Assembly (NCBI GenBank): GCA_964384035.1
Contig: CAYLIB010000001.1
Coordinates: 135,636-199,635 of the forward strand
Length of the DNA stretch: 64,000 nucleotides
Reading direction: 5' to 3'
Source of the DNA: an uncultured Candidatus Saccharibacteria bacterium
GTDB taxonomy: Bacteria > Patescibacteriota > Doudnabacteria > UBA920
The position numbers and the translations under genes were made by a program. The stretch's first letter is position 1. Each line of letters starts with the position of its first letter. Below, piece after piece: positions 1 through 64,000 of this stretch. The notes beneath the pieces are model-generated. The model did no database searches. It had not been told where the DNA came from and saw nothing but the letters and a program-made list of their open reading frames with translations.

Positions 1-156
1 CAAGAGGATGTGTGGTACGCCGAAGAAGTATCCATGGTAACAAAAGAAGATAAAAGACGCTGGTCACTTTACTACCTAGGAACAGCACTCTTCCTCGGCT
101 TACTTTATTTTCTCTCCCTTTACCTAAAACCACTACTGTCTATTGGAGACATATAG
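1..156 (+). CDS. C-terminal fragment of a membrane protein (5' end lies outside the window)
   Basis: Open frame from position 1 to TAG at 154-156. Hydrophobic C-terminus (GTALFLGLLYFLSLYL). Followed by a hairpin and T-run. Confidence 0.3.
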   Translation, partial: QEDVWYAEEVSMVTKEDKRRWSLYYLGTALFLGLLYFLSLYLKPLLSIGDI

Positions 157-167
157 TCAAACTAAAA

Positions 168-201
168 CCGCGAAACTAGATTAAGTTTCGCGGCGTTTTT
201 T
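168..201. terminator. Bidirectional rho-independent terminator between two convergent genes
   Basis: Stem ccgcgaaact / agtttcgcgg with a T6 run on the + strand and an A-run upstream. Sits between the fragment ORF and the 3' end of the VanW-like gene. Confidence 0.5.
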
Positions 202-1510
202 ATTGGTTAGTCGGTATTGTTGGTGGGGGAGTTATTGGTGGAATGCCTACTGTAGGGTTAACTGGTTTAGTATCCAACTTTTCTTCTTTATGAAACAGTG
301 CAGGGGGTAAATAAACAGACTTGAATTCATCATGCTTCTCTTTACCATCTTTTATTACCGTCCTCTCCCAAATTGCCTTCATAGAACCATCACTTTTTCT
401 ATCGTACTGTACTGGTTTCTTTAGCTGTACAACTCGGTTATCTTTCGTGCCATAGAAATCAAACGCCAGGTTGTCTTTATCTACTAAATATGGCCATATT
501 AGAATACTTCCTGTCGTATCGTTCTTAAACCTAAAATCTATTCCACCACAGTAAGTAGTTGCATCGCTTCCTTGAGGGGAATAATACTGCACCGCATACG
601 AATGGTTCTTCCTCATAGTAATTGGCAAACCCGCCTTCATAGCCGCACGGTAGGTCGTAGAGGACACTTGGCACAAACCTCCACCATACTCTGGGACAGT
701 TCCTTCATCTGCACCTTTTATCACAAGCTCCGGAAGCCAACCACCCTCTTTATCTACAGGGCAAATGTTTTTATTGAAACTAAACTCTTCTCCTGGTGCA
801 ATTATCATTCCTCTGAGTCTAGACACCCCAATATTTATATTGTGCCTTCTGTTTTTAGGACTACCTCTGAAGTTTGATTCTCCTCTTGAAAGCAGGGTGT
901 CAATTCCAAGATCGTTTATTTCAGAGAGTTTTTTAGTCGGTGGTTCAATAACTGTAGTGGCCAAAACCTTAGTCTCGTTGTTTTGTAGCTTAGAAATAAT
1001 TTCCTCTGTTGTCTTCTTGTAGTCTACTAACAAACCATCGACAGGAGGAACAAAATTTTTAGCCCTACCACCCTCAATTTCGAGTATTGGTTCTTGGCTA
1101 GGCCTTACATAGTTTTTTGTGTTACTTATTACCCAGTTATATATAGGATTGGGGTCATAGTAATAGCTTGTCTGAGGAACCTGCACCGGCTTGTCTGGTA
1201 ACCCCGCAAAATATCTATTCGCAGACTCAGCTGTGTCTGTGGAAATCATGTTTCTGTCTATGTTCGGAAGAGTAACAGGATTCCTTAAGGGCTTAAGAAG
1301 CTCTTTGGGTAGAATAATTTGTTTAGCTTGAGGTTTACAACCAGAACAATTTAGGAGTATTTCAACTCCATTTTCTAGTATCTCTGTGGGTCTGGTAACA
1401 TCCACGGTTTGAGCGTAGGCAGGAGTGCTTTCGCCCACACAAAAACCCATTGCTATCAAAGACAAGAAAACTAAAATCCTAATCTTCAAATATTTTCTGT
1501 TTTTTCTCAT
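200..1510 (-). CDS. Secreted VanW-domain protein
   Basis: N-terminal signal peptide (MRKNRKYLKIRILVFLSLIAMGFCVG). VanW core motif EYGGGLCQVSSTTYRAAMKAGLPI...NHSY...GSDATTY...IDFRFKNDT. Confidence 0.7.
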   Translation of the reverse strand: MRKNRKYLKIRILVFLSLIAMGFCVGESTPAYAQTVDVTRPTEILENGVEILLNCSGCKPQAKQIILPKELLKPLRNPVTLPNIDRNMISTDTAESANRYFAGLPDKPVQVPQTSYYYDPNPIYNWVISNTKNYVRPSQEPILEIEGGRAKNFVPPVDGLLVDYKKTTEEIISKLQNNETKVLATTVIEPPTKKLSEINDLGIDTLLSRGESNFRGSPKNRRHNINIGVSRLRGMIIAPGEEFSFNKNICPVDKEGGWLPELVIKGADEGTVPEYGGGLCQVSSTTYRAAMKAGLPITMRKNHSYAVQYYSPQGSDATTYCGGIDFRFKNDTTGSILIWPYLVDKDNLAFDFYGTKDNRVVQLKKPVQYDRKSDGSMKAIWERTVIKDGKEKHDEFKSVYLPPALFHKEEKLDTKPVNPTVGIPPITPPPTIPTNQ

Positions 1511-1943
1511 TTTTTATTTCAATATATATCGTAGATTTTGGAAGAGCATGCTTAACTTTATCTGCCCACTCTATGAAAATCACAGCCTTAGGGTCATTAA
1601 ATAACTCAGCTATTCCTAATTGTAAAAATTCACTAGGATGCTTTAGACGATATACGTCTAAATGGTGTAGTTCTACTTCGGTCTCACTTCCCACAAGCAA
1701 GCCGGAATGTGTAGTCATGATAACAAAAGTCGGACTTGTTACATTGCTTTTCACCCGAAGTTCGCTTGCTATAAGTTTTACAAACGTAGTCTTTCCAGCC
1801 CCTAAGTTTCCTACCAAACCGAAGACCTCTCCACCCTTTATGTCTCCAGCTAGTTTTTTCGCCAAAACAGGCAGTTCGTCTATAACAACCTGGATATCTG
1901 GTAATTCTCTATTCTTCTTTGGTTTCTTTTGGGTTCTTTTCAT
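1479..1943 (-). CDS. tsaE: tRNA threonylcarbamoyladenosine biosynthesis protein TsaE (YjeE-type P-loop ATPase)
   Basis: Motifs GLVGNLGAGKTTFVKLIA and SPTF; about 150 aa. Overlaps the 3' end of the VanW-like gene by 32 nt on the same strand. Confidence 0.75.
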   Translation of the reverse strand: MKRTQKKPKKNRELPDIQVVIDELPVLAKKLAGDIKGGEVFGLVGNLGAGKTTFVKLIASELRVKSNVTSPTFVIMTTHSGLLVGSETEVELHHLDVYRLKHPSEFLQLGIAELFNDPKAVIFIEWADKVKHALPKSTIYIEIKNEKKQKIFED

Positions 1944-2148
1944 CTAATCAACTAAGTATATAAATTCTACCTACGTTGACTTCAGATGTAAAATTCCCTA
2001 TATTACCTAGCTTGCCAGAAAAAGAAGCGGAAACCGCTCTTTTTTTGTCTATTTTTACCCTTTTGCTATGATTGAATAGAGCTCGCCAAGAGGGTATATT
2101 GTTGCTAAATATGCGACGCTCCCCCTCATTTGAACAAAACTTTGTATT

Positions 2149-3303
2149 ATGGATGAAAAAATTGTTGAATCAGCAGTAGATAGAGTAAAAAATAGTAGTC
2201 GAATACTCATTTGCCTACCCAAATTTGTTACTCCCGAAATAGGTGCTACCGGTATTGCGGTTGCGGACTTTTTGAAGTCCCTAGGAAAAACCGTAACACT
2301 AAGTAGCCAAGAAGAACTGCCAAGCGAAATCGCATTTTTAGGTGGAAGCAGGGTGGGCAACATATCTTCTCTTACCGAAAAAAAATTAACCATCCAAGTA
2401 AATACAAAAGAGACCAAACTAGGAGAACTTACTTACGAAACCCTCGCTGATACTGCAGTTATTTATCTAACCCCAAAAGAAGGTGAATTCAAAGAATCAG
2501 ATGTAACGGTAATTTCAAAGTTAGAAAAACCAGAATGCATAATAACAATCGGAGCTACCAACCTAGAAGACCTTGGTGACCTCTATTCAAGCTCAGCAAA
2601 CCTTTTCTTTGAAACACCAATCATTAATATAGATGTAGAAGCCACCAATGAGTATTACGGAGCCCTAAATTTAGTAGATGTTACTCAAATTTCTGTCTCT
2701 GAGGTAGTCTATGAATTACTAGCCAGGTTGGATTCTGAAAAAATTTCCCCAAAAATAGCAACAGCCCTTCTCTCAGGAATAATTTCTAAGACACATAGTT
2801 TCCAAGACGTAAGAACAACACCTAAATCTTTTACGGTCGCAGCAAAACTTATGGACCTAGGTGGAGACCACCAAGAAGCAGTGCAGTACATCTATAAAAC
2901 AAAACCACTTGCGCTCTTGCAGGTTTGGGGTAGGGCATTGGCTCGCCTAAAGTCAGGCGACACTCCAGGGGTCTTAGTTTCGACTCTTACTCAACTCGAT
3001 TTAGATAAAACCGACTTCGAGAACTCAAACGTAAGACCCGAAAGTGTTCTCCACGAACTTTTAGACAATATATCTGGATTCAAAATAGTAGCACTACTAT
3101 TAGAACAAGATCAGCAAATAGATGCTTATTTAGCACTTCATCCACAAATCCACCAGGAAAAAATTACTTCAAGCATTCCAAGCACAGGAATAGTAAGTAC
3201 CTCTTTCAACTTTTACACCCTAGTTACTCTTTCCTTTATGGACCAGTCGCTAAGCGAAGCTGAAGAAGCGCTAAACAAAACTTTTGAACAGCTTCTTGGT
3301 TAG
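2149..3303 (+). CDS. DHH-family NrnA-like phosphoesterase homologue with a degenerate DHH motif
   Basis: DHH-family linker motif LLSGIISKTHSF, as in NrnA. The canonical IDHH motif is replaced by NIDVEAT and the N-terminal Asp motif is not evident, suggesting a catalytically impaired pseudoenzyme. Confidence 0.45.
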   Translation: MDEKIVESAVDRVKNSSRILICLPKFVTPEIGATGIAVADFLKSLGKTVTLSSQEELPSEIAFLGGSRVGNISSLTEKKLTIQVNTKETKLGELTYETLADTAVIYLTPKEGEFKESDVTVISKLEKPECIITIGATNLEDLGDLYSSSANLFFETPIINIDVEATNEYYGALNLVDVTQISVSEVVYELLARLDSEKISPKIATALLSGIISKTHSFQDVRTTPKSFTVAAKLMDLGGDHQEAVQYIYKTKPLALLQVWGRALARLKSGDTPGVLVSTLTQLDLDKTDFENSNVRPESVLHELLDNISGFKIVALLLEQDQQIDAYLALHPQIHQEKITSSIPSTGIVSTSFNFYTLVTLSFMDQSLSEAEEALNKTFEQLLG

Positions 3304-3313
3304 TAACTTCTAA

Positions 3314-3343
3314 AAATAACCCTTCAGGAGGGTTATTTTTTTA
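3314..3343 (+). terminator. Rho-independent terminator after 2149..3303
   Basis: Stem aataaccc / gggttatt with loop ttcagga, then T7. Confidence 0.55.
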
Positions 3344-3388
3344 TGCATAACTTGTTACTTTTTACATGTAACTCTAGAATAAGAAGGT

Positions 3389-5035
3389 ATGGCAAACTCT
3401 TTTTTACACGATCCAAAAAAACTAGATACTGCACTAGGCGAATTCAATCGCAAGCTTCAAGAAGAAGAAGCTGTCTATCAGGCAAAGCAGTCTGGTCTAC
3501 CATATATGAATTTTAGAAATTTTCCGGTAGACCTTTCCGTATTGAGCATGCTCACTTTTGAGGAAGCAAAAACAGCAGAGAGTGTTGTTTTCTACAAAGA
3601 CAAGAATGATCTCAGAATAGCAACCATAAATCCAAGCAACACACTTCTCGCAAACAAATTAGCCGAGTGGAAACAAAAGTATCAAACAAGTATATATGTA
3701 ATTTCAAAAGTAAACTTTGAATCAGTCCTAAAATTCTATCAAAAAGTAACAGGGCCGGGTGCAAGTAGGGACGAGACCATTAGGGTACTTAAAAAAGAAG
3801 ATTTAGACGAAGACTTCTATGCCCTAAAAGACAATATTTTACAGAACACTCTTACACACACAGAAATTCTCACCCGAGTTTTTGGAGCAGCTGTGTTTTT
3901 AGGTGCTTCCGATATTCACCTGGAACCAGAAAACGAATTTATAAAAGTAAGATTCAGAATAGACGGAGTTCTTCAAGATGTATTGCATTTCCAAAAAACC
4001 CTCCAAAAACCATTGGTTTCAAGAATAAAAATTCAGAGCAAAATAAAACTTAACGTAGAAAACGTCCCCCAAGATGGAAGAATTGGTTTTTTCTACCAAA
4101 ATACTCCCATAGACGTGCGTGTTTCCACACTTCCCTCTGCTTTTGGTGAAAGCATTGTTATGCGTCTATTAAACTCCAGTAGTCTGACCGTGGGTTTCAA
4201 CGACCTTGGGTTTACAGGGAGAGCAAGAGAAGTTGTCTATACCGAGCTAAAAAAACCAAACGGGATGATTATTACCACAGGCCCCACCGGAAGCGGTAAA
4301 ACCACCACGCTATATACTTTCTTAAAAGAACTCAACGAACCCGGTGTAAAAATTATTACTATAGAGGACCCAGTCGAATACAAACTAGAAGGAATAACCC
4401 AAACCCCAATAGACCACAATGCCAACTACGACTTTAGCAAAGCCCTTCGGGCAATTCTCAGGCAAGACCCAGACATTGTGATGGTAGGAGAAATTAGAGA
4501 CGGAGAAACCGCAGATACAGCAGCACAAGCCGCCCTCACTGGTCACGTCGTACTAAGCACACTCCACACTAACGACGCAGCCGGAGCAGTGCCAAGACTA
4601 TACAACATGGGTGTTAAACCATTTGTTCTCGGTCCTGCCCTAAACTGTGTCATTGCACAGCGGCTTGTTAGAAAAATTTGCTCTTATTGTAAAACCCAGG
4701 ATATCCCGGACGAAAAAATTCTAGCTAGAGTGAAGGCAATTCTAGGCACCGTCCCAGAAAAAAGTGGTATAAAAGTTCCAGCCGAACTAAAATTTCAAAA
4801 GTCTCCTGGTTGTGACCGCTGTCACAAACTTGGCTACAAAGGCCGAATCGGAATATTTGAAGTTATAGAAATAAACGACGAGATGCGCGAGCTAATCTCC
4901 ACCGAACCCTCAATGGTTCAAGTAAAAAAACTAGCTATCGCCAACGGAATGCTTACATTAGTTCAAGACGGACTACTAAAAGCCCTAGACGGTATAACCG
5001 ACATAAACGAAGTCTTCCGCGTAGCAGGGGAGTAG
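3389..5035 (+). CDS. Type II secretion / type IV pilus assembly ATPase (GspE/PilB family)
   Basis: Walker A GPTGSGKTTTLYT; Walker B/Asp box MVGEIRD; His box; C-terminal tetracysteine CSYCK...CDRCHKLGYKGRIGIFEV. Confidence 0.85.
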   Translation: MANSFLHDPKKLDTALGEFNRKLQEEEAVYQAKQSGLPYMNFRNFPVDLSVLSMLTFEEAKTAESVVFYKDKNDLRIATINPSNTLLANKLAEWKQKYQTSIYVISKVNFESVLKFYQKVTGPGASRDETIRVLKKEDLDEDFYALKDNILQNTLTHTEILTRVFGAAVFLGASDIHLEPENEFIKVRFRIDGVLQDVLHFQKTLQKPLVSRIKIQSKIKLNVENVPQDGRIGFFYQNTPIDVRVSTLPSAFGESIVMRLLNSSSLTVGFNDLGFTGRAREVVYTELKKPNGMIITTGPTGSGKTTTLYTFLKELNEPGVKIITIEDPVEYKLEGITQTPIDHNANYDFSKALRAILRQDPDIVMVGEIRDGETADTAAQAALTGHVVLSTLHTNDAAGAVPRLYNMGVKPFVLGPALNCVIAQRLVRKICSYCKTQDIPDEKILARVKAILGTVPEKSGIKVPAELKFQKSPGCDRCHKLGYKGRIGIFEVIEINDEMRELISTEPSMVQVKKLAIANGMLTLVQDGLLKALDGITDINEVFRVAGE

Positions 5036-5052
5036 GAAAAAACCAAAAACAA

Positions 5053-5090
5053 AAGACTCTTCGCTTTTAGCGAAAGAGTCTTTTTTTGTT
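5053..5090 (+). terminator. Rho-independent terminator after the GspE/PilB gene
   Basis: Stem gactcttcgct / agcgaaagagtc followed by T7. Confidence 0.55.
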
Positions 5091-5282
5091 TTCAACAAAA
5101 ACCCAATAAAAATGGGGTGTAGGTTTTTTTCTACACGGTCAAAATTTTAATCCACAAGTTACGCAATTGGATTCTGGTAAACAATCATAATGTGAAACAG
5201 AGAAACACTATGTGGATATCATGTGTCCATAGGATATTCATAACCTATACACACTTATACACAAGTTATTAACAACAGTGGA

Positions 5283-5310
5283 TAAAAAAAGACCAGTCTA
5301 TTACTGGTCT
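5283..5310 (-). terminator. Rho-independent terminator of 5301..6047
   Basis: Hairpin agaccagt-ctatt-actggtct overlapping the stop codon. On the - strand it is followed by T7 (the A7 run at 5283-5289). Confidence 0.45.
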
Positions 5311-6047
5311 ATAACAACCTCGTATCCGGATTTCTCTAAGTGGTCGATTATCAACTCTTTTATATCCGCAAATTTTTTTTGTGGCATACGCACTATGAAC
5401 GTATGGGGATGATCTTCATTTGGCTCAAGATACACTTCCACCTCATCATCTGCTTCAATCGCATCCAACAGGTCTGATGAAAACTCTGATAGCGAACCTC
5501 GTCGCGCGAGAGGAAAGTCTATGTCGAACTGTACTTCCACAAACTCTTTCCCGTCTGTGTTCTGGACTATCATCGCAAAAGCCAAACGAGCTTTTCTTTT
5601 GAATTTTTCTGTGCTCACTTTAGGGTGTAATCCGAAATGCTTCATACACATACTATTTACATAAGCTATTCCATCTGAATCACTTACGTTCGTAGTAAAT
5701 TGAACTAAAAAAGCAGTTTCGCTCATGGACCCAACCTCGTAAAGATTCTTAATTACTCGAGGTGTTTTCCAAAGATCTTCATAAAAATCCTCAGCTTTCT
5801 TGGTATTTCGACCAGAGGGTTGCTTGAGAATCTCTTCTGGAAGCGTAAATCCGTATAGCTGGTTACTAAGTACACGAGTTTTGGGGATCTGGGCGAAGGT
5901 TGTAGCATTCAGTATAAGTAACATGCATACAGCTTGAGTCAGTCCTGCTATAAAATGCTCGACCAACTCGGTCTTAAGAATAAACCTAACTATCTTGCGA
6001 GTTTTCATAAGATAATTATTCCTCCAGTTGAATATATGGAATCTCAA
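5301..6047 (-). CDS. Hypothetical protein
   Basis: 248-aa ORF at background GC with its own terminator. No recognisable motif. Confidence 0.45.
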   Translation of the reverse strand: MRFHIFNWRNNYLMKTRKIVRFILKTELVEHFIAGLTQAVCMLLILNATTFAQIPKTRVLSNQLYGFTLPEEILKQPSGRNTKKAEDFYEDLWKTPRVIKNLYEVGSMSETAFLVQFTTNVSDSDGIAYVNSMCMKHFGLHPKVSTEKFKRKARLAFAMIVQNTDGKEFVEVQFDIDFPLARRGSLSEFSSDLLDAIEADDEVEVYLEPNEDHPHTFIVRMPQKKFADIKELIIDHLEKSGYEVVIDQ

Positions 6048-6537
6048 TTGCCAATATTAACAATACCTAACCTAGTCTGTCTAACTTATAATCATATAAA
6101 CTTAAAACACAATGTTAATTATATAGCCAAAAACAAAAAAACCCTTTAAATAAGGGATTAATTAAGCAATACTATTGACAAATATCCAAATTTCTGATAT
6201 ACTAACACTTAAATTAAATAAGAAAAGAATTATTTCCACACCTTTTATTTCAAGCCCACATTTAGAAAATGATGTAAAACACGAAATCCTGTGGCTAGAA
6301 AGTAAGAATAAATAAAAGGGGTGCAAATACTCTGTACATACCTTCACCGTTTCAACTCATAAACAAGGAAACAGGTTGCAAGATTTATGTGCAGAGTATT
6401 TGCACCCTTTTTGATTATCTATTATACACAAGTCTCAGATTTTTTCAAGCCAATACCCATTTACAGATTTAGATTAATGTATTATTTTTACCTACTATTA
6501 AAATTTGCTACTATTTAACAGAAGGGGGGGAAAGATA

Positions 6538-6882
6538 ATGAGGCCAGAAAAAAACAAACCAGTAAACAATCGGTTTGATGAATATGGAAAACCAAACTTC
6601 TCTGCGTACGTAAAAAGCCTAGCCACTAACAGAAAAACGATACGCGATAATAGCTTTCAAGCAGAGGCTACTATTTATTTTTGGTGGAAGCGGCAAATTT
6701 CACACATTTGGAATGATGAAGAAGTTCAATACTTCGAAGTACTAGAGAACGACTGTATGGTTGTAGGTATCATACTTTTTCACCCGCTTTGGGAGTTAAA
6801 GATGCTTATAACAGAACCACACCTCGCAGATGTGCTGCTTATGAAAATTTATTCCCAGAATTTAGAATTTCAAGAACAATAA
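6538..6882 (+). CDS. Hypothetical small protein
   Basis: ATG at 6538 preceded by RBS aagggggggaaag. The track's 6505 start is an upstream in-frame alternative. Confidence 0.3.
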   Translation: MRPEKNKPVNNRFDEYGKPNFSAYVKSLATNRKTIRDNSFQAEATIYFWWKRQISHIWNDEEVQYFEVLENDCMVVGIILFHPLWELKMLITEPHLADVLLMKIYSQNLEFQEQ

Positions 6883-7244
6883 AGTCTTGAATTTTTTTTT
6901 ATTCTATGCTATAATACGAGTAACGTTTCAATAAATTATTGGCGAAGATCAAAATAATCAACGCCAATTCGAAACAAAAACACAATTAATTAAGCGCTAT
7001 GAACACTGGCACGTAAAGGCTCCGTTGCCAAACTCGCTTTTGAGTTAATATTCAATTATTTCAAACGAAAAATTTTAACGCAATGAACGTAATTACGGTA
7101 AAAATTTTTTGAAAGTTTGCAGCCGAAGTAATTGAAAATTAGACAAAATGGAGTTTGACAACAGAGCCGTATGCTCACGCGCAAGTATTTATAGCCGAAA
7201 GCTATACCCCTCAAGCCAAAATTAGCTAGAGGGCGAAAACAAAA

Positions 7245-10200
7245 ATGGAATACCATCCAATGTTTCCAAAGCAGGGGAGTATCAATACCCCAGCTAGACC
7301 CAAACCCTCATTAGGGTCCTTGTTAGTGGAAATAGTAAACGAAAAAGTTCACAGCGGATTAGCAGCCGCTTCCTTGGCTTTTATGTTTTTATTAGTCGGT
7401 TCAATTTCTCTAACTCTACCAGTCGACCCGAGTTTTAGCACTGGTTATCCCAGCTCGTACGCTAGTATTGCTAAGGCGAAAGCAATTGTTCTTGGTGACT
7501 CTACTACTTTACCATCAGGAACCGTTTATCCAGATGCTCGAACAGTATCGCCTGTAAAATGTCGCGGCGGACAATTACAGAATGGCCAGTTTTGTGTTTA
7601 CAGCTTCATAGATTTTAGTACCGGACAACACTTTGTTTATCCAGCTCCTGAGACTGCCACTAACCAAAATCCTTACATAACTTCCACTATTAACAACGAT
7701 TGGGACAAAGGTGTAATAAAAGGTACAAGCGGAAGAAAAGACAATATATCCATAAGGTGGGTAGGAAACATTGAGTTCAAAAAAGGTTTATATGCTTTTA
7801 GTACGCGAAGCGATGACGGTATTCGCATAAGTGTAAATTCATCACGTATTAATCTATCTGCTACTAACGGTACGTCAGTGCAGGCTTATGCGGACCACGG
7901 TCCAACAGATTTTAAAGGTTATGTATATATAGAAACCCCAGGAACAAAAGAAATAGTCGTTGAATATTATGAAAATACCGGGCTCGCTGTAGCCAAAGTA
8001 TCCTTGAATGAATACCTAGGTGATCCCCTTGCAAAAGGCGGCTCATCTACAAGTCTAATACCAAACGCAAAAAACTACGCAGAGTTGCTTGGGGTAACCC
8101 ACGTTGCCGGTAATTATAGATTCACTAACAAAACTTTCCTCGAGGAAGGCACAGATGCTGTTGCTGAAACCGGAGCAAGAACGATTGGAATTTGGATGGG
8201 GCCAGACTATCAAAAACAGTACCATGATTCTAACCTGCCAGCAGGAATAACCAGCCTAAAAGCACTTGCTGAAACAAGTCCTTTTAAATCTGTTTTTGCA
8301 AATAGCAATTTTGATACATATATATTAACCACTTATACCTTCAGTAACTTCTTCAATACTTTTGATGGCAGCTGGAATTCCCCAATAAATCAAAGTATAT
8401 ATAACAAAGAAGTAATTGAAATGAAGGATTTGGCTGTTTATCTAAGCCAAACATACCCAAATAAAAAGTTCATTCTAAAAAATTGGGAAGGGGACTGGCA
8501 GGTTCAAGGCAATTTCGCTCTAAATGGCAGCGAAGCTATCCCAAGCAACTCTAGAATAGAAGCTATGACAAATTGGTTGAGGGCAAGACAGGAGGGTGTA
8601 GTTCAAGCCAGAACCCAGACTGGTAAAAATAATATTTATCATGCCGTTGAATTTAACAGTTTAAGAAAGTGTGATTCCAACGGACAGAACTGTCTTCTTA
8701 CTCGAACAAACCTCTTAAACAACGTTATAGGAAACGTAGACAGCGACCTCCTCTCTTATTCTGCTTACGGAACAACAAACGGAGGAGATAGAGAAAAAAT
8801 ATTCTCAGATATTCAATATATTAAATCACACCCCTCAGCAAAATCCAGAAATCTTATCCTTTCAGAGTTCGTGGCGATTGGTGGTCAAGATAATGTTCAA
8901 ATGTTAAAGAACCAAGCTAAGGCATTTTTAGATGCAGGTGTGGTAAGGGCAATTTATTGGGAAATCTATGACAATGTTTGCGCCCTAAATTCAACCGGGA
9001 CTGCACAGCTAGACCCAAACTGTGTTTCTTTTGGACTTATAGATAGAACCGGAGCTAGAACTCCCCAGTTCAATACATTAAAAGACCTTATTTCATCTTC
9101 ATCACAGCAAAGTTATTCTATTTTAGGAATTCAGCGTTTCAATCAAAACCTGACTGGTAATCAATCATATATTAACACCGACGAAATGGTAGTGGGTCAG
9201 TATATGCTTTTATATGGTACGTTCCCTTCTACTGGTGCTGAAGTCTGGATCGGCGGCGAGCAGGTACCAGCTTCAAATGTTGCAGCAGCACTTTCGACTA
9301 GTGCAACCACAAACCAGATAAATGTAAAAATCGATAAACAGTACTACGCCCAAGCTTCTCCAACCGGCTTTTATCCGGTAGTCGTAAAGAAGAATGGTGT
9401 TAGTTCAAACGAAAAGTTAATTAGATATCAAAGTTCTCAAACCACTACTTTAACATGTCCAACCCCACAAAATATTAATGGGATTGTTACCTCATGTTAT
9501 TACAACGACAAAGCCCCAGTATACGCACATTTTCAGTCAGTCGATTTAGTAGAAACAAGAATAACCGACGGTCCAACCCAGGACGGTTATATGTTTAATA
9601 AAGATTGGGCAAAAAATACACCGGGTTCCAAAATAAACCCAGATCATTTTTCAGCTACATACCAGGGATATTTTCCTTTCGATGGGGGAGAGTATAAGTT
9701 TACAGCACGCACCGACGACGGTATGCGCGTATGGATAGAAGCATCTGGTGTTGCTTATACTGTTTTAGACAAATTTACAGACCAGGGCGCAACGACCTAC
9801 ACCAACACAATTAAATTACCCGCAGGTAGTCACCTTGTAAAAGTTGAGTATTATGAAAATGTAGGTGATGCTGTAGCAAGTCTAAGATGGGACAAGTTAA
9901 CTCCTATAGAAACAACTAAAGAAATAAATAGTGTCACCGTCTCTCCTTACACAACCCCAGCAGGCCAGAGTGGGTACATTAAAGGTTATCCAATCGGTGT
10001 ATCTTGGACTGCTTCCAATATTACCAACGGCTATACTGTTGAATTAATGTTTAACGATAGTGGTACAGCAAGGGGTGTCGGAATTCTTTCGAGTAGGACG
10101 ACCTCAAGCAGTGGTAGCTATTCATTGCCCACAAGTATTGGTACAGGCGGAGCTTTCTTTGTAAGAGTATGTGAATATACAACCGGAACTTGTTCCAATG

Positions 10201-11435
10201 GTACATCTAGCGTTTTCAAGGACAGCGCCTCATTTACCGCTATAGACTATCCATCCACGACAACTAAAGCTATCTCTTCTGTATCTGTCTCGCCTTACAC
10301 GGCATCTAATGGTCAGGAAGGTTATATTAAAGGTTATCCAGTTCAAGTTTCTTGGACAGCATCAGGGATTACGAGTTTCAATGCTCAGCTTTTCATAAAA
10401 TCTACAGACGGTTCTATTACTCCAAACCAGGTTTTTAGGTCCAATATCACCGGTAACTCTATTCCAAACGGTGCCCCAATTCCAACCTCTGTTGGAACCG
10501 GTGCAAAAGCATTCATCCGTATTTGTGAAAATACCGGTAGTTTCCAAGATTGTAACAACGGCACTACTTATAAAGACAGCGATGAATTCACCATCAGCGA
10601 AATTACAAACAAAGCTATAACTGCTGTAATAACCGCCCCTTATACAACATCAAGCGGTACAACCGGCTATATAAAAGGATATCCAATTAGTGTTTCTTGG
10701 GCTTCAACGGGTCTCTCTATATATACAGTAGAGTTAATGCTCAAATTCCCAGATGGGACTGTTGGAACCGCAGGTGGTTTTGTATCTAAAACCACAGCTA
10801 GTTCTGTAACCCTACCTATTCCAACAAACATTGGAAACGGTGCTACCGGGTTTGTAAGAGTTTGTGAATGGACCACTGGTACCTGTACCAACGGATATAG
10901 TGATGTGTATAAAGATAGCAGTACATTCACTATCAATGACCTCAATCAGGGTGGTTATATCACAACTACAACTGGTTACTATCAAGCAGAAACCGGCACC
11001 ACTATCGTTTCCCCGATGCAGTCAGCAGCCGACGGTTCTAATGTAGGTCACGTATTTACTCCTCAGGCCAACTCAGGAAGTGTAATCATTCCATTTAATA
11101 CAACCGGGTCTACACAAACATACATAGTATGGGCTAAGGTAATCGCCCCAGACTCAAGCACAGACTCATTCGTTGTATCTATAGACGGTGGTGGGGAAGA
11201 CATATTCGATACAAACGACCTAAATACAAATGGCACAATTACTTATGTAGCTAAACCAACATGGCAGTGGGTAAGAGTAAACGGTCGAGGAGGCACAGGC
11301 TCTCCAGCAATCATTAGTACCAGGGCTTGGAACCTAGCTCCAGGAGCACACACTATTACTTTTAAAGGGCGTGATGCGAATACTAAACTCGACCAAATAT
11401 TCATTACCACAAACCAAGTCGCTGTCCCGCAATAA
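7245..11435 (+). CDS. Giant secreted or anchored surface protein with two PA14 domains and Ser/Thr/Gly-rich tandem repeats (putative adhesin)
   Basis: N-terminal hydrophobic segment. First PA14 signature: RWVGNIEFKKGLYAFSTRSDDGIRISVN...VVEYYENTGLAVAKV. Second: YQGYFPFDGGEYKFTARTDDGMRVWIE...VKVEYYENVGDAVASLRWD. Three tandem repeats of about 105 aa, each SPYT..GYIKGYP..VSW.....ICE.TTG.C.NG. Confidence 0.7.
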   Translation: MEYHPMFPKQGSINTPARPKPSLGSLLVEIVNEKVHSGLAAASLAFMFLLVGSISLTLPVDPSFSTGYPSSYASIAKAKAIVLGDSTTLPSGTVYPDARTVSPVKCRGGQLQNGQFCVYSFIDFSTGQHFVYPAPETATNQNPYITSTINNDWDKGVIKGTSGRKDNISIRWVGNIEFKKGLYAFSTRSDDGIRISVNSSRINLSATNGTSVQAYADHGPTDFKGYVYIETPGTKEIVVEYYENTGLAVAKVSLNEYLGDPLAKGGSSTSLIPNAKNYAELLGVTHVAGNYRFTNKTFLEEGTDAVAETGARTIGIWMGPDYQKQYHDSNLPAGITSLKALAETSPFKSVFANSNFDTYILTTYTFSNFFNTFDGSWNSPINQSIYNKEVIEMKDLAVYLSQTYPNKKFILKNWEGDWQVQGNFALNGSEAIPSNSRIEAMTNWLRARQEGVVQARTQTGKNNIYHAVEFNSLRKCDSNGQNCLLTRTNLLNNVIGNVDSDLLSYSAYGTTNGGDREKIFSDIQYIKSHPSAKSRNLILSEFVAIGGQDNVQMLKNQAKAFLDAGVVRAIYWEIYDNVCALNSTGTAQLDPNCVSFGLIDRTGARTPQFNTLKDLISSSSQQSYSILGIQRFNQNLTGNQSYINTDEMVVGQYMLLYGTFPSTGAEVWIGGEQVPASNVAAALSTSATTNQINVKIDKQYYAQASPTGFYPVVVKKNGVSSNEKLIRYQSSQTTTLTCPTPQNINGIVTSCYYNDKAPVYAHFQSVDLVETRITDGPTQDGYMFNKDWAKNTPGSKINPDHFSATYQGYFPFDGGEYKFTARTDDGMRVWIEASGVAYTVLDKFTDQGATTYTNTIKLPAGSHLVKVEYYENVGDAVASLRWDKLTPIETTKEINSVTVSPYTTPAGQSGYIKGYPIGVSWTASNITNGYTVELMFNDSGTARGVGILSSRTTSSSGSYSLPTSIGTGGAFFVRVCEYTTGTCSNGTSSVFKDSASFTAIDYPSTTTKAISSVSVSPYTASNGQEGYIKGYPVQVSWTASGITSFNAQLFIKSTDGSITPNQVFRSNITGNSIPNGAPIPTSVGTGAKAFIRICENTGSFQDCNNGTTYKDSDEFTISEITNKAITAVITAPYTTSSGTTGYIKGYPISVSWASTGLSIYTVELMLKFPDGTVGTAGGFVSKTTASSVTLPIPTNIGNGATGFVRVCEWTTGTCTNGYSDVYKDSSTFTINDLNQGGYITTTTGYYQAETGTTIVSPMQSAADGSNVGHVFTPQANSGSVIIPFNTTGSTQTYIVWAKVIAPDSSTDSFVVSIDGGGEDIFDTNDLNTNGTITYVAKPTWQWVRVNGRGGTGSPAIISTRAWNLAPGAHTITFKGRDANTKLDQIFITTNQVAVPQ
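9888..10925 (+). repeat. Three tandem intragenic repeats of about 315 bp (about 105 aa) inside the PA14 giant protein
   Basis: Repeated protein blocks begin at EINSVTVSPYTTPAGQSGYIKGYPIGVSW, AISSVSVSPYTASNGQEGYIKGYPVQVSW and AITAVITAPYTTSSGTTGYIKGYPISVSW. Each ends in a ..VCE(Y/W)TTGTC(S/T)NG..KDS..FT motif. Confidence 0.6.
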
Positions 11436-11439
11436 ATAA

Positions 11440-11468
11440 AAATCCCCTCTAAGAAGGGGATTTTTTTA
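11440..11468 (+). terminator. Rho-independent terminator after the giant PA14 gene
   Basis: Stem atcccct / aggggat followed by T7. Confidence 0.55.
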
Positions 11469-11510
11469 TCTGTAATTCGTCATGTTATAAAAAAAGAACG
11501 AAAATTTCGT

Positions 11511-12569
11511 TCATTTAAATTTTGGCAATAAGAACAATCTCTCGTTCATCCAACCAAGAAGGCCATCTTCTTCTGCTCTGTACCAGCCCTTAGACAAAGT
11601 GCTTATTTTGGACTGCACTCGAAGAGCAAAATTCTGCCACAACCGGTCCTCTGCGGTACTAAAGATACAAGCAAGCATAATCATGGTAAACGCATGTATA
11701 TGATTGAAATATCCATCATGCTGTCCAAATTGAAGTATCCGGTTAAGTGCTGCCAAACGAAAGTCTTCTGGTCTTAGTCCAATTACACCCAGTCCCTCCT
11801 CGGAAAGGAGAGTTAGTTCATCAATCAGCTCAGCTGTGGTCTCGATGTTGTCATCCCATCGCTTAAACTTATCATGGGCGCGATTTCCCAGTATTTCGTG
11901 TAGATAAATCACCGCAGTTACAGGTATGGTCGCACCCACACACCGGCTCTTAAAAGCAGGTATTCCGCCACACTCAGCCCAAGCATTAGCAATTACTTTA
12001 GGTTCAACATTAGCGAAACTTGCCGCATCCATAAAAGCAAGCAAATCGTCATATTTACGAGCTTTTGCTACCTTAGTTCGCAAATGCGAATACAGGCCTT
12101 CTTCGATAAGCGTGGTTGTTATTAGGCGCTTCGGATATTTAATTAGTTCGAAGACATCTCTAACTCGGGACCACTTCCGTATGAAGCTATGAGCACCAAT
12201 AGATTCATCCTTCAACTTTTCCACCAACCTAGCTAACAAATTTGCTCTTGTCTTTTGTGCAAAATCAGGATCAATTTCTCTTTGGACACCAAAAATTATA
12301 TTGTCCGAGTTAGTAACCGATCCATTTTTCTTGATATATTTTCTGACGACCCTAATTAGTTCATCGCTGGTAAGTCCAGGAAACAATTCTAGACCCCTCT
12401 TGACTACAAGATCGGCTTCATCCTGTTGGTCATTTTTAAAACTGTAAAGCTTGGCTCTTTGAAAATATTCCAAGAGCAAATCTACTGGATTATTGTCTGG
12501 CCTTTCATCCTTGAACCAGATATATTCAATAACCCCAAGGCGTTCTTCTAAGCTTTTAAAACTTGCCAT
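11511..12569 (-). CDS. Hypothetical protein
   Basis: 352-aa ORF at background GC. No recognisable motif. Confidence 0.45.
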   Translation of the reverse strand: MASFKSLEERLGVIEYIWFKDERPDNNPVDLLLEYFQRAKLYSFKNDQQDEADLVVKRGLELFPGLTSDELIRVVRKYIKKNGSVTNSDNIIFGVQREIDPDFAQKTRANLLARLVEKLKDESIGAHSFIRKWSRVRDVFELIKYPKRLITTTLIEEGLYSHLRTKVAKARKYDDLLAFMDAASFANVEPKVIANAWAECGGIPAFKSRCVGATIPVTAVIYLHEILGNRAHDKFKRWDDNIETTAELIDELTLLSEEGLGVIGLRPEDFRLAALNRILQFGQHDGYFNHIHAFTMIMLACIFSTAEDRLWQNFALRVQSKISTLSKGWYRAEEDGLLGWMNERLFLLPKFK

Positions 12570-12671
12570 ATTTCACCTCCGTTGTATTTGAGATAACCCT
12601 AATTTTTAGCACACAATTACTTAAAAGTAAATATACCTATTAATCCTAAATAGTTGTACGAAGCAAATAAA

Positions 12672-12700
12672 AAAAGGGGAATATATTTCAATTCCCCTTA
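12672..12700 (-). terminator. Hairpin at the low-GC / high-GC junction; probable terminator of the high-GC minus-strand operon
   Basis: Stem aggggaat / attcccct lies immediately beyond the stop of 12698..13102. An A7 run precedes it on the + strand, giving a T-run on the - strand. Confidence 0.4.
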
Positions 12701-13102
12701 GACCAGGTCGACCAGTAAAGTCCACTGCTCGAGGTCTTCTTCGAAATATAGTTCCCCTTGAGCAGTGCAGGGGAAGGTAAACCACACAACAGACGCCACG
12801 CAGTCGGCGCGTACATCCATTGGCCCTTCCGGTCTTCCGCAGCCGCAAGGACAAGTGAATTTTTTGGCGAAACTTCTCAAGTCTTGCCTGGGAAATATTT
12901 TGAAACCTACATTTCCCTCCTTCTTATATCTCCGCCCATCAATCATTGTCCACCCTCCATCATAAAGAGCGGACAACTCGCCAAGAGCCCCCACCTGGGA
13001 TGTAAATGTCTGCATCCTGACCCCACAACAATCTTCAAAATCGTATCCCGGGGGGCAGTATGTACGGCAGACGTGACATACGCGCCATAAATCATCTTCC
13101 AT
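12698..13102 (-). CDS. Small Cys-rich protein (high GC); last gene of island-1 operon
   Basis: 134 aa with CHVCRTYC, DCCG and CPCGCG clusters. Occupies the same position as the Cys-rich gene 58837..59514 in island 2. Confidence 0.45.
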   Translation of the reverse strand: MEDDLWRVCHVCRTYCPPGYDFEDCCGVRMQTFTSQVGALGELSALYDGGWTMIDGRRYKKEGNVGFKIFPRQDLRSFAKKFTCPCGCGRPEGPMDVRADCVASVVWFTFPCTAQGELYFEEDLEQWTLLVDLV

Positions 13103-13300
13103 AAAATTCCTCCATGTGGGGTTTTTGTTCGGAAAGCCATCTATTTGCTCGCATGAGCTAGAAAAGCTTCTTGTAAAGCACCTACAAAAGGAGAGAGTCT
13201 TTCATAGATACCCTACAAGAAGCTCACGATTGGATGTGCGGTCCAATCGTGAGATAATATTGTGCGAATTATTTTTTTGTTTTGCCCCGCTAGGAGGTTT

Positions 13301-15718
13301 TTATTTTTCAACGTGGCCAGTGCGGCCACAGTTGCTGCAAGTCACCGGCACTTGCGCGCCGGCAACCAAAGCTTTCCACTCTTTCTTCTTCATGGCTTCG
13401 ATTGAGTAGTTGCACGGAATGCAACGCACCCAACCGTCACCAAGCACTAAGAAGTCTTCACTAACCTCAACCACTTCTGGTTTAGGAGTTTCGACTTGTT
13501 CGGTAGTAGGGGAAAGAGTTTCTGCTTCCGTAGTCACCTCACCACGCTGCAGCCGCTCAATTTCAGCTAGGATTGTCGCCGGGTCAACCAACTTTGTTTG
13601 CGGGTTAACCGGCACCACAAGCCTGCCTTGTTTGTCGCGACCAATGGCGAAGTCCTTGTAAGTGCAGTACCAAGACTCGCCGACAACGGGCGGAACGTCC
13701 AGCCAGTTGCAACGCTGCGGGTCGCATGTCACGCGAACCACACCTTCGACTGTAGTGTATTCATCTTGCCTTGGGAGCTTAATGGATACACCACCTTCAA
13801 CGGTGACGGTTCCCGTAAGGCGACCCCTGAATTCTGGCCGTTGGTCTGCTTCGAACTTCACGAGCCAACGACCGTAGCGTTGGCTTTCTGCTTGCATAAG
13901 CTCGAGCTGTTTTTCGAGTCGCCGAATCTGCTGCCGATTTGTGAGTTCAGTTTCATCCGGTTCTTCGAAGAGATCGACAGTTTTGGTTTTCTCGAAATCA
14001 CTTTCCGTTACCACAACCTCGCGGTTGAGGGTAAAGGTGAAGCTGATTTCGTTGCGCCCATACCGCCGTGCCTCCAGCCGAACCAACCAGGTGTTGCCGA
14101 GTTCCGTTTCCATGACGGTCATGGTTTCTTTGTCTTCTGGAAGCTCGAGAAGGGCGTCCATGAGAGCATCGAAACCTTGCTCGTTTGAGTACAGCCAATG
14201 ATTGGAGCCGAAGCGAATGCAGTCCACTTCAAACCAACCATTGTCTTTGTAATCAGGAAGCAAGAACTCAGCCAGTTTATTCTCGAGCTCGCGCCAAGCA
14301 GCAATGCGCGAATCGATACGGTTAATGAAGTCTTGAGTTTCGACTGCTACCACAAGCGCCTGCTTATAGTCACCCTCCGAATCAACGAGCCGGTCAAGCT
14401 CATTCGAAAAGCGCTCAGCTTCCGCTTGTTCAGCTGTCGTAACCTCGGCATATTCGCCTCGGCCACGGCGGATGTCATAAAGATAGCTTTCAAGCTGTTG
14501 CTTACGCTCTTTGGCTTGCGTCTTCTCCGCCTTTTTAGTCTCAACTTCTACTTTCAAGGCTTCGATTCGGCTCGCCAACGCAGCAACCAAAGTTTCGACC
14601 TCGTCGTACTCAGCAGCCGCGAGCTTTTCGCGCGCCACTTTGAGTTCGGCCTCAAGAGCTTCGGTTTCGGTCTTAACCAAGTTGCGATCGTAATAGTCGA
14701 TCGCCGCATACACCTCTTTATAGGAGGTTTCCACAGCGACGACTTTGTCGCGAACCTCAATGAAGCGCCCACCAATTTCGCTTCGAGCCGTTTGTGCTTT
14801 GGCTTTGGCTGTTTCTACGCGGGACATAACGGTTTCAATCGTCAGTCCCTCAACAGTCGTAGCCTCATTCACAATATGCTCGAAGCGCGCCTGCAAACCT
14901 TGGCCGAGTTCAGTCAGCGACCACGAATACCAACTCGAGGGCCGAGTTTTAAACGGCTCCTCGTCGGGAATCGCGATTGCATCCTTGAGCAAACGGCGAA
15001 CGAGAGCTTGTAACGCCGTTTGGGTTTTGGATCTTGCCTCAGCTTCCGACTCCAGACCCAGTTTGAAATATGAGCCTGATGCATCATACTGCTGAAGCGC
15101 TATAAACGCCTCCACCGGCTCGCCGTTTGCATCCGTTGTGACCTCGACTTTCTTGAGGACGGACGACAAACGCTCGAGTGTCTTCTGAAGATCGCTCTGC
15201 CAGTCGGTTGCGTGTTGAGCACGCGCAGCTTCCCAGGCCTTCTCAATGCGCCGCGCTTCAATTTTGGCTCTCAGACCTTCAAGGTCCTTACCTTCAAACG
15301 TTTGACCTTCGTAGGTAACAACCAGTGTAACCTGGCGTCCTGAAGGGAGGGTGGGTATCTTTGTGAGAAACGCGAGTTGTTCAACTGTTGCTGCGGCTTT
15401 GACATAAAATGTGCCATACGAATGACTATATGTCACATTCAGTGTTTGTCCTTCAGCTTGAATCTCATCCGGGTTTTCAAGTCTAATCCGCGCTGCCTTT
15501 ACAGGGTCAGGAGCAGGGAAACTGAGAGCCTCAATATTAGGAATTCCTTCGGCAGACATTGCATCTCCGAGTAGTCCTTTGAGTAGCGTTTCCAACTCTT
15601 CCCGGGTCGGCAGGCGGAACACGTGTTCGCCTGCTCGGATGATAAGCGCTTTGACTTCGTTCATGATCGCCACATTCAGGGCGATAATCTGCATGAGTTT
15701 TTCTTTTTTTGTTGTCAT
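13301..15718 (-). CDS. 805-aa coiled-coil protein with a C-terminal zinc-ribbon EWKAL module (high GC)
   Basis: Long E/A/K/R/L-rich heptad-like stretches. C-terminus GWVRCIPCNYSIEAMKKKEWKALVAGAQVPVTCSNCGRTG matches the C-terminus of 56300..58714 (GWLRCSCGRAEMYWKKAEWKALEPESKHTVTCKGCRGVG). Confidence 0.6.
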   Translation of the reverse strand: MTTKKEKLMQIIALNVAIMNEVKALIIRAGEHVFRLPTREELETLLKGLLGDAMSAEGIPNIEALSFPAPDPVKAARIRLENPDEIQAEGQTLNVTYSHSYGTFYVKAAATVEQLAFLTKIPTLPSGRQVTLVVTYEGQTFEGKDLEGLRAKIEARRIEKAWEAARAQHATDWQSDLQKTLERLSSVLKKVEVTTDANGEPVEAFIALQQYDASGSYFKLGLESEAEARSKTQTALQALVRRLLKDAIAIPDEEPFKTRPSSWYSWSLTELGQGLQARFEHIVNEATTVEGLTIETVMSRVETAKAKAQTARSEIGGRFIEVRDKVVAVETSYKEVYAAIDYYDRNLVKTETEALEAELKVAREKLAAAEYDEVETLVAALASRIEALKVEVETKKAEKTQAKERKQQLESYLYDIRRGRGEYAEVTTAEQAEAERFSNELDRLVDSEGDYKQALVVAVETQDFINRIDSRIAAWRELENKLAEFLLPDYKDNGWFEVDCIRFGSNHWLYSNEQGFDALMDALLELPEDKETMTVMETELGNTWLVRLEARRYGRNEISFTFTLNREVVVTESDFEKTKTVDLFEEPDETELTNRQQIRRLEKQLELMQAESQRYGRWLVKFEADQRPEFRGRLTGTVTVEGGVSIKLPRQDEYTTVEGVVRVTCDPQRCNWLDVPPVVGESWYCTYKDFAIGRDKQGRLVVPVNPQTKLVDPATILAEIERLQRGEVTTEAETLSPTTEQVETPKPEVVEVSEDFLVLGDGWVRCIPCNYSIEAMKKKEWKALVAGAQVPVTCSNCGRTGHVEK

Positions 15719-15737
15719 CTTTTGCCTCCTAAAAAGG

Positions 15738-17807
15738 TTAGAGCTGGACGAGCATTTGCCGCACCAGCCAATTACGAAACTGGTTTGCGGCTTCCGCTTC
15801 GAATTCGATCGGGACCTCGGCGTCCGGTACGAGTTCTGTTGAAGAACTCAGGCGTTCACCAGCGAACCTTTGAGCAAACTCAATTCGTACACCATCAGCA
15901 TCCACAGCGTAAATTGACTGCGGTGTCTTTTGAGCGTACTTATCGAGCAGGTCGGAAGAAACTTCCGTTCCTTCAATGGTCGCACGGCGAATGCCTCGCT
16001 TGTCAGTCCAAAATCTAATCACTCCAAGAACGGCATCGTCTGCATCGGCGACGGAATGTTGAGCAGCCCACACAGCTCCAGCCGTGCTGTTCCGCTGGCT
16101 CTGTACAAAGTCGAAACTTTGCACGCGAGCGAGCAGTTCAACAAACCGGATGTGCAAGTTGGTATCACTTTCAATTTTGGCGAAACCTTCGGGATTAAGC
16201 AGGTCCAGACCAAGCTGGCGATAAATGCTCTTCATGGCGATTGCGACTTCCTTAATCGCTTTGCCAGAAAAACCAAATTCATCGCACCACTCAGCGAACG
16301 CTCCTTTTTCCACATCATTTCCGCGTCGTTTCACGTAGTCTCCATTGAAGGCATACTCCTTTTCATCGCCACGACGAATAAAACCAAACTGGTTCATCGC
16401 ACTAGCAATAATATTGTATGCAGTCAGATGGTCACTACCTTTAACGCGGAAGTTAGAAAGTTTTGCATCCTTGCGCATGAGCGAATACAGAGACTCGATG
16501 CTTGCGCTCACGATAGTGATATCCAGCAGTTGTTCATTACCACTGTCTTCCGCATGCACAAGCATTTCTGCCCACGCAGGGGAGACAGGCAGTCGTTCGA
16601 TGCGTTTACCGTAATGCGTAAGTTCCGGTGAATCTTTCTCGATAACACCACGTTCTCGAAAGCGGGCTACTTCGGCCAGATATTTGCCCTGGTCAATTTT
16701 CGTAATCAGGTCAAGTTCACTGGCTTCGACACCTAGCCTCGCGCAGACTAAGGCCACATGTTGCAAATCGCCCCCTAATTGAAACCGGGGAACTTCGGGT
16801 TTGAGGCTGTGAAAATCAATCGAGCGACTGGAGAGGATGTAAATTTCTCCGTTAACTGCTCGACCGTTCACACGACCACCCATTTGCAGCATGGTGTTGT
16901 TATCGAGATACGTTTTCTCCAGAACCTTCACACCGCTGTGAATATTTTCAGTGAACATCTGGTCCACGATCACAACGGTATCCAGTCCCGCGATGTTCAG
17001 ACTCGAAGCACCCGCGCTCGTCATAAAGATCATAAACGGCTTAGGCACTTCTCCCTTGAGGAATTGACGAAGTTTTTCGGCTTTCTCGCCACCGTGGTAG
17101 TAGTCGGTGTTCAGACCCGGGGTTGATGCGAACTGCTTGGACAAACGTTCAGCCATTTCGCGGGTTGGAACGAATACAGCCACGGCGCGTTTTTCGGCAA
17201 CAAACTTCTGAACGTTGCTGCGAAGAAAATCATCTACTTCTCCGTATTTAGCTTCCGCTTTGGCTTTACGAGTCGGGTCAAACGCCGAACATTCGATCAC
17301 GCTCTGTGCATTCAGATAATTCTTGTACACAGATGCGTCAATCGTAGCGCTCATCCACACCACGGTGTTACCTTCGCGTTTGGCCAGAGCCATGGACAGC
17401 TCCAAGTGTTCGCTCGTCTGGTGAATTTCGTCAATAACGATGAGATCGTTTTTTTTGATGACTCCATTCTTAAACCAGTGAAGCGCCACACCGGGCGTGA
17501 TCACGAGCACGTTGCAACTCCAAGTGTATGGGGTAGCTTCGTTTTCACGAGTCACGACGTCCACTTTGAGTTCGCCTATGATCTGTTTCGCCATTGCGCG
17601 GATGGCAACGGTTTTACCCGTCCCAGTGCCGGCAACAACACCAAACCCACCATTTGCCAAATTTGTCACTGCGGCGGCAATCTCTGTTCCTTTCTCGCGG
17701 ACTAGCAAAGTTCCAGGGATATTGCCGTTCTCCAGCACAACGGAAATATTGAGGCATGTACTCCGGGTAGGAGCAATGATAACAACTCTTCCAAATTCCT
17801 TACTCAT
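15738..17807 (-). CDS. Superfamily-2 DEAH/DExH-box helicase (high GC)
   Basis: Walker A AGTGTGKT; motif II DEIHQTSEH; motif III-like TSAGASS; motif VI QMGGRVNGRA. Start lies 19 bp from the stop of the 805-aa gene, so the two are probably co-transcribed. Confidence 0.7.
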   Translation of the reverse strand: MSKEFGRVVIIAPTRSTCLNISVVLENGNIPGTLLVREKGTEIAAAVTNLANGGFGVVAGTGTGKTVAIRAMAKQIIGELKVDVVTRENEATPYTWSCNVLVITPGVALHWFKNGVIKKNDLIVIDEIHQTSEHLELSMALAKREGNTVVWMSATIDASVYKNYLNAQSVIECSAFDPTRKAKAEAKYGEVDDFLRSNVQKFVAEKRAVAVFVPTREMAERLSKQFASTPGLNTDYYHGGEKAEKLRQFLKGEVPKPFMIFMTSAGASSLNIAGLDTVVIVDQMFTENIHSGVKVLEKTYLDNNTMLQMGGRVNGRAVNGEIYILSSRSIDFHSLKPEVPRFQLGGDLQHVALVCARLGVEASELDLITKIDQGKYLAEVARFRERGVIEKDSPELTHYGKRIERLPVSPAWAEMLVHAEDSGNEQLLDITIVSASIESLYSLMRKDAKLSNFRVKGSDHLTAYNIIASAMNQFGFIRRGDEKEYAFNGDYVKRRGNDVEKGAFAEWCDEFGFSGKAIKEVAIAMKSIYRQLGLDLLNPEGFAKIESDTNLHIRFVELLARVQSFDFVQSQRNSTAGAVWAAQHSVADADDAVLGVIRFWTDKRGIRRATIEGTEVSSDLLDKYAQKTPQSIYAVDADGVRIEFAQRFAGERLSSSTELVPDAEVPIEFEAEAANQFRNWLVRQMLVQL

Positions 17808-18041
17808 TCTTTCTCCTCAAGCTAGGGAACTTCTTCATCCACCCCAACCTGGCCAGCTAAGCTGACTTCCTGTTCCCCCGAGCCCGAGGTAAAGGCGTGC
17901 GAGTAGGATGTCTCGCATAACTTTTAGTTTTTCTGTTTCGGCTCTTTTGAGCCGTCATCAGTCGGAATACACATTCCGAGACAGAGAGGGTTTTTAGTGC
18001 GACCTAGGAAAACCCACAACCTGTTAATTTTCTGCTGAAAG

Positions 18042-18641
18042 CTAAATTCGCTCCCAGTCATACGCCTTTTTACAATCCGTGTTGCGGATTGCAAAAGACC
18101 CCTGCTTTTCGTCACCGGTAATGCGGAAAACAAGATCCCCGTCACCATCCCACCACCAGAAGACCTCCACTTGAACGCTTCCGAGCTGATAAGTGTAGCC
18201 ATGACTTTCACGCACGGCTTCCTCCACCAACTCATTACAAACCAGGTCCAAGTCTGTTATGAAACTTCGACGTTTATCGGCGTTCCAATCAGTGGCGTCT
18301 TTGCGAGGCTCGAAGTTGTCATAACAGCCATAGCCTTCACCAACAAAAGTAATCTGGCGAAGCCATTCCCCAATGAAATTCCAGTTGGGATGAGTGGTCG
18401 CCATGGCGATCACACCCTTCGCGATTTTCTCATTTTCGGTTTCTGGCAAATTGGATACCCTGCTTATTACCCGCTGCCACCACATTCCAAGCTGAAAGAG
18501 AGTCAAGGCGTTGAAGCCCATGGCTAGGAGGATCCAACCCTCCAGCCTGACACCCTTCAGGACAAAAATGAAAGTGGAAACGATCGCCGTGGCGATCGAG
18601 AAATTTCTAACAGCTATTCTGAAGTTCATAACTCTCCTCAA
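18042..18641 (-). CDS. Membrane protein with N-terminal transmembrane helices (high GC)
   Basis: Hydrophobic N-terminus AIATAIVSTFIFVL...WILLAMGFNALTLF. TTG start as given by the track. Conserved upstream leader motif shared with the helicase gene. Confidence 0.4.
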   Translation of the reverse strand: MRRVMNFRIAVRNFSIATAIVSTFIFVLKGVRLEGWILLAMGFNALTLFQLGMWWQRVISRVSNLPETENEKIAKGVIAMATTHPNWNFIGEWLRQITFVGEGYGCYDNFEPRKDATDWNADKRRSFITDLDLVCNELVEEAVRESHGYTYQLGSVQVEVFWWWDGDGDLVFRITGDEKQGSFAIRNTDCKKAYDWERI

Positions 18642-18841
18642 GCTCGGGGCACTACTTTGCCCTTCCCCAAACTTGGCCAGTTTTTTCAGGACCGACTTCT
18701 CGCTTGCTTATGTATTCGCCAGCGAGCATAAAGGCAAAGGCAACCTTGTTTTCCAATCTTGGCAAAGCACCAACGCGTTGTTGATGCCGCCAAGAAAGGA
18801 AAGGTGGTATGCGTTAGTGCGTTGCATACCACCCAGAATTA

Positions 18842-19057
18842 TCACAGGATATAGTCTTCATACGCGGTTTCTTTGCGTTCTTCTTCCAAGCCGCACGTTT
18901 TGCAACGCACGACCACGACAGAAGTCGCAATGTAATCCCACGTATAGTCACCATTATTTATTTTCTCAATCTCACACGAGTGCGAAATTAAAGAAAAGTT
19001 ATGGTCACATTCGTTATTGCAAAATAAGCTCATTTGTTCGTTCATGATATTCTCCAT
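18842..19057 (-). CDS. Small zinc-ribbon-like protein
   Basis: 71 aa with CNNECDH...SHSCE...RCKTCG cysteine pairs. Low confidence because it is short. Confidence 0.3.
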   Translation of the reverse strand: MENIMNEQMSLFCNNECDHNFSLISHSCEIEKINNGDYTWDYIATSVVVVRCKTCGLEEERKETAYEDYIL

Positions 19058-19359
19058 GTTTAAAGTTAAAGTTTTGTGGATGCAATTGATCCCTTTCTTT
19101 AACTCATATACATTTCAAATTCTTGAACGAAACATAGCTCTTTTAATAACGAACAGCTCTATCCAATTTTCAATCCACAAATTTCTTTGCAGACTGAAGA
19201 AAGGAGAGGTTACAAGTTTGAGTGCTAGTCAACTTGTAACCTCTGAATAATTGCGTCCCCAGACTTATCGCTAAGTGTGGGGAAAACTTCCGGATGCCTA
19301 GGATACCGGAAGTGGTATGAAATTGTATGAATGTATCATTTCTACCTAGGATGTTTAAG

Positions 19360-20325
19360 CTACGCCAAAGCGTTGAGTGCCTCGACAACTTTGTCGAGAT
19401 TCTCCGCGCCATGGACCGTAGCCTTGCCCGGGATCCCGCTGGCGGTGAGGCCGGCGGCTTTCAGGGTTTCGAGCAGGTCAGTTTTGCCAAGCTGCGGGTG
19501 CTGGCCGTTGCACCCAACCACGACGACTTCGCCTTCACCAGCCTTGGCGCCGGTGATTGCGACGAACGGCGCCCATTTGTAGCCAGCGAACATCGCGTTC
19601 GTCTGGTTAATCTCAACCCCAACGGGCTGCGAGATAACCAAAACGTTTCCGCGCAGTTCGGCAGCTGCAAGCGCCGCGTTCGTCGCCGCCTCAATGGCTT
19701 TGCCTTCGGCGAGCCGGGCTTCGAAAGCCGCGGTCGCTTCGGCATCGCCCAACAGGTGGCGAATGACGGTAACGCGAAACGCGTTGTCCGCAATCCGCGC
19801 CTTCACGGCGTTGTCAACGCCCGTAGCCAAAGCCTTCGCTTCGGGGCCAACTTCGAGCTGGCGGTTATCGGCCCAGTCGCCAGCCACAACCCACAGCTGA
19901 GGCATGGCCGCAAACTCGCCGCCCACGATGCTCGCGGCCGACAAATGTCCCTCACCCTTGCCAGGGGTGAAGAACAGTTCGGAGGCCAAACCAAGCTCAT
20001 CGCGAAGCTTGGCCCACAAGTCGGCACCGTGCTCATCGAAACATCCGACGAGCCGTGAGCCAATCGCACGAACGAGTTCTGTGGTCATGCCCGGCTCCCG
20101 GTTGTTCACCGGAAGACCGATCAAGACAACCTCGTCGTCCTCGGCCAACTCAGCCACCGCTTTTCGCGCCGGCGATCCCTCGCCCACCTGGAAGGCTTGC
20201 GTGAAGACCACGCGCGCCTCTCCAGCCGCGACTTGCGCCGCGGAAATGCCGCGTGCCAGGAGATACCCGGCAACGGCAAGCAAAGTGGAAGGTGAACCGG
20301 CAGCGATCACTAATAATTTTTTCAC
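19360..20325 (-). CDS. Hypothetical protein (high GC), possibly paralogous to 20625..21755
   Basis: 321 aa. Similar N-terminus (MKKLLVIAAG vs MKIKKIVVSR) and a shared FD(E/H)HG motif (CFDEHGAD vs NFDHHGGG). A hairpin follows at about 19213-19250. Confidence 0.45.
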   Translation of the reverse strand: MKKLLVIAAGSPSTLLAVAGYLLARGISAAQVAAGEARVVFTQAFQVGEGSPARKAVAELAEDDEVVLIGLPVNNREPGMTTELVRAIGSRLVGCFDEHGADLWAKLRDELGLASELFFTPGKGEGHLSAASIVGGEFAAMPQLWVVAGDWADNRQLEVGPEAKALATGVDNAVKARIADNAFRVTVIRHLLGDAEATAAFEARLAEGKAIEAATNAALAAAELRGNVLVISQPVGVEINQTNAMFAGYKWAPFVAITGAKAGEGEVVVVGCNGQHPQLGKTDLLETLKAAGLTASGIPGKATVHGAENLDKVVEALNALA

Positions 20326-20624
20326 GAAAGTTTCCTTTTCCCGCTCTGCCTTTTCTTTCCAGATGGAGCCACCTGGTTCGGCATTGCAGGGAAAGGTTTT
20401 ACTGTGTTCGTTTCATTCCTCACCAACCAAAGTTAGTGGGGGACACGACTCACAGCAAGTAGAGAAAGATTTTGGAAACATATCCGCAATCTCGGCTACA
20501 AAATGCAAAGCAATTTTCACACCTGCACCGCTTTAGCGCCTGCAGTCTCTACCCCCAGATGGCCCCTTCGCCTTGGGGAAACCCCTTAGAAAAGTGTTTC
20601 GCGTCCTCGGGACTTTTGCCCTAC

Positions 20625-21755
20625 TTACGCAACTCTTCTAAGTTGAAAAGGAACAACTGTCTTTCGTGAAGAATTATCCGCATGTGTGGTAACCCACACG
20701 CGGTTGCTTTGGCAGTAACTCTTAACTATCTGAATTACTGCTTCAAGGCTTAGCGACGAACTCTCGGTCCGGTTCGAGCCGATTATAGTCATATGGTTAG
20801 GTCCACCCCAACCTTTGACCGAATCGGCGGATTCGAGTTGCTTACAAAGTTCATCCAGTCTTTCCCCACCGGTTATGGTAAACTTCGCAAAACCGTTTTG
20901 AACGAACTCTGGTTTAACCCCGAGTTGTTCAAAGAGGGGAACAACGTTGCAGTATTTCACCACTCTATTTTCAAGAGGGTGATTTACTTTCGCGTCGAAG
21001 ACCGGATCGAACGAAATGGTAATGTGCGGAGCCCGCCCTTTACTATTTCGCAACCCTTCCATCAAGCCCGGTGTGCCAAACCAAGAAGAATTAATGGCAG
21101 CTATTACAAAGCCATTAACTTCAAACCATTTCACTTGCTTCGCAACTTCCGAAGCGTAAGATTCATGGTTTTTCTTGGCCGTAAGCCAGTTTTCAAACTC
21201 AAGATAGTTTTCAATCAACACGTTCATCGACCGGTAAGGGTCAATCTCGTGCCGAACAATACTATCGAAGAGTCGAAACCCAGCTCTCAGTTGCTCAATT
21301 GGATCCTCGTTACAAAGGAGGAGTCCAGCAAGCAGCCAGGCAAATGTAGGCCCGTCGCTACGCTCATGGCGACTTTTCCTGCCTGCGTCAAACTCGCCAA
21401 CATATTCAACTATTGGCCAAAGTAGCTTCCGCCACCCCGCACCAAAAGTTTCCATATGCTGGTAAGCTTGAAGGCAAGCCGGGCGCATTTCTGTGCCCCC
21501 GCCATGATGGTCAAAATTCATAAGCCACACCTGTCCGCTACCCCCACACTCTATGCAGAGCACTTGGGAGTCGCTCAAGTCTTGGCCGGAAGCCGATCCT
21601 CTCACTACTTCAATTGGCAAACTAAAGACTTGCGTCCCAGCTACCAAAAAAGCAGTAAGCATAGTATCTGGATCGACTCTCGAAACAACGATTTTTTTAA
21701 TCTTCATCGATGCTCCTAAAGCTTGATCCAGACGGATCGATTTCAATTTACTCAA
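20625..21755 (-). CDS. Hypothetical protein with DHH-like motifs; first gene of island-1 operon
   Basis: 376 aa. VDPDTMLTAFL resembles DHH motif I (DxD) and NFDHHGGG resembles motif III. Weak and by eye only. Confidence 0.4.
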   Translation of the reverse strand: MSKLKSIRLDQALGASMKIKKIVVSRVDPDTMLTAFLVAGTQVFSLPIEVVRGSASGQDLSDSQVLCIECGGSGQVWLMNFDHHGGGTEMRPACLQAYQHMETFGAGWRKLLWPIVEYVGEFDAGRKSRHERSDGPTFAWLLAGLLLCNEDPIEQLRAGFRLFDSIVRHEIDPYRSMNVLIENYLEFENWLTAKKNHESYASEVAKQVKWFEVNGFVIAAINSSWFGTPGLMEGLRNSKGRAPHITISFDPVFDAKVNHPLENRVVKYCNVVPLFEQLGVKPEFVQNGFAKFTITGGERLDELCKQLESADSVKGWGGPNHMTIIGSNRTESSSLSLEAVIQIVKSYCQSNRVWVTTHADNSSRKTVVPFQLRRVA

Positions 21756-22748
21756 ACGCGTTGTTTGAGCTTAGGCTGTTATCCAGCCAAAAAAATACCC
21801 ATTCTTATGGGTGCTTGTTTGTTTGGATAATATATTTCCACGCTCGAGACTAAACCGAGCTTCATTTAATTCTTATGTTGTATTTTGTATTCAGTATTTG
21901 CACCACCGGGTTACGCATTCGTCCACGCAAAACAAATACAACGTAACTACTTTCACCCGCTGCAAGCTTCACTCTCGTGAACCCGCCGCTTGGATTACTA
22001 ATAACTACCCCCACACTCATTGCCGAATATGGGATAAATTTACAAAATCACTATTTTTCAAAGTTCATCCCGCACATACACTTGTGTGAAGAAGTGCTAG
22101 CAAGGAATGACCCCCTCACCTGTCTTTTTCCTTCTCTCTCGAGAGCAAAAACAGACGAAGGGTCGCACTCATTGCTAAGCTTTTCCTAGGTAAACATTTT
22201 CCCTTCCATAAATTCGGAAGAAATAGCGTCATACTTTCGGGCTCTAGCAGAACCGGTGGTTCGCCTAGGGCGAACAGGGGATAGGTAAGTGTGGTTAACA
22301 GTTACTCGCTCCTTTTCCCAGATTCCTGTTGCCTGACGGCAACTGTACGCACCTGTCGTACTAATTAAGTTGTAAATATTTATGGGATCTCTCTCTAATA
22401 TGAGGTTCTATAGAGGGATCTGTTGTAAAAGCCTTAGGCCACCATGTATGTATATGTGGATGGGGATTTACAACATATCTCTTTCTATAAAACAAAAGCG
22501 GTGTATATATTCCTCTCTATATAGAGAGAAATACGTACATCGCTTTTCTTGTGCCCTATATGTCACGGTGGGCTACCGCTCTCTCTAATGGACTATTTGA
22601 CTATCAGTAATTTTTATTTAAATATCAGTATACAATAAATTCAGAAAAATGTCAATATTAATGTGTCATAAAATAGTAAAATTTAATTACATCCAATAAA
22701 ATATATATAAAAATCTAAATAAAATTAAATAAATTTGTCATAAAAATC

Positions 22749-22777
22749 TTGACAAAAATAATCAAACCTGCTAATAT
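22749..22777 (+). promoter_or_regulatory. Sigma70-type promoter of TrmB-like gene 22786
   Basis: TTGACA (22749-54), 17-nt spacer, TAATAT (22772-77). ATG at 22786 with no obvious RBS, so the mRNA is possibly leaderless. Confidence 0.5.
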
Positions 22778-22785
22778 GTAACCAT

Positions 22786-23658
22786 ATGGAACCCCAAAAC
22801 TCACAAATAAATAACCAGGATCAGCCCATTCCACACTCAGGTCCAAAACAAGAAGAGGGGCAAAATAGAACAAAAAAAGGTGTAGCTTCTAAAGCAAACT
22901 ACACGCAAGTTCTTATGCAAGCAGGTTTAAATGGTTCTCAGGCCCTTATTTACGAAACCTTACTAAAAACTGGCCCCTTAAAAGCCAGTAGTTTAGCCAC
23001 AAGAACCCCATTCAAACGTCAACTTACTTATAAGCTCTTAGAAGAACTAGTAGAAATAGGTCTGGTAGTTAAGCAGGAGCAAAAAGGGAAAGTAGCCATT
23101 TTCGAACCAGCGCATCCCCTAAAGTTAAAAGACTTTATAGAAAAACAACAGGAAAAAGCCAAAGCTGCCGAATTAGCCGTAAGTGGCATGATGGAAAAAC
23201 TAACCCTAGACTACAATTCAGTATTTGGTCGTCCCGGTGTTAAGTTCTACGAAGGAAAAGAGGGGATTATAAAAATCTACGAAACCTTATTAGAAAACGG
23301 AAAAAATATAGACAGTATAGAAGACAAAGGCGAAATGGCTAGTTTTATACCAGAATATTCCAGGCAATACCCAAAGCTAAGAGTAAAAAGAAATATTTTC
23401 AATAGAGTTATCGCTCCGTCAGATAATCCTATAAACGAATCCAGCAAAGTGCTCATGAGAGAAACCAGATCCATCCCCACAGAATCATTCCCGTTTCGCA
23501 TGGACATAAAAATTGCTGGTCAGCTAGTTAGTCTAATCACATTTCATAAAGATAACCCCGTAGGTATTCTTATAGACAACCCAGAAATAGCCGACAACTT
23601 TAAAATCCTATTCGATTTAATTTGGAGATCATCAGAAAAAAATAAACCCGCTTTATAA
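22786..23658 (+). CDS. TrmB-family winged-HTH transcriptional regulator paralogue (copy 1)
   Basis: N-terminal TrmB-like HTH: GLNGSQALIYETLLKTGPLKASSLATRTPFKRQLTYKLLEELVEIGLV. C-terminal domain is closest to copy 52486..53250 (shared PFRMDIKI...ILIDN.EIADN..ILF). Confidence 0.7.
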   Translation: MEPQNSQINNQDQPIPHSGPKQEEGQNRTKKGVASKANYTQVLMQAGLNGSQALIYETLLKTGPLKASSLATRTPFKRQLTYKLLEELVEIGLVVKQEQKGKVAIFEPAHPLKLKDFIEKQQEKAKAAELAVSGMMEKLTLDYNSVFGRPGVKFYEGKEGIIKIYETLLENGKNIDSIEDKGEMASFIPEYSRQYPKLRVKRNIFNRVIAPSDNPINESSKVLMRETRSIPTESFPFRMDIKIAGQLVSLITFHKDNPVGILIDNPEIADNFKILFDLIWRSSEKNKPAL

Positions 23659-23675
23659 GCGAGTTTATTTTATAA
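23640..23675. terminator. Bidirectional terminator hairpin between convergent genes 22786 and 23670
   Basis: Stem aaataaacccgctt / aagcgagtttattt with flanking T/A runs. Confidence 0.5.
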
Positions 23676-26600
23676 AACTTCTATATGGCAACCCTTCTTC
23701 TTATACTTATTCCACAGAGTCTGGCTACTACCTTGTTTAGTAATAATCATTGAGAGAGGAACAGGTCTGTCTTGTATAGGGTCTTCACCAGATATTGGTG
23801 GACCGAATATTATCAGTACCTCTGCATCAGGATGATGTCCTTTAAAAGTATGAAGTTCTTCATAGCGGTACCTGTATCCATCATTATCTCGGAAACTGTC
23901 ATCAAGTGCTATTCCCCCCACTTCTAATCGATCATATAAATCATCGAGGAAATGAATATATTCTGCACCCCGTTTGTAAACTGTCGACCTAACAGCTAGC
24001 TCTATCGAAATCTGATTCTTTTGTATCTTCGATATTTCGGAAATATCTCCTAGCATAACATTGGGAGGGAATGCATCTAGGTGCTCATAAAAGTTTTCGT
24101 TAGCCTTTAAGAACTCTAAGGGGTTTTCTTGTAAAGCTGACAGTGCAATTTCCAGGCCTCGCGGTCTTATTTTTTTAGTGTATTCAACTTCGTTTGCAGA
24201 GATATGTACGCTGGGTCCTCCGGGGACAGCGGGTAATCCATCTAACTTCTCTGTTAGTGTAGGCCAAATAGCTTTCAAATTATTGATATTTTTATTTATA
24301 CCCGAGTAGAAATCTGTATCATAGCGCACTCCCATCTCCGTTGTCCCTGTCTTAAGGCTCAGAATTCTGTAAAGATAATCGGTAATCCGCAAACGTTCAG
24401 AGGTGTCCATTTTAGTTCCAGTACGTTCTTCCAGTTTTTCAAAATCTACAATTCTTTCAAGAACAGGTTGAAGTGAAAAGTAAACATTGTCCGCAAGTCC
24501 AAATTCCATATACCCCCGAGATAACCCAGTACCAAAACGATCTTTCATACTTTGCCCGCTTCCCGGCCCTATCTCTAGTAAGATAGGCTTAGGAAGTTCG
24601 GGATTCCTTTTAGATTTGAATTCTTCAAGTAGTCCATTTAGATCAACACCAAACCGCTCTTCGTAACTCCTAAGATCTCTATCCACACTCCAATGAAACT
24701 CAGGAACTATCTTGAGCTTTCCCTCTTGTTGCAATACTTCAAGTAATATACTTTTTGAATCACTCGTGCCCATACTTTCAAGTAATAGTTCTTGCTCTCT
24801 AGAGAAGTCACGAAGATCAACAACACCCTTCTTATTAAGTAGTTCCGCTATGTGAGAAAAATCAGATCGAAGTACCGCATCGGAAGGAACTTCCTTTTGT
24901 AGGTCGTCAGCAAGTTTTTGTATGATTTCAGTCCTAGACAATTCCGTTCCGGATTCCTTGAGTCGTCTTTTGCAGTCCATTAGGTAGTATTTACCCCTTC
25001 GTAAAAAAGATTGCAAAAGTGACTCTTCCGAAAGCGAAATATTAGGGTATAATTCATGCAACCTCGTTAGGGCATTAGCGATTCTCACCTGAATTGTTTC
25101 TGTGTAAGTACGGTAAGAGCCAAATAGAAGCTTAGTATCTTCCTCAGAAGTGCACAGATCTGCTAGCTCAAGTATAGTATGTCCATACTCCGTATCTTCA
25201 GATGCAACTAAAAATGACCTAAGTATATCCTCTTTTGCCTCAGGATGATTACTTAGCGTATATTTTAGTTTATCCGCCGTAGTCTTATCGCCTTCGTCAG
25301 CGAGAAATCTAAGTAAGTGAAGCTGTGTACGCAGTGGTAATTCGGAAATGCTTATGCCATAGCGAGAATTAATAGACTCCGTAATATCAGGTGAGTGTAA
25401 ATGTTTAAAAAGAAGTGGTAGATTCCTTTGAGGTAACCCATATGGGTTGTAATCAGGATCTCTTTGCAAATTTTCGTAAGGTACAAAATGAGCATCTATA
25501 GGGGTGTAATCAATATGCGACTCTAATTTTTTCGCGAACTCATGAATGTCTTCTACAAGCTCATTTTTATGTTGTTTAATATATCCCCATTCCGAAATAT
25601 AGGTACGGACCGCGGTTGTTCTTTTTGTATCTACTTCAATGCTTTTTTGTAAATCCGTAAGTTTATTTTTATATACACGCGCATTTCTATCGAAAGCAGC
25701 CAAAACAGCATTATATGAAAGCACAAGCCTTCTCCCAGCTTTAGTTAGAGCGTGTGCTTTACTACTATTTATATTTTCATCTAAATCGAGAAATCGTTTT
25801 GCATTTAAAATGCCGATGCAGTCGACCGCTATATTAAAACATTCTTCCAGACTGTTTTTTTCTTTATATCGCGAATACTCTTGCCATAGTATAGAAAGCC
25901 GTTGAATTCCGGGCTCTCTATTTTCAGAAAGAATGCTAGGCATAGTTGCTTCAAACTTTTGTAAAAATGCATCAGTCGCACCTTCATTAGTATCACCCAT
26001 TTCTTTATTGAGTCTTTCGTCCTCATCTCGTAAACTTTGGTTGAATTTTACCAGTACTTCTTGAGATGTGAGTAATTTCTGTATCCTTTCACCCAGTGCT
26101 GGAGATATCTCTCTCCACAAAGAATGTCCACTCCTTTCTACAAGCCCTATTTCAACCGCCTTATGACCTAATCGGTTTTCTATATATTCACTGTGTACAA
26201 AAAGCTCTCGCGGATGAGAAAAATTTTCAGAATTTAATTGCAGAACCGTATTAATTTCACGCTTAGAAAGCCCCTCTGTTTTTGGAAGCCTACTTGTGTC
26301 TATATGAGTAATATATTTTGGTAACCTCGAATGGTCGGTAATGGCCACCGCATCACTGGCAACCTTTAAAAAAGTATCACCTTTATATAAAGGTACATCT
26401 GGTTCCAGTTGGCGACTAAGATTCCAAGATGCTAGACGCTCAGCCTCTGTAACGCTAGCGGATAGTCTTGCTCTAGAACGTTGGGATTCATAAGTTACTA
26501 TACCGAAGCGAGGGTCATTGATCTCTTGAGATATTATTTTTAAAGCACCTCGAGATTTAGTTTCCAACAACTCTGTACGTGCATTTATCTGAATTTCGGT

Positions 26601-27263
26601 AATAAGATTTTGAATTGACTCCACAGAGCGCATAGAGTTTCCGTAGCCCAGGCCTCTAATATTTGCCGCGACTGCGACTAACTGGTCTAGGCTATCTAAC
26701 TGTTCTTCTATCGGGGCATGTGCAATAAACTTCTTAATGATTTCAGTATCACCATCATCCAGTCTTTCAATCTCCATAGTAAAAGATCTACCAAAGATAC
26801 CTTGCAATTCCTGGTTGCGACTAGCTCTAAGTGATAAAAAGAAAATATCCGAAGGGTGGAGACTTGAGACAATAGAGTTCGAGTCACTAAATAATGATTC
26901 ATGTATCGAACTAAAAGTAGTCTGAACCTTTGATCTATCAGATTCACGCCTTGAGTAATCCTCCATCGTATCTATTAAATCTTCACAAAAGAGTTTTATG
27001 AGTTTAGTGATATCAGTATTTACACCACCTATTTTTCTAAAATAGTCTACAATAACATCTCTGGGTATATTGATATTTTGGTTCTCTGACGAATTGACCA
27101 CCTTATCAAAAAGTCCATTAGCAATAATATGAATTTCCTTTCGTATCGAGGGGTCATCTAGATCTCTCATTTTTTTATCATCTCGAGCTTCTCCAGTAAG
27201 ATTCTGGTTGTTTTCAGGATTAGCAATTTCACTCAGAAATTTTGTGTCAAAATTTTCATGCAT
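23670..27263 (-). CDS. Giant partner protein (1197 aa), helical with a C-terminal Rossmann/SAM-methyltransferase-like domain; paralogue of 49449..52463
   Basis: Shared blocks with the 1004-aa protein: RFGVD...LLEIGPGSG (vs LLELGPGSG), AFPPNVMLGDIS (vs AFPEGVIIGDFS), VLIIFGPPISGED (vs FLIVTGPGFEGKE). Arranged tail-to-tail with TrmB copy 1. Confidence 0.65.
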   Translation of the reverse strand: MHENFDTKFLSEIANPENNQNLTGEARDDKKMRDLDDPSIRKEIHIIANGLFDKVVNSSENQNINIPRDVIVDYFRKIGGVNTDITKLIKLFCEDLIDTMEDYSRRESDRSKVQTTFSSIHESLFSDSNSIVSSLHPSDIFFLSLRASRNQELQGIFGRSFTMEIERLDDGDTEIIKKFIAHAPIEEQLDSLDQLVAVAANIRGLGYGNSMRSVESIQNLITEIQINARTELLETKSRGALKIISQEINDPRFGIVTYESQRSRARLSASVTEAERLASWNLSRQLEPDVPLYKGDTFLKVASDAVAITDHSRLPKYITHIDTSRLPKTEGLSKREINTVLQLNSENFSHPRELFVHSEYIENRLGHKAVEIGLVERSGHSLWREISPALGERIQKLLTSQEVLVKFNQSLRDEDERLNKEMGDTNEGATDAFLQKFEATMPSILSENREPGIQRLSILWQEYSRYKEKNSLEECFNIAVDCIGILNAKRFLDLDENINSSKAHALTKAGRRLVLSYNAVLAAFDRNARVYKNKLTDLQKSIEVDTKRTTAVRTYISEWGYIKQHKNELVEDIHEFAKKLESHIDYTPIDAHFVPYENLQRDPDYNPYGLPQRNLPLLFKHLHSPDITESINSRYGISISELPLRTQLHLLRFLADEGDKTTADKLKYTLSNHPEAKEDILRSFLVASEDTEYGHTILELADLCTSEEDTKLLFGSYRTYTETIQVRIANALTRLHELYPNISLSEESLLQSFLRRGKYYLMDCKRRLKESGTELSRTEIIQKLADDLQKEVPSDAVLRSDFSHIAELLNKKGVVDLRDFSREQELLLESMGTSDSKSILLEVLQQEGKLKIVPEFHWSVDRDLRSYEERFGVDLNGLLEEFKSKRNPELPKPILLEIGPGSGQSMKDRFGTGLSRGYMEFGLADNVYFSLQPVLERIVDFEKLEERTGTKMDTSERLRITDYLYRILSLKTGTTEMGVRYDTDFYSGINKNINNLKAIWPTLTEKLDGLPAVPGGPSVHISANEVEYTKKIRPRGLEIALSALQENPLEFLKANENFYEHLDAFPPNVMLGDISEISKIQKNQISIELAVRSTVYKRGAEYIHFLDDLYDRLEVGGIALDDSFRDNDGYRYRYEELHTFKGHHPDAEVLIIFGPPISGEDPIQDRPVPLSMIITKQGSSQTLWNKYKKKGCHIEVL

Positions 27264-27344
27264 ATCCTATATTGTAACAGTAAGTACAACATAAATAACA
27301 CAAACTTGATAGATATAAAGCTCTTCTAAAGCTATAATACCCTT

Positions 27345-30137
27345 ATGCCAAAAACTACCCACCCTAAATACATGTTAATAGACGGCAACGCCCTAGTTCA
27401 CCGCGGTTTTCATGCCATCCCCGGACTTCAAAACAAAGCAGGAACTCCAACCGGTGCTGTCTACGGATTCATTTCCATACTTCTTAAAGCAATAAAAGAC
27501 CTTAAACCTACTCACGTAGCTGCCACCTTCGACCTTGCTGGTCCCACCTTCAGACACGAAAAATACAAAGACTATAAAGCAACCCGCGTAAAAGCCCCAC
27601 AAGAACTCTACGACCAAATCCCCCTAGTAAAACAAGTCGTAAGGGCTATGGGTATCCCCGTTGTAGAAAAACAAGGTTTCGAAGCAGACGACTGCTTGGG
27701 TACACTTTCAAATAAAATTTGCAGTCACAAAAACGGCGGCTGCGACGTTATGATAGTTACAGGAGATTTAGATACTCTCCAGTTAGTTTCAGACTGCGTA
27801 AAAATATACACACTCAGAAAAGGTCTCTCCGATATCGCCATCTACGACAAGTCAGCAATAAAAGAACGCTTCGGTCTTACCCCAGAACAAATGGTGGACT
27901 ACAAAGCATTAAGAGGGGACCCATCAGACAACATTAAAGGAGTAAAAGGTATAGGAGAAAAAACCGCCAGCGACCTAATACAAGAATTCGGCAGTCTAGA
28001 TGCTCTATATAAAGCCATTCACGCAGGAAAAACCGGCGACAAAATTAAACCTCGCATTTTAGAATTACTCAAAGCCGGAGAAGAAGACGCTAAGTTCTCC
28101 TATGAGCTCTCTACTATAGAGAGAAATATAGATATAGATGCAAATATCCCAGAATTCACCTTTACTAAAGAAGAACAGCACGCCACTCTAGAAGTATTCA
28201 AAGAACTCGAGTTCCAAAGTCTTGTCAGCAAGCTTCCCGGTGCAGATGGTTCTGCTGCTGTTTCTACTAAGTCACCAAAAAACGCACAAACAGAATCCGA
28301 AGAAGAAGTAAAAAAACCAGCACTTTCAACAGAAGTCCACAAAAAAACCTACCACTTTGTAAATACCGAAGAAAAACTAGACGACCTACTTTCTAAACTC
28401 AACAAAGTTAAAGAATTTGCAATAGATACCGAAACAACAAGCATCCATCCGGTAGATGCCAAGCTGGTTGGTGTTTCCGTTTCTTTCAAAGCCCACACCG
28501 GTTACTATATTCCAGCAAATATTTTAGAACTCAGAAAAAAAGAATTTGGAAAAATATTAAACGACCCAAAAGTAAGCAAAGTTGGCCACAATATTAAATA
28601 TGACCTTCTAACTTTGCAAAATTTTGGACTAAATCTCGTCGGTGCCGACTTCGACACCATGCTCGCTTCCTATCTACTCGATCCAGGCACCAGAAAACAC
28701 AGTATGGACGCTCTCGCCTTTAATGAACTCGGCTACCAAACCCAAAGCATAGAAGAGCTTATTGGCAAAGGAAGCAAGCAAATTACTATGGATCAAGTAG
28801 ATCCAGAAAAAGTCAGCTGGTACGCCAGCGAAGACGCCGACGTCACCTGGCAATTCAAAGAAATTTTCGAACCAAGACTAAAAAAAGAAAAACTAGACAA
28901 GGTCTTTAGCGAAATAGAAATGCCCCTCATACCCGTTTTGGCTGAAGTAGAAAGAAACGGAGTCATTTTAGATACCGAACTATTAGAAGAGTACGAATAC
29001 ATCGCCGAAAAAGCCATACACAGTTTAGAAAAAGAAATATATCATCTCACCGGTGAAGAGTTTAATATAGCTTCCCCGGCACAAATGAAAGAAGTGCTTT
29101 TCGAAAAGCTAAAACTCGAACCCATCCAAAACAAAAAAACCAAAACCGGTCTCTCAACGGCAGCAGGAGAGTTAGAAAAAATGCTTGGCCAACATCCAGT
29201 CATAGAAAAAATTATGGAGTACAGAGAGCTGACCAAACTCCAGTCTACGTATATAACGGCTCTCCCAAAACTAGTTAGTCCGACCACTGGTAGAATCCAC
29301 ACTAGCTACAACCAAACCATTGCGGCAACTGGTCGCTTGAGTTCCACCGACCCCAACCTCCAAAATATTCCTATTAAAGACAATCGTCACGAACTGGAAA
29401 TAAGAAAAGCCTTTGTCGCAGAACCAGGCTACAAGTTACTCTCCATCGACTACTCTCAAATAGAACTACGAATGGTAGCGCACCTTTCGGGCGACAAAAA
29501 TATGCTAGAAGTCTTCAAAAAAGGCGAAGACATACACACAAATACAGCAAGTCAGATCTTTGGAGTGCCCAAAAGCGAAGTAACTAAAGCCCACAGACGC
29601 GACGCCAAAACCATAAACTTCGGCATCCTCTACGGTCTCTCGGGTTTTGGTTTAAGTAGTCGCATTCAGGAAATAGATATGAAAGACGCTCAAGACTTCA
29701 TAAACAAATACTTCGAAGCCTACCCCGGAATTAAAGTCTATATGGAAAAAGTAAAAGAAGAAGTAAGAGAAAACGGTTTTGTAAGAAACGAAATAGGTAG
29801 AATCAGACGCTTCCCCGAAATAAAATCCAGCCAGTTCTTCATTCGCTCTGCCGCCGAACGCGCCGCCATAAATTTCCCCATACAAAGTCTCGCCGCCGAC
29901 GTGATTAAGCTCGCCATGTTAAAAATCCACCCCCTCCTGTCATCCTCGGCGAAGGCCGGGAATCCAGACTGCCGAATGATCCTCCAAGTCCACGACGAAC
30001 TCGTCTTCGAAGTAAAAGAAAAAAAAGTAAAAGAATACGAAGGTCTATTAAAACCCCTAATGGAACAAGCCATAAAACTAACCGTCCCCATAACCGTCGA
30101 ATCAAAAATAGGTGACAATTGGGGAGATATGAAATAA
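27345..30137 (+). CDS. polA: DNA polymerase I
   Basis: 930 aa with a 5'-3' exonuclease N-terminus, a 3'-5' exonuclease region, and polymerase motifs RRDAKTINFGILYG and QVHDELVFE. Confidence 0.9.
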   Translation: MPKTTHPKYMLIDGNALVHRGFHAIPGLQNKAGTPTGAVYGFISILLKAIKDLKPTHVAATFDLAGPTFRHEKYKDYKATRVKAPQELYDQIPLVKQVVRAMGIPVVEKQGFEADDCLGTLSNKICSHKNGGCDVMIVTGDLDTLQLVSDCVKIYTLRKGLSDIAIYDKSAIKERFGLTPEQMVDYKALRGDPSDNIKGVKGIGEKTASDLIQEFGSLDALYKAIHAGKTGDKIKPRILELLKAGEEDAKFSYELSTIERNIDIDANIPEFTFTKEEQHATLEVFKELEFQSLVSKLPGADGSAAVSTKSPKNAQTESEEEVKKPALSTEVHKKTYHFVNTEEKLDDLLSKLNKVKEFAIDTETTSIHPVDAKLVGVSVSFKAHTGYYIPANILELRKKEFGKILNDPKVSKVGHNIKYDLLTLQNFGLNLVGADFDTMLASYLLDPGTRKHSMDALAFNELGYQTQSIEELIGKGSKQITMDQVDPEKVSWYASEDADVTWQFKEIFEPRLKKEKLDKVFSEIEMPLIPVLAEVERNGVILDTELLEEYEYIAEKAIHSLEKEIYHLTGEEFNIASPAQMKEVLFEKLKLEPIQNKKTKTGLSTAAGELEKMLGQHPVIEKIMEYRELTKLQSTYITALPKLVSPTTGRIHTSYNQTIAATGRLSSTDPNLQNIPIKDNRHELEIRKAFVAEPGYKLLSIDYSQIELRMVAHLSGDKNMLEVFKKGEDIHTNTASQIFGVPKSEVTKAHRRDAKTINFGILYGLSGFGLSSRIQEIDMKDAQDFINKYFEAYPGIKVYMEKVKEEVRENGFVRNEIGRIRRFPEIKSSQFFIRSAAERAAINFPIQSLAADVIKLAMLKIHPLLSSSAKAGNPDCRMILQVHDELVFEVKEKKVKEYEGLLKPLMEQAIKLTVPITVESKIGDNWGDMK

Positions 30138-30145
30138 ATAAAAAA

Positions 30146-30176
30146 CAGACCCAAGAGACTTCTCTTGGGTCTTTTA
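30146..30176 (+). terminator. Rho-independent terminator after polA
   Basis: Stem agacccaagaga / tctcttgggtct followed by T-run. Confidence 0.55.
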
Positions 30177-30243
30177 AATAGCCAAACATCTTAGTGTGGT
30201 TGATAGTAAGCAGATATATATCAAACACCCAAACTCAAGCTAA

Positions 30244-30275
30244 CTATTCTCCATCGCGGCCGCGAGGGAGAATAG
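30244..30275. promoter_or_regulatory. Near-perfect 32-bp palindrome with a NotI (gcggccgc) core upstream of 30316
   Basis: ctattctccatcgcggccgcgagggagaatag; 30 of 32 positions are self-complementary. Candidate operator or hairpin. Confidence 0.35.
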
Positions 30276-30315
30276 TATGTTAAGCTAAACCTATAAAAAA
30301 TTTAAATAAAAATAT

Positions 30316-30615
30316 ATGATAATTGTTCGCGAGGTGTTCACCTGCAAGCCGGGAAAAGCCGGGAAATTCGCTAAAATGTTTAAAGAATTTCACGAGAAAT
30401 TCTATCCAACAGAAAAAGTAAAAATCCTCACAGACGTAGTAGGGGATTTTAATACAGTCGTTATGGAAACCCAATTAAATAACTTGGCCGAGTTCGAAAT
30501 GCGCATGGCAAGCTACAAGTACGACTCACAAAGCAAAGCAGAAATGCAGGAACTAATGAGAGATTATTTAGATAACTACCAAACCGGCAAACGCGAAATC
30601 TGGCAGGTAGTTTAA
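30316..30615 (+). CDS. Hypothetical small protein
   Basis: 99-aa ORF. A terminator hairpin (agcggatcacaa / ttgtgatccgct) follows at about 30627-30659. Confidence 0.4.
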   Translation: MIIVREVFTCKPGKAGKFAKMFKEFHEKFYPTEKVKILTDVVGDFNTVVMETQLNNLAEFEMRMASYKYDSQSKAEMQELMRDYLDNYQTGKREIWQVV

Positions 30616-30657
30616 ATAATAAGAAAGAGCGGATCACAATTGTGATCCGCTAGTTTT

Positions 30658-31356
30658 TTATAGACAGTGTTTAGGCCACTGTCCTACGTAGTGTACCTTT
30701 TCAGATACCATGTATCTGTAAGGCAAAAGTCTCGAGAGTTGCTCGGTTTTCGAAGCAAACGCGAAGCACTCCTCCGTAGTGGGCTGGTAGATTGTAGCCA
30801 CCCTACTCACTTGCGAGTAGGGAAGCATTGTGTCATTAGGTTGAATAGACCCAAAGTCCACCACTTGGTGCTGCGGTAATCCAATGGATACCATTGCATT
30901 AGTGATTGCCTCAAGCGTTGGTAGTCTATCTGGGTAATTCTTCCAGATAACATGGGTTTCCTGCGCGGGGGAATTCTGCACTCTTTCAAATTCTGGAAAC
31001 TCAAGGTCGAAATTTATCTCCGACCAACCCCAACCCGGGTTCACAATTACTTCCTCCACCTCGAAGTTGCATTCAACTCCGAGGGCTCGAAGCTGTGTCA
31101 TGCCTTCACGAATCAGGTTTTTAATTCCTTCCCAGTCCTGGCTCTTACTCGTTGCCATCAAGGTTGGACAATCAAGGTCGTGTCCAGTAGGCGGGACCCC
31201 AGCAGGGTGTTCAAGCTGGTCGAAGTTCGTGACCCCCAGAAAGTATTTCACTTTCTGGAACCCAACGCCAATGAGTGTATTTCTAACCTCTTCAGTGCAA
31301 ATTAATTCCGAATATTGCGTCGCAATGTGTGCCTCAAAAAGTCTACGTATTTTCAT
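30658..31356 (-). CDS. Hypothetical protein of moderately elevated GC; head-to-head cargo of TrmB copy 2
   Basis: 232-aa ORF divergent from 31532. Confidence 0.45.
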   Translation of the reverse strand: MKIRRLFEAHIATQYSELICTEEVRNTLIGVGFQKVKYFLGVTNFDQLEHPAGVPPTGHDLDCPTLMATSKSQDWEGIKNLIREGMTQLRALGVECNFEVEEVIVNPGWGWSEINFDLEFPEFERVQNSPAQETHVIWKNYPDRLPTLEAITNAMVSIGLPQHQVVDFGSIQPNDTMLPYSQVSRVATIYQPTTEECFAFASKTEQLSRLLPYRYMVSEKVHYVGQWPKHCL

Positions 31357-31531
31357 AAGAACCTCCTATTAAGTTTTAGTTTATGCGAACGGGTTGTTTG
31401 TTTTTGAAATATAATTATGTCATAATTAGCTAGAATTATTAACAATATTAGATAGTAATTTTAAATAAAAGCTCAAATATAGGATATTTTTAATACTAAT
31501 TAGCATAAATTTGTCAGAAATAATAACAAAA

Positions 31532-32275
31532 ATGATAGATTCTAAATCACTTCTCGTTGCAGGATTAGATGAAAAATCCGCACAAATATATCTCGCTAGT
31601 CTAAGTTCTGGTGTGTCTTCAGTTCAACAGCTTGCTGAAAAAACAGGTTTAAAAAGACCCACAGTCTATATGTATATTCAGCAAATGCTAAAAGAAGGCT
31701 TTCTAGAAAAAGTCCCCATTGGTAAGAAGGACTACTACCAAGCAATAGACCCAGAAGTTGTAAAACAGAAAGTAGACGAGGCTCACGCCCAAATGCAAAC
31801 CATATTCCCAGAGCTATTACAGATGCAAAATAAAACTGCGGGCAAACCCGGGGTTAAAGTACTCGTTGGTAAAAAGGGAATGGAGCAAATATACAAAGAA
31901 ATAGCCCAAGCAGATTCTATTCGTTTCTGGACCGACCTCTCCCAGTTTGAAAGCACCTTCAAAAATAGTTTCAACTACCTAAGCGAAACCATAAAAACTA
32001 AACAGATACGAACCAAAGAAATAATCGCCGACAACCCCAAAAGCAAAGCCAGCTCAAAACGTTACGCAGCAAACGCCGGTAAATTTTACTCTTCCCGCAT
32101 TGCCACAAAAGAAGGTATAACCAACGACAGTGCAATATATGGAAACGTCGTAGCCCTTTTCCGCATCCACGATTTCAACCTCTTCGTAGTCAGAATAGAA
32201 GACCTCACCATAGCTACCAGTATGAAAGCCCTCTTCGAAATGGCCTGGCAATCCGCCACGCCCTTCATTGGTTAA
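31532..32275 (+). CDS. TrmB-family winged-HTH transcriptional regulator paralogue (copy 2)
   Basis: N-terminus LLVAGLDEKSAQIYLASLSSGVSSVQQLAEKTGLKRPTVYMYIQQMLKEGFL. ATG at 31532 preferred over the track's TTG at 31511. C-terminus ALFEMAWQSA resembles other copies. Confidence 0.6.
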   Translation: MIDSKSLLVAGLDEKSAQIYLASLSSGVSSVQQLAEKTGLKRPTVYMYIQQMLKEGFLEKVPIGKKDYYQAIDPEVVKQKVDEAHAQMQTIFPELLQMQNKTAGKPGVKVLVGKKGMEQIYKEIAQADSIRFWTDLSQFESTFKNSFNYLSETIKTKQIRTKEIIADNPKSKASSKRYAANAGKFYSSRIATKEGITNDSAIYGNVVALFRIHDFNLFVVRIEDLTIATSMKALFEMAWQSATPFIG

Positions 32276-32297
32276 TAAAAAAAGCGAGTCTGTAAAC

Positions 32298-32984
32298 TCA
32301 CTGTAATTTGGGGTTTCCCTTAATTTCCATCTCAGTCTGTATGCCGGAAAACAACTTTGCTTCTTTTTCCGAAAAGTAGTCGTTAAACTGTTCCTCAAAA
32401 AGCCCTGCCTGCGAAGGCTTTTTATTTTTGAGAAGCAATTCATACTGAACGATGAAATACATCCCAACCCAATACAACTCTAACTCTTTCGGTTTGTTTT
32501 CAAGGTAGTACTGTAAGAACCGATTACGGGCCAAGCGTTTGAGCCTATCAAGGCCATCTGTATCTTGGCTCAATCCCTTGCTTTCCAGTCTCGCAAGGAA
32601 AACAGTCGCAAGGAATTCTACGGTTTCATCCTTATCCTCAGACACCAATATCTTTACCAGTTTGCTGCGACACTCCGGGATGTTCTTTTTGTAGTATGCG
32701 AGTAGTGCCTGCAGAAACCAAATCCGGGTTTCAAGCCTGCCTTCTTCCACGTATTTGGTAGTTAGTTCTTCGATCTCGGCCAGCAGCGACTTGTCCTGCG
32801 CTCCCTGAAGGTCGTAGCAAATAAACAAATCCACCACACAGTTGAAAGAGGCAAACAAACTCCCGCCGACCAGCATTTCATCCCGATAACCCTTTTTCAG
32901 AAATCCTTGAGCTTCATCAAAATTTCCTCGAAGCATGGATTTCAGCGCCTTGGGTCTAAGTTCACTAGCTTGCTCTCTGGGCAT
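32298..32984 (-). CDS. Hypothetical helical (TPR-like) protein; tail-to-tail partner of TrmB copy 2
   Basis: 228-aa E/K/L-rich ORF convergent with 31532. Confidence 0.45.
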   Translation of the reverse strand: MPREQASELRPKALKSMLRGNFDEAQGFLKKGYRDEMLVGGSLFASFNCVVDLFICYDLQGAQDKSLLAEIEELTTKYVEEGRLETRIWFLQALLAYYKKNIPECRSKLVKILVSEDKDETVEFLATVFLARLESKGLSQDTDGLDRLKRLARNRFLQYYLENKPKELELYWVGMYFIVQYELLLKNKKPSQAGLFEEQFNDYFSEKEAKLFSGIQTEMEIKGNPKLQ

Positions 32985-33062
32985 TTTCCAAATCCTCCAT
33001 TTAATCTAAGAAGTAAGCGGTATTTAAACACACTAATGATAAGGTAGTCAAATAAAAGCCTC

Positions 33063-33090
33063 TTGAAAATATGTAGAAATATATTATAAT
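33063..33090 (+). promoter_or_regulatory. Sigma70-type promoter for the uORF / kinase / Rieske operon
   Basis: TTGAAA (33063-68), 16-nt spacer, TATAAT (33085-90). Confidence 0.45.
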
Positions 33091-33222
33091 TTCTTTTATT
33101 TTCTATTCAGCCATACAAACAAGGAGAGTCATATGACCTACTTCTTTCCCACTGGTTTCATTCTATGCCCCTAAACTCGGTGATTAGTTAGAGGCTAATC
33201 ACCACTAACAATCGGAGCTAGA

Positions 33223-33684
33223 ATGAAACCGAAAAAAGATTATTTTCTCATGGTCGGCGCTCCCGGAAGTGGTAAGTCCACCTCTGCTGGGAAACTGGCC
33301 AGTGAAACTGGAGCGCTTATTGTTTGTCCGGACCATCTTCGTGATGTTTATCCGGAAAAAAGCGATGCGCAAATTTTCGCTATCGCCCGCGAAATCATCG
33401 CTTTTACTTTGAAAAACGGAAAGCGCGACGTTATCCTCGACTGCACCAATACCAGCAGAAGAGGAAGAAAGGAAATGATCGAAGCTGGAAAATCCTTTGC
33501 CAACAGGGTGGTGTGCATCCATATGGCCACCAGTCTCGAGGAGTCTCTCAAAAGGCACAAAGCTCGGCAGGTGAGGGGAGAGAAACCCACCCTCACGGAG
33601 GTGAGGATTACTGAGATGTACGATCGTCTCCAGAAAAACCTCCCCAGCCTCACCGAGGGTTTCGATGAAATCATTGAGTGCTAA
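33223..33684 (+). CDS. P-loop NTPase, AAA_33 / polynucleotide-kinase-like small kinase
   Basis: Walker A MVGAPGSGKST at the N-terminus and an Asp-containing Walker B region ILDCTNT; about 150 aa, typical of this kinase class. Confidence 0.6.
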   Translation: MKPKKDYFLMVGAPGSGKSTSAGKLASETGALIVCPDHLRDVYPEKSDAQIFAIAREIIAFTLKNGKRDVILDCTNTSRRGRKEMIEAGKSFANRVVCIHMATSLEESLKRHKARQVRGEKPTLTEVRITEMYDRLQKNLPSLTEGFDEIIEC

Positions 33685-33775
33685 TTATACCGACAATAGT
33701 CGGTATTTTTATTTACCCACTCATTTACATACACCTAAATAACTGCAATAATTTCGCGGTATAAGGAGGTTAGAT

Positions 33776-34705
33776 ATGGAAGAAAATGCTTCAAGAAAGG
33801 TCAGTAACTTCAACAACCCAAAAAGACATTTGCAGTCATGGTATGTTTTAGGTAAGTCATCTCAGGTAAAAATAAATAAACCGAAAAACTTTCAAGTACT
33901 AGGCAGGAATTTAGTTTGCTGGCGAGACGAAAATAATTCTTTACATTTGCTAGATTCCCGTTGCCCACACCTGGGAGCAGATCTCGGAAAGGGGAGAGTT
34001 GTAACTGGGAATATCGTGTGCCCCTATCACAAGTGGCAGTTCTCACCTACAGGTAATTGTGTTTTCGCTCCAAGAACCGAGTCTCTCCCAGAGAGGTCAG
34101 TAAGAGTCTATCCCGTGCAGGAAAAGTGGGGATTAATATGGTTCTGGAACGGGCCCGAGATAGGGTTCGCTATTCCAGAAATATCACACCCCTATAGACA
34201 TTTAAAAATGCCCTCAAGAACATTCCCTTGCCACCCCCATGTGGTAATAGCGAATGGTCTAGATATAACGCATTTCGAAACCCTACACCAAATTTCACTA
34301 AGAGAATACAAAAGCGAACAGAATCCGTACTCTGCCAAAGTCACTATTGGTGGGCAGTTTTCTACTTTTCTTATGAACTCACTAGCGGGTACGCAAGATC
34401 AAGATTTTGTAGTCTCAATTACTGCTATCGGTGGGAACAACGCCCTTATAGAAGCCGAATCACCTATAAAATTCTCTGTCATCTTCACAACCTTACCCAT
34501 AGAAACTGGGTGTAAGATTCAGGCTCTGTTATTCTTACCCAAAAAAATATTTCCAGATTTTTTCAGGGCGTTCATTTCTCTATATCGGTTGCTTATGGAC
34601 GACCGTATAATTTTGGAAAATATAAATTTCTCCCCATCCTTCGTGGATTCAGACAACGCATTCAAAGAATATGTAAACCTAGTAAATACCATGCCCACAT
34701 GGTAG
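33776..34705 (+). CDS. Rieske [2Fe-2S] non-heme iron oxygenase-like protein
   Basis: Rieske motif CPHLGADLGKG...(15 aa)...CPYHKWQF. Mononuclear-iron motif DITHFETLH (D-x2-H-x4-H). Confidence 0.7.
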   Translation: MEENASRKVSNFNNPKRHLQSWYVLGKSSQVKINKPKNFQVLGRNLVCWRDENNSLHLLDSRCPHLGADLGKGRVVTGNIVCPYHKWQFSPTGNCVFAPRTESLPERSVRVYPVQEKWGLIWFWNGPEIGFAIPEISHPYRHLKMPSRTFPCHPHVVIANGLDITHFETLHQISLREYKSEQNPYSAKVTIGGQFSTFLMNSLAGTQDQDFVVSITAIGGNNALIEAESPIKFSVIFTTLPIETGCKIQALLFLPKKIFPDFFRAFISLYRLLMDDRIILENINFSPSFVDSDNAFKEYVNLVNTMPTW

Positions 34706-34833
34706 ATGAACAAAAAAACGATACTTAGCAGTATCGTTAATTTTTTATGAATTTAAGAATATTGACTTTTATAAATATTTATGTTAAAATCATGTTTATT
34801 TCTCAAACATAAAAATAGGATGGATAACACTAA

Positions 34834-35163
34834 ATGAAGTTTTTGTGCGCGGTGATTTTATTTTTCACGTTATCAGCAAGCACTGTTGCGATTGCACAGC
34901 AAAAGCCTTGTAGTAAGAGTGCAAGCATCGGTATCAGATACGAGGAAGAAAAGTATATCACAGACACATGGATATCTGGTAATGGCAGGCAAGCCCTCGC
35001 CGTTTATAAAGAATTCGGAAGAGAAAAAACATCTTTAGTCTTGCATGTTTCGCCAGAGATGGCAGCAACTCTAAAAATCGGAGATAAGGTCCTAGCTGAA
35101 GGTAACATAATTTGCACCCAACAGGGTGCTCACAGCTTCCGTATTAGTTCAGTAACGCGATAA
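34834..35163 (+). CDS. Small secreted protein
   Basis: Signal peptide MKFLCAVILFFTLSASTVAIAQQ. Terminator hairpin cgcgat / atcgcg plus T6 at about 35156-35182. Confidence 0.4.
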   Translation: MKFLCAVILFFTLSASTVAIAQQKPCSKSASIGIRYEEEKYITDTWISGNGRQALAVYKEFGREKTSLVLHVSPEMAATLKIGDKVLAEGNIICTQQGAHSFRISSVTR

Positions 35164-35180
35164 AATTTATCGCGATTTTT

Positions 35181-35318
35181 TTAATTTATAAACAACCGCG
35201 CAAGCCTTATCTCATCATAACTAAAACTCTCGTCTAGTAGTTGTTTAACCGGATCGAGGACAGACAGAACTGAGGGGAAAAGCTGGATGTTACGGACAAG
35301 GCTATCATCCGCATGCAT
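35181..35318 (-). pseudogene. RecQ C-terminal (HRDC end) gene fragment; displaced copy of the recQ 3' end
   Basis: 45-aa remnant MHADDSLVRNIQLFPSVLSVLDPVKQLLDESFSYDEIRLARLFIN. Its last 22 aa match the RecQ C-terminus (APVKQLLDESFSYDEIRLARLFIK). DNA is 67 of 69 identical to 38035-38103. Confidence 0.5.
35185..35253. repeat. Left copy of a 69-bp direct repeat of the recQ 3' end
   Basis: tttataaacaaccgcgcaagccttatctcatcataactaaaactctcgtctagtagttgtttaaccgga. Differs at 2 positions from the right copy at 38035-38103. Similarity stops abruptly on both sides. Confidence 0.7.
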
Positions 35319-35469
35319 GAGCGTCTGCTTAGAAATCAGCCTGAAGAAGTCGAAGGTTTCACTAAAATTATCCGCGTCACTCCCAGTTGAGTGGCGTTTT
35401 TTTACCTAACAAGTAGTTCTGGGAGAGAATGGGGTTGCAGAATGTCCACTCAAAGCACAAGAGCAAGTA

Positions 35470-36018
35470 GTGTTCAATGTGAGGAGCGACTGGAATAACC
35501 ATCAGGTGAGTAAAGTCGTGAGGGAAGCTATCTGGTACGCTAATGATTTTTTTAGCGAAATGCGCAAGCCGTACCAATTTATGTATTCCGATGAAAGTCC
35601 AGACATAGTGGTTCGGGAATGGCAAATCAACCTGAAGGTCTGTGGGGAGGCGATTATTAGGTTGGATACCCAAGGTGGGTATTACGGCGTGGTAAAAATA
35701 CACTCGGTAATGGCGAATGCTCAATTTGATACTCTGGTAAGAGTTATTCTGCACGAGTTGCTGCACTCGGTTGGTGCAAAGCATTCAAGTGTTGCCGAAG
35801 CCAACGACTTGATGAGTAAAAATTTAGTGCCGCTTCCAGGTTATGGCCAATACTGGTGCCAAACCAGTCACGATTGGGCCATAAAGTCACAAACTCTGGG
35901 AGAAATTACAAACTTTATCGAGCGACTAAAAACTTATCAAGGCAACCGTGGTAGGATATGGAGAAGTCCAGCGTCCGACCCGAAAGTCAAAAAGAGTAAG
36001 AAAAAGGGCTATTACTAA
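35470..36018 (+). CDS. Metzincin-type zinc metallopeptidase-like protein; tail-to-tail partner of TrmB copy 3
   Basis: HEXXHXXGXXH signature HELLHSVGAKH. 182 aa. Terminator hairpin ctgcc / ggcag plus T-run at about 36020-36046. Confidence 0.55.
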   Translation: MFNVRSDWNNHQVSKVVREAIWYANDFFSEMRKPYQFMYSDESPDIVVREWQINLKVCGEAIIRLDTQGGYYGVVKIHSVMANAQFDTLVRVILHELLHSVGAKHSSVAEANDLMSKNLVPLPGYGQYWCQTSHDWAIKSQTLGEITNFIERLKTYQGNRGRIWRSPASDPKVKKSKKKGYY

Positions 36019-36200
36019 TACTGCCACCCAAGGCAGTTTTTATTTTACTTCTACTTGCTCGTAGTCCGCATAGAAGACGCTGCTATTGCAAGTACTATGG
36101 GTGCACTGTTCGATGTGGCCTGGAAACAATCCACTCCATTCATAGGCTAAGCACTGTAAATAAATAAACCACCACCAGCAATAAGTTGGCGGTAGTTTAT

Positions 36201-36929
36201 TTATGCGAGCATTTTCCACATAAAGTTGAATATATTCTGCATAAAGCTCGATATTTCTTTAGAAAATATTTCTACCGCAACATGCTCTTTTTTATAGCTG
36301 ATAAAAATTACTCTATCTGGCAGTATATAGCACCCAGCTGTCCACGAAAGAGGGGAGAACGCAGGTGGAAGCAGTTTAACTTCGCTCAGGGTTTTCTCTT
36401 TATCTGACTTTCGCGCCTCCGCAATCATAGAAGTCTCCGTAACCAAGCGCGTATGTATTCCTCTCTCGGCACGTCTCTTTTTAAATCCTTTTAAGAACCC
36501 TGAGTTCATGGAAAGCCAATCTTGCTCACTGGTAATAATGTCGTAACTTTTAAGTCCGCGTATTTCTAAAATAGAATCATACAATTTAAGTAATTCCTTT
36601 TCAGAACTATAAACCTTAATAACTGGGGTCTTACCCGAGGTTCGGTGTAGATCTATGAGATCCGGTAGTAGTTCTTTAAGTTTTTCTTCTTTCTGTTTAA
36701 GCTCAATAAGTAAATTCTTCGGACTGTGCGGGAAAAAACGAAGAACTTTTTTTGATTCAGCTTTATAAACCATACCCCGTTTCTCCAATTCCGAAAGTAC
36801 GTCGTAAATCGTTGTTCTGTCTAACTTTGAGCTAACTGCTATTTCCTTTACAGTCGCCTCGCCCAAAGTAAGTAGGGTCTTATAAACATTTTCCTCTTTT
36901 AAAGAAAGTCCCAAAAATGATAAATCCAT
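36201..36929 (-). CDS. TrmB-family winged-HTH transcriptional regulator paralogue (copy 3)
   Basis: Classic TrmB HTH LGLSLKEENVYKTLLTLGEATVKEIAVSSKLDRTTIYDVLSELEKRGMV. ATG at 36929 preferred; the track begins at an upstream TTG (36965). Confidence 0.7.
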   Translation of the reverse strand: MDLSFLGLSLKEENVYKTLLTLGEATVKEIAVSSKLDRTTIYDVLSELEKRGMVYKAESKKVLRFFPHSPKNLLIELKQKEEKLKELLPDLIDLHRTSGKTPVIKVYSSEKELLKLYDSILEIRGLKSYDIITSEQDWLSMNSGFLKGFKKRRAERGIHTRLVTETSMIAEARKSDKEKTLSEVKLLPPAFSPLSWTAGCYILPDRVIFISYKKEHVAVEIFSKEISSFMQNIFNFMWKMLA

Positions 36930-37111
36930 AATTTTGTGGATAATTTTCGACAAATAATAATACAAAATAATAGCCTAAATAAGGCTATTTTTAATTAATT
37001 ATAGCAATATTTATTAAATTTGTCAATATTTCCCCTCAACTCATGTATAGTTACCCATCAAGTTGATAATTCGATCAGCTTGAAATTCCACCCACTTCCT
37101 TAGGAGGTTCC

Positions 37112-37540
37112 ATGAAGTACGTTCTGTTGTCTCTCGTTTTGTTCGCCGCAGTTCTGGGTTTCGGCTGTTTCGGTAAAAGCAGTCCACCGGTCGGAGCCAA
37201 AGCCACGCCCGAAGCGCGTGGTATCGCCGACGACTCGACTCAGATCGAGGAGGTGTCGGACTGCAGTTGTGGTGCAGTTCCGAACCGAACTCCATCCCGA
37301 TTCGAGCTTCGCATGGAAGATGATCGTTACTTCCTGCGAATCGTCCCAGCTCAAGGTCAGCAGGATATTGAATATTTAATTTCCACAAAGCACCAGGGCG
37401 GACCGAAGGCGAGATCGGAAAAGGGAGAACTATGGGACATCAATCCCAAAGATCTCGCGAACCACTTCTCAAGTTGTTGGCAGGTGCTCGCAAAAAAGGT
37501 CGATGAAAAGACCCTAAAGCGAGTCTACTCCCAGCAGTAA
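37112..37540 (+). CDS. Lipoprotein (discrete high-GC insert); head-to-head cargo of TrmB copy 3
   Basis: Lipoprotein signal with lipobox LGFGC. About 60% GC against 35-40% flanks. RBS ggagg. Own terminator hairpin ggggcga / tcgcccc at about 37550-37580. Confidence 0.55.
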   Translation: MKYVLLSLVLFAAVLGFGCFGKSSPPVGAKATPEARGIADDSTQIEEVSDCSCGAVPNRTPSRFELRMEDDRYFLRIVPAQGQQDIEYLISTKHQGGPKARSEKGELWDINPKDLANHFSSCWQVLAKKVDEKTLKRVYSQQ

Positions 37541-37603
37541 CTGTGACTCTGGGGCGATTAGCTAACTGCGTCGCCCCACTTTCTTTAAAAGGAGAAAAGA
37601 AAA

Positions 37604-37984
37604 ATGTTCCTATATTCTTCATTAGTCATATCACTGTTGTTAAATTTATCTGCCATCTTTCTTTACCTCCGTCATCTCGGAATAAAGGAGATGGGCAAAG
37701 AAGCCGAGCGACTAGAAGAGAAAATAACTACAGCGTTCACAATGGCGAACGGCATCCTAATTTGCCTCAGTCAACTCCCAGAGGAGTATGGCCTCAAGGC
37801 AGAAGCCGAAGGTTTCCTATTAGAAATAGATGATCTCATTCGTTCAAACGTGGTTAGTTTGGACGGGGGAGCAACCCCAAGGTTCAAGATTCTCGAAAAT
37901 CTCGATGAGCTAACTAAAAAAATGCTTTGTACAGCTAGTGGTAGAAAATACGAAGCGAAGGGGTGGAAAATTCCAGAGGCGTAA
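37604..37984 (+). CDS. Hypothetical protein with an N-terminal transmembrane segment
   Basis: RBS aaaggagaaaag. 126 aa. Followed by the bidirectional terminator shared with recQ. Confidence 0.4.
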   Translation: MFLYSSLVISLLLNLSAIFLYLRHLGIKEMGKEAERLEEKITTAFTMANGILICLSQLPEEYGLKAEAEGFLLEIDDLIRSNVVSLDGGATPRFKILENLDELTKKMLCTASGRKYEAKGWKIPEA

Positions 37985-38003
37985 AAAAGGGTTAATTTTT
38001 TTA

Positions 38004-38037
38004 AAGCGGAATCATCAGAATTCCGCTCTTTTATTTT
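38004..38037. terminator. Bidirectional terminator between 37604..37984 and recQ
   Basis: Stem agcggaat / attccgct with T-runs on both sides. Confidence 0.5.
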
Positions 38038-40181
38038 ATAAACAACCGCGCAAGCCTTATTTCGTCATAACTAAAACTCTCGTCTAGTAGTTGTTTAACC
38101 GGAGCAAGAAATTCGGTGCCCGCCTCCAAATAAGCATCTTGTATTTTTAGAAGTCTCTGTGCGTCTGGTTTAAGGTATTCAATATCTAAACCAGGCTCCT
38201 GCTCCAGTAGTACTTCTATATGCGCAATTACCGTACCTTCCTTTATTCCTCTCTCATTCGCAATTTCGGCAAGACTTTTCCTCTCCAAAATGAACTGCTT
38301 GGTTATTAAATGGGTCGGCGTAGCTTTCTCTCGTATTACCCTTTGTTGTGGAGCTGGTTCTTTCTTAGTTGTTCTCTCCGAAAACCCCAAAGGTTCTGCG
38401 AAATTTCTAATTACTTCCACAAACTTTTCACCATACTGCAAAAGCTTTTGTTCACCCACGCCGTTAATATTCGCAAAACTTTCAAGACTCTGCGGTAAAC
38501 TGTTCGTCATGTCAATTAAGCTCACATTAGAAAACACAACATACGGCGGCACACCTTGTTCGTCCGCCAATCGCTTGCGAAGCTCAGATAATACTTGGTA
38601 CAGTTCTGGAAATTCAGTACTGCTGGCAACAGTTTTCTTTTCTTTCTTCTCTCTTTTTTCTTTCACTTCACTACTATTCACTTTCGGGATATGTAACACC
38701 TTCCTCTCCCTAAGCCACCGCATTCCCATAGGTGTAACCCGTAGAATAGGGTACTGTCCTGCTGTTTGTTCGAGTAAGTCCTTAGCTAAAAGCGATCCAA
38801 ATACTTCTTCCAGCTGGCTCTTAGAATAATCTTTTACAATCCCAAACACCGACAAATTATTATGCCCAAACTGCAGAACTTTTTCGTTTTCCTTACCCAG
38901 TAATACAGAAATAACATGCCCTTTCCCAAACCGTTGCTCGGTTTTTATAACCGCCGAAAGTATTTTCTGCGCAACTTCGGTTGCATCGAACTCCTCCGGT
39001 GGGTTAACGCACATATCACACATATCACACGGGGTAGGGAAGTCCTCACCAAAATAATTCAGTAAAAATTTTCGTCTACACGAAAGACTCTGTGCATAGT
39101 CCCGCACTTCATATAGTTTTTGCCATGCTCTTTGCTGTTCTTCGCTGTCGGTTATCATCTGAATCAAGCGACCCTGCTGTACTAAATCCCCAGCAGAATA
39201 AAAAAGTACACACTCACTAGGTAATCCGTCTCTTCCCGCACGACCAGTTTCCTGGTAATACCCCTCAACCGACTTTGGTAAACCCAAATGCACCACAAGC
39301 CTAACGTCTGGTTTGTCTATTCCCATACCAAACGCCACCGTCGCTACTATTATATCTATATCGCTTCGTATAAATTTCTCCTGTGTCCTGCTCCTATCCT
39401 CGCTACTCATACCTGCATGATAAGGCAGCGCCCTAAAACCGGAAGACTTAAGCACACTTGCCACTCGCTCGGTTTCATTCCTAGAAAAACAGTAAATAAT
39501 TACACTCTCATCCTTAAATTTATTCAGCAACTCCAGTAGTTTCGCTAAAGACCCCTGTTTAGGTACTACAGAATAAAATAAATTCGTTCTATTAAATCCA
39601 CTTAAAAAAGTTTTGTGGTCTGTTAACCCTAACTGCGAAATAATATCTGTCTGAACCTGCCCAGTCGCAGTAGCAGTTAGCGCAACTATCGGCACATCTG
39701 GAAAATACTGTCGTAAGTTTCTTAGGTTTCTATATTCCGGCCTAAAATCATGCCCCCATTCCGAAATACAATGCGCCTCATCTATTGCTATTAACCCCAC
39801 TGGAATATTTTCCAAAAATTCTCTGAACCCCGGAGTAGAAAATCGCTCCGGCGCCAAATACAAAAGTTTAACTTGTCCTCCGAGCACGGCTTGTTCCACC
39901 TCCATTCGCTCGTTCACCGAAAGGCTGCTATTTAAAAACGCAGCCGAAACACCATTATTCCTAAGTCCATCCACCTGGTCTTTCATTAAAGCTATTAAAG
40001 GCGAAACCACCAAAGTAACTCCGGGACGAAGCAAAGCCGGCAGCTGAAAACAAAGCGACTTCCCCCCGCCAGTCGGCATAATAACCAAAGAATCCCTCCC
40101 CGAAGCCACATGCTCTATAATCTCCCTTTGCCCCGGCCTAAAACTATCTAACCCAAAATATTTTTTAAGAGTATCTATCAT
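38031..40181 (-). CDS. recQ: ATP-dependent DNA helicase RecQ
   Basis: RecQ motifs FRPGQREII...MPTGGGKSLCFQLPAL, DEAHCISEWGHDFRPEY, the zinc-binding cluster CRRKFLL...CDMCDMC, and C-terminal RQC/HRDC regions. 716 aa. Confidence 0.9.
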   Translation of the reverse strand: MIDTLKKYFGLDSFRPGQREIIEHVASGRDSLVIMPTGGGKSLCFQLPALLRPGVTLVVSPLIALMKDQVDGLRNNGVSAAFLNSSLSVNERMEVEQAVLGGQVKLLYLAPERFSTPGFREFLENIPVGLIAIDEAHCISEWGHDFRPEYRNLRNLRQYFPDVPIVALTATATGQVQTDIISQLGLTDHKTFLSGFNRTNLFYSVVPKQGSLAKLLELLNKFKDESVIIYCFSRNETERVASVLKSSGFRALPYHAGMSSEDRSRTQEKFIRSDIDIIVATVAFGMGIDKPDVRLVVHLGLPKSVEGYYQETGRAGRDGLPSECVLFYSAGDLVQQGRLIQMITDSEEQQRAWQKLYEVRDYAQSLSCRRKFLLNYFGEDFPTPCDMCDMCVNPPEEFDATEVAQKILSAVIKTEQRFGKGHVISVLLGKENEKVLQFGHNNLSVFGIVKDYSKSQLEEVFGSLLAKDLLEQTAGQYPILRVTPMGMRWLRERKVLHIPKVNSSEVKEKREKKEKKTVASSTEFPELYQVLSELRKRLADEQGVPPYVVFSNVSLIDMTNSLPQSLESFANINGVGEQKLLQYGEKFVEVIRNFAEPLGFSERTTKKEPAPQQRVIREKATPTHLITKQFILERKSLAEIANERGIKEGTVIAHIEVLLEQEPGLDIEYLKPDAQRLLKIQDAYLEAGTEFLAPVKQLLDESFSYDEIRLARLFIK
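38035..38103. repeat. Right copy of the 69-bp direct repeat (the native recQ 3' end)
   Basis: tttataaacaaccgcgcaagccttatttcgtcataactaaaactctcgtctagtagttgtttaaccgga; 67 of 69 identical to 35185-35253. Confidence 0.7.
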
Positions 40182-40217
40182 TTTGTAAGTATAATTTCAA
40201 ACAACTATACTAACAAT

Positions 40218-42227
40218 ATGACCCATTCACCCGAACACCAAACAAATTTAGAATTTGAATTAAGCAACGAGGAGTTAGATAGTTTGCTCGAGGAAAATAC
40301 CCCAAAAAGCAGATCAAAACTTCACAAATTTTTCGAGCACATACAAATAGAAAAAGAGAAATTTGAGTCAGAGCACATTGGAGATCCAGACCTAGAAGCG
40401 AATCCTGCAATATTAAGAGCTCTTGTCTGGGCTCAAAAAGCAAAGGACAAAACCGATAACTATTTACTACAATCCCACCTCGAAGATTTCCTAAATAGTC
40501 GAATAGATTTCGCCACAGACGAGGCTGAGGCAGGGGACGGATCCCCAGGAGCCGGTGCTTACAAGAACCGGTTCATGTTTAAAAATCAATTACGGTCTGC
40601 TCAGAACCGTTTAAAGTTCGGTCTAGTCTCAGAAACTAATCCAGCTCGTGAAGCTTTTGTTCCGCTCTCAAAGAGTCAAAACCTTTTTGCGCTTTATAGG
40701 AATGGGCAGTTAGCAGAAATTTACGAACAACCAGAAAGTTTGCAGGATTTCGAGTCTCTAGAAAATGAATTAGTAGCCGGGAATCCAAAAGAAGGTGAAG
40801 AAATCTATTCATCTGTAGTGAATATGTTACGTGATCTTCGAGAAAACCCACGAACCAATAACTTAACCACGCAAGTTTTACTAAAAGACACCATAGCAAA
40901 GTTCGATGAAGAGCACCCCAACTTCTATTTCGATTTTAAAGATTTGGAAAAGTGGGGAGAAGACCCAAACAAGCTTCATCCGGTTGTAATTGCTTGGCTT
41001 GTAATGCACAACGAGGACATGCCCCGTCTGAAAGAGGTCTTAAATCGTATTCCAAAGCCAAGCAGTGTAAGTAAGGAGAGGTTAGAATCACTAGCCTTCC
41101 CTTACCAGGACCCTTCAGGATCAACTTTAGCTGAATACGAATATCTAGTTAGTCCTGCCATGCGATACAGAATAGAAAAAGATTTCGGATTAGAAATAAG
41201 TAATCTGCCAATTCATGCCCAGGCTCAGTTTCTTAAGTACCTAAACTCAAGCAACGTAGAAAGTTTTGAAAAAGTTAAGTCAGTTATCGGTTCGCTAAAA
41301 GACGAAGGTCTACGTAGTGGTGCAGCATCTGCTTTCTTCTCGTGTTTAGAAAATCCTGAATATGCACAAGGGGTATTAAATCTAGTTGAAGATCTAAAAG
41401 ATAAACCCGAAGATCTTGAATCAGTTATTAGTTCATACAACCAAATAGTTGAAAGTTCGTTCAAAGCCGAACACTATCTGGGTCGTATAAATGACGCATC
41501 AGATCTAGAAGAAAATGACATTGCACAGGTGGCAAAGCGCATGCAGCATAAAGCCAACGAAATAGTTAAGCAGTACCAAAAGGGCGCTTCTAAAGAAACC
41601 TTAGGACTCGAGAAAAAACGCCTCTTAGAAGCAGAAATAGAGGTAATAGGTTTAGCCTCAGCCTATAAAAATGTCTCCAAAGAACACCCCGCAAAACTAG
41701 AATCGTTAACAGCCAGTGAATTAACTGAGAAACTTAAAAAAGAAATAGTAGAAACCTATCGTCGTGCCAGAAACCTAGACAGAGACTATCAAGGTCAGCA
41801 AGAAGTTGTAGAAGCACAAGTAAAAGATTTAGAGCATCACATGGAACCAAACTCCGGTGCGGTGTTCAAGTTAACCAGAGTCGGCGGAAAATTAATGGGT
41901 TTTATGTATCTACAACCAGAAAACAAAGACACTCTGTGGGTGGGCGGTCTAACCGTGAGGCCCGAGGCCCAGAGCGATAACGTGGTAGATGTTTTTCAGC
42001 AAGACATGAGAGAAGAAATTTACCCAAGATTCAATGTGGTAATAGAGGTCTTAGCCGAAAAAGAAAGCCTGCAAAGAGCCTATGGGTTCGAAGGGTTTGC
42101 CTATAAGAAAGGAGAGGACGGAAAAGATAAGGTAATAAACGAATTCGCCGGTGTACAGTTTGTGGTCATGGAGAGACCTAAAGGTGTGAAGCAAGCTATG
42201 CGAAAATCTAAAACAGCTACTGCTTAG
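40218..42227 (+). CDS. Large partner protein (669 aa), helical with a GNAT-like C-terminal domain; paralogue of 59578..60744 and partly of 49449..52463
   Basis: Shared module with the 1004-aa protein: LHPVV and AEYEYL...P.H.Q..L......E.F..V...I.......A..FF.C. GNAT-like C-terminus GGKLMGFMYLQ...GGLTVRPEAQ...V, similar to the 406-aa protein (IVAGVYYIDE...GGFNVRKSYQ). Confidence 0.6.
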   Translation: MTHSPEHQTNLEFELSNEELDSLLEENTPKSRSKLHKFFEHIQIEKEKFESEHIGDPDLEANPAILRALVWAQKAKDKTDNYLLQSHLEDFLNSRIDFATDEAEAGDGSPGAGAYKNRFMFKNQLRSAQNRLKFGLVSETNPAREAFVPLSKSQNLFALYRNGQLAEIYEQPESLQDFESLENELVAGNPKEGEEIYSSVVNMLRDLRENPRTNNLTTQVLLKDTIAKFDEEHPNFYFDFKDLEKWGEDPNKLHPVVIAWLVMHNEDMPRLKEVLNRIPKPSSVSKERLESLAFPYQDPSGSTLAEYEYLVSPAMRYRIEKDFGLEISNLPIHAQAQFLKYLNSSNVESFEKVKSVIGSLKDEGLRSGAASAFFSCLENPEYAQGVLNLVEDLKDKPEDLESVISSYNQIVESSFKAEHYLGRINDASDLEENDIAQVAKRMQHKANEIVKQYQKGASKETLGLEKKRLLEAEIEVIGLASAYKNVSKEHPAKLESLTASELTEKLKKEIVETYRRARNLDRDYQGQQEVVEAQVKDLEHHMEPNSGAVFKLTRVGGKLMGFMYLQPENKDTLWVGGLTVRPEAQSDNVVDVFQQDMREEIYPRFNVVIEVLAEKESLQRAYGFEGFAYKKGEDGKDKVINEFAGVQFVVMERPKGVKQAMRKSKTATA

Positions 42228-42243
42228 TTAGTAGCTGTTTTAA
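42214..42243. terminator. Hairpin with T-run at the convergent junction of 40218 and 42224
   Basis: Stem cagctac / gtagctg with a 10-nt loop, then ttttaattt. The two genes' stop codons overlap within it. Confidence 0.4.
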
Positions 42244-43015
42244 TTTCCTTTGCGTGTATCCAGTTGTGCTCAAAAAGTAGTTTTTGCAGTTTATATATGT
42301 GTGAGTCTCTAATTAATACCGAGACTATTTTGTTAGGGTTTAGAGTTATGTAGCATATTGTATCGTTGTAAATTCTAAGCATCGCTGGGAAGTCTTCCGG
42401 AAGGTCTAAAAATCTAACGTGAGTAAATTTACTAGCAAGCTCAGTCGCGACTTTTTGCTCGAAAGGTGTATTGCGCACAAGTAGTCTATGGTTAACTTGT
42501 AGTCGGTGCCTAGCCTTAACGTAATCGTCATTTAATTCCTTAGCCTGTGTTAACACTACTTCGCTATCTATATAAGAACATACTTCTTTAGCGTGAAGCG
42601 AATCTTTCACTGCTTTAACCGCCCCTTCTAACCCTTCAAAAAACTGTACCGTCGGTCTATTCGCAATCAAGTTAAAGTCAGAAGTAACGTTTTGCCAAAT
42701 ACCTTCCACCGCCAAAGCGGCATTTTTTATTTGCGCCTCTTTCGAGCTAATAATCTTTTTCAAGTTATCCGGATGAAGAGGGGAGAACTGCGTTACCTTA
42801 CCCACTACCTCTTTTTTTTCTATTAACTCCAACTCTTCCAATTCCTCCAGGACTTTATAAAGCAGCCCCTTTTTTAAAGGTGTCTTAGTAAACAGCTTAG
42901 TCGCCGTCATTTCCCCATGCTTCAGTAGCACCTCATAAACAACCGCCTGGTTCTCTGTTAGCCCAGCCAACTCAAAAGTATTTGTATAAGAAAATGAAGA
43001 TTTACTTTCGTTCAT
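42224..43015 (-). CDS. TrmB-family winged-HTH transcriptional regulator paralogue (copy 4)
   Basis: N-terminus ELAGLTENQAVVYEVLLKHGEMTATKLFTKTPLKKGLLYKVLEELEELELI. Closest paralogue is 60754..61539. ATG at 43015; the track's TTG start is at 43033. Confidence 0.7.
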   Translation of the reverse strand: MNESKSSFSYTNTFELAGLTENQAVVYEVLLKHGEMTATKLFTKTPLKKGLLYKVLEELEELELIEKKEVVGKVTQFSPLHPDNLKKIISSKEAQIKNAALAVEGIWQNVTSDFNLIANRPTVQFFEGLEGAVKAVKDSLHAKEVCSYIDSEVVLTQAKELNDDYVKARHRLQVNHRLLVRNTPFEQKVATELASKFTHVRFLDLPEDFPAMLRIYNDTICYITLNPNKIVSVLIRDSHIYKLQKLLFEHNWIHAKEIKTATN

Positions 43016-43142
43016 ACCTATATAATAGCACAAAACAAAAATATTTTCAATACTTTTTGAAAATAATCACTAATAAAATATATAAATTTAACCCTATTTT
43101 CATTAATCAATTGAAAATAAGCAATATTTTATTCAATAATTA

Positions 43143-43171
43143 TTGACATTTATATAATTTTATGGCATACT
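43143..43171 (+). promoter_or_regulatory. Conserved cassette promoter (copy C)
   Basis: TTGACA, 17 nt, tgg-CATACT (extended -10-like). About 50 bp around it are near-identical to 61759-61812. Confidence 0.55.
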
Positions 43172-43259
43172 ACAACTTAAACCCAAACAAACAGTAACCT
43201 CCTTCACCGGAGGTTTTCGCAAAACCCGTTTTCACCCGTTTTTCGGGCAAGGAGGAAAG

Positions 43260-43529
43260 ATGACAGCTTTACAAATCACCCTCACGGTACTCATCCTGCT
43301 CATGGTTGCTCTTGCGTTCAGTATTATGAACGCGACAGTTGGCACCCCTTCCAATTGGAAGTGGTATCGCCGCTTAAAAGGCGGTCACTGGGAAAAATGG
43401 TGCGTAGATTTCCCCGTTTGTGGGGACGTCTGGCACCAAGTATCACAATGCTCAACTTCCACTGGGCAGCGGCCTACGAGTATCTGTCGGGGTACCCCGA
43501 CCTGCGAGCACTACCCCCAGAAACGGTAG
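43260..43529 (+). CDS. Small membrane protein (high GC)
   Basis: RBS aaggagg. N-terminal transmembrane helix ALQITLTVLILLMVALAFSIM. Start of a high-GC cargo block. Confidence 0.35.
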   Translation: MTALQITLTVLILLMVALAFSIMNATVGTPSNWKWYRRLKGGHWEKWCVDFPVCGDVWHQVSQCSTSTGQRPTSICRGTPTCEHYPQKR

Positions 43530-43709
43530 TGCAAAAAACCGGAAATGGAGAATCGCACATTCTCCATTTCCCTCTTATTAAAAGAAGTAATAAGTTATTT
43601 CTTTCAACGAGAGAAAAATAATACTCCTTACGTTTTGGTCTATTGCGGCCGCACAGATCAAAACAAACCCAAATTTCCGACCCGGCGGAATCCGGGTTTA
43701 AGGAGCAAA

Positions 43710-44222
43710 ATGAACATTTTTTCTTTCGACGCAGAAACTGACGGCTTGCACGGCGACGTGTGGGCAATCGGTGCCGTAGTTCAAGACGAACACGGTACCG
43801 AGATTGCTCGGTTCGCCGGGCAAGTTGACCCTGCTGATCTCACAAATCAGTGGGTAATCGAAAACGTGGTGCCCCACGTAAACCTCCCAGTATTCTCGAC
43901 GCGTCTCGAGCTTCGCGATGCGTTCTGGAAATTCTGGCTTGCCAATAAAAACGATGCGCTGTGCATTGCTGATGTTGGCTCGCCAGTAGAATCGGGATTA
44001 TTCAGCGCCTGTATAGCAGACGATCTTGGTGCGAGACAGTGGAGTGGTCCATACCCGCTCCACGAAGTAGCAACGCTCCTGTTCGCTGCAGGGGTCGACC
44101 CCGATCTTAATCGGGTCGAATTCTCAGGTCTTTCGGGGTTAATTCAACACAACCCGGTAGACGACGCCATCGCCTCAGCCGCTTGCTGGCGAAAGGCGAT
44201 GAAAATTATCAGGAATCACTAA
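43710..44222 (+). CDS. DEDDh-type 3'-5' exonuclease (DnaQ/RNase T-like) (high GC)
   Basis: Exo I motif FDAETDGL; Exo III motif HNPVDDAIASA (H-x4-D). RBS aaggag at 43699-43704. The track ORF's upstream extension (from 43545) is low-GC and is rejected. Confidence 0.55.
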   Translation: MNIFSFDAETDGLHGDVWAIGAVVQDEHGTEIARFAGQVDPADLTNQWVIENVVPHVNLPVFSTRLELRDAFWKFWLANKNDALCIADVGSPVESGLFSACIADDLGARQWSGPYPLHEVATLLFAAGVDPDLNRVEFSGLSGLIQHNPVDDAIASAACWRKAMKIIRNH

Positions 44223-44356
44223 TTTCCACCCGCGGCAGGCGGGCAAATAAACTCACTCAACCAGAGAACGACCCTGCCTCGTTCTCTCCTTTTTCCTAGC
44301 TCGTAAATAAGTTGCGATCTAAGAAAAAATCAAACTCTAAAAAACAAGGAGATCAA

Positions 44357-45172
44357 ATGTTACTAGAAATTTCGAAAGAGAAGATTCTTTCGAGCGAATG
44401 GCAGCTCGGATGGCGCGAATTTAACAACGGAACGATTATTGAAACGTTCCTCGTCGATAAGGAAACTTTCGGTGATTTCAAAATAACGGTTCCTGAATTA
44501 GACCAGCTACCGCTTAAAGGAGAGCGGTTTGCAGAGCGGGTCGAAATTGAACATACCTGTACGGTTGCTGCTCGGGTAACCGAGCGGTATAGGCTGATAA
44601 AGTTTCTAAAAAGACTGGATAAATATGAATTAGGGAAACATTTGGAAAACCGCATCGCGGAGATGAAACCCGAAATGGCGTTAGATGAAAAAACTTATAA
44701 GGAAGCGAGCGAGCGGCTGAATGCTGCAGTACAAGCGCTTCGAGGTTTTCGTTACACTCATGCGTACCGGAAATATCTCCCTACTAGCCCCAACAGGGGG
44801 GTAGCAAAGCGGAAAGCATTGCGTGAGCGCGCAACACTTGAACAGGAGCAAAAAATTGCACAAGAATGCTCGGATATTGTTCTTGGAAGAATGCGAAAGA
44901 ACGAGCATTTCATGAATGCCCTAAAAGAAAAATTCTGGGATAGAGTAAAAGTAGTCTACCGAGAAAAACATGCGCTCGGCCGTCTGCGCTCCTACAAACA
45001 AAGAGGCTATGACGTCTATCCTCACATGAAAGACTCGCTTATGCACGTAGAGGGATACAGCGAAAGAAAGGAAAGCCCCCACTACTCTTCTTTATGGTAC
45101 GAAGACCCTATGAGTCTTGATATACATAGTTTACTAACCAAATTTGTTGTGGATAATGTCCAGACCGAATAA
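44357..45172 (+). CDS. Hypothetical protein (high GC)
   Basis: RBS aacaaggag plus ATG at 44357. 271 aa. Terminator gggagaag / cttctccc plus T8 at about 45226-45260. Confidence 0.5.
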   Translation: MLLEISKEKILSSEWQLGWREFNNGTIIETFLVDKETFGDFKITVPELDQLPLKGERFAERVEIEHTCTVAARVTERYRLIKFLKRLDKYELGKHLENRIAEMKPEMALDEKTYKEASERLNAAVQALRGFRYTHAYRKYLPTSPNRGVAKRKALRERATLEQEQKIAQECSDIVLGRMRKNEHFMNALKEKFWDRVKVVYREKHALGRLRSYKQRGYDVYPHMKDSLMHVEGYSERKESPHYSSLWYEDPMSLDIHSLLTKFVVDNVQTE

Positions 45173-45302
45173 GGTACGAGGATGCATTCAATACTCTCCT
45201 TTTCCACCTACAAAAAGTTACCCTTCGGGAGAAGTCTAAGAACTTCTCCCTCTTTTTTTATACCCTCCAACCCATACCACAAGAGTCAGGTATAATTACT
45301 TC

Positions 45303-47483
45303 ATGCATACTTCCGAAGGACAATCGCCTGATCACTCATTTCAACCATTCACACATGAACAACCTATCCCAGAGGCCGAGTCTTTTTACACAGAAACCCC
45401 AGAGCAACAAAAAACTCAAGAACTCCCCGAAAAAATTCAGGGTGTCTTTAGCGAATTTATAAAACATAAAGTCACTTTCCTAACGCGAACAATGCAGGGC
45501 CTAGAAAGTCAGGTTTATGGTAGAAAAATGTCCACTTTGTCGGAAATACAAGCAGGCCTGCTCCCTCATTTCCAAGCAGTCTTAAATGAATTTACAGAAG
45601 GGGCACCCAATAAAGAAGACGAAGCAAGTGTAAACGCAAAAGCTATAGAGTTAGTGAACAAACTTCTAGAAACGTTTAGTAGAATTCAACTTATAATTGC
45701 CACCGCAACCGAATCTGCCATTCAAGTACAAGATAAACTTCGTTCAATTTCTAAAGATTTAAAATTAGATGAAGACATACAGCTCGCACTCTTCCGTCCG
45801 CTAATGTTCCAAGCCCGCCTGGAAGATGAGATGCAAAGAAATACTCCAGAAGCTTTAGAAAAACTGAAATTAGCGTCTGCCCAACACGACCATATTACGC
45901 CCACCCCTCACGTAACAAGCCACGGAATAGAAATTCTCATTAAAGATTTAGAAGAAAGAGGAGCTTTTTCAGAAGAAGATTACGAAGCTGTTAGAGCTTT
46001 GCAAGGTGCGGGTGAAGCACAGGCGCAAAAATTAAAACAACAAGCCGAAACCAACGCTAAAAAATACGCACCAGCTATTAGAGAATTAAGAGAGCTTCTT
46101 AAGTTTCAAAACCAATTCGAAAAACAAGTAAATCTATTAATACTAAACCCTGAAACAGGCGAGCTACCTAAAGATATCTTCTCAAACCTAGAAAGAGACG
46201 CAGAAAATTACACTCCTGAGCTTGCAACTTCGGAACACCAAGCATTTTTCCCTGTTGGTATAACAAAAGATTTACCCAAAAAACAACAAGAGTTCAAAGG
46301 AGACTTAAAATCAGCAAAACCCGTAGAAATCTACGCCTACCTTTTTTGGCTAAACAACCAAAATCAAAAAATTACATTAATGGTTGCAGACACCGCCCAA
46401 GTACCTAACTACATGGGTTTATATGACTTAAGTGAACAAGAAGCAAAAACCGCAAGCGCTCAAATAGGGGAGCGAGAAGCCAGTAAATACCAAAAAATTA
46501 TAGACACCTTTGGCTTACAAAATATAGAAATTGTAAGGTATCAAGATTTTTTAAAAGACAAACAAGATTTTAAAGCAAACCAAGAACTAGTAGAAAAATT
46601 ACTCAGTCATCCGCTGTTCAAGAAAGCAAGAGAAGCAATGTTGCCGGCATCACTCAAAGGTAATGGCGCGGAGAGCTTTAGTAAGTATGGCGCCGAAGAA
46701 CTCGCCGTAATCCTTTCCACCCCCGGCAGAAAAATTTCACACCAAAACGAAGCCCGTTACGATGCTCTCGCTTCGGTTATTCAAAATGTGGAAAAAGAAT
46801 ATGGTAAAACCGTCTTTGCCGATCCAAACTCCACCGAATTTATAGAGGCATACGACGCAGTCCTCGGCGCCCTGCAGTTAAAATTAAAAGCAGAATCAGA
46901 GAAACCTAGTCTAACAGAGGAACAAAAAAATTATTTCGCAAAGGCCGTAGCAGGTCTAAGTTTACTTAGAGAAAGCGAGAAAGATTTTTTAAAGTCGCAC
47001 ATACAAGACTCAAAAGAAAGAGCAAGAGTCCTTCAGCGAAACAAAGTATACGAGAACCTAAGTAGTAAAGTAGAGTACAATTTTTCAGTACCTAGCGTTG
47101 CTACCAGAAGTTTTGGTTGGAAAACCGGTAAAAAAGGGGAGACCGTTTCTACAGTTTCCGGAACAGATCCTTACGCCGACTTTTTCTACCAAGGCGAGTT
47201 CTCTTTCCTTCACGCCAACCAAGTCGTGGCCACTACCGAAGGCTATATTGGGGGAAAAGTCTTAGCTCTAGACCAAGCTAGTCAAACCAAATATGCTGAG
47301 GAATCCACAAAGCCATTATTAACCCACTTCGTTCGCACTCTCCAAAACACCCCACCTGAATACTTTAAAAGTCTGGGTAAAAATAAAGAAGACCTAATTG
47401 CAGAGGCTAAGGAAATCCGCTCTGTTGCTGAAGCCACGTTCTTTATTCAAAAATATATAGTAAGACCTACACAAGAAATCTAA
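45303..47483 (+). CDS. Large helical partner protein (726 aa); tail-to-tail partner of TrmB copy 5
   Basis: E/K/Q-rich helical protein resembling the other partner giants. Convergent with 47510..48274. Confidence 0.55.
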   Translation: MHTSEGQSPDHSFQPFTHEQPIPEAESFYTETPEQQKTQELPEKIQGVFSEFIKHKVTFLTRTMQGLESQVYGRKMSTLSEIQAGLLPHFQAVLNEFTEGAPNKEDEASVNAKAIELVNKLLETFSRIQLIIATATESAIQVQDKLRSISKDLKLDEDIQLALFRPLMFQARLEDEMQRNTPEALEKLKLASAQHDHITPTPHVTSHGIEILIKDLEERGAFSEEDYEAVRALQGAGEAQAQKLKQQAETNAKKYAPAIRELRELLKFQNQFEKQVNLLILNPETGELPKDIFSNLERDAENYTPELATSEHQAFFPVGITKDLPKKQQEFKGDLKSAKPVEIYAYLFWLNNQNQKITLMVADTAQVPNYMGLYDLSEQEAKTASAQIGEREASKYQKIIDTFGLQNIEIVRYQDFLKDKQDFKANQELVEKLLSHPLFKKAREAMLPASLKGNGAESFSKYGAEELAVILSTPGRKISHQNEARYDALASVIQNVEKEYGKTVFADPNSTEFIEAYDAVLGALQLKLKAESEKPSLTEEQKNYFAKAVAGLSLLRESEKDFLKSHIQDSKERARVLQRNKVYENLSSKVEYNFSVPSVATRSFGWKTGKKGETVSTVSGTDPYADFFYQGEFSFLHANQVVATTEGYIGGKVLALDQASQTKYAEESTKPLLTHFVRTLQNTPPEYFKSLGKNKEDLIAEAKEIRSVAEATFFIQKYIVRPTQEI

Positions 47484-47512
47484 AAAACAGCCTCCCCGCG
47501 GAGGCTGTTTTA
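47484..47512. terminator. Bidirectional terminator between 45303 and 47510
   Basis: Stem cagcctcccc / ggggaggctg (47488-47507) with flanking A/T runs. Confidence 0.55.
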
Positions 47513-48274
47513 GTTTGTGCTTTTCCATACTAGTTCGAACACCGAAAGTAATGTTTGGTAAATTTCTTTGTTCTCTATAATAACCGCCACATGGTTATTT
47601 TCTTTAAACGTAACAAACGAAACCTTTCCAGAATAAATGTTTACCTCGCTCGCAAAAGGGAATAGACCATACTCCACCCATTTATTCTCTGTAAACTTAT
47701 TAGCCACATAGTTTTTTGTATACGCAACGGCATCCGGATGGTTAAGTACCAATGCCCGCTCGTGAATTCCTAGTTTCAGTCGCTTTGGACCATAATATTT
47801 TTCATTCCATTCGCGCAAGTATTTTAAATAGGTGCTCAAATCGGAAAACGTTGCCAACTTTCCATCTGGGTTGTGTGTTAGCGTATCTTCCAAAACCAAT
47901 TTAACTCCAGCAAGTCCTTCATAAAATCTAACTCCTGGTTTGGCTGCTAAAGTTTGGTACTGGTTACGTAAAGCGGGGAGGTGGGCAAGCAGTTTACTTT
48001 CAGCTTCCGCAAGAGAGTTTTTTTGTTTTGCCACAAATACTTCCAAGCTCTGTGGATCCTTAGCCGCAAACACCGCCCGGTTGTTCGTACCCGCGTACTC
48101 TTCTATAAGCCCCTTACTCTTAAGCGAGTCCAAAGCATAATAGCAACTACCCCGAACAATACTCGTAGCCGAAACAATAGTTTTCATCTGCGAAGGACCA
48201 ATAGAAAGTAGGGTAGTAAGAATCTTACTCTCCCGTTCATTCAGCCCCACAGATTGTAATAACTGCTCGTTCAT
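47510..48274 (-). CDS. TrmB-family winged-HTH transcriptional regulator paralogue (copy 5)
   Basis: N-terminus GLNERESKILTTLLSIGPSQMKTIVSATSIVRGSCYYALDSLKSKGLI. C-terminus LLSVFELVWKS. Confidence 0.65.
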   Translation of the reverse strand: MNEQLLQSVGLNERESKILTTLLSIGPSQMKTIVSATSIVRGSCYYALDSLKSKGLIEEYAGTNNRAVFAAKDPQSLEVFVAKQKNSLAEAESKLLAHLPALRNQYQTLAAKPGVRFYEGLAGVKLVLEDTLTHNPDGKLATFSDLSTYLKYLREWNEKYYGPKRLKLGIHERALVLNHPDAVAYTKNYVANKFTENKWVEYGLFPFASEVNIYSGKVSFVTFKENNHVAVIIENKEIYQTLLSVFELVWKSTN

Positions 48275-48390
48275 AAGCTTATATTAACAAATTTTATCAA
48301 TATTGTCAAAACAATTTTTACACTAAATAACATAAATAAGCAAAAAAACCTCACAAATTCAATAACTTAAATAATTTCGTCAAACTACAA

Positions 48391-48419
48391 TTGACGAAAC
48401 TTCATTTTTCTGGCATAAT
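48391..48419 (+). promoter_or_regulatory. Conserved cassette promoter (copy for 48520)
   Basis: TTGACG, 17 nt, tgg-CATAAT. Followed by a leader (48440-48519) homologous to 61822-61899. Confidence 0.5.
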
Positions 48420-48519
48420 ACTCTTTAAAATCCAAACAAATAAAGACACCAAAGCAATCGCATAGGTGTCTAAGTTCAAAACCCGCGGACTCAGCCGCAA
48501 AAACCACAAGGAGTTCCCA

Positions 48520-49095
48520 ATGAAAGAGAATTTTAATCCAAGTACGCTATTTGTAGAATTGAGAGCGATCGAGCTGATGCTTCAAGGTATGTGTTACGCA
48601 TACACTGAGCCTATATACAAGGCAAGAAAAGAAATAATCGCCCGGTCTGGTCTGGCCGATGGAATTTACGTATTAGCAGGTAGTTCACTCTATAAAAAGG
48701 GAGATGGACGCAAACTCGGGTGGGGGGGCTGGAGTATCTCATCTTTTTTTGCTCCCTTCGGAAACGATAACCTAAGGAGTCATCGTATCGCCAGCAAACA
48801 AATGATGTTCAAAGTCCAAGATGGCGACTGGGACAGCCTGGGACCCCAGACCATGCTGCTCTGTATAGCCACATGGGACAAGGCGGGCGACGAATTCTGG
48901 GAAGGTCGCAACTTCCCAAACGGCTCAAACTACCAAATTTGCAAACTCGAAGGGATTCTGCCCGCTTTAGGCGGCGAAGTGCGAGTGGTTAAGGCCAAAG
49001 GCTCAATCCACTTCAGCACAGAAAGCGATACAGTGGTATACCGGGATTACAATTTCGGTACCCCAAAAGAGGAGGACTGGATTAAGGTCAGTTAG
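48520..49095 (+). CDS. Hypothetical protein; head-to-head cargo of TrmB copy 5
   Basis: RBS aaggag plus ATG at 48520, in frame with the track ORF that starts at 48466. 191 aa. Terminator ggagagaaag / ctttctctcc at about 49108-49143. Confidence 0.5.
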   Translation: MKENFNPSTLFVELRAIELMLQGMCYAYTEPIYKARKEIIARSGLADGIYVLAGSSLYKKGDGRKLGWGGWSISSFFAPFGNDNLRSHRIASKQMMFKVQDGDWDSLGPQTMLLCIATWDKAGDEFWEGRNFPNGSNYQICKLEGILPALGGEVRVVKAKGSIHFSTESDTVVYRDYNFGTPKEEDWIKVS

Positions 49096-49448
49096 AGTTT
49101 ATTTTCTGGAGAGAAAGCCCCGTCTTTCTCTCCACCTTTTTCCAAACCCATAATTCACTTGTGGGTTTAGAAGAAGAAAAAACAAAAACCGCCTTACAGC
49201 GGTTTCTAAAATGGTACTGGAATCCCTAATTTTTCACTCACTTCCCGCATCCACCGAAGCTGAGGTGGGGTCGGTAACAAGCGAGGACATTCGCATGCTG
49301 GGGATGTGCGAGCAGGGGACTTATCGTAAAATTCCTATGGGGTAATGAAAAAGACCCCAACCGGCTGCAAGCAAAAACTTGCAGCCTCTTTTTATTTAAC
49401 TATTTAGTTAAGCTAAAAAGAACAACCTAATACCGTATACTTATATAT

Positions 49449-52400
49449 ATGAGCAGGCGTCCAGAAGAAGTACTTATGTTTGGGGAACAAGAACCTCAAG
49501 TACGAGAATTCAAAGAACCAAAAACACTCGAACAGCAAAAACACGAAGAGCAAATTGCGCTCAATTCTTTTTTGTATGCCGAACCCGCCGAACAGCTAGA
49601 GGTAGACGAAAGCAATCTAGGCTCTTTAATCTCCGAACTCTTAAATTCTCCCTCCGGACAAAGAGCAAAAACAATAATTAACTCTATTGTAGAGTACATA
49701 CAAAGCAGTAAAGAACCGCGCCTGAGAGTTAAACAAGCAGAAAAAGAACTAACGTCGAGTCATATTCACCTAAACATCGAAACACTAACCCTGTTAGGGG
49801 AATTAGATCGGTTTCGGGAAGAGTTCGAAATGGATCCAGAACTCGCCGAAGAGTTAGATTTACAAGATGTACTAGATAATCCCACTAAAGAAAAACTACT
49901 GTACCTTGCAGGAAAAAATGACCGAAAAGGAAATATAGTACTCCATAAAATTCTCGACGCAGCCAAACGCCAGCTCGTTACCCTTCAAAACCTATACGTA
50001 AACCCAAGCACACACGAACCCGAACCCGCAGTCTTTGCTCTTTCCGAGCAAATGCTTGAGTTTGCCCAGGAAGCCAAAGCTGTATGTAAAAACGATCTTC
50101 TGTATAGGCACATATTAGATTACGAAAACACCCGCAGAACAATAGCAACTGGTCTACCCGGTGGCTCCGAAGCAAGTACAGAATATGCATTTGAAAGACT
50201 TATTGAATCTTCAAGCAATCGGCTTGCGTTAGGTCTGTACTCGGAAGAGGGAAGAGATTCGGCCGATGCATGCATTGCGCTAACAGACTCTCTAGTGGGG
50301 GAATATAAGAATGGTAAACTCTTCCGTGTGTACACAAAACCAAGTTCAAACGAAACAGAAACAATTAAAACTGCATGCATTAAGCAAAATCACACAGACG
50401 ATGAATACATTTATGAAGCCCTCCAAAGAGAAATAGACGAATACACCGAACACACCCCGCTTAACTGGAAACTCGAAACTAAACTTCTAATTCATGAATT
50501 CCATAAACATTTAGAGCAGGAAAAACGGACATTTTTCTTCGACCTAAGCAGAATTAACGGCTGGGAAAAGCTCCACCCTGTAGTATTAGACGAAATATTA
50601 GCAACCAACGAGTATGCCGCATTCGCACAAGGTAAGTTGCAGAAAGCAAAACCCGTAAGCAGTGAGGTCTTACAAAATTTACTCGCACCAGCAGGCGCAG
50701 AAAAAGGTGCTGAATACGAATATCAGTACCTCATGAGTCTTGAATACAGAAGTTTTCTGGAAAACTCGCTTGGTATCCCAGTCGAAACATTACCCCCGCA
50801 CGTGCAAGTAGAGTTGCTTCGGGTCAACAACGCGCTTACGAAAGAGAAATTTCACCAAGTCTTAAAAGCCATTAGAGATTCAAAGTTTCCCACAGAACTT
50901 GCTACTGTGTTCTTCTGCGCCCGAGCAGATGAAAGATATATAGACGTAGTCCTAGATATTTTAGAAAAAACAAAATACAAATCTTCCCTCCAAACCACGC
51001 TTTTCGAAGGCTATGCAAACCATGTGGAAGCAGTGCACGGGAAAACGAATGAAGTTCTGCGAGAGCTAGAGCAAAAAGGATTCACATCTCTCTCTTATAC
51101 CGATGTTGCAAAAGCACTACTAGCAGAAAGCGACTTTGCGCTTAAAGACCTCCAGGCAAAACTCGAAGCGCAACCAGATAATGCTAATCAAATAGCACGA
51201 AACTTCCAAAACCTTTTAGGGCAGACGAGCGCAAGCGAACTCTATAAACGTGGCACCTTCGAACAAATTGCTAGAGCTTTCGAAAGTCCAAAAGCAGATA
51301 TCGATCCAGCAGAATGGGCTGCTTCCCAAAAGGTAATCCAACAAGAAATGCTGGAGGGGATAAATAAAGCTCTGTATTTAAGGATGCTGGCAGAAAAAGG
51401 GTTTCTAGCTCCAAAGCCTGCAATATTTTGGGAAATTTCCAGAGGGCTTAAAGAAAGTAATATTCGTTTTGGTGTAGACACAGAAAAGTTTTTAAACAAA
51501 GTAGCAACACGTACCAATGGTGGTGTGCTACTAGAGCTAGGGCCTGGGAGTGGACGAGGCAAAGAAGATCGAGCACACAGCCGGCTTAGTGAATTTCAAG
51601 ACATCGCCATAGGTAATAAAGTCTTTTTCGATCTCGAGCCCATTATTGGATCCTTTTTAGATATAGAAAAACTTGAAGCAGACCTAAACTCGACATTGAA
51701 TGAGGAAGATAGGGCGCTACTTATCGATACGCTCACAAAAGCACTCATGGTCGAGTCAGGTGGGCTTGCCAAAGACCATATTCAGTACGATTCCGAAACA
51801 CTCGAATATCTTGCAAAAGACATAAACACACTTAAAGTAGAATGGGCTAAACATAAAACCAAACTCAAAGGAGTAACCGCCATTCCTAGTAGCGAGGGGG
51901 CAATTGTAGAAGGGGATACAGTACGCTTCCCAAATAAAATCGACATAACCCATCTTGCTGACGCGCTAAATAAAATTGCACAGTCACCGTATCACTATCT
52001 AAATTCACAAACAAAACACCAAGATCTATACACGCACATAAATGCATTCCCAGAAGGTGTCATAATTGGAGACTTCAGCAACTTGAAGCGTTTAAAGAAA
52101 GAAAGCCTGGCCGGAGTTATGGCTATTCGCTCAGATGTCTACATAGAAGGCGCAAATTACGTGGAGCATCTCGCTACGGTCGCCGAAAAACTGCAAGATG
52201 GTGGTGTCTATGTAAGCGACGCCTTCCGCGAACTCTACGGTAAAGGTTACCGCCAGACAGAAATAGAAGCTGTAAAAAAAGTATTACAAGAAAAATTTCC
52301 AAAGGACACGTTCGAATTTTTAATAGTCACCGGCCCTGGTTTCGAAGGCAAAGAAGTAGAAAAAACAATCCCGCTAGCCGTCTACCTAACCAAAAACGCC

Positions 52401-52463
52401 TCCTCTAAAGAAGAAGCTAGGCAAACTCTAGTTTCAGAACGGTACAGTGTGAATGAAATTTAA
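49449..52463 (+). CDS. Giant partner protein (1004 aa), helical with a C-terminal Rossmann/SAM-methyltransferase-like domain; paralogue of 23670..27263
   Basis: LLELGPGSG motif-I-like block and several further collinear blocks shared with the 1197-aa protein. Mid-region AEYEY module shared with the 669-aa protein. Confidence 0.65.
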   Translation: MSRRPEEVLMFGEQEPQVREFKEPKTLEQQKHEEQIALNSFLYAEPAEQLEVDESNLGSLISELLNSPSGQRAKTIINSIVEYIQSSKEPRLRVKQAEKELTSSHIHLNIETLTLLGELDRFREEFEMDPELAEELDLQDVLDNPTKEKLLYLAGKNDRKGNIVLHKILDAAKRQLVTLQNLYVNPSTHEPEPAVFALSEQMLEFAQEAKAVCKNDLLYRHILDYENTRRTIATGLPGGSEASTEYAFERLIESSSNRLALGLYSEEGRDSADACIALTDSLVGEYKNGKLFRVYTKPSSNETETIKTACIKQNHTDDEYIYEALQREIDEYTEHTPLNWKLETKLLIHEFHKHLEQEKRTFFFDLSRINGWEKLHPVVLDEILATNEYAAFAQGKLQKAKPVSSEVLQNLLAPAGAEKGAEYEYQYLMSLEYRSFLENSLGIPVETLPPHVQVELLRVNNALTKEKFHQVLKAIRDSKFPTELATVFFCARADERYIDVVLDILEKTKYKSSLQTTLFEGYANHVEAVHGKTNEVLRELEQKGFTSLSYTDVAKALLAESDFALKDLQAKLEAQPDNANQIARNFQNLLGQTSASELYKRGTFEQIARAFESPKADIDPAEWAASQKVIQQEMLEGINKALYLRMLAEKGFLAPKPAIFWEISRGLKESNIRFGVDTEKFLNKVATRTNGGVLLELGPGSGRGKEDRAHSRLSEFQDIAIGNKVFFDLEPIIGSFLDIEKLEADLNSTLNEEDRALLIDTLTKALMVESGGLAKDHIQYDSETLEYLAKDINTLKVEWAKHKTKLKGVTAIPSSEGAIVEGDTVRFPNKIDITHLADALNKIAQSPYHYLNSQTKHQDLYTHINAFPEGVIIGDFSNLKRLKKESLAGVMAIRSDVYIEGANYVEHLATVAEKLQDGGVYVSDAFRELYGKGYRQTEIEAVKKVLQEKFPKDTFEFLIVTGPGFEGKEVEKTIPLAVYLTKNASSKEEARQTLVSERYSVNEI

Positions 52464-52487
52464 AACTCCCCTTAGGGGAGTTTTTTT
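52462..52487. terminator. Bidirectional terminator between 49449 and 52486
   Basis: Stem ctcccc / ggggag with loop tta, then T7. Confidence 0.55.
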
Positions 52488-53250
52488 AAACAATCATTTT
52501 CCAAAACGTTTCAAATAGTATCCGGTAGTTGTCTGCAATTTCTTGGTTATCTATTAGAATTGCTACCGGATGTTCTTTCTGAAAACTAGTTTGTAGTACG
52601 TACCGGTCAAAAATTTTAATATCCATCCGAAACGGAAATTTCTCTAGTGGTAGTGTCTTAACTTCAAGCAGTAGCTTGGGGTCTGTTTTGTTTACCCTGT
52701 TTACAGCAGGGGAGATAGTGCGCGATTTAATTCCGCGTTTCACCCGCTTTTTTATATAGATATCAACATAGTCTCTAAAGTAAGCATCCATATCGCCTTT
52801 TTCTTCAAAACTCACAACCGTCTTAGCGTTTTCGAGTAAGAACTCATACGCCTGAATTATTCCTTCCTTCCCTTCAAAAAACCTAACCCCTGGACGCCCC
52901 GTGGCTAAATTAAAGTCGATAGTCATTTTCTCAAGAGAGCCAGAAACCGCTTGCTCTGCTACCTTTGCAAGTTCTGCTTTTTTCTCCGCCCATTCCTTCA
53001 GTTTAATTGGATGCGAAGCTTCAAACACCGCCACTTTACCAGGTTCATCTTTTTTAATAACCAGGCCTATCTCTAGTAATCGCTCCAGAATTTTATACAC
53101 CAGTGTTCTTTCTACTGGAATTTTTACACTAATTTTAGAAGCCGGCATCTGTCCATGTATAAGCAGGGCTTCATACACCAAAGCCTGTTCAACGCTAAGT
53201 CCAGAAAGGAGGAGGGTATTATGATGTGAAAAATTTTGAGGAATGTTCAT
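52486..53250 (-). CDS. TrmB-family winged-HTH transcriptional regulator paralogue (copy 6)
   Basis: N-terminus MNIP...LSGLSVEQALVYEALLIHGQMPASKISVKIPVERTLVYKILERLLEIGLV. Closest to copy 1 at 22786. Confidence 0.7.
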   Translation of the reverse strand: MNIPQNFSHHNTLLLSGLSVEQALVYEALLIHGQMPASKISVKIPVERTLVYKILERLLEIGLVIKKDEPGKVAVFEASHPIKLKEWAEKKAELAKVAEQAVSGSLEKMTIDFNLATGRPGVRFFEGKEGIIQAYEFLLENAKTVVSFEEKGDMDAYFRDYVDIYIKKRVKRGIKSRTISPAVNRVNKTDPKLLLEVKTLPLEKFPFRMDIKIFDRYVLQTSFQKEHPVAILIDNQEIADNYRILFETFWKMIV

Positions 53251-53437
53251 GGCTAATATTATTTGTAATTCCCAACTTCATTAGGAATCTTAAGAATTTT
53301 GACCTTTACTACACTAATTATAGCACAATAAAATAATTTTGTGAAGCCATCTTCACAAAATAAGTAAATAAAAATAGGTAGAAAGTACCTATTTTTATTA
53401 TACATACACAAATAAGGCTTAATTATGTGAAATACTA

Positions 53438-53466
53438 TTGACATTTTTCATAAAATACTGTATACT
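53438..53466 (+). promoter_or_regulatory. Conserved cassette promoter (copy B)
   Basis: TTGACA, 17 nt, TATACT. Followed by a leader hairpin and T-run (53519-53577) and a roughly 270-nt GC-rich leader. Confidence 0.5.
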
Positions 53467-53738
53467 GAGTTTTAAACAAATTCTAAAACCAAGTGAGTTT
53501 AGAGAGAGCTCAGTAAGTAAATGGTTTGCCCAGGTTTTCTCTATATATAAGAAATACTGGGCAAGCCATTTTGTTTTAACGCATGGAAGCAAGCGCAGGG
53601 ATTCATTCAAACAAAGCCCGCCACCTTCCTTCCAGCCGCTAAACCAAAACCAATCACTCCCAACGGCACGCGCCCGCGGGAAAAGCCAGAACCTTGGCCA
53701 GCCTGGAAACGGTTCGGCCAAAACCATAAGGAGAAAAA

Positions 53739-54338
53739 ATGAATAAAGACATCGCTTCTATCGAGTTAGATTTTATCGGCACGGTGGAAAAAGTGGCCCT
53801 CAACATTTCGAATACGCTTTCTTTACTTGTGGGGCTGAGTCCCTGGATCAAAAAAGAGAACGTCAATCGCAATGACGGTCCACAGTATTTTTTCCGAAAT
53901 TTACTTCAAGTTGATCTGCATACCATGGTCGTGGTTGCCGACCAGATGCAAGAGTTCCTCGACCCGGAACGCGAGGGAGAAAACAACCTGGAATGGCATA
54001 TCGGCGTAGAGTTCGGTACTGGCAGTGAATTCTACCAGAATCGGAAAATTACGGTCGGTAAGGGGATTAAAATAAAAATTGAAGACCAGACGTTACGTCT
54101 GAGTCTTAAGCCGTCGATAAGCGCCGGAGGCTGCGCAGCCAAGTTGATTCTAGAGTTTCCAGAAGGTCGCGTTACCAGAGAGTTTATCGATGCAATACTC
54201 TGGCAATCTCTTATAGATGTGGGAATTCGAAACGGATTCCAATCATACACTGGGTCTACCTGCGCAACCTGGGGGCCGACGGCCCCTTACTGTGCTGTCG
54301 AGGTACATGAGGTAAAGTGTTACCTCGAACGCGAGTGA
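53739..54338 (+). CDS. Hypothetical protein (high GC); first gene of island 2
   Basis: RBS aaggag. 199 aa. Confidence 0.5.
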   Translation: MNKDIASIELDFIGTVEKVALNISNTLSLLVGLSPWIKKENVNRNDGPQYFFRNLLQVDLHTMVVVADQMQEFLDPEREGENNLEWHIGVEFGTGSEFYQNRKITVGKGIKIKIEDQTLRLSLKPSISAGGCAAKLILEFPEGRVTREFIDAILWQSLIDVGIRNGFQSYTGSTCATWGPTAPYCAVEVHEVKCYLERE

Positions 54339-54715
54339 TATTCCCGACGAAAGAAAGTCCGCCTCAACTTTCTTTCGTCACCTTTTTTAGAACCATCACT
54401 CACAAAGTGGTGTTTCGAAATCAGGTAATTACTAAAGAGGTTTGCATCTTTTCTATTTGCCCTCGTTCTGCGAAGCGAGAGGGGAAACCGGTCTTTCATC
54501 CTTAAGGATGAAGAAAATATTTTCCCTCACCCGCCTCGCAGAACCCTCCACCATGTATTCCTATGTTTTCTAATGTCATTCCGGGCGACTGAAAGGAGAT
54601 CCGGAATCCGTGAGATTAAAAGACTTAGTCGTCCCACCCCACACGAGTGGACACAGGACAAAAGAGCCGCAGAATACCGGCTATGGAGGAATGAAGCGGG
54701 GCAGAAGGAAAAGTA

Positions 54716-55060
54716 ATGAATCAGAGATATTTCAACACTACCCTCGGCCTCTCCATGCTCCCCGACGGCGGAGCAGAGATCAAAACCCTCACCGACGACG
54801 AGGCGAAAGCCTGGTTGGTGGCCGACTTCACCAACGCCGCCAACCCGGCCCATGGCAACACCTTGCAAGCCCTCACCCAAAAACTCGGCGTAGACCTTAC
54901 TCTCGCGGAAGGCACCAAAGCCCCACGTGTGTATCTCGAGCACGGCGACCAGTGCCTCGTCGCTGAAGTCTCGAAAATCCCCCGGGAAACACGAGAGTTC
55001 ACCGATGAGGAGATAGGTGTCGCGACTTTCAGATTTCGATTGGTCACGGTAAGTAGTTAG
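54716..55060 (+). CDS. Hypothetical protein (high GC)
   Basis: 114-aa ORF in island 2. Confidence 0.4.
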   Translation: MNQRYFNTTLGLSMLPDGGAEIKTLTDDEAKAWLVADFTNAANPAHGNTLQALTQKLGVDLTLAEGTKAPRVYLEHGDQCLVAEVSKIPRETREFTDEEIGVATFRFRLVTVSS

Positions 55061-55087
55061 TAGTTAGCTGTTTTCCAAAGGAGGCAA

Positions 55088-55411
55088 ATGAAAGTTTCAA
55101 AAGCGGTGGTTTCTTACTTACTCCGGAGGGCGGAGTATGAATTAGGTTCAGAATTCAGGGAACCGGAAGAGTGGCGTGAGGATGAAATCACGTCAGAAGG
55201 ATTAGAACTTCACTTCGGTTTCCATTTTGGTTCTAACTCATCGGACTGGTGCAGCACGCCAGTCCAAGTTCGTCCTTCTCGCGAAGGCGAGAATCTTCTG
55301 GAGTATAAACAGAAGATAGTAGGAAAGATAGCGGAGGCTATCGCCGAGTTAAATCGGCACATAGACACGCATCTGTCTACATACCCGCATGAACAGAAGG
55401 ACAATGAGTAA
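55088..55411 (+). CDS. Hypothetical protein (high GC)
   Basis: 107-aa ORF with RBS aaggagg. Confidence 0.4.
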   Translation: MKVSKAVVSYLLRRAEYELGSEFREPEEWREDEITSEGLELHFGFHFGSNSSDWCSTPVQVRPSREGENLLEYKQKIVGKIAEAIAELNRHIDTHLSTYPHEQKDNE

Positions 55412-55541
55412 GTTTCGAACGGTGCAGGTTTTTAGATAGGAGAAAAGTTTCCTTTCCTGCACCGAACCTTTTTCGGGGGCGTGATCCAAAGCGGATCGTG
55501 CTTGACCCGAAATTGGCAACTACATTTTAAAGGAGGCAAGA

Positions 55542-56051
55542 ATGAGATTGATAGTAAACTGCGAGATTAGTTTCCGGGGCATTCTATGGAATGCGCCATG
55601 GTACCTAACATTTTTACTCTCAGAAGGGGATAAGAGAAATTATTTGCTATATGACTTGCTTCTCCAAACGGAGAGGGTAGTCATCAGTCAAACAGGGTAT
55701 GACGACGAAATTGGTCGAGGGTATGAACTTGATTTTCTTTCCAAGGAAGGTAATCTTCTGCAAAAAGAATACGGCGCTGCACACAGCGTTAGTCTTGAGG
55801 ATGCGGGGTGCCGAAACCTTTTCTTTTATGAAAACCCAGTGTTTTCTGAAGAGTTCTTGGTAAACCTTGCAAAGCAAGGGAATCAAGTTGCTGAGCATAT
55901 GCTAAGGCGCAGATCGATTCCTCCCGAACTCTGGGAGAAATATCAGTATGTGTTTCCCAGTCCGGAGCTGCTCCCTGCATATACCTGGGAGTATCCAATT
56001 TCAGAGGAGCAAAAGCAAGAAATTAAATTGCTTTTAGAAAACAAGCAATGA
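55542..56051 (+). CDS. Hypothetical protein
   Basis: 169-aa ORF with RBS aaaggagg. Confidence 0.4.
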   Translation: MRLIVNCEISFRGILWNAPWYLTFLLSEGDKRNYLLYDLLLQTERVVISQTGYDDEIGRGYELDFLSKEGNLLQKEYGAAHSVSLEDAGCRNLFFYENPVFSEEFLVNLAKQGNQVAEHMLRRRSIPPELWEKYQYVFPSPELLPAYTWEYPISEEQKQEIKLLLENKQ

Positions 56052-56299
56052 ATTGCTTATAGAAGGAAAACTATAAACCCGCCTGTGATTGCTTGGGTGT
56101 TACATAAGCAGTGCGTAAGTGGGGGACGCGTATAACTCCCACAGCGTGCTAGTTGCATGTCTACTTTAAAAACTCGTCATGTGAACACTGTTCACATGCC
56201 TTCCTCCCAGGTAACAAATATGGTTCTCTCTCCACATTTGTTGCCGGAGAGGAGGGTAATAAAACCCAAACACCAAAGCTTTCTTTCAAAGGAGATCAT

Positions 56300-58714
56300 A
56301 TGCCTATTATCGACATCACCGCCCAAGTCCGAGCCCGTCAAGAACAAGAACGGTTAAGCCAGCAGGCCGAGCAGGAAGCCAAAGAAGCCCCTGCCAAAGC
56401 CTGGTGGGGAAAAAACGGCACCTTCATTGAGGCGCATGTAACAACAAGATTGAAGCAACTAACTATCGGATCCACTCCAACTATAGAGGTGGATGGGCAC
56501 GAGGTAACATTCGTCACCCAGACTCTTCTGGGCGAACTACTAAACCAACCCTCAACCGAGGTTGCTCCCCAGATACAGTATTCCTGGGGGTGCGAGGTCT
56601 ACGTGGAAGGGTTCGAAACCCGGTTTCATTCCCACGTTAAGCACGAAGAAGTGCGACAAGGCTGGGGTTTAGTTAAACCCGGTGAACTGCGTCGGTGGGA
56701 CGAGAAAAATTTTACGGTAAGTGTTGAGTTTCAAATCCTTAATACGCATTCCGCAAAATTTACTCTAACTTGTCCGGTTGTCCCACAAGCCCCTGAGCTT
56801 AGGGGAGACCACGTCTTTCAATCGCTTATAGTTCAGCTCCCGAACGGTGAGGTCCTAGCTCAAGAGAACAATCTCACCAGACATGCGTTCAAGGGGCTAT
56901 GGGGTGACTTCGATGCAGAAAAATTAAAACTTCAAGGCATCGACCAAGAAGTTAAAAAGCTCGAAGCAATAATCAATCTAGAAACGCCAAAATGTGAGCT
57001 CTCTATGGTCGGAGTCACTCGCTACGAAAGTAGCGGCGCCCTGGTTGTAAAAGGTGATGTTTGGCACACGGGCCCCCCGGCCCAAAGTGTCCCATATCGC
57101 GTACAGGTAACAGCGTTGCTTTTCAATTTTTCCACTCCAACTTTTTCAAAGTCCGAAAAGGGAATTGGGGTGGACGATCTCAAGGTCGAAGTGAATCAAA
57201 AATTCGACCGTGAACAAATTAGAAAAAAAATTGAAAGCTATGTTACCGGGAAAATTCAAAACGCGGGCTTCCAAGTTAACGAGTACTCGCAAAAACTTAT
57301 TGACTCTTTGGTAGAAGCCTGCATAAAGGCAATGCCAAGGGTTGTAATTGAAAGCCAAGTTCTCGTGGTTGAAGAAGACCCATTCCAGCACAACCAAACC
57401 CGGGCAGAACAAGCCTACCCCGGCATGGGTATCTGCCCAAATGGACACGACGGGAAACTCCGAAAAGTTCTCCTCCCCGAAGTTGCAGAGTTTCTGGGAG
57501 TAAAAGGCGAACTTTTGGAAAATATTCCCGTGCAGTGGGGGTTGGGGCGAGTGGGCATGGGTTCACTCTTGAGTTTAGAAAACTTCACCGACCAACGTTT
57601 GGTTTTCGCAAGCCCTTTGCACCCAATAGGCGCTCGCTTTAAAGCGCAGGTAAAAACCCAAAACGGCAAAGCCAGCGCAACCACAGTTTTTAGTGCTAAT
57701 GTCATGCGCGACGTCACTCGTTACACCACAGGTGGCCCGGTAACCGAACCGGTCATTGTGGGAACCAAAAACGCCGAACATACATTCGCGGTGAGTCTCC
57801 CCGCAGGTTTCAAAGGCGACCTCAATGGTGAATATGAAATCGAGGTCTGCGACACTCACCAAAGACGCGGGACAGAATGTGTCTACATGGTCATTCTGCC
57901 AGAAGTGGCAGCAGACCAAGATGACTATTCAGTGACCGAAAGCTTTGTGGTTGGTATCGAAACCAGTGGTAGCCGCAGCTTCGAGCAAGTGTGGGTAATT
58001 TCCCCCAAAGGGAAATTTATTCCGCACTCTCGCGCCGAAGCAAGGGGAGGTAGGCGAGGCAGACCAGCAGACCGCACTCGCTACCACTGGGACTCCGCTC
58101 CTGCCGGGTGTCTCGTACTCACCCGGAGGCAGTCCAATTACGGCTACACCCACTCAGTGGAGTTCGTGGTCGTAAGGAAACCAGGGATTATCTCAAAAGA
58201 GCAACTGAGTGCAGTCGAAGTAATTCTCCAGAATACAACCAACTGGAAATACTTCGTCGGCTCCCAAGTTCGGTGGGATCTCTCCAAAGTGGGAAGCGTC
58301 ACCTTCACCACCGAACGGGAAGCAGGTCGTGATGATCTGGAAGATTTTATCCGCCAGATCAGCACCGCCCCGGTAAACCCGTTCGACTACGAGATCAAAC
58401 GGGAAGCAATACCTCCGGATTCCGAATTGAGGTCTCCGGCCGGTGTCCGCTTCACCGTCTATCCACTAAAAGCAGGTAACCAAATCCCACCCACAGAACT
58501 TTCTGCGCCAGTGGGTGAGGCTGAAACCGAGGGCGTCAAATTCGAACTCATGCCTTCCTCTCCTGGCTGGCTTCGCTGCAGCTGCGGGCGAGCCGAAATG
58601 TATTGGAAGAAGGCCGAGTGGAAAGCGCTCGAGCCCGAATCCAAACACACCGTAACCTGTAAGGGTTGCAGGGGAGTGGGCGAAATTCAAAAACCAAAGG
58701 AGGTAAAAAACTAA
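56300..58714 (+). CDS. 804-aa protein with a C-terminal zinc-ribbon EWKAL module (high GC); paralogue by C-terminus of 13301..15718
   Basis: RBS aaaggag plus ATG at 56300; the track's upstream extension from 56153 is rejected. C-terminus GWLRCSCGRAEMYWKKAEWKALEPESKHTVTCKGCRGVG matches that of the island-1 805-aa protein. Confidence 0.6.
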   Translation: MPIIDITAQVRARQEQERLSQQAEQEAKEAPAKAWWGKNGTFIEAHVTTRLKQLTIGSTPTIEVDGHEVTFVTQTLLGELLNQPSTEVAPQIQYSWGCEVYVEGFETRFHSHVKHEEVRQGWGLVKPGELRRWDEKNFTVSVEFQILNTHSAKFTLTCPVVPQAPELRGDHVFQSLIVQLPNGEVLAQENNLTRHAFKGLWGDFDAEKLKLQGIDQEVKKLEAIINLETPKCELSMVGVTRYESSGALVVKGDVWHTGPPAQSVPYRVQVTALLFNFSTPTFSKSEKGIGVDDLKVEVNQKFDREQIRKKIESYVTGKIQNAGFQVNEYSQKLIDSLVEACIKAMPRVVIESQVLVVEEDPFQHNQTRAEQAYPGMGICPNGHDGKLRKVLLPEVAEFLGVKGELLENIPVQWGLGRVGMGSLLSLENFTDQRLVFASPLHPIGARFKAQVKTQNGKASATTVFSANVMRDVTRYTTGGPVTEPVIVGTKNAEHTFAVSLPAGFKGDLNGEYEIEVCDTHQRRGTECVYMVILPEVAADQDDYSVTESFVVGIETSGSRSFEQVWVISPKGKFIPHSRAEARGGRRGRPADRTRYHWDSAPAGCLVLTRRQSNYGYTHSVEFVVVRKPGIISKEQLSAVEVILQNTTNWKYFVGSQVRWDLSKVGSVTFTTEREAGRDDLEDFIRQISTAPVNPFDYEIKREAIPPDSELRSPAGVRFTVYPLKAGNQIPPTELSAPVGEAETEGVKFELMPSSPGWLRCSCGRAEMYWKKAEWKALEPESKHTVTCKGCRGVGEIQKPKEVKN

Positions 58715-58836
58715 CACGAGGGTCACCCTCATCACACACCGGGGACGATAAAACATACGTCCCCCTCTTTTTCCAGCCTGTGACCACCATCGTCGTCGGC
58801 ATGGAAATTGAGAAAAATTTTATAAGGAGAAAAATT

Positions 58837-59514
58837 ATGGAGCTAACTAATCAGGAGTTATTCTGGGTAGCGGTAGCAATGTTACCGCAGGGTTCAAAAA
58901 GAAGAGTTAGGCTAGAGCGTATGCAAGAAGAATCAGAACTGTGCCTGGTATGTGGGTACATCGACCAAGGTGACCCAGTTCACAAAGTACACGGCGAGAA
59001 AGTTTTGGAATACCTACGAGAATTAGAAGCCGGTCTAAAAGTATGTTGCGCCGCATACCCCAACTGTCACAACGACCCTGGCGGATATGTGCTAATAGGC
59101 GGTCCTGAGGAGATTAGGTTTTGCTCCGACTTCTGTCGGTTGAGTCTAATGAATCCAAAAAAATACAAAAAACTCCTCGCCCAAACCCCTAAGGAAGGAG
59201 AGGTGGAAAACTTCGAAAAGAAGTTAAAGAAAATTCCTCTCAAAGCAATAAAAAAAGCCGTGGGTGAAACCGAACAAAGAGAGGGGATAGACGTCCCCAC
59301 TAGTATTACGGAAAAAGACAGAGAATCTGTTATAAAATATTTACTAGTAGTAAGGTCTGTTGAATCCGGTGCATGGGATTGGATAAACCATCCCGATAGA
59401 CTTTACGCCAACATTACCAAAATCGAAGGCTTAACAATTTACGGTCACGTTTTCTACGATGACCAAGAGGACTTCGAGGAGGTCGAAATAGACCTCACTT
59501 TTTCAGGGGATTAA
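58837..59514 (+). CDS. Cys-rich protein (high GC); last gene of island 2
   Basis: RBS aaggag plus ATG at 58837. Cysteine clusters CLVCGY, CCAAYPNCHND and FCSDFC. Terminator gggatt / aatccc plus T-run at about 59508-59535. Confidence 0.5.
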   Translation: MELTNQELFWVAVAMLPQGSKRRVRLERMQEESELCLVCGYIDQGDPVHKVHGEKVLEYLRELEAGLKVCCAAYPNCHNDPGGYVLIGGPEEIRFCSDFCRLSLMNPKKYKKLLAQTPKEGEVENFEKKLKKIPLKAIKKAVGETEQREGIDVPTSITEKDRESVIKYLLVVRSVESGAWDWINHPDRLYANITKIEGLTIYGHVFYDDQEDFEEVEIDLTFSGD

Positions 59515-59577
59515 AAAAATCCCTTGCTTTTTTTATTCCCCCGGATTTCGCTATACTATCTCTATAATAAAAAACCT

Positions 59578-60744
59578 ATGCCCGAAACCCATCACGCAGA
59601 ATATGATTTTCCAGAATTTCGCATCCCTTCTGAGACAGAATTCATAGAATACCAAGAAGGTAAAGAAGCGGAATATATAAACTCGATACTAGATATTAAA
59701 ACAGCAGAAAAAATACCAGAACGCGCCAAGGTCCCACTGGTAAGGTTTCTACAAAAATATGCAGAATACCCAACAGGTGCAACAGCACAGCTCCGTTTCG
59801 GAATACAAAGGCTGCCCGAAAAAGCTCGGATAGAGCTATTAAGTGGGTTCGCTGCAGCAGATATAAGTGAAGACTACGCCCTAACACTTGTTTCTCTTGC
59901 GCGCAACGTAAGAGACACTCGTGCAGTATCCGAATTAATGTCTACGTTTAACGCAATTCTAGACAACGCCGAAAAAGTAGACGACTTTTTGGGAGAATCA
60001 TATAAGTCGGAAGGTGTAGACAAAGAAGCAATGAGCACAGCCGCCAAGCAAAGCCTTGTACGTCGTGCAGCACGTGTCCTGAGTAACCAAGGGATAGGTA
60101 TAGGCCTTAGTTCTATAACAATTGAGCAAGCACGCAAAGAGCTTACACATATTAACGCAGACGCGCTGCTAACCACACAAACCATTCGAGCAGCACTTGA
60201 AAACGATTCAGAGTTTACATTAGAAAAGCTTAAAACGCTCACCATAGAATCCGGCTACGGAAACAATATACCACCAGAAAATATTCAAGCTCTCATAGAA
60301 ATAAACACAGAAAATTGGACAACCAAAGAAGGGAAAGAAAAAACTTCAAGTGAGTATATCGAAGAATTGAATCGTAAATTTGAAGAGCTAAAAAATAACC
60401 CCAATGCAAAGCTTGCGGTATTAAAAGACAAAGAAGAGATAGTCGCCGGAGTCTATTATATAGACGAGCGCGGCGAAGACGGAGAGATAAAGAGTATATA
60501 TGCCGGCGGGTTTAACGTACGCAAAAGCTATCAGAAAGAAAAAGTGGGTGAGTTATTTTTGAGCCAAACGCTTGCCGACGAACGAAAAAGAAACTTAAAA
60601 ATAAGAAGCATAACCAGTCCCAACCAACCTATGCTTCCTAAGTATATAAAAATGGGTTTTAAAGAAGGACGACATTTTACTTTAGAAACTGGCGAACCCA
60701 GAGTAGAGCTAGAAATTCCACCCGATGCATCACGCCCCGCCTAA
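59578..60744 (+). CDS. Partner protein (about 388 aa) with a GNAT-like C-terminal domain; short paralogue of 40218..42227
   Basis: C-terminus IVAGVYYIDERGEDGEIKSIYAGGFNVRKSYQKEKVGELF is homologous to that of the 669-aa protein. ATG at 59578 preferred; the track start at 59524 lies inside the upstream terminator. Confidence 0.5.
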   Translation: MPETHHAEYDFPEFRIPSETEFIEYQEGKEAEYINSILDIKTAEKIPERAKVPLVRFLQKYAEYPTGATAQLRFGIQRLPEKARIELLSGFAAADISEDYALTLVSLARNVRDTRAVSELMSTFNAILDNAEKVDDFLGESYKSEGVDKEAMSTAAKQSLVRRAARVLSNQGIGIGLSSITIEQARKELTHINADALLTTQTIRAALENDSEFTLEKLKTLTIESGYGNNIPPENIQALIEINTENWTTKEGKEKTSSEYIEELNRKFEELKNNPNAKLAVLKDKEEIVAGVYYIDERGEDGEIKSIYAGGFNVRKSYQKEKVGELFLSQTLADERKRNLKIRSITSPNQPMLPKYIKMGFKEGRHFTLETGEPRVELEIPPDASRPA

Positions 60745-60756
60745 CGCGGGGTTTTA
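60733..60756. terminator. Bidirectional terminator between 59578 and 60754
   Basis: Stem gccccgc / gcggggt with loop ctaa (containing the stop codon), then tttt. Confidence 0.5.
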
Positions 60757-61539
60757 TAATGCCCGCGCCTTCTCCCATGTAAACTCGTACAACTGTCTAT
60801 GCAATTCAGCTATATGAGCGTCTTCAATAATAACTCCAATATATTTGTCCTTCTCAAACGTCATATAGCTAATCTTATTGTCGTAAATCTGAAGCATGCT
60901 CTTAAACTGCATGGGGGAGTGGACACGGTCTACTAAGCGAATGTCTGTAATATCACGGTGGTAGTCTGCTAAATACGCACGGTTCTCCAAAGAATCATTC
61001 ACCAAATTTCGTTTCTTTATTTTAAGTCGTCTACGGACCTTAACGTATTCATCGTTAAGGTCTTTTAAATGCGCCTGAATAACCGACATATCCAAATAGG
61101 CAAGTATCTCACCTTTGGCAGTTAAGTTATCGAATGCCACCGTACGAATTCCTTCCAGTCCTTCAAAAAATTGCACCGAAGGTTTCCCAACCGACAAGTT
61201 GTACTCAGAAGAAAGTGTCCCCATAACAGCAGCCAGCGACTCTTTAGCGGTTTGTGCTTCTTTTTCGCGTCGTGCAATAAGCTCCTCTAAGTGTCTCGGG
61301 TGATTCGCCTCAAACAAAGCCACCTTCCCCGGTTCATCTTTCTTTACAACAAGCTCAAGTTCTAATAATTGATCCAGAATCCGATATGCGATAACCCGTT
61401 CCATCTGTACTGCACTAGCCAATTTACTAGCAGTACTCGCACCACTCTTAAGAAGCGATTCATACACCAAAGCCTGCTGGTCAGTTAAGCCGGCCAACGT
61501 TAAATGTTCAAAGTATGTATGTGAGTGGGGGATGTTCAT
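60754..61539 (-). CDS. TrmB-family winged-HTH transcriptional regulator paralogue (copy 7)
   Basis: MNIPHSHTYFEHLTLAGLTDQQALVYESLLKSGASTASKLA... Close paralogue of copy 4. Shares the MNIP start with copy 6; the track's upstream ATG at 61572 is the alternative. Confidence 0.7.
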   Translation of the reverse strand: MNIPHSHTYFEHLTLAGLTDQQALVYESLLKSGASTASKLASAVQMERVIAYRILDQLLELELVVKKDEPGKVALFEANHPRHLEELIARREKEAQTAKESLAAVMGTLSSEYNLSVGKPSVQFFEGLEGIRTVAFDNLTAKGEILAYLDMSVIQAHLKDLNDEYVKVRRRLKIKKRNLVNDSLENRAYLADYHRDITDIRLVDRVHSPMQFKSMLQIYDNKISYMTFEKDKYIGVIIEDAHIAELHRQLYEFTWEKARAL

Positions 61540-61766
61540 ATGTTGCGTTAGGGTATGTAAGAAATCACACATACCATAGATTCCTGTTACCCGAATAAAT
61601 GAAAACCATTCATTCCGAGCCTAAGAAACTCTTTTCTATAAACTATTATATCACAACAAGATAATTTTGTAAAACAAAAAGTTACAAAAACATATAAATA
61701 AAATAAGCAAAATGTGCTTATTATATTAAATAATATTACAAATACAAATATTTTGTATCAATATTA

Positions 61767-61795
61767 TTGACATTTATATAAATTTATGGCATACT
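61767..61795 (+). promoter_or_regulatory. Conserved cassette promoter (copy D)
   Basis: TTGACA, 17 nt, tgg-CATACT. Identical to 43143-43171 apart from one spacer base. Confidence 0.55.
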
Positions 61796-61899
61796 ATCAC
61801 TTAAACCAAAACGCAAAAAAACCGAACTCCAAAGCAAGCGCTAAGGTATTCATATCTAAAAACTACAACGCGGCCTCAGCCGCAAAATAAGGAGAGAAA

Positions 61900-63432
61900 A
61901 TGACTAATCTTAAAAAAGCAGAATCAATTATTTGGTCCGATGGTAACAAAGTTTCGCGAGTAATCGAATCCCAAGTGGGAACTTTGATAATGTACGGAGG
62001 ACGATGGGGGATCGTCCACAAGAGCAGTCTGAATGGTCATGTGATCATGAGTGACGCATTTCTTACATCATGCTCGTACCACAACGTTGATATCACCACG
62101 CCACTCCCCACTGAACTAACGGTATTGACTTATAGTGGTAAAGCCACGGGTCACGGACGGCTTTCGGCAGGGAGTCCGGTGCTCGAAGGTACCACGATCA
62201 TTCCGGCTGGTACCGAGATTGCCAAGGCGCTAACTACCAAAGGCGAGCACCCGTGTTGGGTATCCTCAGTTCTGGAAGTGGGAGAGGGAAAACTAGTTAG
62301 TGTCCTGGATATCGGTAACCATGGCGGCTGGTTCGGAATGAGATTCTCTGGGGAGAGCTCAAGTGCTCCTAATCTCCAGCTTTCATCCGAAGATGATCAG
62401 GTGACTCTGGTCAACTTCCATTTCGACAGCGACGACCGGTACATGGCCCGACGGGTAGTGCTCAACAAAGGCTGGGTCCGCGAAGCCGAGCCAGAATTTC
62501 ATGAAGTGGTTGAAGGAGCGCCCACCGAGGTTCTGGTGGAGTGGCTGGTTACAGGGGACCGCAAGCACCCCTTCTCCGACCATTTGAAAAAACTCCGCGT
62601 AGCGCTTCATGAGTTCGAGTTGCGTCGTGAGCTCAGTGACGGCAAGCGCCGCCATTATAGTGATCAGGGTAGGTACGAATGGAAGACAGTGCAGGAAGCT
62701 GCCATCGCCTATCTAGGTAAAGATGTTCGAAAAGCATCGCAGATCCCAAGCGATGCAAAAATCGAACTCGAGACTCTCGTTCCAGCCGAGCTCTGGGCCC
62801 AGCGCGAAACCTTGGACACGATCGAAATTCCGGGACTCGGGCGCAAGCAGCTCGAGCACCCTAAAGACTACGGTGGACTTGGTTCGTCTGCCAGAGCCGA
62901 AGTCCGGCTCACGCGGGACGAGGCAAAGAAGGTCACGTCGTGGCCATTCCTCGACGTAGTTCTAATTGTGGACGGCACCGCGCCATTCACACATTGGTCC
63001 CACGTGATATACGATGGGATGTACACACCTAAGCAGCGCTGGTTCCACGCGTCAACCGAACTAGGGTTGATCCAGTATGGAGAATACAGTGTCGGATCGG
63101 AAGTCAAAACGATATCAATCGAAGGGAAAGGCATGAAGAAAGATGTTCCGACCGAAGCGATCTCCGTTGATCAACCGCTCACCGGACAGAATATAGATAT
63201 CTTTCACGCCGTCCTGAAATCAGGCGACCGTGCAGAAATCTATGGGGACTGCGGAGTCGGTCGCACGTTGGTCTTCGAGGAGCAGGGAGTCGCGCACGTC
63301 GTAATCCGGCGAGTGTCGGCCGGGTCAAAGACCCGGTACTACATCGCTACCGTGAGCAGTGATGGGGTTTTCGGCCCAGCTCCGGCTGGGATGGCAGTAA
63401 GCGACCAGGGGGTCGCATACTGGGAAGACTAA
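61900..63432 (+). CDS. Hypothetical protein (high GC); head-to-head cargo of TrmB copy 7
   Basis: RBS aaggagag. 510 aa. No recognisable motif. Confidence 0.5.
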   Translation: MTNLKKAESIIWSDGNKVSRVIESQVGTLIMYGGRWGIVHKSSLNGHVIMSDAFLTSCSYHNVDITTPLPTELTVLTYSGKATGHGRLSAGSPVLEGTTIIPAGTEIAKALTTKGEHPCWVSSVLEVGEGKLVSVLDIGNHGGWFGMRFSGESSSAPNLQLSSEDDQVTLVNFHFDSDDRYMARRVVLNKGWVREAEPEFHEVVEGAPTEVLVEWLVTGDRKHPFSDHLKKLRVALHEFELRRELSDGKRRHYSDQGRYEWKTVQEAAIAYLGKDVRKASQIPSDAKIELETLVPAELWAQRETLDTIEIPGLGRKQLEHPKDYGGLGSSARAEVRLTRDEAKKVTSWPFLDVVLIVDGTAPFTHWSHVIYDGMYTPKQRWFHASTELGLIQYGEYSVGSEVKTISIEGKGMKKDVPTEAISVDQPLTGQNIDIFHAVLKSGDRAEIYGDCGVGRTLVFEEQGVAHVVIRRVSAGSKTRYYIATVSSDGVFGPAPAGMAVSDQGVAYWED

Positions 63433-63667
63433 TTCACAAAGTGGCAATGATCCTCATTGCCACTATTTTTTTCGAAGATCACATAATGTGTATAGATACC
63501 ACAACTTTCAATTATACGATGATTAATGTAAGCCTAAATTTCATTTAGCTATAAACTATGCGAAGGGTCTTTAAGTAAAAATTTTGCAAGCATAACTTGT
63601 CACATTAAAGTGTCCCAAGTGACTTTCTCAGTTCCAACAATTACTTGCTATAATTACTTATCTATAT

Positions 63668-64000
63668 ATGCTTTCTACACTACTTAAAACTATAAATCCC
63701 AATGTCATTGTCGATCTTTTTGCCGAAGCCAAACGAAGAAGAGAAGGTCAAGATCCGCAGGTCCGGACACTAATTTTAATAAGTGGTGGTGGGGCATCTG
63801 GGGCCATTGGTGCCGCACAAATGGAAGTCTTATTTGAGCATGGTCTAGATATTGCAGTAGACAAAATATACGGACAATCTACTGGAGCAGCTATAGCATC
63901 GTATGCCACATCAAAAGATAGTTTAGAGATAGGCAAAAAAAATTACGAAGAATTTGTTTCGGGTGCGCGTACTTTGCACAGTTCAGGGAGGAGATTCTTT
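63668..64000 (+). CDS. Patatin-like phospholipase (5' part; runs off the window end)
   Basis: ATG at 63668, open to the window end. Oxyanion motif SGGGASG and GxSxG motif GQSTG. Confidence 0.55.
   Translation, partial: MLSTLLKTINPNVIVDLFAEAKRRREGQDPQVRTLILISGGGASGAIGAAQMEVLFEHGLDIAVDKIYGQSTGAAIASYATSKDSLEIGKKNYEEFVSGARTLHSSGRRFF

What the first reader, a model, noticed from the sequence alone, without database searches (positions are those of the whole stretch)
12650..21800. 9-kb high-GC island forming one minus-strand operon: DEAH helicase, coiled-coil zinc-ribbon protein, Cys-rich protein, membrane protein
GC rises from about 38% to about 57% exactly at the hairpin at 12672–12700. It stays high through seven co-directional genes on the minus strand, in order 376 aa, 321 aa, 71 aa, a 199-aa transmembrane protein, a 689-aa SF2 DEAH helicase, an 805-aa coiled-coil zinc-ribbon protein, and a 134-aa Cys-rich protein.

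The high-GC block is followed by a roughly 1-kb AT-rich divergent region, which contains the promoter of TrmB copy 1 (22786). The block is clearly compositionally foreign to the backbone.

I could not match the gene set to any known system. The combination of helicase, long coiled-coil zinc-ribbon protein and small Cys or zinc proteins is reminiscent of anti-phage or nucleic-acid-surveillance modules. That function is inference only.
Basis: partly seen in the sequence, partly recalled or inferred. Interest (0 to 1): 0.75.

Follow-up and report, generated by a model that had tools for sequence, protein, structure and literature searches.

The report
Split HrpA-like helicase cluster, GC-rich
The GC-rich block is real, but its core is a two-gene (split) version of an RNA helicase family that is widespread in candidate-phyla-radiation bacteria and resembles the ribosome-rescue helicase HrpA, joined here by two DHH-type phosphoesterase genes; oddly, the helicase gene stays GC-rich in every related genome examined.

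Summary
Seven co-directional minus-strand ORFs (12698-21755) form a block of 50.3% GC, not 57%, against 39-41% flanks. It ends at a terminator hairpin (12674-12699).

The interpretation as a foreign anti-phage island forming one operon is not supported.
- The 689-aa DEAH/RHA helicase and the 805-aa protein are two halves of one ancestral protein. They are fused in other Patescibacteria and in Gemmatimonadota.
- The only significant structural match of the 805-aa model is full-length E. coli HrpA bound to collided ribosomes.
- In other genomes the helicase sits among housekeeping genes.
- The 376-aa protein is a DHH/DHHA1 phosphoesterase. The 321-aa protein looks like a degenerate relative.
- These two genes and the 199-aa protein recur with the helicase in only a few Patescibacteria lineages.
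- PADLOC gave only weak Cas3 matches to the helicase core. No integrase, flanking repeats, phage relatives or close plasmid relatives were found.

The cluster lies downstream of one of at least five TrmB-plus-conserved-promoter cassettes. It contains a candidate type III hammerhead ribozyme (17930-17987).

Unexplained: in 12 of 13 Patescibacteria-type contexts the helicase gene clearly exceeds its neighbours in synonymous-site GC; in the thirteenth the excess is marginal.

The parts
12674..12699 (-). Terminator-like hairpin followed by a T run, directly after the stop of the 134-aa ORF. It marks the 3' end of the cluster and the GC step.
   Evidence: AAGGGGAATTGAAATATATTCCCCTT + TTTTTATTTG; GC profile.
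12698..13102 (-). p134: Cys-rich small protein (CxxC, CC and CPCGC motifs). It is specific to this lineage and its function is unknown.
   Evidence: Translation. No hit in Pfam, PADLOC, NCBIfam or PHROGs. Homologues only in the identical contigs L001/L002.
13301..15718 (-). p805: the detached C-terminal region of the helicase. Residues about 1-486 form a helical part, two alpha+beta domains and long helices. A poorly modelled middle follows, then a C-terminal zinc ribbon (about 750-805).
   Evidence: Homologous to the C-terminal extension of fused 1159-1363-aa helicases and of 870-aa Gemmatimonadota helicases. AF2 model. Foldseek PDB top hit is E. coli HrpA on the disome, 9gft_B, E 1.2e-6. The zinc ribbon is shared with the 853-aa protein at 56153-58714.
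15738..17807 (-). hel689: DEAH/RHA-type helicase core with RecA1, RecA2, winged helix and ratchet domains. Motifs GTGTGKT, DEIH, SAT and QMGGRVNGR are present.
   Evidence: Pfam DEAD and Helicase_C. PDB alignments to Prp16, HrpA and Prp43 through residue about 467. NCBIfam HrpB/HrpA hits are far below the cut-offs. Invariant motif residues. More than 4270 relatives.
17930..17987 (-). Candidate type III hammerhead ribozyme on the coding strand, between the 199-aa gene and the helicase.
   Evidence: Rfam RF00008: 38.2 bits (gathering 48.5), E 1.8e-5 over 10.4 kb, full model length, all core nucleotides present. The MFE fold is the three-stem hammerhead, z -4.06. Not found in other loci.
18042..18641 (-). 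p199: small protein with an N-terminal hydrophobic helix and a conserved C-terminal domain (FWWWDGDGD...CKKAYDW). It recurs next to the helicase in Uhrbacteria-type loci.
   Evidence: Homologues L005 12305-13060 and L095 2176-2895. Hydrophobicity scan and sequences.
18842..19057 (-). p71: small Cys-containing (CX3C...CX2C) protein in the AT-richer dip of the block. Function unknown.
   Evidence: Only weak PHROG hits.
19360..20325 (-). p321: GC-richest gene (0.62). It belongs to a small family with a 'DEH' motif in place of DHH and with the motif I/II aspartates lost. Probably a degenerate DHH/DHHA1-like partner.
   Evidence: 54 representatives in 1.84 billion. Motifs. Weak Pfam DHH/DHHA1 hits in 2 of 37 and 1 of 37 members. 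In L088 the same position is held by a second p376-family gene. Found near the helicase in L005, L095 and L010.
20625..21755 (-). p376: DHH/DHHA1-family phosphoesterase with an intact motif set. Gene callers and homologues start at the ATG at 21707, giving 360 aa.
   Evidence: Motifs VDxDT, NFDHHG and GWGGPxH are invariant. AF2 model pLDDT 73.5. Foldseek PDB hits: PAP phosphatase 8a8k, RecJ 6tvv/7ykv, NrnA 3w5w, DhhP 9r7o, Cdc45. Only 6 clusters in 5.8 billion proteins.
21790..22620 (-). About 830-nt leader between the promoter and the p376 gene, with no long ORF (none over 52 aa on this strand). It ends in a hairpin plus U run (21812-21797). Possibly a structured leader or ncRNA; unresolved.
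   Evidence: No ORF over 52 aa on this strand. MFE -254.8 against shuffles -205.9 +/- 8.5, but only z -1.3 against real windows of the same GC. No Rfam hit.
22627..22655 (-). Strong sigma-70-type promoter (TTGACA-17-TATACT) facing the cluster. It is conserved in five TrmB cassettes of the window.
   Evidence: 11 of 12 matches; alignment A7; 48-nt match to 53.4 kb.
22786..23658 (+). TrmB-like winged-helix regulator, transcribed divergently from the cluster. It is one of seven paralogues in the window.
   Evidence: Pfam TrmB. Paralogue list. The same divergent TrmB/p376 arrangement occurs in L088.

Best explanation
The block is a TrmB-controlled gene cluster. Its core is a split HrpA-like DEAH/RHA RNA helicase.

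The core: hel689 supplies the ATP-driven motor, which is inferred to translocate 3'->5' on RNA by analogy with characterised DEAH/RHA helicases. p805 supplies the detached C-terminal region. Its fold order (helical part, two alpha+beta domains, helical 'hook') resembles the region of E. coli HrpA that docks on collided ribosomes. The two proteins are inferred to reassemble non-covalently. The complex would then act on RNA-protein complexes, most likely stalled or collided ribosomes or structured mRNA.

The accessories: in this lineage the helicase is joined by a module of two DHH/DHHA1-type proteins. p376 has intact catalytic motifs and is expected to hydrolyse short RNA, pAp or a nucleotide signal. 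p321 has a degenerate active site and is probably a non-catalytic partner. A small conserved-domain protein (p199) and two small Cys-rich proteins complete the set.

Expression: transcription is inferred to start at a strong promoter shared with sister TrmB cassettes. A hammerhead-like ribozyme may cut the transcript upstream of the helicase.

Composition: the GC excess belongs to the helicase gene family, and to some extent its partners, across Patescibacteria. It is not the mark of a single recent import into this genome.

Shown here: homology, gene fusion, fold matches, gene contexts and composition. Inferred: ribosome binding, substrates, physical association of the two halves, and regulation.
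For: Fusion and split:
- hel689 and p805 are one ORF in L008, L009, L010, L011, L014 and L097, and adjacent genes in L005, L007, L013, L095, L096 and L098.
- The first 160 or so positions of the p805 family also match the C-terminal extension of Gemmatimonadota helicases.

Helicase class:
- DEAH/RHA motifs are intact and the alignment to Prp16/HrpA/Prp43 runs through the winged-helix and ratchet domains.

C-terminal region:
- Foldseek on the p805 model gives one significant PDB hit, full-length HrpA on the disome (9gft_B, E 1.2e-6, prob 1.00). The next hit is an HrpA C-terminal fragment.
- The published order of the HrpA C-terminal region is HB2, alpha+beta-1, alpha+beta-2, Hook, and this region is required for ribosome splitting (PMC11419001). 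The secondary-structure order of the model is the same.

Housekeeping contexts in relatives:
- infB-rpsP-KH-trmD, dnaG-rpoD, dnaA-dnaN with PNPase and rpsO, recQ.
- PFK and IspH in Gemmatimonadota.

DHH assignments: for p376; for p321.

Recurrence of helicase + p199 + p321 (+ p376): the window, L005/L095 and L010.

Promoter and TrmB design.

GC3 or fourfold-site excess of the helicase:
- Clear in 12 of 13 Patescibacteria-type contexts and marginal in L011.
- The Patescibacteria-type helicases form a clade separate from Gemmatimonadota.
Against: - The helicase scores far below the NCBIfam HrpA and HrpB cut-offs. It has no room for HrpA's N-terminal domain.
- The C-terminal half of p805 is poorly modelled and has no relatives.
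- The p376 family is very rare (6 clusters) and is absent from most helicase contexts. The functional link between the helicase and the DHH proteins therefore rests on three lineages.
- A distant p376 relative is attached to a type III-D CRISPR operon, which points towards signalling or defence rather than RNA turnover.
- The hammerhead scores below Rfam's gathering threshold and has no covariation support.
- The GC excess has no demonstrated cause.
Confidence: 0.5

Rival explanations
1. Anti-phage or nucleic-acid-surveillance system. The helicase senses foreign RNA or stalled translation. The DHH phosphoesterase acts as a nuclease effector or as a signal-degrading 'off switch' like NrN. The small membrane-anchored protein acts as the effector. 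TrmB is the regulator.
For: - The accessory genes are rare and patchy.
- A helicase plus a phosphoesterase and zinc-ribbon proteins is a defence-like gene set.
- A 29%-identical p376 relative lies 10 nt upstream of cas10/cas7 genes of a type III-D system.
- In type III systems a DHH (NrN) or DEDD phosphodiesterase accompanies the CorA membrane effector (PMC10600005).
- A DEDD-exonuclease-like protein sits beside the helicase in L005, and its homologue is the first cargo gene of another TrmB cassette in the window.
- The region is an array of TrmB cassettes with variable GC-rich cargo.
Against: - No PADLOC model matches any partner. The helicase gives only weak Cas3-core hits.
- No signal synthase (Cas10, CD-NTase or similar) was detected in the cluster.
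- The helicase family is embedded in housekeeping neighbourhoods in most Patescibacteria and in Gemmatimonadota.
- No relatives were found in 2.9 million viral contigs. The plasmid collection gave only one distant partial match, 26% identity over 49% of the query.
- The CRISPR association is a single contig.
Confidence: 0.2
2. A recently imported genomic island from a high-GC donor, such as a host bacterium of an episymbiont, acquired as one 9-kb piece and not yet ameliorated.
For: - GC step of 10 points with sharp edges. GC3 reaches 0.70 in p321.
- The tetranucleotide signature of the block correlates less with the backbone (r 0.42-0.63) than backbone blocks correlate with each other (0.63-0.82). 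It correlates at 0.46 with a Gemmatimonadota locus.
Against: - No integrase, tRNA or flanking direct repeats.
- The closest relatives of every conserved gene, where a source name is available, are other Patescibacteria (50-65% identity for the helicase). Gemmatimonadota form a separate clade at about 42%.
- The same GC excess follows the helicase in 12 other contexts at different chromosomal positions, so it is not specific to this genome.
- The parts of the block occur separately elsewhere (L088 has the DHH pair and a weak 805-aa analogue but no helicase; L096-L099 have the helicase without the DHH pair).
Confidence: 0.12
3. An ordinary co-directional run of unrelated genes whose GC excess reflects amino-acid composition or chance, with no functional link between them.
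For: - Long spacers and internal hairpins argue against a tight operon.
- Most helicase contexts lack the DHH genes.
Against: - The excess is at third and fourfold-degenerate positions, not only at GC1/GC2.
- Helicase, p199-like and p321-like (and p376-like) genes recur together in different orders in three lineages.
- Fusion proves the link between the helicase and p805.
Confidence: 0.1

Closest known systems
E. coli HrpA (DEAH/RHA helicase that splits collided ribosomes; structures 9gft, 9ggr, 6zwx)
   Same: - DEAH/RHA core with winged-helix and ratchet domains.
- A long C-terminal region whose modelled fold gives HrpA as the only significant PDB match. The domain order is the same: helical part, two alpha+beta domains, helical hook.
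- Chromosomal, with translation and RNA genes as neighbours in relatives.
   Different: - No N-terminal APHB-type domain.
- NCBIfam HrpA score is 32 bits against a cut-off of 1400.
- No sequence-level match of p805 to the HrpA C-terminal region.
- Here the protein is split into two genes, and p805 carries about 320 extra residues and a zinc ribbon.
- Ribosome binding is untested.
HrpB-like bacterial DExH NTPases
   Same: HrpB is the best NCBIfam match of the helicase core (TIGR01970, E 1.3e-16). Both have a C-terminal extension that modulates RNA binding (PMC8325345).
   Different: The score is 60 bits against a cut-off of 546. The C-terminal extension is of a different family and size.
DHH/DHHA1 phosphoesterases: NrnA nanoRNase, pAp phosphatase, DhhP/GdpP, archaeal RecJ/GAN
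   Same: p376 has the DxD, DHH and GGGH-like motifs and a two-domain fold that matches these proteins.
   Different: - No Pfam or NCBIfam model reaches significance.
- The family has only 6 clusters.
- The substrate is unknown.
- It is paired with a degenerate paralogue-like protein (p321).
NrN, the DHH phosphodiesterase of CorA-type type III CRISPR systems (degrades SAM-AMP)
   Same: Both are DHH-family enzymes encoded beside a small membrane-associated protein. A distant p376 relative lies beside cas10 of a type III-D locus.
   Different: - No cas10, CorA or CRISPR components were detected in the cluster.
- PADLOC finds nothing for p376 or its CRISPR-linked relative.
- Whether p376 is related to NrN more closely than to other DHH proteins was not tested.
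Cdc45 / RecJ-like proteins as helicase partners (CMG, archaeal GAN)
   Same: A DHH-fold protein with a degenerate active site (p321) is encoded with a helicase. Cdc45 appears among the fold matches of p376.
   Different: The helicase class is different (DEAH/RHA, not MCM). No evidence of interaction. This is an analogy only.
Type III hammerhead ribozyme (Rfam RF00008)
   Same: Full-length match with the CUGAUGA and GAAA cores, a GUC cleavage triplet and three stems.
   Different: - Below the gathering score (38.2 against 48.5).
- One extra nucleotide before stem II.
- Short tetraloops, with no loop-loop contact shown.
- No homologous copies for covariation.

Membership tests
DEAH/RHA (DExH) SF2 helicases | Helicase motifs I (GxGKT), II (DExH), III (SAT) and VI (QRxGRxGR-like) | tested here: met
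   GTGTGKT, DEIH, SAT and QMGGRVNGR are invariant across 18 family members. Pfam DEAD and Helicase_C hits.
DEAH/RHA (DExH) SF2 helicases | Winged-helix and ratchet (HA2-type) domains after RecA2 | tested here: met
   phmmer alignments to Prp16 (8cnt) and HrpA (8po6) run to query residue about 467, through these domains. No Pfam HA2 hit.
DEAH/RHA (DExH) SF2 helicases | OB-fold domain after the ratchet | not tested
   Residues 470-689 of the helicase were not modelled.
HrpA (ribosome-collision rescue helicase) | Passes the curated HrpA equivalog models | tested here: not met
   NF008348 31.9 bits against 1400; TIGR01967 22.4 against 722.75.
HrpA (ribosome-collision rescue helicase) | N-terminal APHB/S1-like domain before RecA1 | tested here: not met
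   Query residue 41 aligns to HrpA residue 108. The helicase starts about 40 residues before motif I.
HrpA (ribosome-collision rescue helicase) | C-terminal region (DUF3418-like) with HB2, two alpha+beta domains and a helical Hook | tested here: inconclusive
   The Foldseek top hit of the p805 model is HrpA 9gft_B, E 1.2e-6, with a matching secondary-structure order. However, TM-scores are 0.13 or lower and there is no sequence or profile match.
HrpA (ribosome-collision rescue helicase) | Binds collided ribosomes and splits them with ATP | not testable with these tools
   Biochemical property (PMC11419001).
HrpB-like NTPases | Passes the curated HrpB equivalog model | tested here: not met
   TIGR01970 60.2 bits against a cut-off of 546.
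DHH/DHHA1 phosphoesterases (p376) | Motifs I (DxD), III (DHH) and IV (D), and the DHHA1 GGGH-type motif | tested here: met
   D28 (with Asp at position 30 in most members), D82-H83-H84, D134 and G315-W-G-G-P319 are invariant, and His follows at position 321 in most members, in the 6-member alignment.
DHH/DHHA1 phosphoesterases (p376) | Two-domain DHH + DHHA1 fold | tested here: met
   Foldseek PDB: 8a8k, 6tvv, 7ykv, 3w5w, 7bih and 9r7o, prob 0.99-1.00. Model pLDDT 73.5.
DHH/DHHA1 phosphoesterases (p376) | Reaches the Pfam DHH/DHHA1 gathering scores | tested here: not met
   No Pfam family at E <= 0.01.
DHH/DHHA1 phosphoesterases (p321) | Catalytic DxD / D / DHH motifs | tested here: not met
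   The equivalent positions read GSPS / VNN / DEH. Pfam DHH is hit weakly by only 2 of 37 family members. The profile-profile match to the p376 family is not significant.
NrN-type CRISPR type III accessory phosphodiesterase | Encoded in a type III CRISPR-Cas locus next to cas10, with CorA | tested here: not met
   No Cas protein was detected in the cluster. Only the distant relative in L091 is next to cas10.
Known anti-phage defence systems (PADLOC-DB v2) | A match of the component proteins to a system's models | tested here: not met
   Only weak Cas3 helicase-core hits for hel689. Nothing for the six partners.
Integrated mobile element / genomic island | Integrase or recombinase, flanking direct repeats, tRNA or other attachment site | tested here: not met
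   No tRNA in the window. No flanking repeat of 25 nt or more at the borders. No recombinase among the ORFs scanned. No viral relatives and only one distant partial plasmid match.
Hammerhead ribozyme type III (RF00008) | Conserved catalytic core and three-stem junction | tested here: met
   CUGAUGA, GAAA, GUC and stems I-III are present. The MFE structure is the hammerhead.
Hammerhead ribozyme type III (RF00008) | Rfam gathering score | tested here: not met
   38.2 bits against 48.5. The hit was lost by the filters in the whole-window search.
Hammerhead ribozyme type III (RF00008) | Self-cleavage | not testable with these tools
   Needs in vitro transcription of about 17900-18010 (-).

The most novel reading that the evidence does not exclude
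The most novel reading not excluded has three linked parts.

1. The window is an array of TrmB-gated cassettes. In it, a split HrpA-like ribosome-collision helicase has been recruited, together with an active/inactive DHH phosphoesterase pair and a membrane-anchored small protein, into a translation-surveillance immunity or stress system of Patescibacteria. A hammerhead ribozyme would process its transcript.

2. The helicase gene family is kept at about 50% GC in genomes of 30-47% GC. This could be because it is continually exchanged between Patescibacteria lineages.

3. Alternatively, its codon usage may be selected to be decoupled from the host's, so that it can still be translated when the usual A/U-ending codons stall.
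Probability: 0.15. Interest if true: 0.8.

Novelty: new variant of a known kind. Interest (0 to 1): 0.5.

Why it matters
If the helicase/p805 pair is a functional HrpA equivalent, it would give Patescibacteria and Gemmatimonadota a candidate ribosome-collision rescue factor. It would also be a natural split version, useful for separating the motor from the ribosome-docking part.

The accessory DHH pair is a very rare enzyme family with one link to type III-D CRISPR. It is a candidate for a new nucleotide or nanoRNA phosphodiesterase.

The most unusual result is compositional. One chromosomal gene family keeps a synonymous-site GC excess in every Patescibacteria-type context examined, next to core genes. 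That makes it a concrete test case for whether gene-specific transfer, biased gene conversion or selection on codons can hold a gene away from its genome's composition.

None of this is shown experimentally, and the core of the finding belongs to a known helicase class.

Tried and rejected
- Pfam, NCBIfam, PADLOC and PHROGs on all seven proteins gave hits for the helicase core only, apart from two marginal PHROG matches for p71.
- The word-index homology search with p805 found only itself. The relation to fused helicases came from the ORFs of related loci instead.
- Sequence searches of the PDB with p376, p321, the p321 profile and the p805 profile gave nothing meaningful.
- The profile-profile comparison of the p321 and p376 families was not significant.
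- A global MAFFT alignment of p805 with full-length fused helicases misaligned it to the helicase part and was discarded. A trimmed alignment was used for the model.
- The hammerhead search in other loci, by a descriptor and by Rfam, found none. The whole-window Rfam E-value search did not recover even the window's copy, so the hit depends on lax filters.
- The leader 21790-22620 looked strongly structured against shuffles (z -5.7). It was unremarkable against real windows of the same GC (z -1.3), so it is not claimed as an ncRNA.
- Flanking repeats or att sites: none convincing.
- Viral contigs gave no helicase relative. Plasmids gave only one distant partial match, 26% identity.
- The metagenome scan with the p321 family gave only three loci.

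Full report
**1. Check of the observation**

The window is a low-GC bacterial sequence of about 0.40 GC. It encodes PolA, a PilB-type ATPase, VanW, a PA14 giant protein and RecQ. The closest named relatives of its genes are Patescibacteria.

The block 12674-21755 has 0.503 GC. The left flank has 0.394 and the right flank 0.412. No other 9.1-kb block exceeds 0.471.

The figure of 57% is too high. Only the 321-aa gene reaches 0.62-0.63, and GC dips to 0.36 around the 71-aa gene.

The excess is at synonymous sites. GC3 is 0.46-0.70 in the island genes against 0.42 +/- 0.08 in the others (p = 0.002).

The left edge coincides with a terminator-like hairpin at 12699-12674. Of the '1-kb AT-rich region', only 22450-22900 is AT-rich.

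Identical copies of the block, in the same context where the contigs extend far enough, occur in four metagenome contigs.

**2. The helicase and the 805-aa protein are one protein split in two**

The 689-aa protein is a DEAH/RHA helicase with motifs GTGTGKT, DEIH, SAT and QMGGRVNGR. It aligns to Prp16, HrpA and Prp43 through the winged-helix and ratchet domains. It falls far below the curated HrpA and HrpB thresholds.

It has thousands of relatives. The closest, at 50-65% identity, include named Patescibacteria (Ryan-, Uhr-, Falkow-, Saccharibacteria). A large group at about 42% is in Gemmatimonadota.

Many relatives are 850-1360 aa long. In L008, L009, L010, L011, L014 and L097 the extra C-terminal part is homologous to residues about 1-480 of the 805-aa protein. 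In L005, L007, L013, L095, L096 and L098 that part is a separate gene downstream. The first 160 or so positions also match the C-terminal extension of Gemmatimonadota helicases.

An AlphaFold model of the 805-aa protein is confident for residues 1-486. This part consists of a helical segment, two alpha+beta units and long helices.

The HrpA C-terminal region is described as HB2, alpha+beta-1, alpha+beta-2 and a helical Hook. It is needed to bind and split collided ribosomes (PMC11419001).

The resemblance is structural only. No sequence or profile match to HrpA, or to any convincing Pfam family, was found.

The last 50 or so residues of p805 are a zinc ribbon. It is shared with another large protein of the window, 56153-58714.

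**3. Context of the helicase elsewhere**

In Gemmatimonadota the neighbours are housekeeping genes such as PFK, IspH, a DEAD-box helicase and a thioesterase.

In other Patescibacteria-type loci the helicase lies:
- after infB-rpsP-KH-trmD;
- after dnaG-rpoD;
- between dnaA-dnaN and PNPase-rpsO;
- next to recQ.

No relative was found in 2.9 million viral contigs. The plasmid collection gave only one distant partial match. An NJ tree separates the Patescibacteria-type clade from the Gemmatimonadota clade.

This is the pattern of a chromosomal, probably housekeeping, RNA helicase. It is not the pattern of a defence gene.

**4. The accessory genes**

The 376-aa protein probably starts at 21707, giving 360 aa as in the gene calls. 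It has invariant DxD, DHH and GWGGPxH motifs. Its model matches pAp phosphatase, RecJ, NrnA, DhhP and Cdc45 structures. It is therefore a DHH/DHHA1 phosphoesterase. The family is very rare, with 6 clusters.

The 321-aa protein belongs to a small family of 54 representatives. The corresponding positions read GSPS / VNN / DEH. A few members touch Pfam DHH/DHHA1 weakly.

In L088 the gene at the same position is a second p376-family member. I read p321 as a degenerate DHH-like partner. The profile comparison did not prove this.

The conserved part of the 199-aa protein is its C-terminal domain. It recurs beside the helicase in L005 and L095.

Helicase, p199-like, p805-like and p321-like genes (plus p376-like in L005) occur together, in a different order, in Uhrbacteria-type loci (L005/L012, L094/L095). 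A p321-like gene lies upstream of the fused helicase in a Saccharibacteria contig, L010.

Other arrangements also occur:
- The DHH pair occurs with TrmB, without the helicase, in L088, and alone in L093.
- Most helicase loci lack the DHH genes.
- A 29%-identical p376 relative lies 10 nt upstream of a type III-D cas10/cas7 operon in a high-GC contig.

In type III systems, DHH (NrN) or DEDD phosphodiesterases accompany the CorA effector and degrade SAM-AMP (PMC10600005).

No PADLOC model matches any partner.

**5. Regulation and RNA features**

The divergent TrmB-like gene (22786-23658) is one of seven paralogues in the window.

Five of their divergent intergenic regions share two elements:
- a strong promoter (TATTGACATTT...TATnGnATACT) facing the cargo genes;
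- a TTTGTCA...TGACAAA-type palindrome next to TrmB.

The same TrmB/p376 arrangement exists in L088. Cargo next to other copies is also GC3-rich and includes proteins with the p805-type zinc ribbon.

About 830 nt with no long ORF lie between the promoter and p376. They end in a hairpin plus a U run. The structure signal is ambiguous.

A full-length match to the type III hammerhead lies between the 199-aa gene and the helicase, on the coding strand. It scores 38.2 bits (gathering 48.5), with E 1.8e-5 over 10.4 kb. The core is intact and the MFE fold is the hammerhead. It is confined to this lineage.

**6. The GC excess belongs to the gene family**

In 13 Patescibacteria-type contexts the helicase, and usually its p805-like partner, has 0.42-0.56 GC. 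The contexts are the window, L005, L007, L008, L009, L010, L011, L013, L014, L015 and L096-L099.

GC3 exceeds that of flanking genes by about 8 to 40 points. Examples:
- 0.59 against 0.18-0.32 next to dnaA/dnaN;
- 0.57 against 0.25-0.37 next to infB/trmD.

Fourfold-site GC agrees in 8 of 9 loci tested. In L011 the excess is only +0.01.

A single recent import into this genome cannot explain this, and the cause is unknown. Two candidates are repeated exchange within Patescibacteria and selection on codon usage.

**7. Verdict**

The composition step and the gene list are real. The block is best read as a TrmB-cassette cluster built around a split HrpA-like DEAH/RHA helicase with lineage-restricted DHH accessories (confidence about 0.5).

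A defence or signalling role for the accessory module is possible (about 0.2) but is not supported by any model match. A one-piece import from a high-GC donor is unlikely (about 0.12).

It is a new variant of a known kind. Interest is moderate and is driven by four things:
- the split helicase;
- the rare DHH pair;
- the ribozyme candidate;
- the family-wide GC anomaly.

Noticed in passing
window 17930-17987 (-): Full-length match to the type III hammerhead ribozyme on the coding strand, between the 199-aa gene and the helicase. It scores 38.2 bits, below the gathering score of 48.5. The catalytic core is intact. It is found only in this lineage.
   Followed up: partly
window 21790-22620 (-): About 830 nt with no long ORF (none over 52 aa on this strand) between the strong promoter and the first gene, ending in a hairpin plus U run (21812-21797). 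It is strongly structured against shuffles (z -5.7) but ordinary against real windows of equal GC (z -1.3). No Rfam match.
   Followed up: partly
window 22786-23658, 31511-32275, 36201-36965, 42224-43033, 47510-48274, 52486-53250, 60754-61572: Seven TrmB-like paralogues. Five have a divergent intergenic region with the same strong promoter and a TTTGTCA...TGACAAA-type palindrome (alignment A7). The region therefore looks like an array of TrmB-gated cassettes.
   Followed up: partly
window 53739-59514 and 61900-63432: Two further GC3-rich cargo blocks next to TrmB copies. The 853-aa protein (56153-58714) shares the C-terminal zinc ribbon of the 805-aa protein (E 6e-8). The 510-aa protein (61900-63432) resembles the 812-aa zinc-ribbon protein of L088 (E 2e-16).
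   Followed up: partly
window 23670-27263 (-), 40218-42227 (+), 49449-52463 (+): Three large paralogous proteins (1197, 669 and 1004 aa) with no family match. The first two lie directly beside a TrmB paralogue and the third within about 1.2 kb of one.
   Followed up: no
window 43545-44222 (+); L005 8325-9149: The first cargo gene of another TrmB cassette is homologous (E 1e-23) to a DEDD-exonuclease-like protein encoded just upstream of the helicase in the Uhrbacteria locus.
   Followed up: no
L091 1179-7889: A 270-aa relative of the 376-aa DHH protein lies 10 nt upstream of a type III-D CRISPR effector operon (Cas10, a Cas7-Cas5 fusion and Cas7) in a 64% GC contig.
   Followed up: partly
L005, L007-L015, L096-L099 (helicase at about 10001-12100 in most of these loci): In every Patescibacteria-type locus the helicase gene has about 0.42-0.56 GC. 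Its GC3 is 8-40 points above that of neighbouring core genes, whatever the genome GC (0.30-0.47). In L011 the fourfold-site excess is only +0.01.
   Followed up: yes
L088 8000-20100: A related organism has the same TrmB / DHH-pair head, followed by a different set of GC-rich unknown genes and an 812-aa zinc-ribbon protein. No helicase lies within 10 kb.
   Followed up: partly
L007 15186-15257: A tRNA gene lies directly downstream of the helicase / 480-aa / 134-aa genes in this locus. Whether it marks an insertion site was not examined.
   Followed up: no
window 19205-19244: Perfect 14-nt inverted repeat with a 12-nt loop in the AT-rich spacer between the 321-aa and 71-aa genes. It could be a terminator or an operator.
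   Followed up: no

Follow-up and report, generated by a model that had tools for sequence, protein, structure and literature searches.

The stretch of DNA analysed here (64,000 nucleotides; the window) derives from a tiny symbiotic bacterium of the CPR (Patescibacteria) and contains seven genes for winged helix-turn-helix (wHTH) regulators, designated R1 to R7. As an earlier note on this DNA had proposed, the seven are TrmB-family paralogues: every ORF matches the Pfam family TrmB (PF01978) with 36.8-62.9 bits against a gathering cutoff of 25.6, and pairwise alignment relates the copies along their entire length.

22786-23658, plus strand: R1, TrmBL2-like wHTH regulator, 290 aa (Pfam TrmB 2e-10)
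31511-32275, plus strand: R2, divergent TrmB-family paralogue, 254 aa (1.4e-11)
36201-36965, minus strand: R3, divergent TrmB-family paralogue, 254 aa (2.6e-17)
42224-43033, minus strand: R4, 269 aa as listed (3e-10)
47510-48274, minus strand: R5, 254 aa (1.6e-11)
52486-53250, minus strand: R6, 254 aa (1.4e-11)
60754-61572, minus strand: R7, 272 aa (3.7e-9)

The true start of R4 is probably the ATG at 43015, the -10 box upstream of the gene ending at 43022. R1 and R6 share 51% identity and R4 and R7 37.5%, while R2 is 22-29% identical to the remaining copies; the 39 database relatives of R6 all come from CPR or unclassified metagenome-assembled genomes (MAGs). A profile built from 20 R relatives aligns end-to-end with the TrmBL2 structures 5bpd/5box (positions 17-254 against residues 16-263, E 5e-9), and in architecture the family agrees with TrmBL2: the wHTH is followed by a long helix and by an alpha/beta domain at the C-terminus, with no sugar-binding subdomain detectable. 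The R proteins score 18-27 bits against the TrmBL2 equivalog model of NCBIfam (NF041141), whose cutoff is 530, and a Pfam search beyond the wHTH returned nothing, including no C-terminal sugar-binding effector domain. Identification of R as a sugar-sensing TrmB or TrmBL1 was rejected, since matches to these proteins span only the first ~90-130 residues. Published work describes TrmBL2 itself as a protein of the chromosome that represses genes globally (PMC3031468).

All seven regulators are convergent with one neighbouring gene (P1 to P7) and divergent from the other, the arrangement put forward earlier; by orientation alone this would arise with a chance of (1/4)^7, about 6e-5. R and its convergent neighbour overlap by 4 bp at one extreme and lie 182 bp apart at the other.

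23670-27263, minus strand: P1, 1197 aa, variable N-terminus, helical mid domain and divergent class I SAM-methyltransferase-fold C-terminus (mid-domain HMM 5e-103)
32298-32984, minus strand: convergent neighbour of R2 (P2), 228 aa, outside the P family; GC3 0.52, cargo-like
35470-36018, plus strand: convergent neighbour of R3 (P3), 182 aa, HExxH and a weak Peptidase_M57 match; outside the P family
40218-42227, plus strand: P4, 669 aa, mid domain (HMM 3.5e-20) and GNAT-type C-terminus, the latter from family-level evidence only
45303-47483, plus strand: P5 position, 726 aa, GC equal to the backbone; relation to the P family undetectable
49449-52463, plus strand: P6, 1004 aa, mid domain and class I SAM-methyltransferase fold
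59524-60744, plus strand: P7, 406 aa as listed (388 aa in the JGI call), mid domain (HMM 8.7e-5) and GNAT-like end

The earlier note had spoken of a diverged partner protein. A single family is indeed formed by P1, P4, P6 and P7, which share the mid domain (P1 and P6 are 26% identical across 577 aa, E 3e-57; P4 and P6 are 27% identical across 404 aa), but not of P2, P3 and P5, for which neither pairwise comparison nor the mid-domain HMM detected similarity to other partners, so that three of the seven units are without a P-family gene. The GC of P2 and P3 is cargo-like. Among 1.84 billion proteins, 367 represent the P family, for which neither Pfam nor NCBIfam has a model; its core members consist of a variable N-terminus, a conserved helical mid domain and a transferase domain. 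The C-terminal domain of the two related giants P1 and P6, previously called methyltransferase-like, has the Rossmann-like seven-strand fold of class I SAM-dependent methyltransferases (MTases). P1 carries the motif LLEIGPGSG; motif I (E-x-G-P-G-S-G) is invariant in the family, residues E337, G339, G341 and G343 vary little or not at all among 98 sequences, and an acidic residue follows strand beta-2 (D/E ahead of F/I-A/G). No curated MTase family of Pfam or NCBIfam is matched by P1 or P6, Methyltransf_11 is touched by only two of 16 P relatives (E 0.003), structurally the domain is closest to small-molecule and RNA MTases, and neither DNA-MTase Pfam families nor the catalytic motifs (D/N/S)PP(Y/F) of N6/N4 enzymes or PCQ of C5 enzymes were found in P. 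Judged on these features the domain can be assigned to a divergent class I SAM-methyltransferase fold, methyl transfer and its substrate being putative. The GNAT character proposed for the partners of copies 4 and 7 is less firm than the earlier note had it: P7 falls just under the Pfam threshold for Acetyltransf_10 (1.2e-4; 22.5 bits against 23.6) and 14 of 28 mid-only relatives match GNAT families (Acetyltransf_1/7/10, down to E 7e-12), whereas a direct search for a GNAT domain in P4 gave no match. C-terminal -AA tails are found on 27-36% of P relatives as against 0 of 39 R relatives, and this frequent ssrA-like ending suggests that P is probably short-lived.

Regulator and partner subtypes are congruent, in agreement with the earlier note, R1 and R6 being paired with the MTase-type P1 and P6 and R4 and R7 with the GNAT-type P4 and P7. 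The distance matrices of R and P correlate (Mantel r=0.77, p=2e-4), and the pair has been duplicated jointly at least twice within the window, with matching subtypes. Hairpins, promoters and leaders surrounding the pairs are as follows.

23636-23672: R1/P1 junction hairpin with A- and T-tracts on its sides, a candidate bidirectional terminator, read directly as AAACCCGCTT-TATA-AGCGAGTTT
42209-42242: P4/R4 terminator-like hairpin across the overlapping stop codons, 14-pair stem
47484-47511: P5-R5 bidirectional terminator, 12-pair stem on both strands
52462-52484: P6-R6 terminator hairpin, A- and T-tracts at its sides
60734-60752: P7/R7 junction terminator hairpin
22750-22778, plus strand: R1 own promoter, TTGACA-17-TAATAT, ending 7 nt ahead of the ATG
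53345-53317, minus strand: R6 own promoter
22611-22675, minus strand: unit 1 conserved cargo-ward promoter element, TTGACA-17-TATACT (22655 down to 22627), conserved with the regions upstream of R4, R6 and R7
43143-43171, plus strand: unit 4 cargo-ward promoter, TTGACA-17-CATACT, with TG
48375-48419, plus strand: unit 5 cargo-ward promoter, TTGACG-17-CATAAT
53438-53466, plus strand: unit 6 cargo-ward promoter, TTGACA-17-TATACT
61767-61795, plus strand: unit 7 cargo-ward promoter, TTGACA-17-CATACT
21756-22626, minus strand: unit 1 leader, ORF-free (maximum ORF <=92 aa) and hairpin-rich
53467-53738, plus strand: unit 6 leader, AGAGAGAG at 53501

Terminator hairpins thus occupy the R/P junctions and are also found between cargo and the next P. 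As they divide R from P, the linkage of the two genes would be neither co-transcription nor transcriptional interference. The cargo-ward promoters are near-consensus sigma-70 promoters 110-200 nt from the R start codon, aimed away from R, and the regions upstream of R4 and R7 are 89.6% identical across 67 bp. Unit 5 alone has a clean inverted repeat covering the -35 box, the perfectly matched TTTCGTCAA-N7-TTGACGAAA, and this repeat is a candidate operator. The leaders downstream of these promoters are ORF-poor, with 0.3-1.9 kb free of ORFs, those of units 5 and 7 being short (46-104 nt). The unit 1 leader contains AGAGAGAG at 22579 and 22389 and a palindrome with 30-nt arms followed by a T-tract (22491-22550), and its folding z scores on the two strands are -7.2 and -6.95. 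Leader hairpins show compensatory changes, two terminator-like stems are kept in four genomes, and GGAGAGAG is enriched 42-fold in leaders on the transcribed strand only (window copies at 22389, 22579 and 53501). One leader contains a GIY-YIG ORF. No Rfam 15 covariance model reached its gathering score, either in the window or in any of seven loci; a covariance model of the leader itself was silent in the window and, beyond its own clade, gave only weak matches.

Beyond the leaders lie the divergent genes, referred to as cargo.

12698-21755, minus strand: unit 1 cargo island, GC 0.47-0.62, proteins of 376, 321, 199, 689 (DEAH/RHA helicase), 805 and 134 aa
30658-31356, minus strand: unit 2 divergent gene, 232 aa, GC 0.47
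37112-37984, plus strand: unit 3 divergent small genes, 142 aa (GC 0.52) and 126 aa
43260-45172, plus strand: unit 4 cargo, 89-aa membrane ORF with RBS, 225-aa DnaQ/RNase H-like protein (GC 0.50) and 286 aa
48466-49095, plus strand: unit 5 cargo, 209 aa, GC 0.48, with terminator-like hairpins downstream at 49107 and 49363
53739-59514, plus strand: unit 6 cargo island, GC up to 0.57, proteins of 199, 114, 107, 169, 853 and 225/282 aa
61900-63432, plus strand: unit 7 cargo, 510 aa, GC 0.54, no family match

The GC of the first divergent genes is 0.47-0.62 compared with 0.37-0.43 in the R genes and in the large P genes, which bears out the claim that cargo lies above the backbone. Most cargo proteins are orphans (in unit 1 all except the helicase lack a match in Pfam, PADLOC or PHROG), and a minority carry conflict-type domains; VWA, MoxR/AAA_5, DEAD/DEAH helicases and Csx3 recur across loci, and the 225-aa protein of unit 4 shares 35% identity with the product of the first cargo gene in locus L006. 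Units 1 and 6 had been called mirror images and units 4 and 7 direct paralogues; R, P and promoter are indeed shared, but no cargo homology between the paralogous units was found save for a ~100-aa Zn-ribbon-like end common to the 805- and 853-aa proteins. Among ten window proteins searched against PADLOC-DB 2.0 (five partners, four cargo proteins and R6) no known defence system was found, the output being limited to weak Cas3-like matches to the helicase and HTH-level matches to R6. PHROGs gave generic helicase and exonuclease matches only, and neither tblastn against 50,697 phage records nor IMG/VR returned a match. Searches of the units found no integrase, transposase or repeat boundaries, and no repeated element or attC-like sites between cargo genes.

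The distribution of the arrangement was addressed by a survey of related genomes and metagenomes. About 25 further CPR loci share the layout of R convergent with a P-family gene, a consensus sigma-70 promoter directed away from R and a long, ORF-poor and hairpin-rich leader. In every CPR locus whose R relative reaches 37% identity and whose sequence extends far enough, a convergent P-family gene directly follows R (at least 16 genome loci and all 14 metagenome loci). Loci L004-L008 show this order, and many genomes have a 4-bp overlap of the stop codons. A cargo-ward promoter is present in 11 of the 13 loci with sufficient upstream sequence and in eight of the 14 metagenome loci, several of which are without upstream sequence. 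The cargo beyond the leader is GC-richer than the pair in 16 of 17 loci (mean +10.6 points, p=3e-5). Recurrence in independent genomes, together with this GC shift, supports the earlier note in its view that so constant a geometry points to a functional module. Outer neighbours vary by locus (UvrB, a GATase, a XerC-like integrase plus tRNAs, PolA). In syntenic genomes (FemAB-RuvA / island / R-P-UvrB) the cargo is wholly non-homologous although R is 65-73% identical, and comparison with a sister strain (L009) showed the GC-rich island at 53739-58813 to be absent, with a different unit in its place. The same strain has an R1 of 99% identity beside a partner allele of only 27-35% identity, which disfavours tight co-adaptation of the R and P proteins. 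On the sequence evidence, cargo behaves as acquired, fast-turnover DNA.

The reading which we prefer, with a probability of about 45%, is that the seven units of the window represent a three-part locus type specific to CPR, in which a conserved regulator-transferase pair flanks an acquired, hypervariable gene island and, we infer, controls it. R would bind the shared divergent promoter region and set the expression of the adjacent island, presumably by repression, as well as of R itself. The cargo-ward promoter would fire through the structured leader, whose terminator-like hairpins would form a second checkpoint, into the GC-richer, mostly orphan genes. P may be an effector acting with R: it would methylate or acetylate a common target, which may be R or a molecule related to the cargo, and thus tune the switch. 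The cargo would be a rapidly exchanged pool of genes with conflict- or defence-type and other functions.

The strongest alternative, which we regard as unlikely, is a restriction-modification-like or other self/non-self defence system in which P is a hypervariable self-marking nucleic-acid methyltransferase, the helicase and nuclease genes of the cargo are effectors and R is a timer similar to the controller (C) proteins. Some C-protein systems have a methyltransferase and a regulator in convergent arrangement, as here. The intact SAM motif in the MTase fold of P, the swapping of P alleles among near-identical strains, which is typical of specificity genes, and the presence of a DEAH helicase, a DnaQ-like exonuclease, MoxR-VWA and Csx3 among the cargo would all suit such a system. 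However, P shows no DNA-MTase family or (D/N)PPY- or PCQ-type motif and structurally resembles small-molecule and RNA MTases, exchange of the MTase domain for GNAT would be senseless for DNA marking, PADLOC matched no system, and cargo is non-homologous between loci, which means that there is no constant effector.

Somewhat less probable still is the absence of any functional link between R and P, with R an ordinary local regulator, P a neighbour retained by synteny in reduced genomes and the array a product of segmental duplication. Separate promoters for the two genes with a terminator between them, the unrelated convergent neighbours of units 2, 3 and 5, and the replacement of P beside a nearly unchanged R1 count in its favour. 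It does not sit well with an adjacency kept in about 25 loci of many CPR classes while the genes further out differ, with joint duplication of subtype-matched pairs, or with the 4-bp stop-codon overlap seen in many genomes. We also consider it improbable, and more so than the foregoing, that the main product is the long structured leader RNA itself, for example a protein-sequestering or regulatory molecule with repeated GGAGAGAG sites which is controlled by R-P, the genes being expressed by read-through. The length of the ORF-free leaders, their folding (z = -7), the compensatory changes and conserved stems, and the strand-specific enrichment of GGAGAGAG speak for it; the lack of an Rfam family, a covariance model that is weak outside its own clade and silent in the window, and leaders of only 46-104 nt in units 5 and 7 speak against it, and folding which is equal on both strands is compatible with DNA palindromes. 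Mobile-element or prophage remnants, or assembly or binning chimeras with GC-rich stretches from another organism, could account for the abrupt GC shift, the orphan cargo and the GIY-YIG ORF, but are very improbable given that independent contigs (JGI and Logan, several samples) reproduce the window sequence at 100%, that the same junctions occur on a 904-kb contig and in many MAGs, that the units lack integrase, transposase, repeat boundaries and any match in the phage collection or IMG/VR, and that the locus occupies a syntenic chromosomal position.

A regulator-transferase pair controlling an acquired island therefore remains our preferred reading. The three-part layout recurs in many CPR lineages, and no described system with such an architecture was found, consistent with the earlier note, which knew of none; a literature search found no paper mentioning TrmB together with CPR bacteria, and the known defence, restriction-modification, integron, toxin-antitoxin, phage and silencer systems do not fit. 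Integrons resemble the locus in having a strong outward promoter by a conserved gene and, downstream of it, variable genes that look promoter-less and have hairpins close by, but they depend on a tyrosine-recombinase integrase (IntI) and repeated attC-like sites between cargo genes, which were not found here. The C-protein restriction-modification systems also combine a small HTH regulator with a convergent methyltransferase-fold gene and hypervariable alleles; their controller is an 80-aa Xre-type protein as opposed to a 250-aa TrmB-type protein, their conserved endonuclease is absent here, and P lacks DNA-MTase motifs and families and can carry GNAT in place of its MTase domain. Defence-island hotspots with dedicated regulators (BrxR/CapW WYL; core defence hotspots, PMC10250203) share the conserved flanks around a strain-variable island, the regulator at the edge and some conflict-type cargo domains (MoxR-VWA, Csx3, helicases). 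They differ in the regulator family and in their AT-richer cargo, the cargo here being GC-richer than the host; the window proteins tested match no recognised defence system, and the conserved transferase partner and the structured leader are without counterpart in these hotspots. The xenogeneic silencers (H-NS, Lsr2, MvaT, Rok) embody the idea of a DNA-binding repressor that quiets horizontally acquired genes, as R may do; they are unrelated to R in sequence and recognise AT-rich DNA, whereas the foreign-looking DNA here is GC-richer than the backbone. The closest described proteins to R are the TrmB family regulators, above all TrmBL2 of the Thermococcales (PDB 5bpd/5box; PMC3031468, PMC4877046), a DNA-coating repressor which has the same TrmB-type N-terminal winged helix and the same length (~255-265 aa) and with which the R profile aligns throughout, including the C-terminal domain. 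TrmBL2 is archaeal and a single global chromatin protein, whereas R is bacterial, present in multiple copies and tied to its locus.

The window is bacterial, has a GC content of about 40% and encodes TsaE, VanW, PilB, PolA and RecQ; no tRNAs were found in it. It is not a chimera, because identical contigs exist in JGI and Logan for several samples. All seven of the TrmB paralogues claimed by the earlier note pass Pfam TrmB, and these regulators have been named R1 through R7:

22786-23658, plus strand: R1, Pfam TrmB
31511-32275, plus strand: R2, Pfam TrmB
36201-36965, minus strand: R3, Pfam TrmB
42224-43033, minus strand: R4, Pfam TrmB
47510-48274, minus strand: R5, Pfam TrmB
52486-53250, minus strand: R6, Pfam TrmB
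60754-61572, minus strand: R7, Pfam TrmB

The seven copies align over their full length, with identities of 51% between R1 and R6, 37.5% between R4 and R7, and 21-35% for the others. A profile of 20 relatives of R matches the TrmBL2 crystal structures end to end and R scores far below the NCBIfam orthologue cutoffs; judged by sequence, R is a TrmB-family member of TrmBL2 architecture and not an orthologue. The proposed geometry was also borne out, as every R is convergent with one neighbour (the partners, P1 through P7) and divergent from the other. The genes on the divergent side, which we call cargo, have the higher GC content that had been claimed: the first divergent genes show a GC of 0.47-0.62 and a GC3 of up to 0.70, as against a GC of 0.37-0.43 for the regulators and the large partners. 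Each R/P junction bears a hairpin with A- and T-tracts on its two sides:

about 23636-23672: R1/P1 junction hairpin
about 42209-42242: R4/P4 junction hairpin
about 47484-47511: R5/P5 junction hairpin
about 52462-52484: R6/P6 junction hairpin
about 60734-60752: R7/P7 junction hairpin

An element conserved 5' of R1, R4, R5, R6, and R7 (up to 89.6% identity over 67 bp) has the form TTGACA-17-(T/C)ATACT with a TG and is directed away from R, and a separate promoter for R lies nearer to the R start than this cargo-ward promoter. In unit 5 (a unit being R, P, promoter with leader, and cargo) a perfect inverted repeat, TTTCGTCAA-N7-TTGACGAAA, was observed at 48375-48399 over the -35 of the cargo-ward promoter, and by its sequence no other site is as clear a candidate operator for an R. 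Boxes resembling a -10 were seen 7-9 nt 5' of the ATG of P1, P4, P5, P6, P7, R1, and R5, which suggests that these genes may have leaderless mRNAs:

27264-27344: -10-like box, P1
40182-40217: -10-like box, P4
45251-45302: -10-like box, P5
49387-49448: -10-like box, P6
59527-59577: -10-like box, P7
22773-22785: -10-like box, R1
48275-48281: -10-like box, R5

Two readings of this arrangement were rejected. P cannot be taken as the final gene of the preceding unit's operon because terminator-like hairpins (45227, 49363, and 59504) lie between the cargo and the P that follows, because the P genes have -10 boxes of their own, and because the R-P pair is kept in single-unit genomes. Mutual control of R and P by convergent transcription was dismissed because the hairpins at every junction are of the bidirectional terminator type.

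The relatedness of the partners claimed by the earlier note stands for P1 and P6, P4, and P7, and fails for P2, P3, and P5, which have no relationship with these four or among themselves. P1 and P6 have their C-terminal 577 aa in common, P4 and P6 about 400 aa, and P7 too was recovered, by an HMM built on the helical "mid" domain which, in this family, stands between a variable N-terminus and a transferase end. No match to P was obtained in Pfam, in NCBIfam, or by sequence in the PDB; P profiles, P5, the C-terminal part of P4, and cargo proteins retrieved no PDB sequence, except for the helicase; and word-index homology searches with P6 or a five-sequence alignment retrieved P6 itself only. 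An exhaustive representative search among 1.84 billion proteins found 367 representative relatives. In the fold predicted for the C-terminal 645 residues of P6 (pLDDT 89.7; alignment of 98 relatives), a domain made up wholly of helices precedes one of Rossmann type. Motif I (E-x-G-P-G-S-G) does not vary within the family, no DNA-methyltransferase motif is present in P, and the nearest folds include small-molecule N-methyltransferases; P has a class I methyltransferase fold which falls outside all curated families. Among relatives carrying the mid domain only, a GNAT domain was found in 14 of 28 and a canonical methyltransferase in one, and the family is therefore described as "mid domain plus methyl- or acetyl-transferase". 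P4 and P7 are consistent with this description; P7 narrowly misses the Pfam cutoff for GNAT, and for P4 no GNAT match was obtained directly. A C-terminal -AA ends 27% of the methyltransferase-type and 36% of the GNAT-type partner representatives (15 of these ending in -LAA) and none of 39 regulators, and such tails resemble a C-terminal degron of the ssrA/ClpXP type. The window partners are without the -AA tail (P1 ...EVL, P4 ...ATA, P6 ...NEI, P7 ...RPA).

The triad layout recurs in other genomes and metagenomes of the CPR. Scanning one genome per species yielded 21 loci, in MAGs labelled Kerfeld-, Kuenen-, Doudna-, Magasanik-, Peregrini-, Buchanan-, and "Saccharibacteria", and a metagenome scan yielded 19 further loci. 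The relatives of R6 come from Patescibacteria/CPR MAGs, and in their neighbourhoods the stop of a 255-aa TrmB gene overlaps the stop of an 800-1000-aa protein which has no Pfam match and is homologous to P1 and P6 (E 1e-50 to 1e-80). In keeping with the functional module that had been proposed, every informative locus with an R at least 37% identical has a convergent P-family gene; distant relatives of R (23-26% identical) have none. R and P distances are correlated (Mantel r = 0.77, p = 2e-4), which is compatible with co-inheritance of the two and equally with species phylogeny. Most loci with enough upstream sequence have a near-consensus cargo-ward promoter 110-200 nt from the R start (11 of 13 in one set; 8 of 14 in a second, several of whose loci lacked upstream sequence). 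The divergent genes exceed R and P by a mean of 10.6 GC points (positive in 16/17 loci; Wilcoxon p = 3e-5). In three syntenic genomes with the order FemAB-RuvA, island, R-P-UvrB-RpoD, R is 65-73%, UvrB 70-77%, and P 44-48% identical, and none of the island genes is homologous to any gene of the other two genomes. Another arrangement of the same regulator family was seen on a 1.6-Mb chromosome labelled Gammaproteobacteria, with three tandem co-directional distant R paralogues and no P-family neighbour (L028, 9965-14114).

Among the comparisons made, the sharpest evidence is provided by a sister strain. Its MAG encodes R1 with 99% identity, DNA identity in the flanks is 93-97%, and the partner of R1 is an allele of 27-35% identity; this allele swap beside an unchanged R1 argues against tight co-adaptation of R and P. 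An independent sample contains an identically arranged locus with a 293-aa R1 variant and a convergent gene. The sister strain is also without the GC-rich stretch 53739-58813 and has in its place a unit (L009, 6101-8745) in which a different R, of 259 aa (37% identical to R5), is convergent with a 616-aa protein. The latter has the canonical methyltransferase motif VLDVGIGEA and no mid domain, making it a third type of transferase partner.

The leader, i.e., the stretch between the cargo-ward promoter and the cargo, comprises in unit 1 a palindrome-rich 870 nt without ORFs (z about -7 on both strands), and in other CPR loci 0.3-1.9 kb of ORF-poor sequence. Leaders of the clade of L016, L017, L019, and L022 contain a hairpin of GNRA type and a pair of terminator-like stems, in which compensatory substitutions are seen. 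A purine motif, GGAGAGAG, is about 42-fold enriched in cargo-ward leaders (L004-L022, minus strand, about 8800-9700), with 21 copies in 16.8 kb of leader, all on the transcribed strand, against 13 in 434 kb elsewhere, and often lies beside or within hairpins. Its window form, AGAGAGAG, is found at 22389 (minus), 22579 (minus), and 53501 (plus), and the whole 64 kb contains just one further copy. A covariance model of the leader block gave weak matches in the leaders of L014 and L015 only and no match in the window, and no Rfam family matches the leaders. An 88-aa GIY-YIG ORF, homing-endonuclease-like, was noted in the gap between R and cargo in L005 (8629-8895; also L017, 8647-8919) and may be a clue to the exchange of islands.

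Cargo shows no homology between the units of the window, except for a Zn-ribbon-like end of about 100 aa in two proteins:

13301-15718, minus strand: 805-aa cargo protein
56153-58714, plus strand: 853-aa cargo protein

These have only the C-terminal Cys-rich segment GW(V/L)RC..C...EWKAL...VTC..C in common (phmmer 1.9e-7), a motif found in none of the other fetched loci. Most of the 56 cargo ORFs from 13 loci have no match; recurrent domains are VWA (4), MoxR/AAA_5 (3), DEAD-type helicases (3), and Csx3 (2). None of the proteins looked up had a name in any source. The GC-richest stretch (19327-20536; 0.56-0.62) has long ORFs on both strands, of which public gene calls give the minus-strand ORF of 316-321 aa. 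Elsewhere in the window, 7245-11435 (plus strand) encodes a 1396-aa protein with a membrane anchor at its N-terminus, PA14 domains, and, at its C-terminus, three repeated modules of about 95 aa each, which is probably a surface adhesin and separate from the R-P finding.

We tentatively propose, with a probability of about 45%, that the R-P pair is passed on vertically and serves as an anchor bordering a hypervariable island. R would control the outward promoter as well as itself, the leader would add terminator-based control, and P would tune the system as a modifying enzyme. The proposal builds on the observed anatomy, conservation, fold, promoters, hairpins, gene turnover, and GC shift. Repression by R is suggested by its family and position, TrmBL2 being a repressor (PMC3031468). 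The role of P is the weakest step and is offered as a hypothesis: the interchange of methyltransferase and GNAT, the N-methyltransferase-like folds, and the frequent ssrA-like -AA tails are hints that both enzyme types act on a shared amine-type target and that P is short-lived.

A further-reaching and unlikely reading is that R works together with P as "chromatin-protein plus writer" and that the two switch a GC-rich foreign island on and off. P would then be a short-lived methyl- or acetyl-transferase, targeted via its helical mid domain, that covalently modifies the TrmBL2-like R, or nucleoprotein or RNA at the leader; its modification would toggle an island of GC-rich foreign genes transcribed from a strong promoter, and the structured GA-motif leader RNA would be a third regulatory layer. 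If true, this would be a CPR-wide, unrecognised way to domesticate and deploy acquired, probably conflict-related, genes.

A large part of bacterial diversity belongs to the CPR or Patescibacteria, whose genomes are about 1 Mb in size and contain many unnamed genes. A patch of "hypothetical proteins" here becomes a defined, recurring locus type, in which a new family of proteins (about 370 representative clusters) always goes with a TrmBL2-like regulator; promoter and leader are conserved, and the site is a hotspot collecting strain-specific, compositionally foreign genes. The anchor model, if right, would tell where and how minimal symbionts acquire, control, and exchange accessory functions (e.g., defence or host interaction), and would be a bacterial case of a switch made of a regulator plus a modifying enzyme. 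The R-P pair can be used as a search anchor for CPR accessory genes in metagenomes.

This locus type is real, widely conserved, and not found described in the searchable library, in which TrmB did not occur together with Patescibacteria or CPR and nothing relevant on CPR genomic islands was found. No system-level match came from PADLOC (ten window proteins), PHROGs, or NCBIfam, and phage and IMG/VR searches with R and cargo gave no match. The defining features of the PADLOC defence systems, and those of prophages and mobile elements, are not present here. Unlike integrons, the locus has no integrase and no attC, a search for attC-like repeats having found none; unlike restriction-modification, it has no DNA-methyltransferase motifs and no constant nuclease, and its methyltransferase is exchanged with GNAT. 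The locus is built of known folds and, as a system, is without a described counterpart; in xenogeneic silencing the target is AT-richer, whereas here it is GC-richer.

What the first reader, a model, noticed from the sequence alone, without database searches (positions are those of the whole stretch)
23670..60744. Partner proteins form a modular family: shared helical module with interchangeable methyltransferase-like or GNAT-like C-termini
The 1197-aa and 1004-aa giants share several collinear blocks: RFGVD...LLE(I/L)GPGSG, which resembles SAM-methyltransferase motif I (as in KsgA VLEIGPGTG); AFP..V(M/I)(L/I)GD(I/F)S; and a (I/V)(I/V)(F/T)GP(P/G) C-terminal block.

The 669-aa and about 388-aa proteins instead end in a GNAT-like fold, with acetyl-CoA-type motifs (V/I)(A/M)G(F/V)(M/Y)Y, then GG(L/F).VR, then a Q/R-x-x-G-like segment.

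The 669-aa and 1004-aa proteins share a mid-region module: LHPVV, then AEYEY(L/Q)...P.H(A/V)Q..(F/L)L...N....E(K/S)F..V.....D......A..FF(S/C)C.

The shuffled architecture is that of a polymorphic enzyme family tied to a regulator, not of housekeeping enzymes.
Basis: partly seen in the sequence, partly recalled or inferred. Interest (0 to 1): 0.6.

Follow-up and report, generated by a model that had tools for sequence, protein, structure and literature searches.

The report
Modular transferases paired with TrmB-like regulators
A Candidatus Saccharibacteria genome carries an array of large, unannotated proteins that combine shared helical modules with swappable methyltransferase-fold, acetyltransferase-fold or unknown end domains; each gene sits tail-to-tail with its own TrmB-type DNA-binding protein, whose sequence type tracks the end domain, and this gene-pair design, found across ultra-small bacteria, was absent from the papers searched.

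Summary
All quoted motifs are present and the similarities are far beyond chance: 1197-aa vs 1004-aa, E=2e-58; 669-aa vs 1004-aa, E=5e-35.

AlphaFold models support both fold calls. The GPGSG domain is a class I SAM-methyltransferase fold (pLDDT 93.7) with a ~140-residue insertion. The 669-aa C-terminus is a GNAT fold. The shared mid-region is all-helical.

The picture is larger than reported:
- An exhaustive HMMER search finds 646 cluster representatives, in several candidate-phyla-radiation lineages. Those with a source name are called "hypothetical" or "GNAT family".
- The 726-aa protein at 45303-47483 also belongs, through a third ~500-aa C-terminal module (D3).
- In 5 of 5 window cases and 12 of 13 external loci, the partner gene abuts or overlaps a convergent TrmBL2-like gene.
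- These regulators cluster by the partner's C-terminal domain type (13 of 13 nearest neighbours; 0 of 20,000 permutations).

Function is inferred only. I favour cognate pairs in which the transferase acts on, or signals to, its TrmB-like protein, which controls strong divergent promoters leading into strain-variable orphan genes (about 35-40%). Ligand sensing and a toxin-immunity-like cassette remain open.

The parts
23670..27263 (-). P1, 1197 aa. Architecture: H head (aa 1-600; 25464-27263) + helical M module (aa ~605-807; 24843-25451) + MT-fold domain (aa ~840-1197; 23673-24746).
   Evidence: BLASTP vs P3 E=2e-58. A5 and A6 HMM hits. The head is homologous to heads of P0005-P0008, P0013 and others.
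22786..23658 (+). R1, TrmBL2-like winged-helix protein (290 aa), convergent with P1. MT-type clade.
   Evidence: PF01978 E=2e-10, above the cutoff. 51% identical to R6. Clade assignment.
40218..42227 (+). P2, 669 aa. Architecture: N module (aa ~17-250; 40266-40967) + helical M module (aa ~251-490; 40968-41687) + GNAT-fold domain (aa 493-653; 41694-42176). The acetyl-CoA loop is degenerate.
   Evidence: BLASTP vs P3 E=5e-35. AF2 pLDDT 80.3. Foldseek hits are GNATs. Motif deviations N579T and G590V.
42224..43033 (-). R4, TrmBL2-like protein (269 aa), convergent with P2 with a 4-bp overlap. GNAT-type clade.
   Evidence: PF01978. 37.5% identical to R7, E=1e-59. Clade.
45303..47483 (+). 726-aa partner of R5. 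Unrelated N-terminus + D3 module (aa 203-724; 45909-47474), a third C-terminal type shared with N+M proteins elsewhere.
   Evidence: phmmer vs P0076 E=5e-102 and vs P0073 E=1e-93. No PDB match; only a weak CDPS Pfam signal.
47510..48274 (-). R5, TrmBL2-like protein (254 aa), convergent with the 726-aa gene. D3-type clade.
   Evidence: PF01978. Clusters with the regulators of L007, L009 and L013, whose partners carry D3.
49449..52463 (+). P3, 1004 aa. Architecture: N module (aa ~146-372; 49884-50564) + M module (aa ~373-610; 50565-51278) + MT-fold domain (aa ~650-1004; 51396-52460).
   Evidence: AF2 pLDDT 93.7. Foldseek hits are class I SAM MTases. Motif map.
52486..53250 (-). R6, TrmBL2-like protein (254 aa), convergent with P3. 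MT-type clade.
   Evidence: PF01978. Regulator profile vs TrmBL2 chain 5box, E=8e-11 over the full length.
59524..60744 (+). P4, 406 aa (388 aa from the ATG at 59578). Architecture: truncated M module (aa ~52-240; 59677-60243) + GNAT-fold domain (aa ~253-405; 60280-60741).
   Evidence: Pfam Acetyltransf_10 E=1.2e-4, below the cutoff. phmmer vs P0092 E=6e-30. A6 HMM E=3e-78, with P4 itself a row of A6.
60754..61572 (-). R7, TrmBL2-like protein (272 aa), convergent with P4. GNAT-type clade.
   Evidence: PF01978. Clade.
42209..42242 (.). Terminator-like hairpin (14-bp stem) at the P2/R4 junction, translated in both directions: P2 ends KTATA*, R4 ends KTATN*. Similar hairpins lie at 47484-47511, 52462-52484 and 60734-60752.
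   Evidence: Terminator scan and the junction sequences.
53438..53466 (+). Consensus sigma70-type promoter TTGACA-N17-TATACT, pointing away from R6. Equivalents: 22627-22655(-) for R1, 43143-43171(+) for R4, 48391-48419(+) for R5, 61767-61795(+) for R7.
   Evidence: A similar promoter-like match lies upstream of the TrmB-like gene in 7 of 8 external regions.
53336..53361 (.). Inverted repeat ATTTTGTGAAG-N4-CTTCACAAAAT over the -35 of R6's own promoter; a candidate operator. Analogous repeats lie at 43042-43065, 48292-48311 and 61665-61689.
   Evidence: the repeat finder. Own promoters.

Best explanation
Shown (about 0.9).
- The window holds five members of a large, unannotated, modular protein family found in Saccharibacteria and other candidate-phyla-radiation (CPR) bacteria.
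- Members combine alternative N-terminal parts (an H head, an N module, or neither), a shared all-helical M module, and one of at least three C-terminal domains.
- The C-terminal domains are: a divergent class I SAM-methyltransferase fold with intact ExGxGxG and a ~140-residue insertion; a GNAT fold; or a ~500-aa module, D3, of unknown fold.
- Each gene ends tail-to-tail against, or overlapping, a TrmBL2-like winged-helix gene. In four of the five window pairs the scan finds a terminator-like hairpin at the junction, and the regulators have promoter-like sites of their own, so the two genes look like separate transcription units.
- The TrmB-like proteins form clades that track the partner's C-terminal domain type, not its N-terminal modules. 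The co-inherited unit is therefore [C-terminal domain + cognate TrmB-like gene].

Inferred (about 0.35-0.4).
- The pairs are cognate modifier and DNA-binding-protein pairs.
- The TrmB-like protein represses its own promoter and the strong divergent promoter next to it. That promoter leads into strain-variable orphan genes.
- The partner uses its N and M modules as scaffold or sensor. It uses its transferase domain to methylate or acylate the cognate TrmB-like protein, or to make a ligand for it, which switches the repression.
For: - Homology and modularity.
- Family size: 646 cluster representatives at E<=1e-3 and 128 at E<=1e-30.
- MT fold: AF2 pLDDT 93.7. All 50 listed PDB hits are SAM-dependent MTases or close fold relatives. 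E66/G68/G70/G72, R264, D294 and R297 are invariant or nearly so.
- GNAT fold. 14 of 36 relatives hit Pfam Acetyltransf_1, best E=4e-10.
- Regulators: PF01978 in all seven. Their profile aligns over the full length with TrmBL2 chains at E=8e-11.
- Pairing: 5 of 5 in the window and 12 of 13 external loci, including Doudnabacteria and a Patescibacteria-group MAG.
- Regulator clades match the C-terminal type: clean NJ clades; 13 of 13 nearest neighbours share the type and 0 of 20,000 permutations reach the observed value. R5's partner lacks N and M, yet R5 groups with the regulators of N+M+D3 proteins.
- C-terminal types are polyphyletic on the M-module tree.
- Terminator-like hairpins at four junctions, and all nine best promoter matches of 42000-61900 in the regulator upstream regions.
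- Inverted repeats over the regulators' own -35 hexamers.
- The nearest GNAT structures include protein acetyltransferases: HP0935, Ard1, RimI, Naa50.
Against: - No experiment or complex prediction shows contact or modification between partner and regulator.
- The nearest MT-fold structures are mostly small-molecule or tRNA methyltransferases (NNMT, UbiG, MnmM). Their scores are weak (E 3e-4 to 5e-3, TM normalised by the target 0.25-0.55), which says nothing for a protein substrate.
- P2 lacks two conserved GNAT residues and P3 lacks the beta2 Asp, so some copies may be inactive.
- Clade tracking could reflect ancient co-duplication of linked genes without any interaction.
- The trees are unbootstrapped NJ trees on few sequences.
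- The promoters and operators are pattern matches in AT-rich DNA.
- The regulator's position, far from the partner's own promoter, shows only that it is badly placed to control the partner. It does not show what the regulator does control.
Confidence: 0.4

Rival explanations
1. Ligand-sensing pair. The C-terminal domain of each TrmB-like protein binds a small molecule that the partner's transferase makes or consumes (a methylated or acylated metabolite). The regulator then adjusts transcription of the neighbouring operon. Under this reading, clade tracking reflects ligand specificity.
For: - By general knowledge, TrmB-family regulators are classically effector-controlled, for example by sugars.
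- The MT-fold domain's nearest structures are small-molecule methyltransferases: NNMT, INMT, PNMT, UbiG, EgtD.
- Regulators track the C-terminal type.
Against: - The regulators resemble TrmBL2 over their full length, and the full two-domain TrmB only over its first ~130 residues. A review groups TrmBL2 with single-domain TrmB homologues and describes it as a global repressor and chromatin-binding protein (PMC9426492).
- The large conserved N and M modules are unexplained by a simple metabolic enzyme.
- There is no metabolic gene context.
Confidence: 0.25
2. Conflict cassette, analogous to polymorphic toxin/immunity or toxin-antitoxin systems. The conserved N-terminal modules carry interchangeable enzymatic 'warheads', and the adjacent cognate TrmB-like protein neutralises or controls each warhead.
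For: - A conserved N-terminal part with swappable C-termini, and a neighbour gene that co-varies with them.
- Five paralogous pairs within 37 kb of one genome.
- Cassette gain and loss, and frameshifted copies, between strains with 94-97% identical flanks.
- By general knowledge, GNAT toxins exist (TacT, AtaT).
- The neighbouring DNA is strain-variable orphan genes.
Against: - The neighbour is convergent, with its own promoter-like site and, in four of five window pairs, a terminator-like hairpin. It is not a co-transcribed downstream immunity gene.
- One protein family pairs with three unrelated folds, unlike fold-specific immunity proteins.
- No secretion or trafficking domain and no known defence, toxin or phage family was found, and no hit in IMG/VR.
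- The proteins are far larger than type II toxins.
Confidence: 0.15
3. No functional coupling. The partner and the TrmB-like gene are merely neighbours, kept together by repeated duplication of a two-gene block in compact CPR genomes.
For: - The two genes appear to be separate transcription units.
- Co-duplication alone can give congruent clades.
Against: - Adjacency holds in 12 of 13 external loci from different CPR lineages, at 20-40% protein identity and in otherwise unrelated neighbourhoods.
- Regulators follow the C-terminal type even where the N-terminal modules differ or are absent.
Confidence: 0.1

Closest known systems
Class I (Rossmann-fold) SAM-dependent methyltransferases, e.g. MnmM (8h26), UbiG (5dpm), NNMT (2iip)
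   Same: Order of secondary-structure elements; ExGxGxG motif I after beta1; Asp (Asn in P3) after beta2; GDx after beta3; beta6-beta7 hairpin.
   Different: - A ~140-residue insertion between beta2 and beta3.
- No Pfam or PDB sequence-level match.
- Family-specific invariant R264, D294 and R297.
- Fused to large helical modules.
- No (N/D)PP(Y/F) motif.
GNAT acetyltransferases, e.g. Listeria 3fnc, H. pylori HP0935 (8iyo), Ard1 (4pv6), Ta0821 (3c26)
   Same: Full GNAT topology. Y622 and the G626-F627 motif in alpha4 are conserved. Most relatives have (R/Q)-G-S-x-(L/I)-G.
   Different: - Sits at the end of proteins of 400 to about 930 aa, after the N and M modules.
- P2 and its closest relatives lack the loop Gly and the conserved Asn.
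- P2 has no Pfam hit, and P4 is below the Pfam cutoff.
TrmBL2 of Thermococcales (5box, 5bpd, 5bqt), a global repressor and chromatin protein
   Same: The regulator profile aligns with TrmBL2 end to end (E=8e-11). Same size (~260 aa) and a winged-helix domain matching PF01978.
   Different: - Bacterial (CPR) rather than archaeal.
- Multiple paralogues per genome.
- Each paralogue is locked to a modular transferase gene.
- No evidence here of chromatin-like binding.
Polymorphic toxin / immunity cassettes (CDI, Rhs, LXG types)
   Same: A conserved N-terminal region with swappable C-termini, a cognate neighbour that co-varies with the C-terminus, and strain-level cassette turnover.
   Different: - The neighbour is convergent and appears independently transcribed.
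- The neighbours are always one winged-helix family.
- The C-termini have transferase folds, not known toxin domains.
- No secretion-linked domain was found.

Membership tests
Class I SAM-dependent methyltransferase fold | Alternating beta/alpha Rossmann-like core, beta1-alphaA-beta2...beta5-alphaE-beta6-beta7, with a terminal hairpin | tested here: met
   The AF2 model (pLDDT 93.7, pTM 0.90) has this order of elements. All 50 listed Foldseek PDB hits are SAM-dependent MTases or close fold relatives, at probability 0.60-1.00 but with weak E-values of 3e-4 to 5e-3.
Class I SAM-dependent methyltransferase fold | Motif I (E/D)xGxGxG in the loop after beta1 | tested here: met
   E66, G68, G70 and G72 are invariant or at least 90% conserved in 38 sequences. 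They lie between beta1 (62-67) and alphaA (73-79).
Class I SAM-dependent methyltransferase fold | Acidic residue at the end of beta2 (ribose contact) | tested here: inconclusive
   Asp is the majority residue (50-80%) and is present in P1. P3 has Asn at this position.
Class I SAM-dependent methyltransferase fold | Sequence-profile membership (Pfam Methyltransf families or PDB sequences) | tested here: not met
   P1 and P3 have no Pfam hit. Only 1 of 38 relatives hits Methyltransf_11, at E=0.007. The family profile finds nothing in PDB sequences.
Amino-methyltransferases with an (N/D)PP(Y/F) motif IV | (N/D)PP(Y/F) catalytic motif | tested here: not met
   The motif is absent from the P1 and P3 domains and from the family consensus.
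Class I SAM-dependent methyltransferase (activity) | SAM binding and methyl transfer | not testable with these tools
   Needs biochemistry.
GNAT superfamily | beta1-alpha1-alpha2-beta2-beta3-beta4-alpha3-beta5-alpha4-beta6-beta7 fold | tested here: met
   P2 residues 493-653 have this order. 100 PDB hits have E<=1e-3; the 50 listed are all GNATs, with TM normalised by the target up to 0.71.
GNAT superfamily | Sequence-profile membership | tested here: met
   This holds for the family: the A6 profile hits Ta0821 at E=5.4e-9, and 14 of 36 relatives hit Acetyltransf_1. P4 alone gives E=1.2e-4, below the cutoff, and P2 alone gives no hit.
GNAT superfamily | Motif A (Q/R)xxGx(G/A), the acetyl-CoA pyrophosphate loop | tested here: inconclusive
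   In the family, R or Q occurs in 19 of 29 sequences and the final Gly in 24 of 29. P4 (QKEKVG) keeps both. P2 (QSDNVV) lacks the Gly and also has N579T.
TrmB family, TrmBL2-like | N-terminal TrmB winged helix (PF01978) above the gathering score | tested here: met
   All seven window regulators score 36.8-62.9 bits against a cutoff of 25.6.
TrmB family, TrmBL2-like | Full-length collinearity with TrmBL2 (winged helix + coiled coil + C-terminal domain) | tested here: met
   Profile positions 19-259 align with 5box residues 15-262 at E=7.8e-11. The full two-domain TrmB (3qph) matches only over its first ~130 residues.
TrmB family, TrmBL2-like | DNA binding or repression | not testable with these tools
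   Only candidate operators are available.
Polymorphic toxin / immunity system | Variable C-terminus on a conserved N-terminal region, with a cognate neighbour that co-varies | tested here: met
Polymorphic toxin / immunity system | Immunity gene co-directional and immediately downstream; a secretion-linked N-terminal domain; a known toxin C-terminus | tested here: not met
   The neighbour is convergent, with its own promoter-like site and, in four of five window pairs, a terminator-like hairpin. Pfam, NCBIfam, PADLOC and PHROGs give no hit to trafficking or toxin domains.
Type II GNAT toxin-antitoxin (TacT/AtaT type) | Small (~170 aa) GNAT toxin co-transcribed with an RHH antitoxin | tested here: not met
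   The window partners are 406-1197 aa and convergent. The neighbour is a winged-helix TrmB-like protein of about 260 aa.
Cyclodipeptide synthase-like (for D3) | Pfam CDPS (PF16715) match or a CDPS-like fold | tested here: inconclusive
   2 of 5 D3 sequences hit CDPS weakly (best E=3e-4, below the cutoff). There is no PDB sequence hit.

The most novel reading that the evidence does not exclude
CPR bacteria may encode a family of TrmBL2-like nucleoid or repressor proteins, each with its own dedicated 'writer' enzyme (methyl-, acetyl- or D3-type transfer) fused to common sensor and scaffold modules. That would be a bacterial, paralogue-specific system for modifying DNA-binding proteins, gating expression of strain-variable gene islands. 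The [writer domain + target] cassettes would be swapped between loci in the way toxin/immunity cassettes are.
Probability: 0.12. Interest if true: 0.9.

Novelty: new variant of a known kind. Interest (0 to 1): 0.6.

Why it matters
CPR (Patescibacteria) genomes are tiny and full of unannotated genes, and very little is known about how they regulate genes. This work defines a large family: 646 cluster representatives at 50% identity. Its H, N, M, MT-fold and D3 modules have no Pfam model. The members with a source name are labelled only 'hypothetical' or 'GNAT family'.

The family obeys a strict genomic rule, one TrmBL2-like partner per protein, matched to the C-terminal enzyme type.

The result gives concrete, testable pairs, for example P3/R6 and P4/R7 with candidate operators. 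These could be used to study regulation or conflict in epibiotic bacteria. It also yields three or four new domain families for annotation.

Tried and rejected
- Word-indexed protein searches found only the query itself and one already-known hit. The exhaustive HMMER search was needed.
- NCBIfam, PADLOC and PHROGs gave nothing meaningful for the partners.
- PDB sequence searches with single domains and with the MT profile were empty.
- The search for related loci rejected alignments A5, A7, A2 and A6 for lack of a conserved stretch. The subset alignment A9 gave only 6 metagenome loci and none in IMG/VR.
- The 726-aa protein shows no similarity to the M module, but it does share D3.
- The 248-aa ORF at 5301-6047 is not a TrmB homologue.
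- No conserved third gene lies on the divergent side of the regulators.
- The idea that convergent overlap implies antisense read-through was dropped after terminator-like hairpins were found at four of the five junctions.
- No tRNA or Rfam element is in the window.
- A bootstrap script timed out. It was replaced by permutation and nearest-neighbour tests.

Full report
**What is there**

The region holds seven TrmB-family genes of about 254-290 aa. PF01978 matches all seven above its cutoff. Each lies tail-to-tail with a different gene.

| Regulator | Coordinates | Partner |
|---|---|---|
| R1 | 22786-23658 (+) | P1, 1197 aa |
| R2 | 31511-32275 (+) | 228-aa ORF |
| R3 | 36201-36965 (-) | 182-aa ORF |
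| R4 | 42224-43033 (-) | P2, 669 aa |
| R5 | 47510-48274 (-) | 726-aa ORF |
| R6 | 52486-53250 (-) | P3, 1004 aa |
| R7 | 60754-61572 (-) | P4, 406 aa (388 aa from the ATG) |

A contig that is 97% identical over P3 is titled as a MAG of an uncultured Candidatus Saccharibacteria bacterium. The window's PolA also occurs on two metagenome contigs. Other window genes (VanW, PilB, PA14, PolA, RecQ) fit a candidate-phyla-radiation (CPR) genome.

**Checking the observation**

The similarities are statistically solid:
- P1 vs P3: E=2e-58 over P1 619-1181 and P3 425-987.
- P2 vs P3: E=5e-35 over P2 16-413 and P3 146-528.
- P1 vs P2: E=1.5e-6 over the mid-region.

P2 and P4 are not significantly similar pairwise. 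A small profile of the mid-region hits P4 only weakly (E=0.009). P4 does match an 836-aa N+M+GNAT relative, P0092, at E=6e-30 over P4 64-405. Several relatives match both the P2 tail and the P4 tail. P4 is therefore a truncated member, with part of the M module plus a GNAT domain.

**Size and architecture of the family**

A word-indexed search saw only the query itself. An exhaustive HMMER search with a P3/P1/P2 profile found 646 cluster representatives at E<=1e-3 and 128 at E<=1e-30.

I mapped the 150 best, plus P4 and the 726-aa protein, with domain HMMs:

| Architecture | Count |
|---|---|
| MT-fold domain alone | 54 |
| M + MT, usually behind an 'H' head as in P1 | 46 |
| N + M + GNAT | 30 |
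| N + M + D3 | 4 |
| N + M + MT (P3 type) | 3 |
| M + GNAT (P4) | 1 |
| D3 alone (726-aa protein) | 1 |

Fifteen further hits, mostly partial, fit none of these classes. Some 'MT alone' entries are split genes; L005 and L006 show this.

D3 is a third C-terminal module of about 500 aa. The 726-aa partner of R5 shares it with N+M proteins (E=5e-102 and 1e-93). A fifth window gene therefore belongs to the same network. One relative carries ordinary Methyltransf_25-type Pfam domains. A closely related strain has a further pair whose 616-aa partner shows classical SAM-methyltransferase motifs by eye.

On an NJ tree of the M module, the C-terminal types are polyphyletic. This fits repeated domain swapping, though the deep branches are weak and unbootstrapped.

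Source names exist for few members. They read 'hypothetical protein' (Candidatus Jacksonbacteria, Parcubacteria group, Candidatus Doudnabacteria) or 'GNAT family N-acetyltransferase' (Patescibacteria group).

**Fold tests**

*Methyltransferase-like domain.* AF2 of P3 residues 631-1004, with a 38-sequence alignment, gave pLDDT 93.7 and pTM 0.90.
- The order of elements is that of a class I methyltransferase.
- ELGPGSG lies between beta1 (62-67) and alphaA (73-79).
- An Asp follows beta2 in 50-80% of members and in P1; P3 has Asn.
- A ~140-residue insertion occupies positions 99-240.
- GDF follows beta3.
- R264, D294 and R297 are invariant or nearly so. The GP(G/P) block is beta6.

All 50 listed Foldseek PDB hits are SAM-dependent methyltransferases or close fold relatives (MnmM, NNMT, UbiG, EgtD and others). 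Their E-values are weak (3e-4 to 5e-3) and TM scores low, as expected with the insertion. No Pfam or PDB sequence-level match exists, and there is no (N/D)PP(Y/F) motif.

*GNAT-like domain and helical modules.* AF2 of full P2 gave pLDDT 80.3.
- The N module is helical with a three-stranded sheet.
- The M module is all-helical.
- Residues 493-653 have the GNAT topology.

All 50 listed PDB hits are GNATs. The family profile hits GNAT chains at E=5e-9, and 14 of 36 relatives pass into Pfam Acetyltransf_1.

P4 keeps the Q...G loop and Tyr622. P2 keeps Tyr622 but has N579T and G590V, at positions conserved in 27 and 24 of 29 sequences. P2 may be impaired or altered.

D3 has no PDB sequence match and only a weak CDPS Pfam signal in 2 of 5 sequences.

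**The regulators**

A profile of ten of these proteins aligns end to end with archaeal TrmBL2 (5box, 5bpd, 5bqt) at E=8e-11. It matches the full two-domain TrmB only over its first ~130 residues. Reviews describe TrmBL2 as a global repressor and chromatin-binding protein (PMC9426492) and list it among archaeal nucleoid-associated proteins (PMC6136690).

**The link between partner and regulator**

In 12 of 13 independent external loci, the partner gene is followed at once by a convergent TrmB-like gene, which overlaps it in eight of the twelve. These loci include Doudnabacteria, a Patescibacteria-group MAG and a 1.03-Mb contig. The exception, L010, has an ExoIII-like gene downstream.

Sixteen regulators form three clean NJ clades that equal the partner's C-terminal type:
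- MT: R1, R6, L003, L006.
- GNAT: R4, R7, L004, L008, L012.
- D3: R5, L007, L009, L013.

All 13 typed regulators have a nearest neighbour of the same type, and 0 of 20,000 label permutations reach the observed separation. R5's partner lacks N and M, yet R5 groups with the regulators of N+M+D3 proteins. The co-inherited unit is therefore the C-terminal domain plus the regulator.

**Transcription signals**

Four of the five window junctions carry a terminator-like hairpin in the scan; only the 47484-47511 hairpin is called on both strands. The P2/R4 hairpin is translated in both directions, so both proteins end in KTAT.

In 42000-61900, all nine promoter-like matches scoring at least 10 of 12 lie in the four regulator upstream regions. 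Four are the regulators' own promoters. Four are strong divergent promoters of the form TTGAC(A/G)-N17-(T/C)ATA(C/A)T. One is an additional match in R4's upstream region, at 43111-43140.

A similar promoter-like match pointing away from the TrmB-like gene lies upstream of it in 7 of 8 external regions. The regulators' own -35 hexamers lie inside inverted repeats, which are candidate operators.

The divergent promoters lead into Pfam-less orphan genes. Apart from one weak pair, these are not conserved between loci of different genomes. In the window they are GC-richer than the core. A strain with 94% identical flanks lacks window 53739-58813 and carries a different extra pair elsewhere.

**Mechanism**

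*Shown:* modular transferase-fold proteins, a strict cognate pairing with TrmBL2-like proteins, signals consistent with separate transcription, and strong divergent promoters beside the regulators.

*Inferred, at about 35-40%:* the TrmB-like protein represses its own promoter and the divergent one. The partner, through its transferase domain, modifies the cognate regulator or makes its ligand. N and M act as scaffold or sensor.

I weigh three rivals:
- Ligand sensing without protein modification, about 25%.
- A toxin/immunity-like conflict cassette, about 15%. Modular swapping and strain turnover favour it. The convergent, apparently independently transcribed neighbour, the single neighbour family for three folds, and the lack of trafficking or toxin domains count against it.
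- Mere linkage, about 10%.

**Novelty**

The folds are known kinds. The H, N, M, MT-fold and D3 modules have no Pfam model. No paper in the searched library combines TrmB with Saccharibacteria, Patescibacteria or 'candidate phyla radiation'. I rate this a new variant of a known kind, of moderate to high interest, with function still untested.

Noticed in passing
window 42209-42242; 47484-47511; 52462-52484; 60734-60752: Four of the five partner/TrmB junctions hold a terminator-like hairpin in the scan; only the one at 47484-47511 is called on both strands. The P2/R4 hairpin is inside both coding ends, so P2 ends ...KTATA* and R4 ends ...KTATN*.
   Followed up: partly
window 22627-22655(-), 43143-43171(+), 48391-48419(+), 53438-53466(+), 61767-61795(+): Near-consensus sigma70-type promoters point away from each regulator gene. 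The spacers are more alike within a regulator clade (R4~R7, R1~R6). A similar promoter-like match occurs in 7 of 8 external regions. The regulators' own -35 boxes sit in inverted repeats.
   Followed up: partly
window 53739-58813 vs L005 5839-10304: A GC-richer 5.1-kb block of orphan ORFs (199, 114, 107, 169 and 853 aa) is absent from a MAG with 94% identical flanks. That MAG instead has a 3.7-kb insertion carrying another pair: a 616-aa protein with classical SAM-MTase motifs, convergent with a TrmB-like gene. The P3 orthologue in that MAG is frameshifted.
   Followed up: partly
window 45909-47474 (726-aa protein, D3 module): The D3 module has conserved motifs (YFPVGIS, KPID.YAYLFWLNNQ, SH.NE.RYD). 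It gives only weak Pfam CDPS hits in 2 of 5 relatives. From memory, the PVGIS motif resembles the catalytic GxS motif of cyclodipeptide synthases; this was not tested.
   Followed up: partly
window 43545-44222: A 225-aa ORF with DEDDh-exonuclease-like motifs (FDAETDG ... HNPVDDA) and no Pfam hit. It is the first gene downstream of R4's divergent promoter.
   Followed up: no
window 35470-36018 and 32298-32984: The partners of the outgroup regulators R3 and R2 are unrelated to the family. One is a 182-aa protein with an HExxHxxGxxH zinc-peptidase motif (weak M57 hit). The other is a 228-aa protein with no Pfam hit.
   Followed up: no
window 13301-15718(-) and 56153-58714(+): The 805-aa and 853-aa orphan proteins, in the two GC-richer blocks next to R1 and R6, share a C-terminal ~100-aa similarity (E=1e-6).
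   Followed up: no
L016 17781-20696: On a 1.03-Mb contig, the divergent side of the TrmB-like gene carries orphan ORFs followed by Prok-E2_D-like and ThiF (E1-like) genes. This looks like a ubiquitin-like conjugation module.
   Followed up: no
window 200-5035 vs L014 4907-9916: The gene order VanW, a 384-aa ORF, then PilB (T2SSE) is shared with a Doudnabacteria contig. There the partner/TrmB pair follows PilB directly. In the window, an unrelated 248-aa ORF and a strong promoter at 6175-6203 follow instead.
   Followed up: no
window 14000-22000, 54000-60000, 62000-64000: GC content is 0.47-0.52 in these blocks, against about 0.36-0.46 elsewhere. The high-GC blocks coincide with orphan-gene runs on the divergent side of R1, R6 and R7.
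   Followed up: partly
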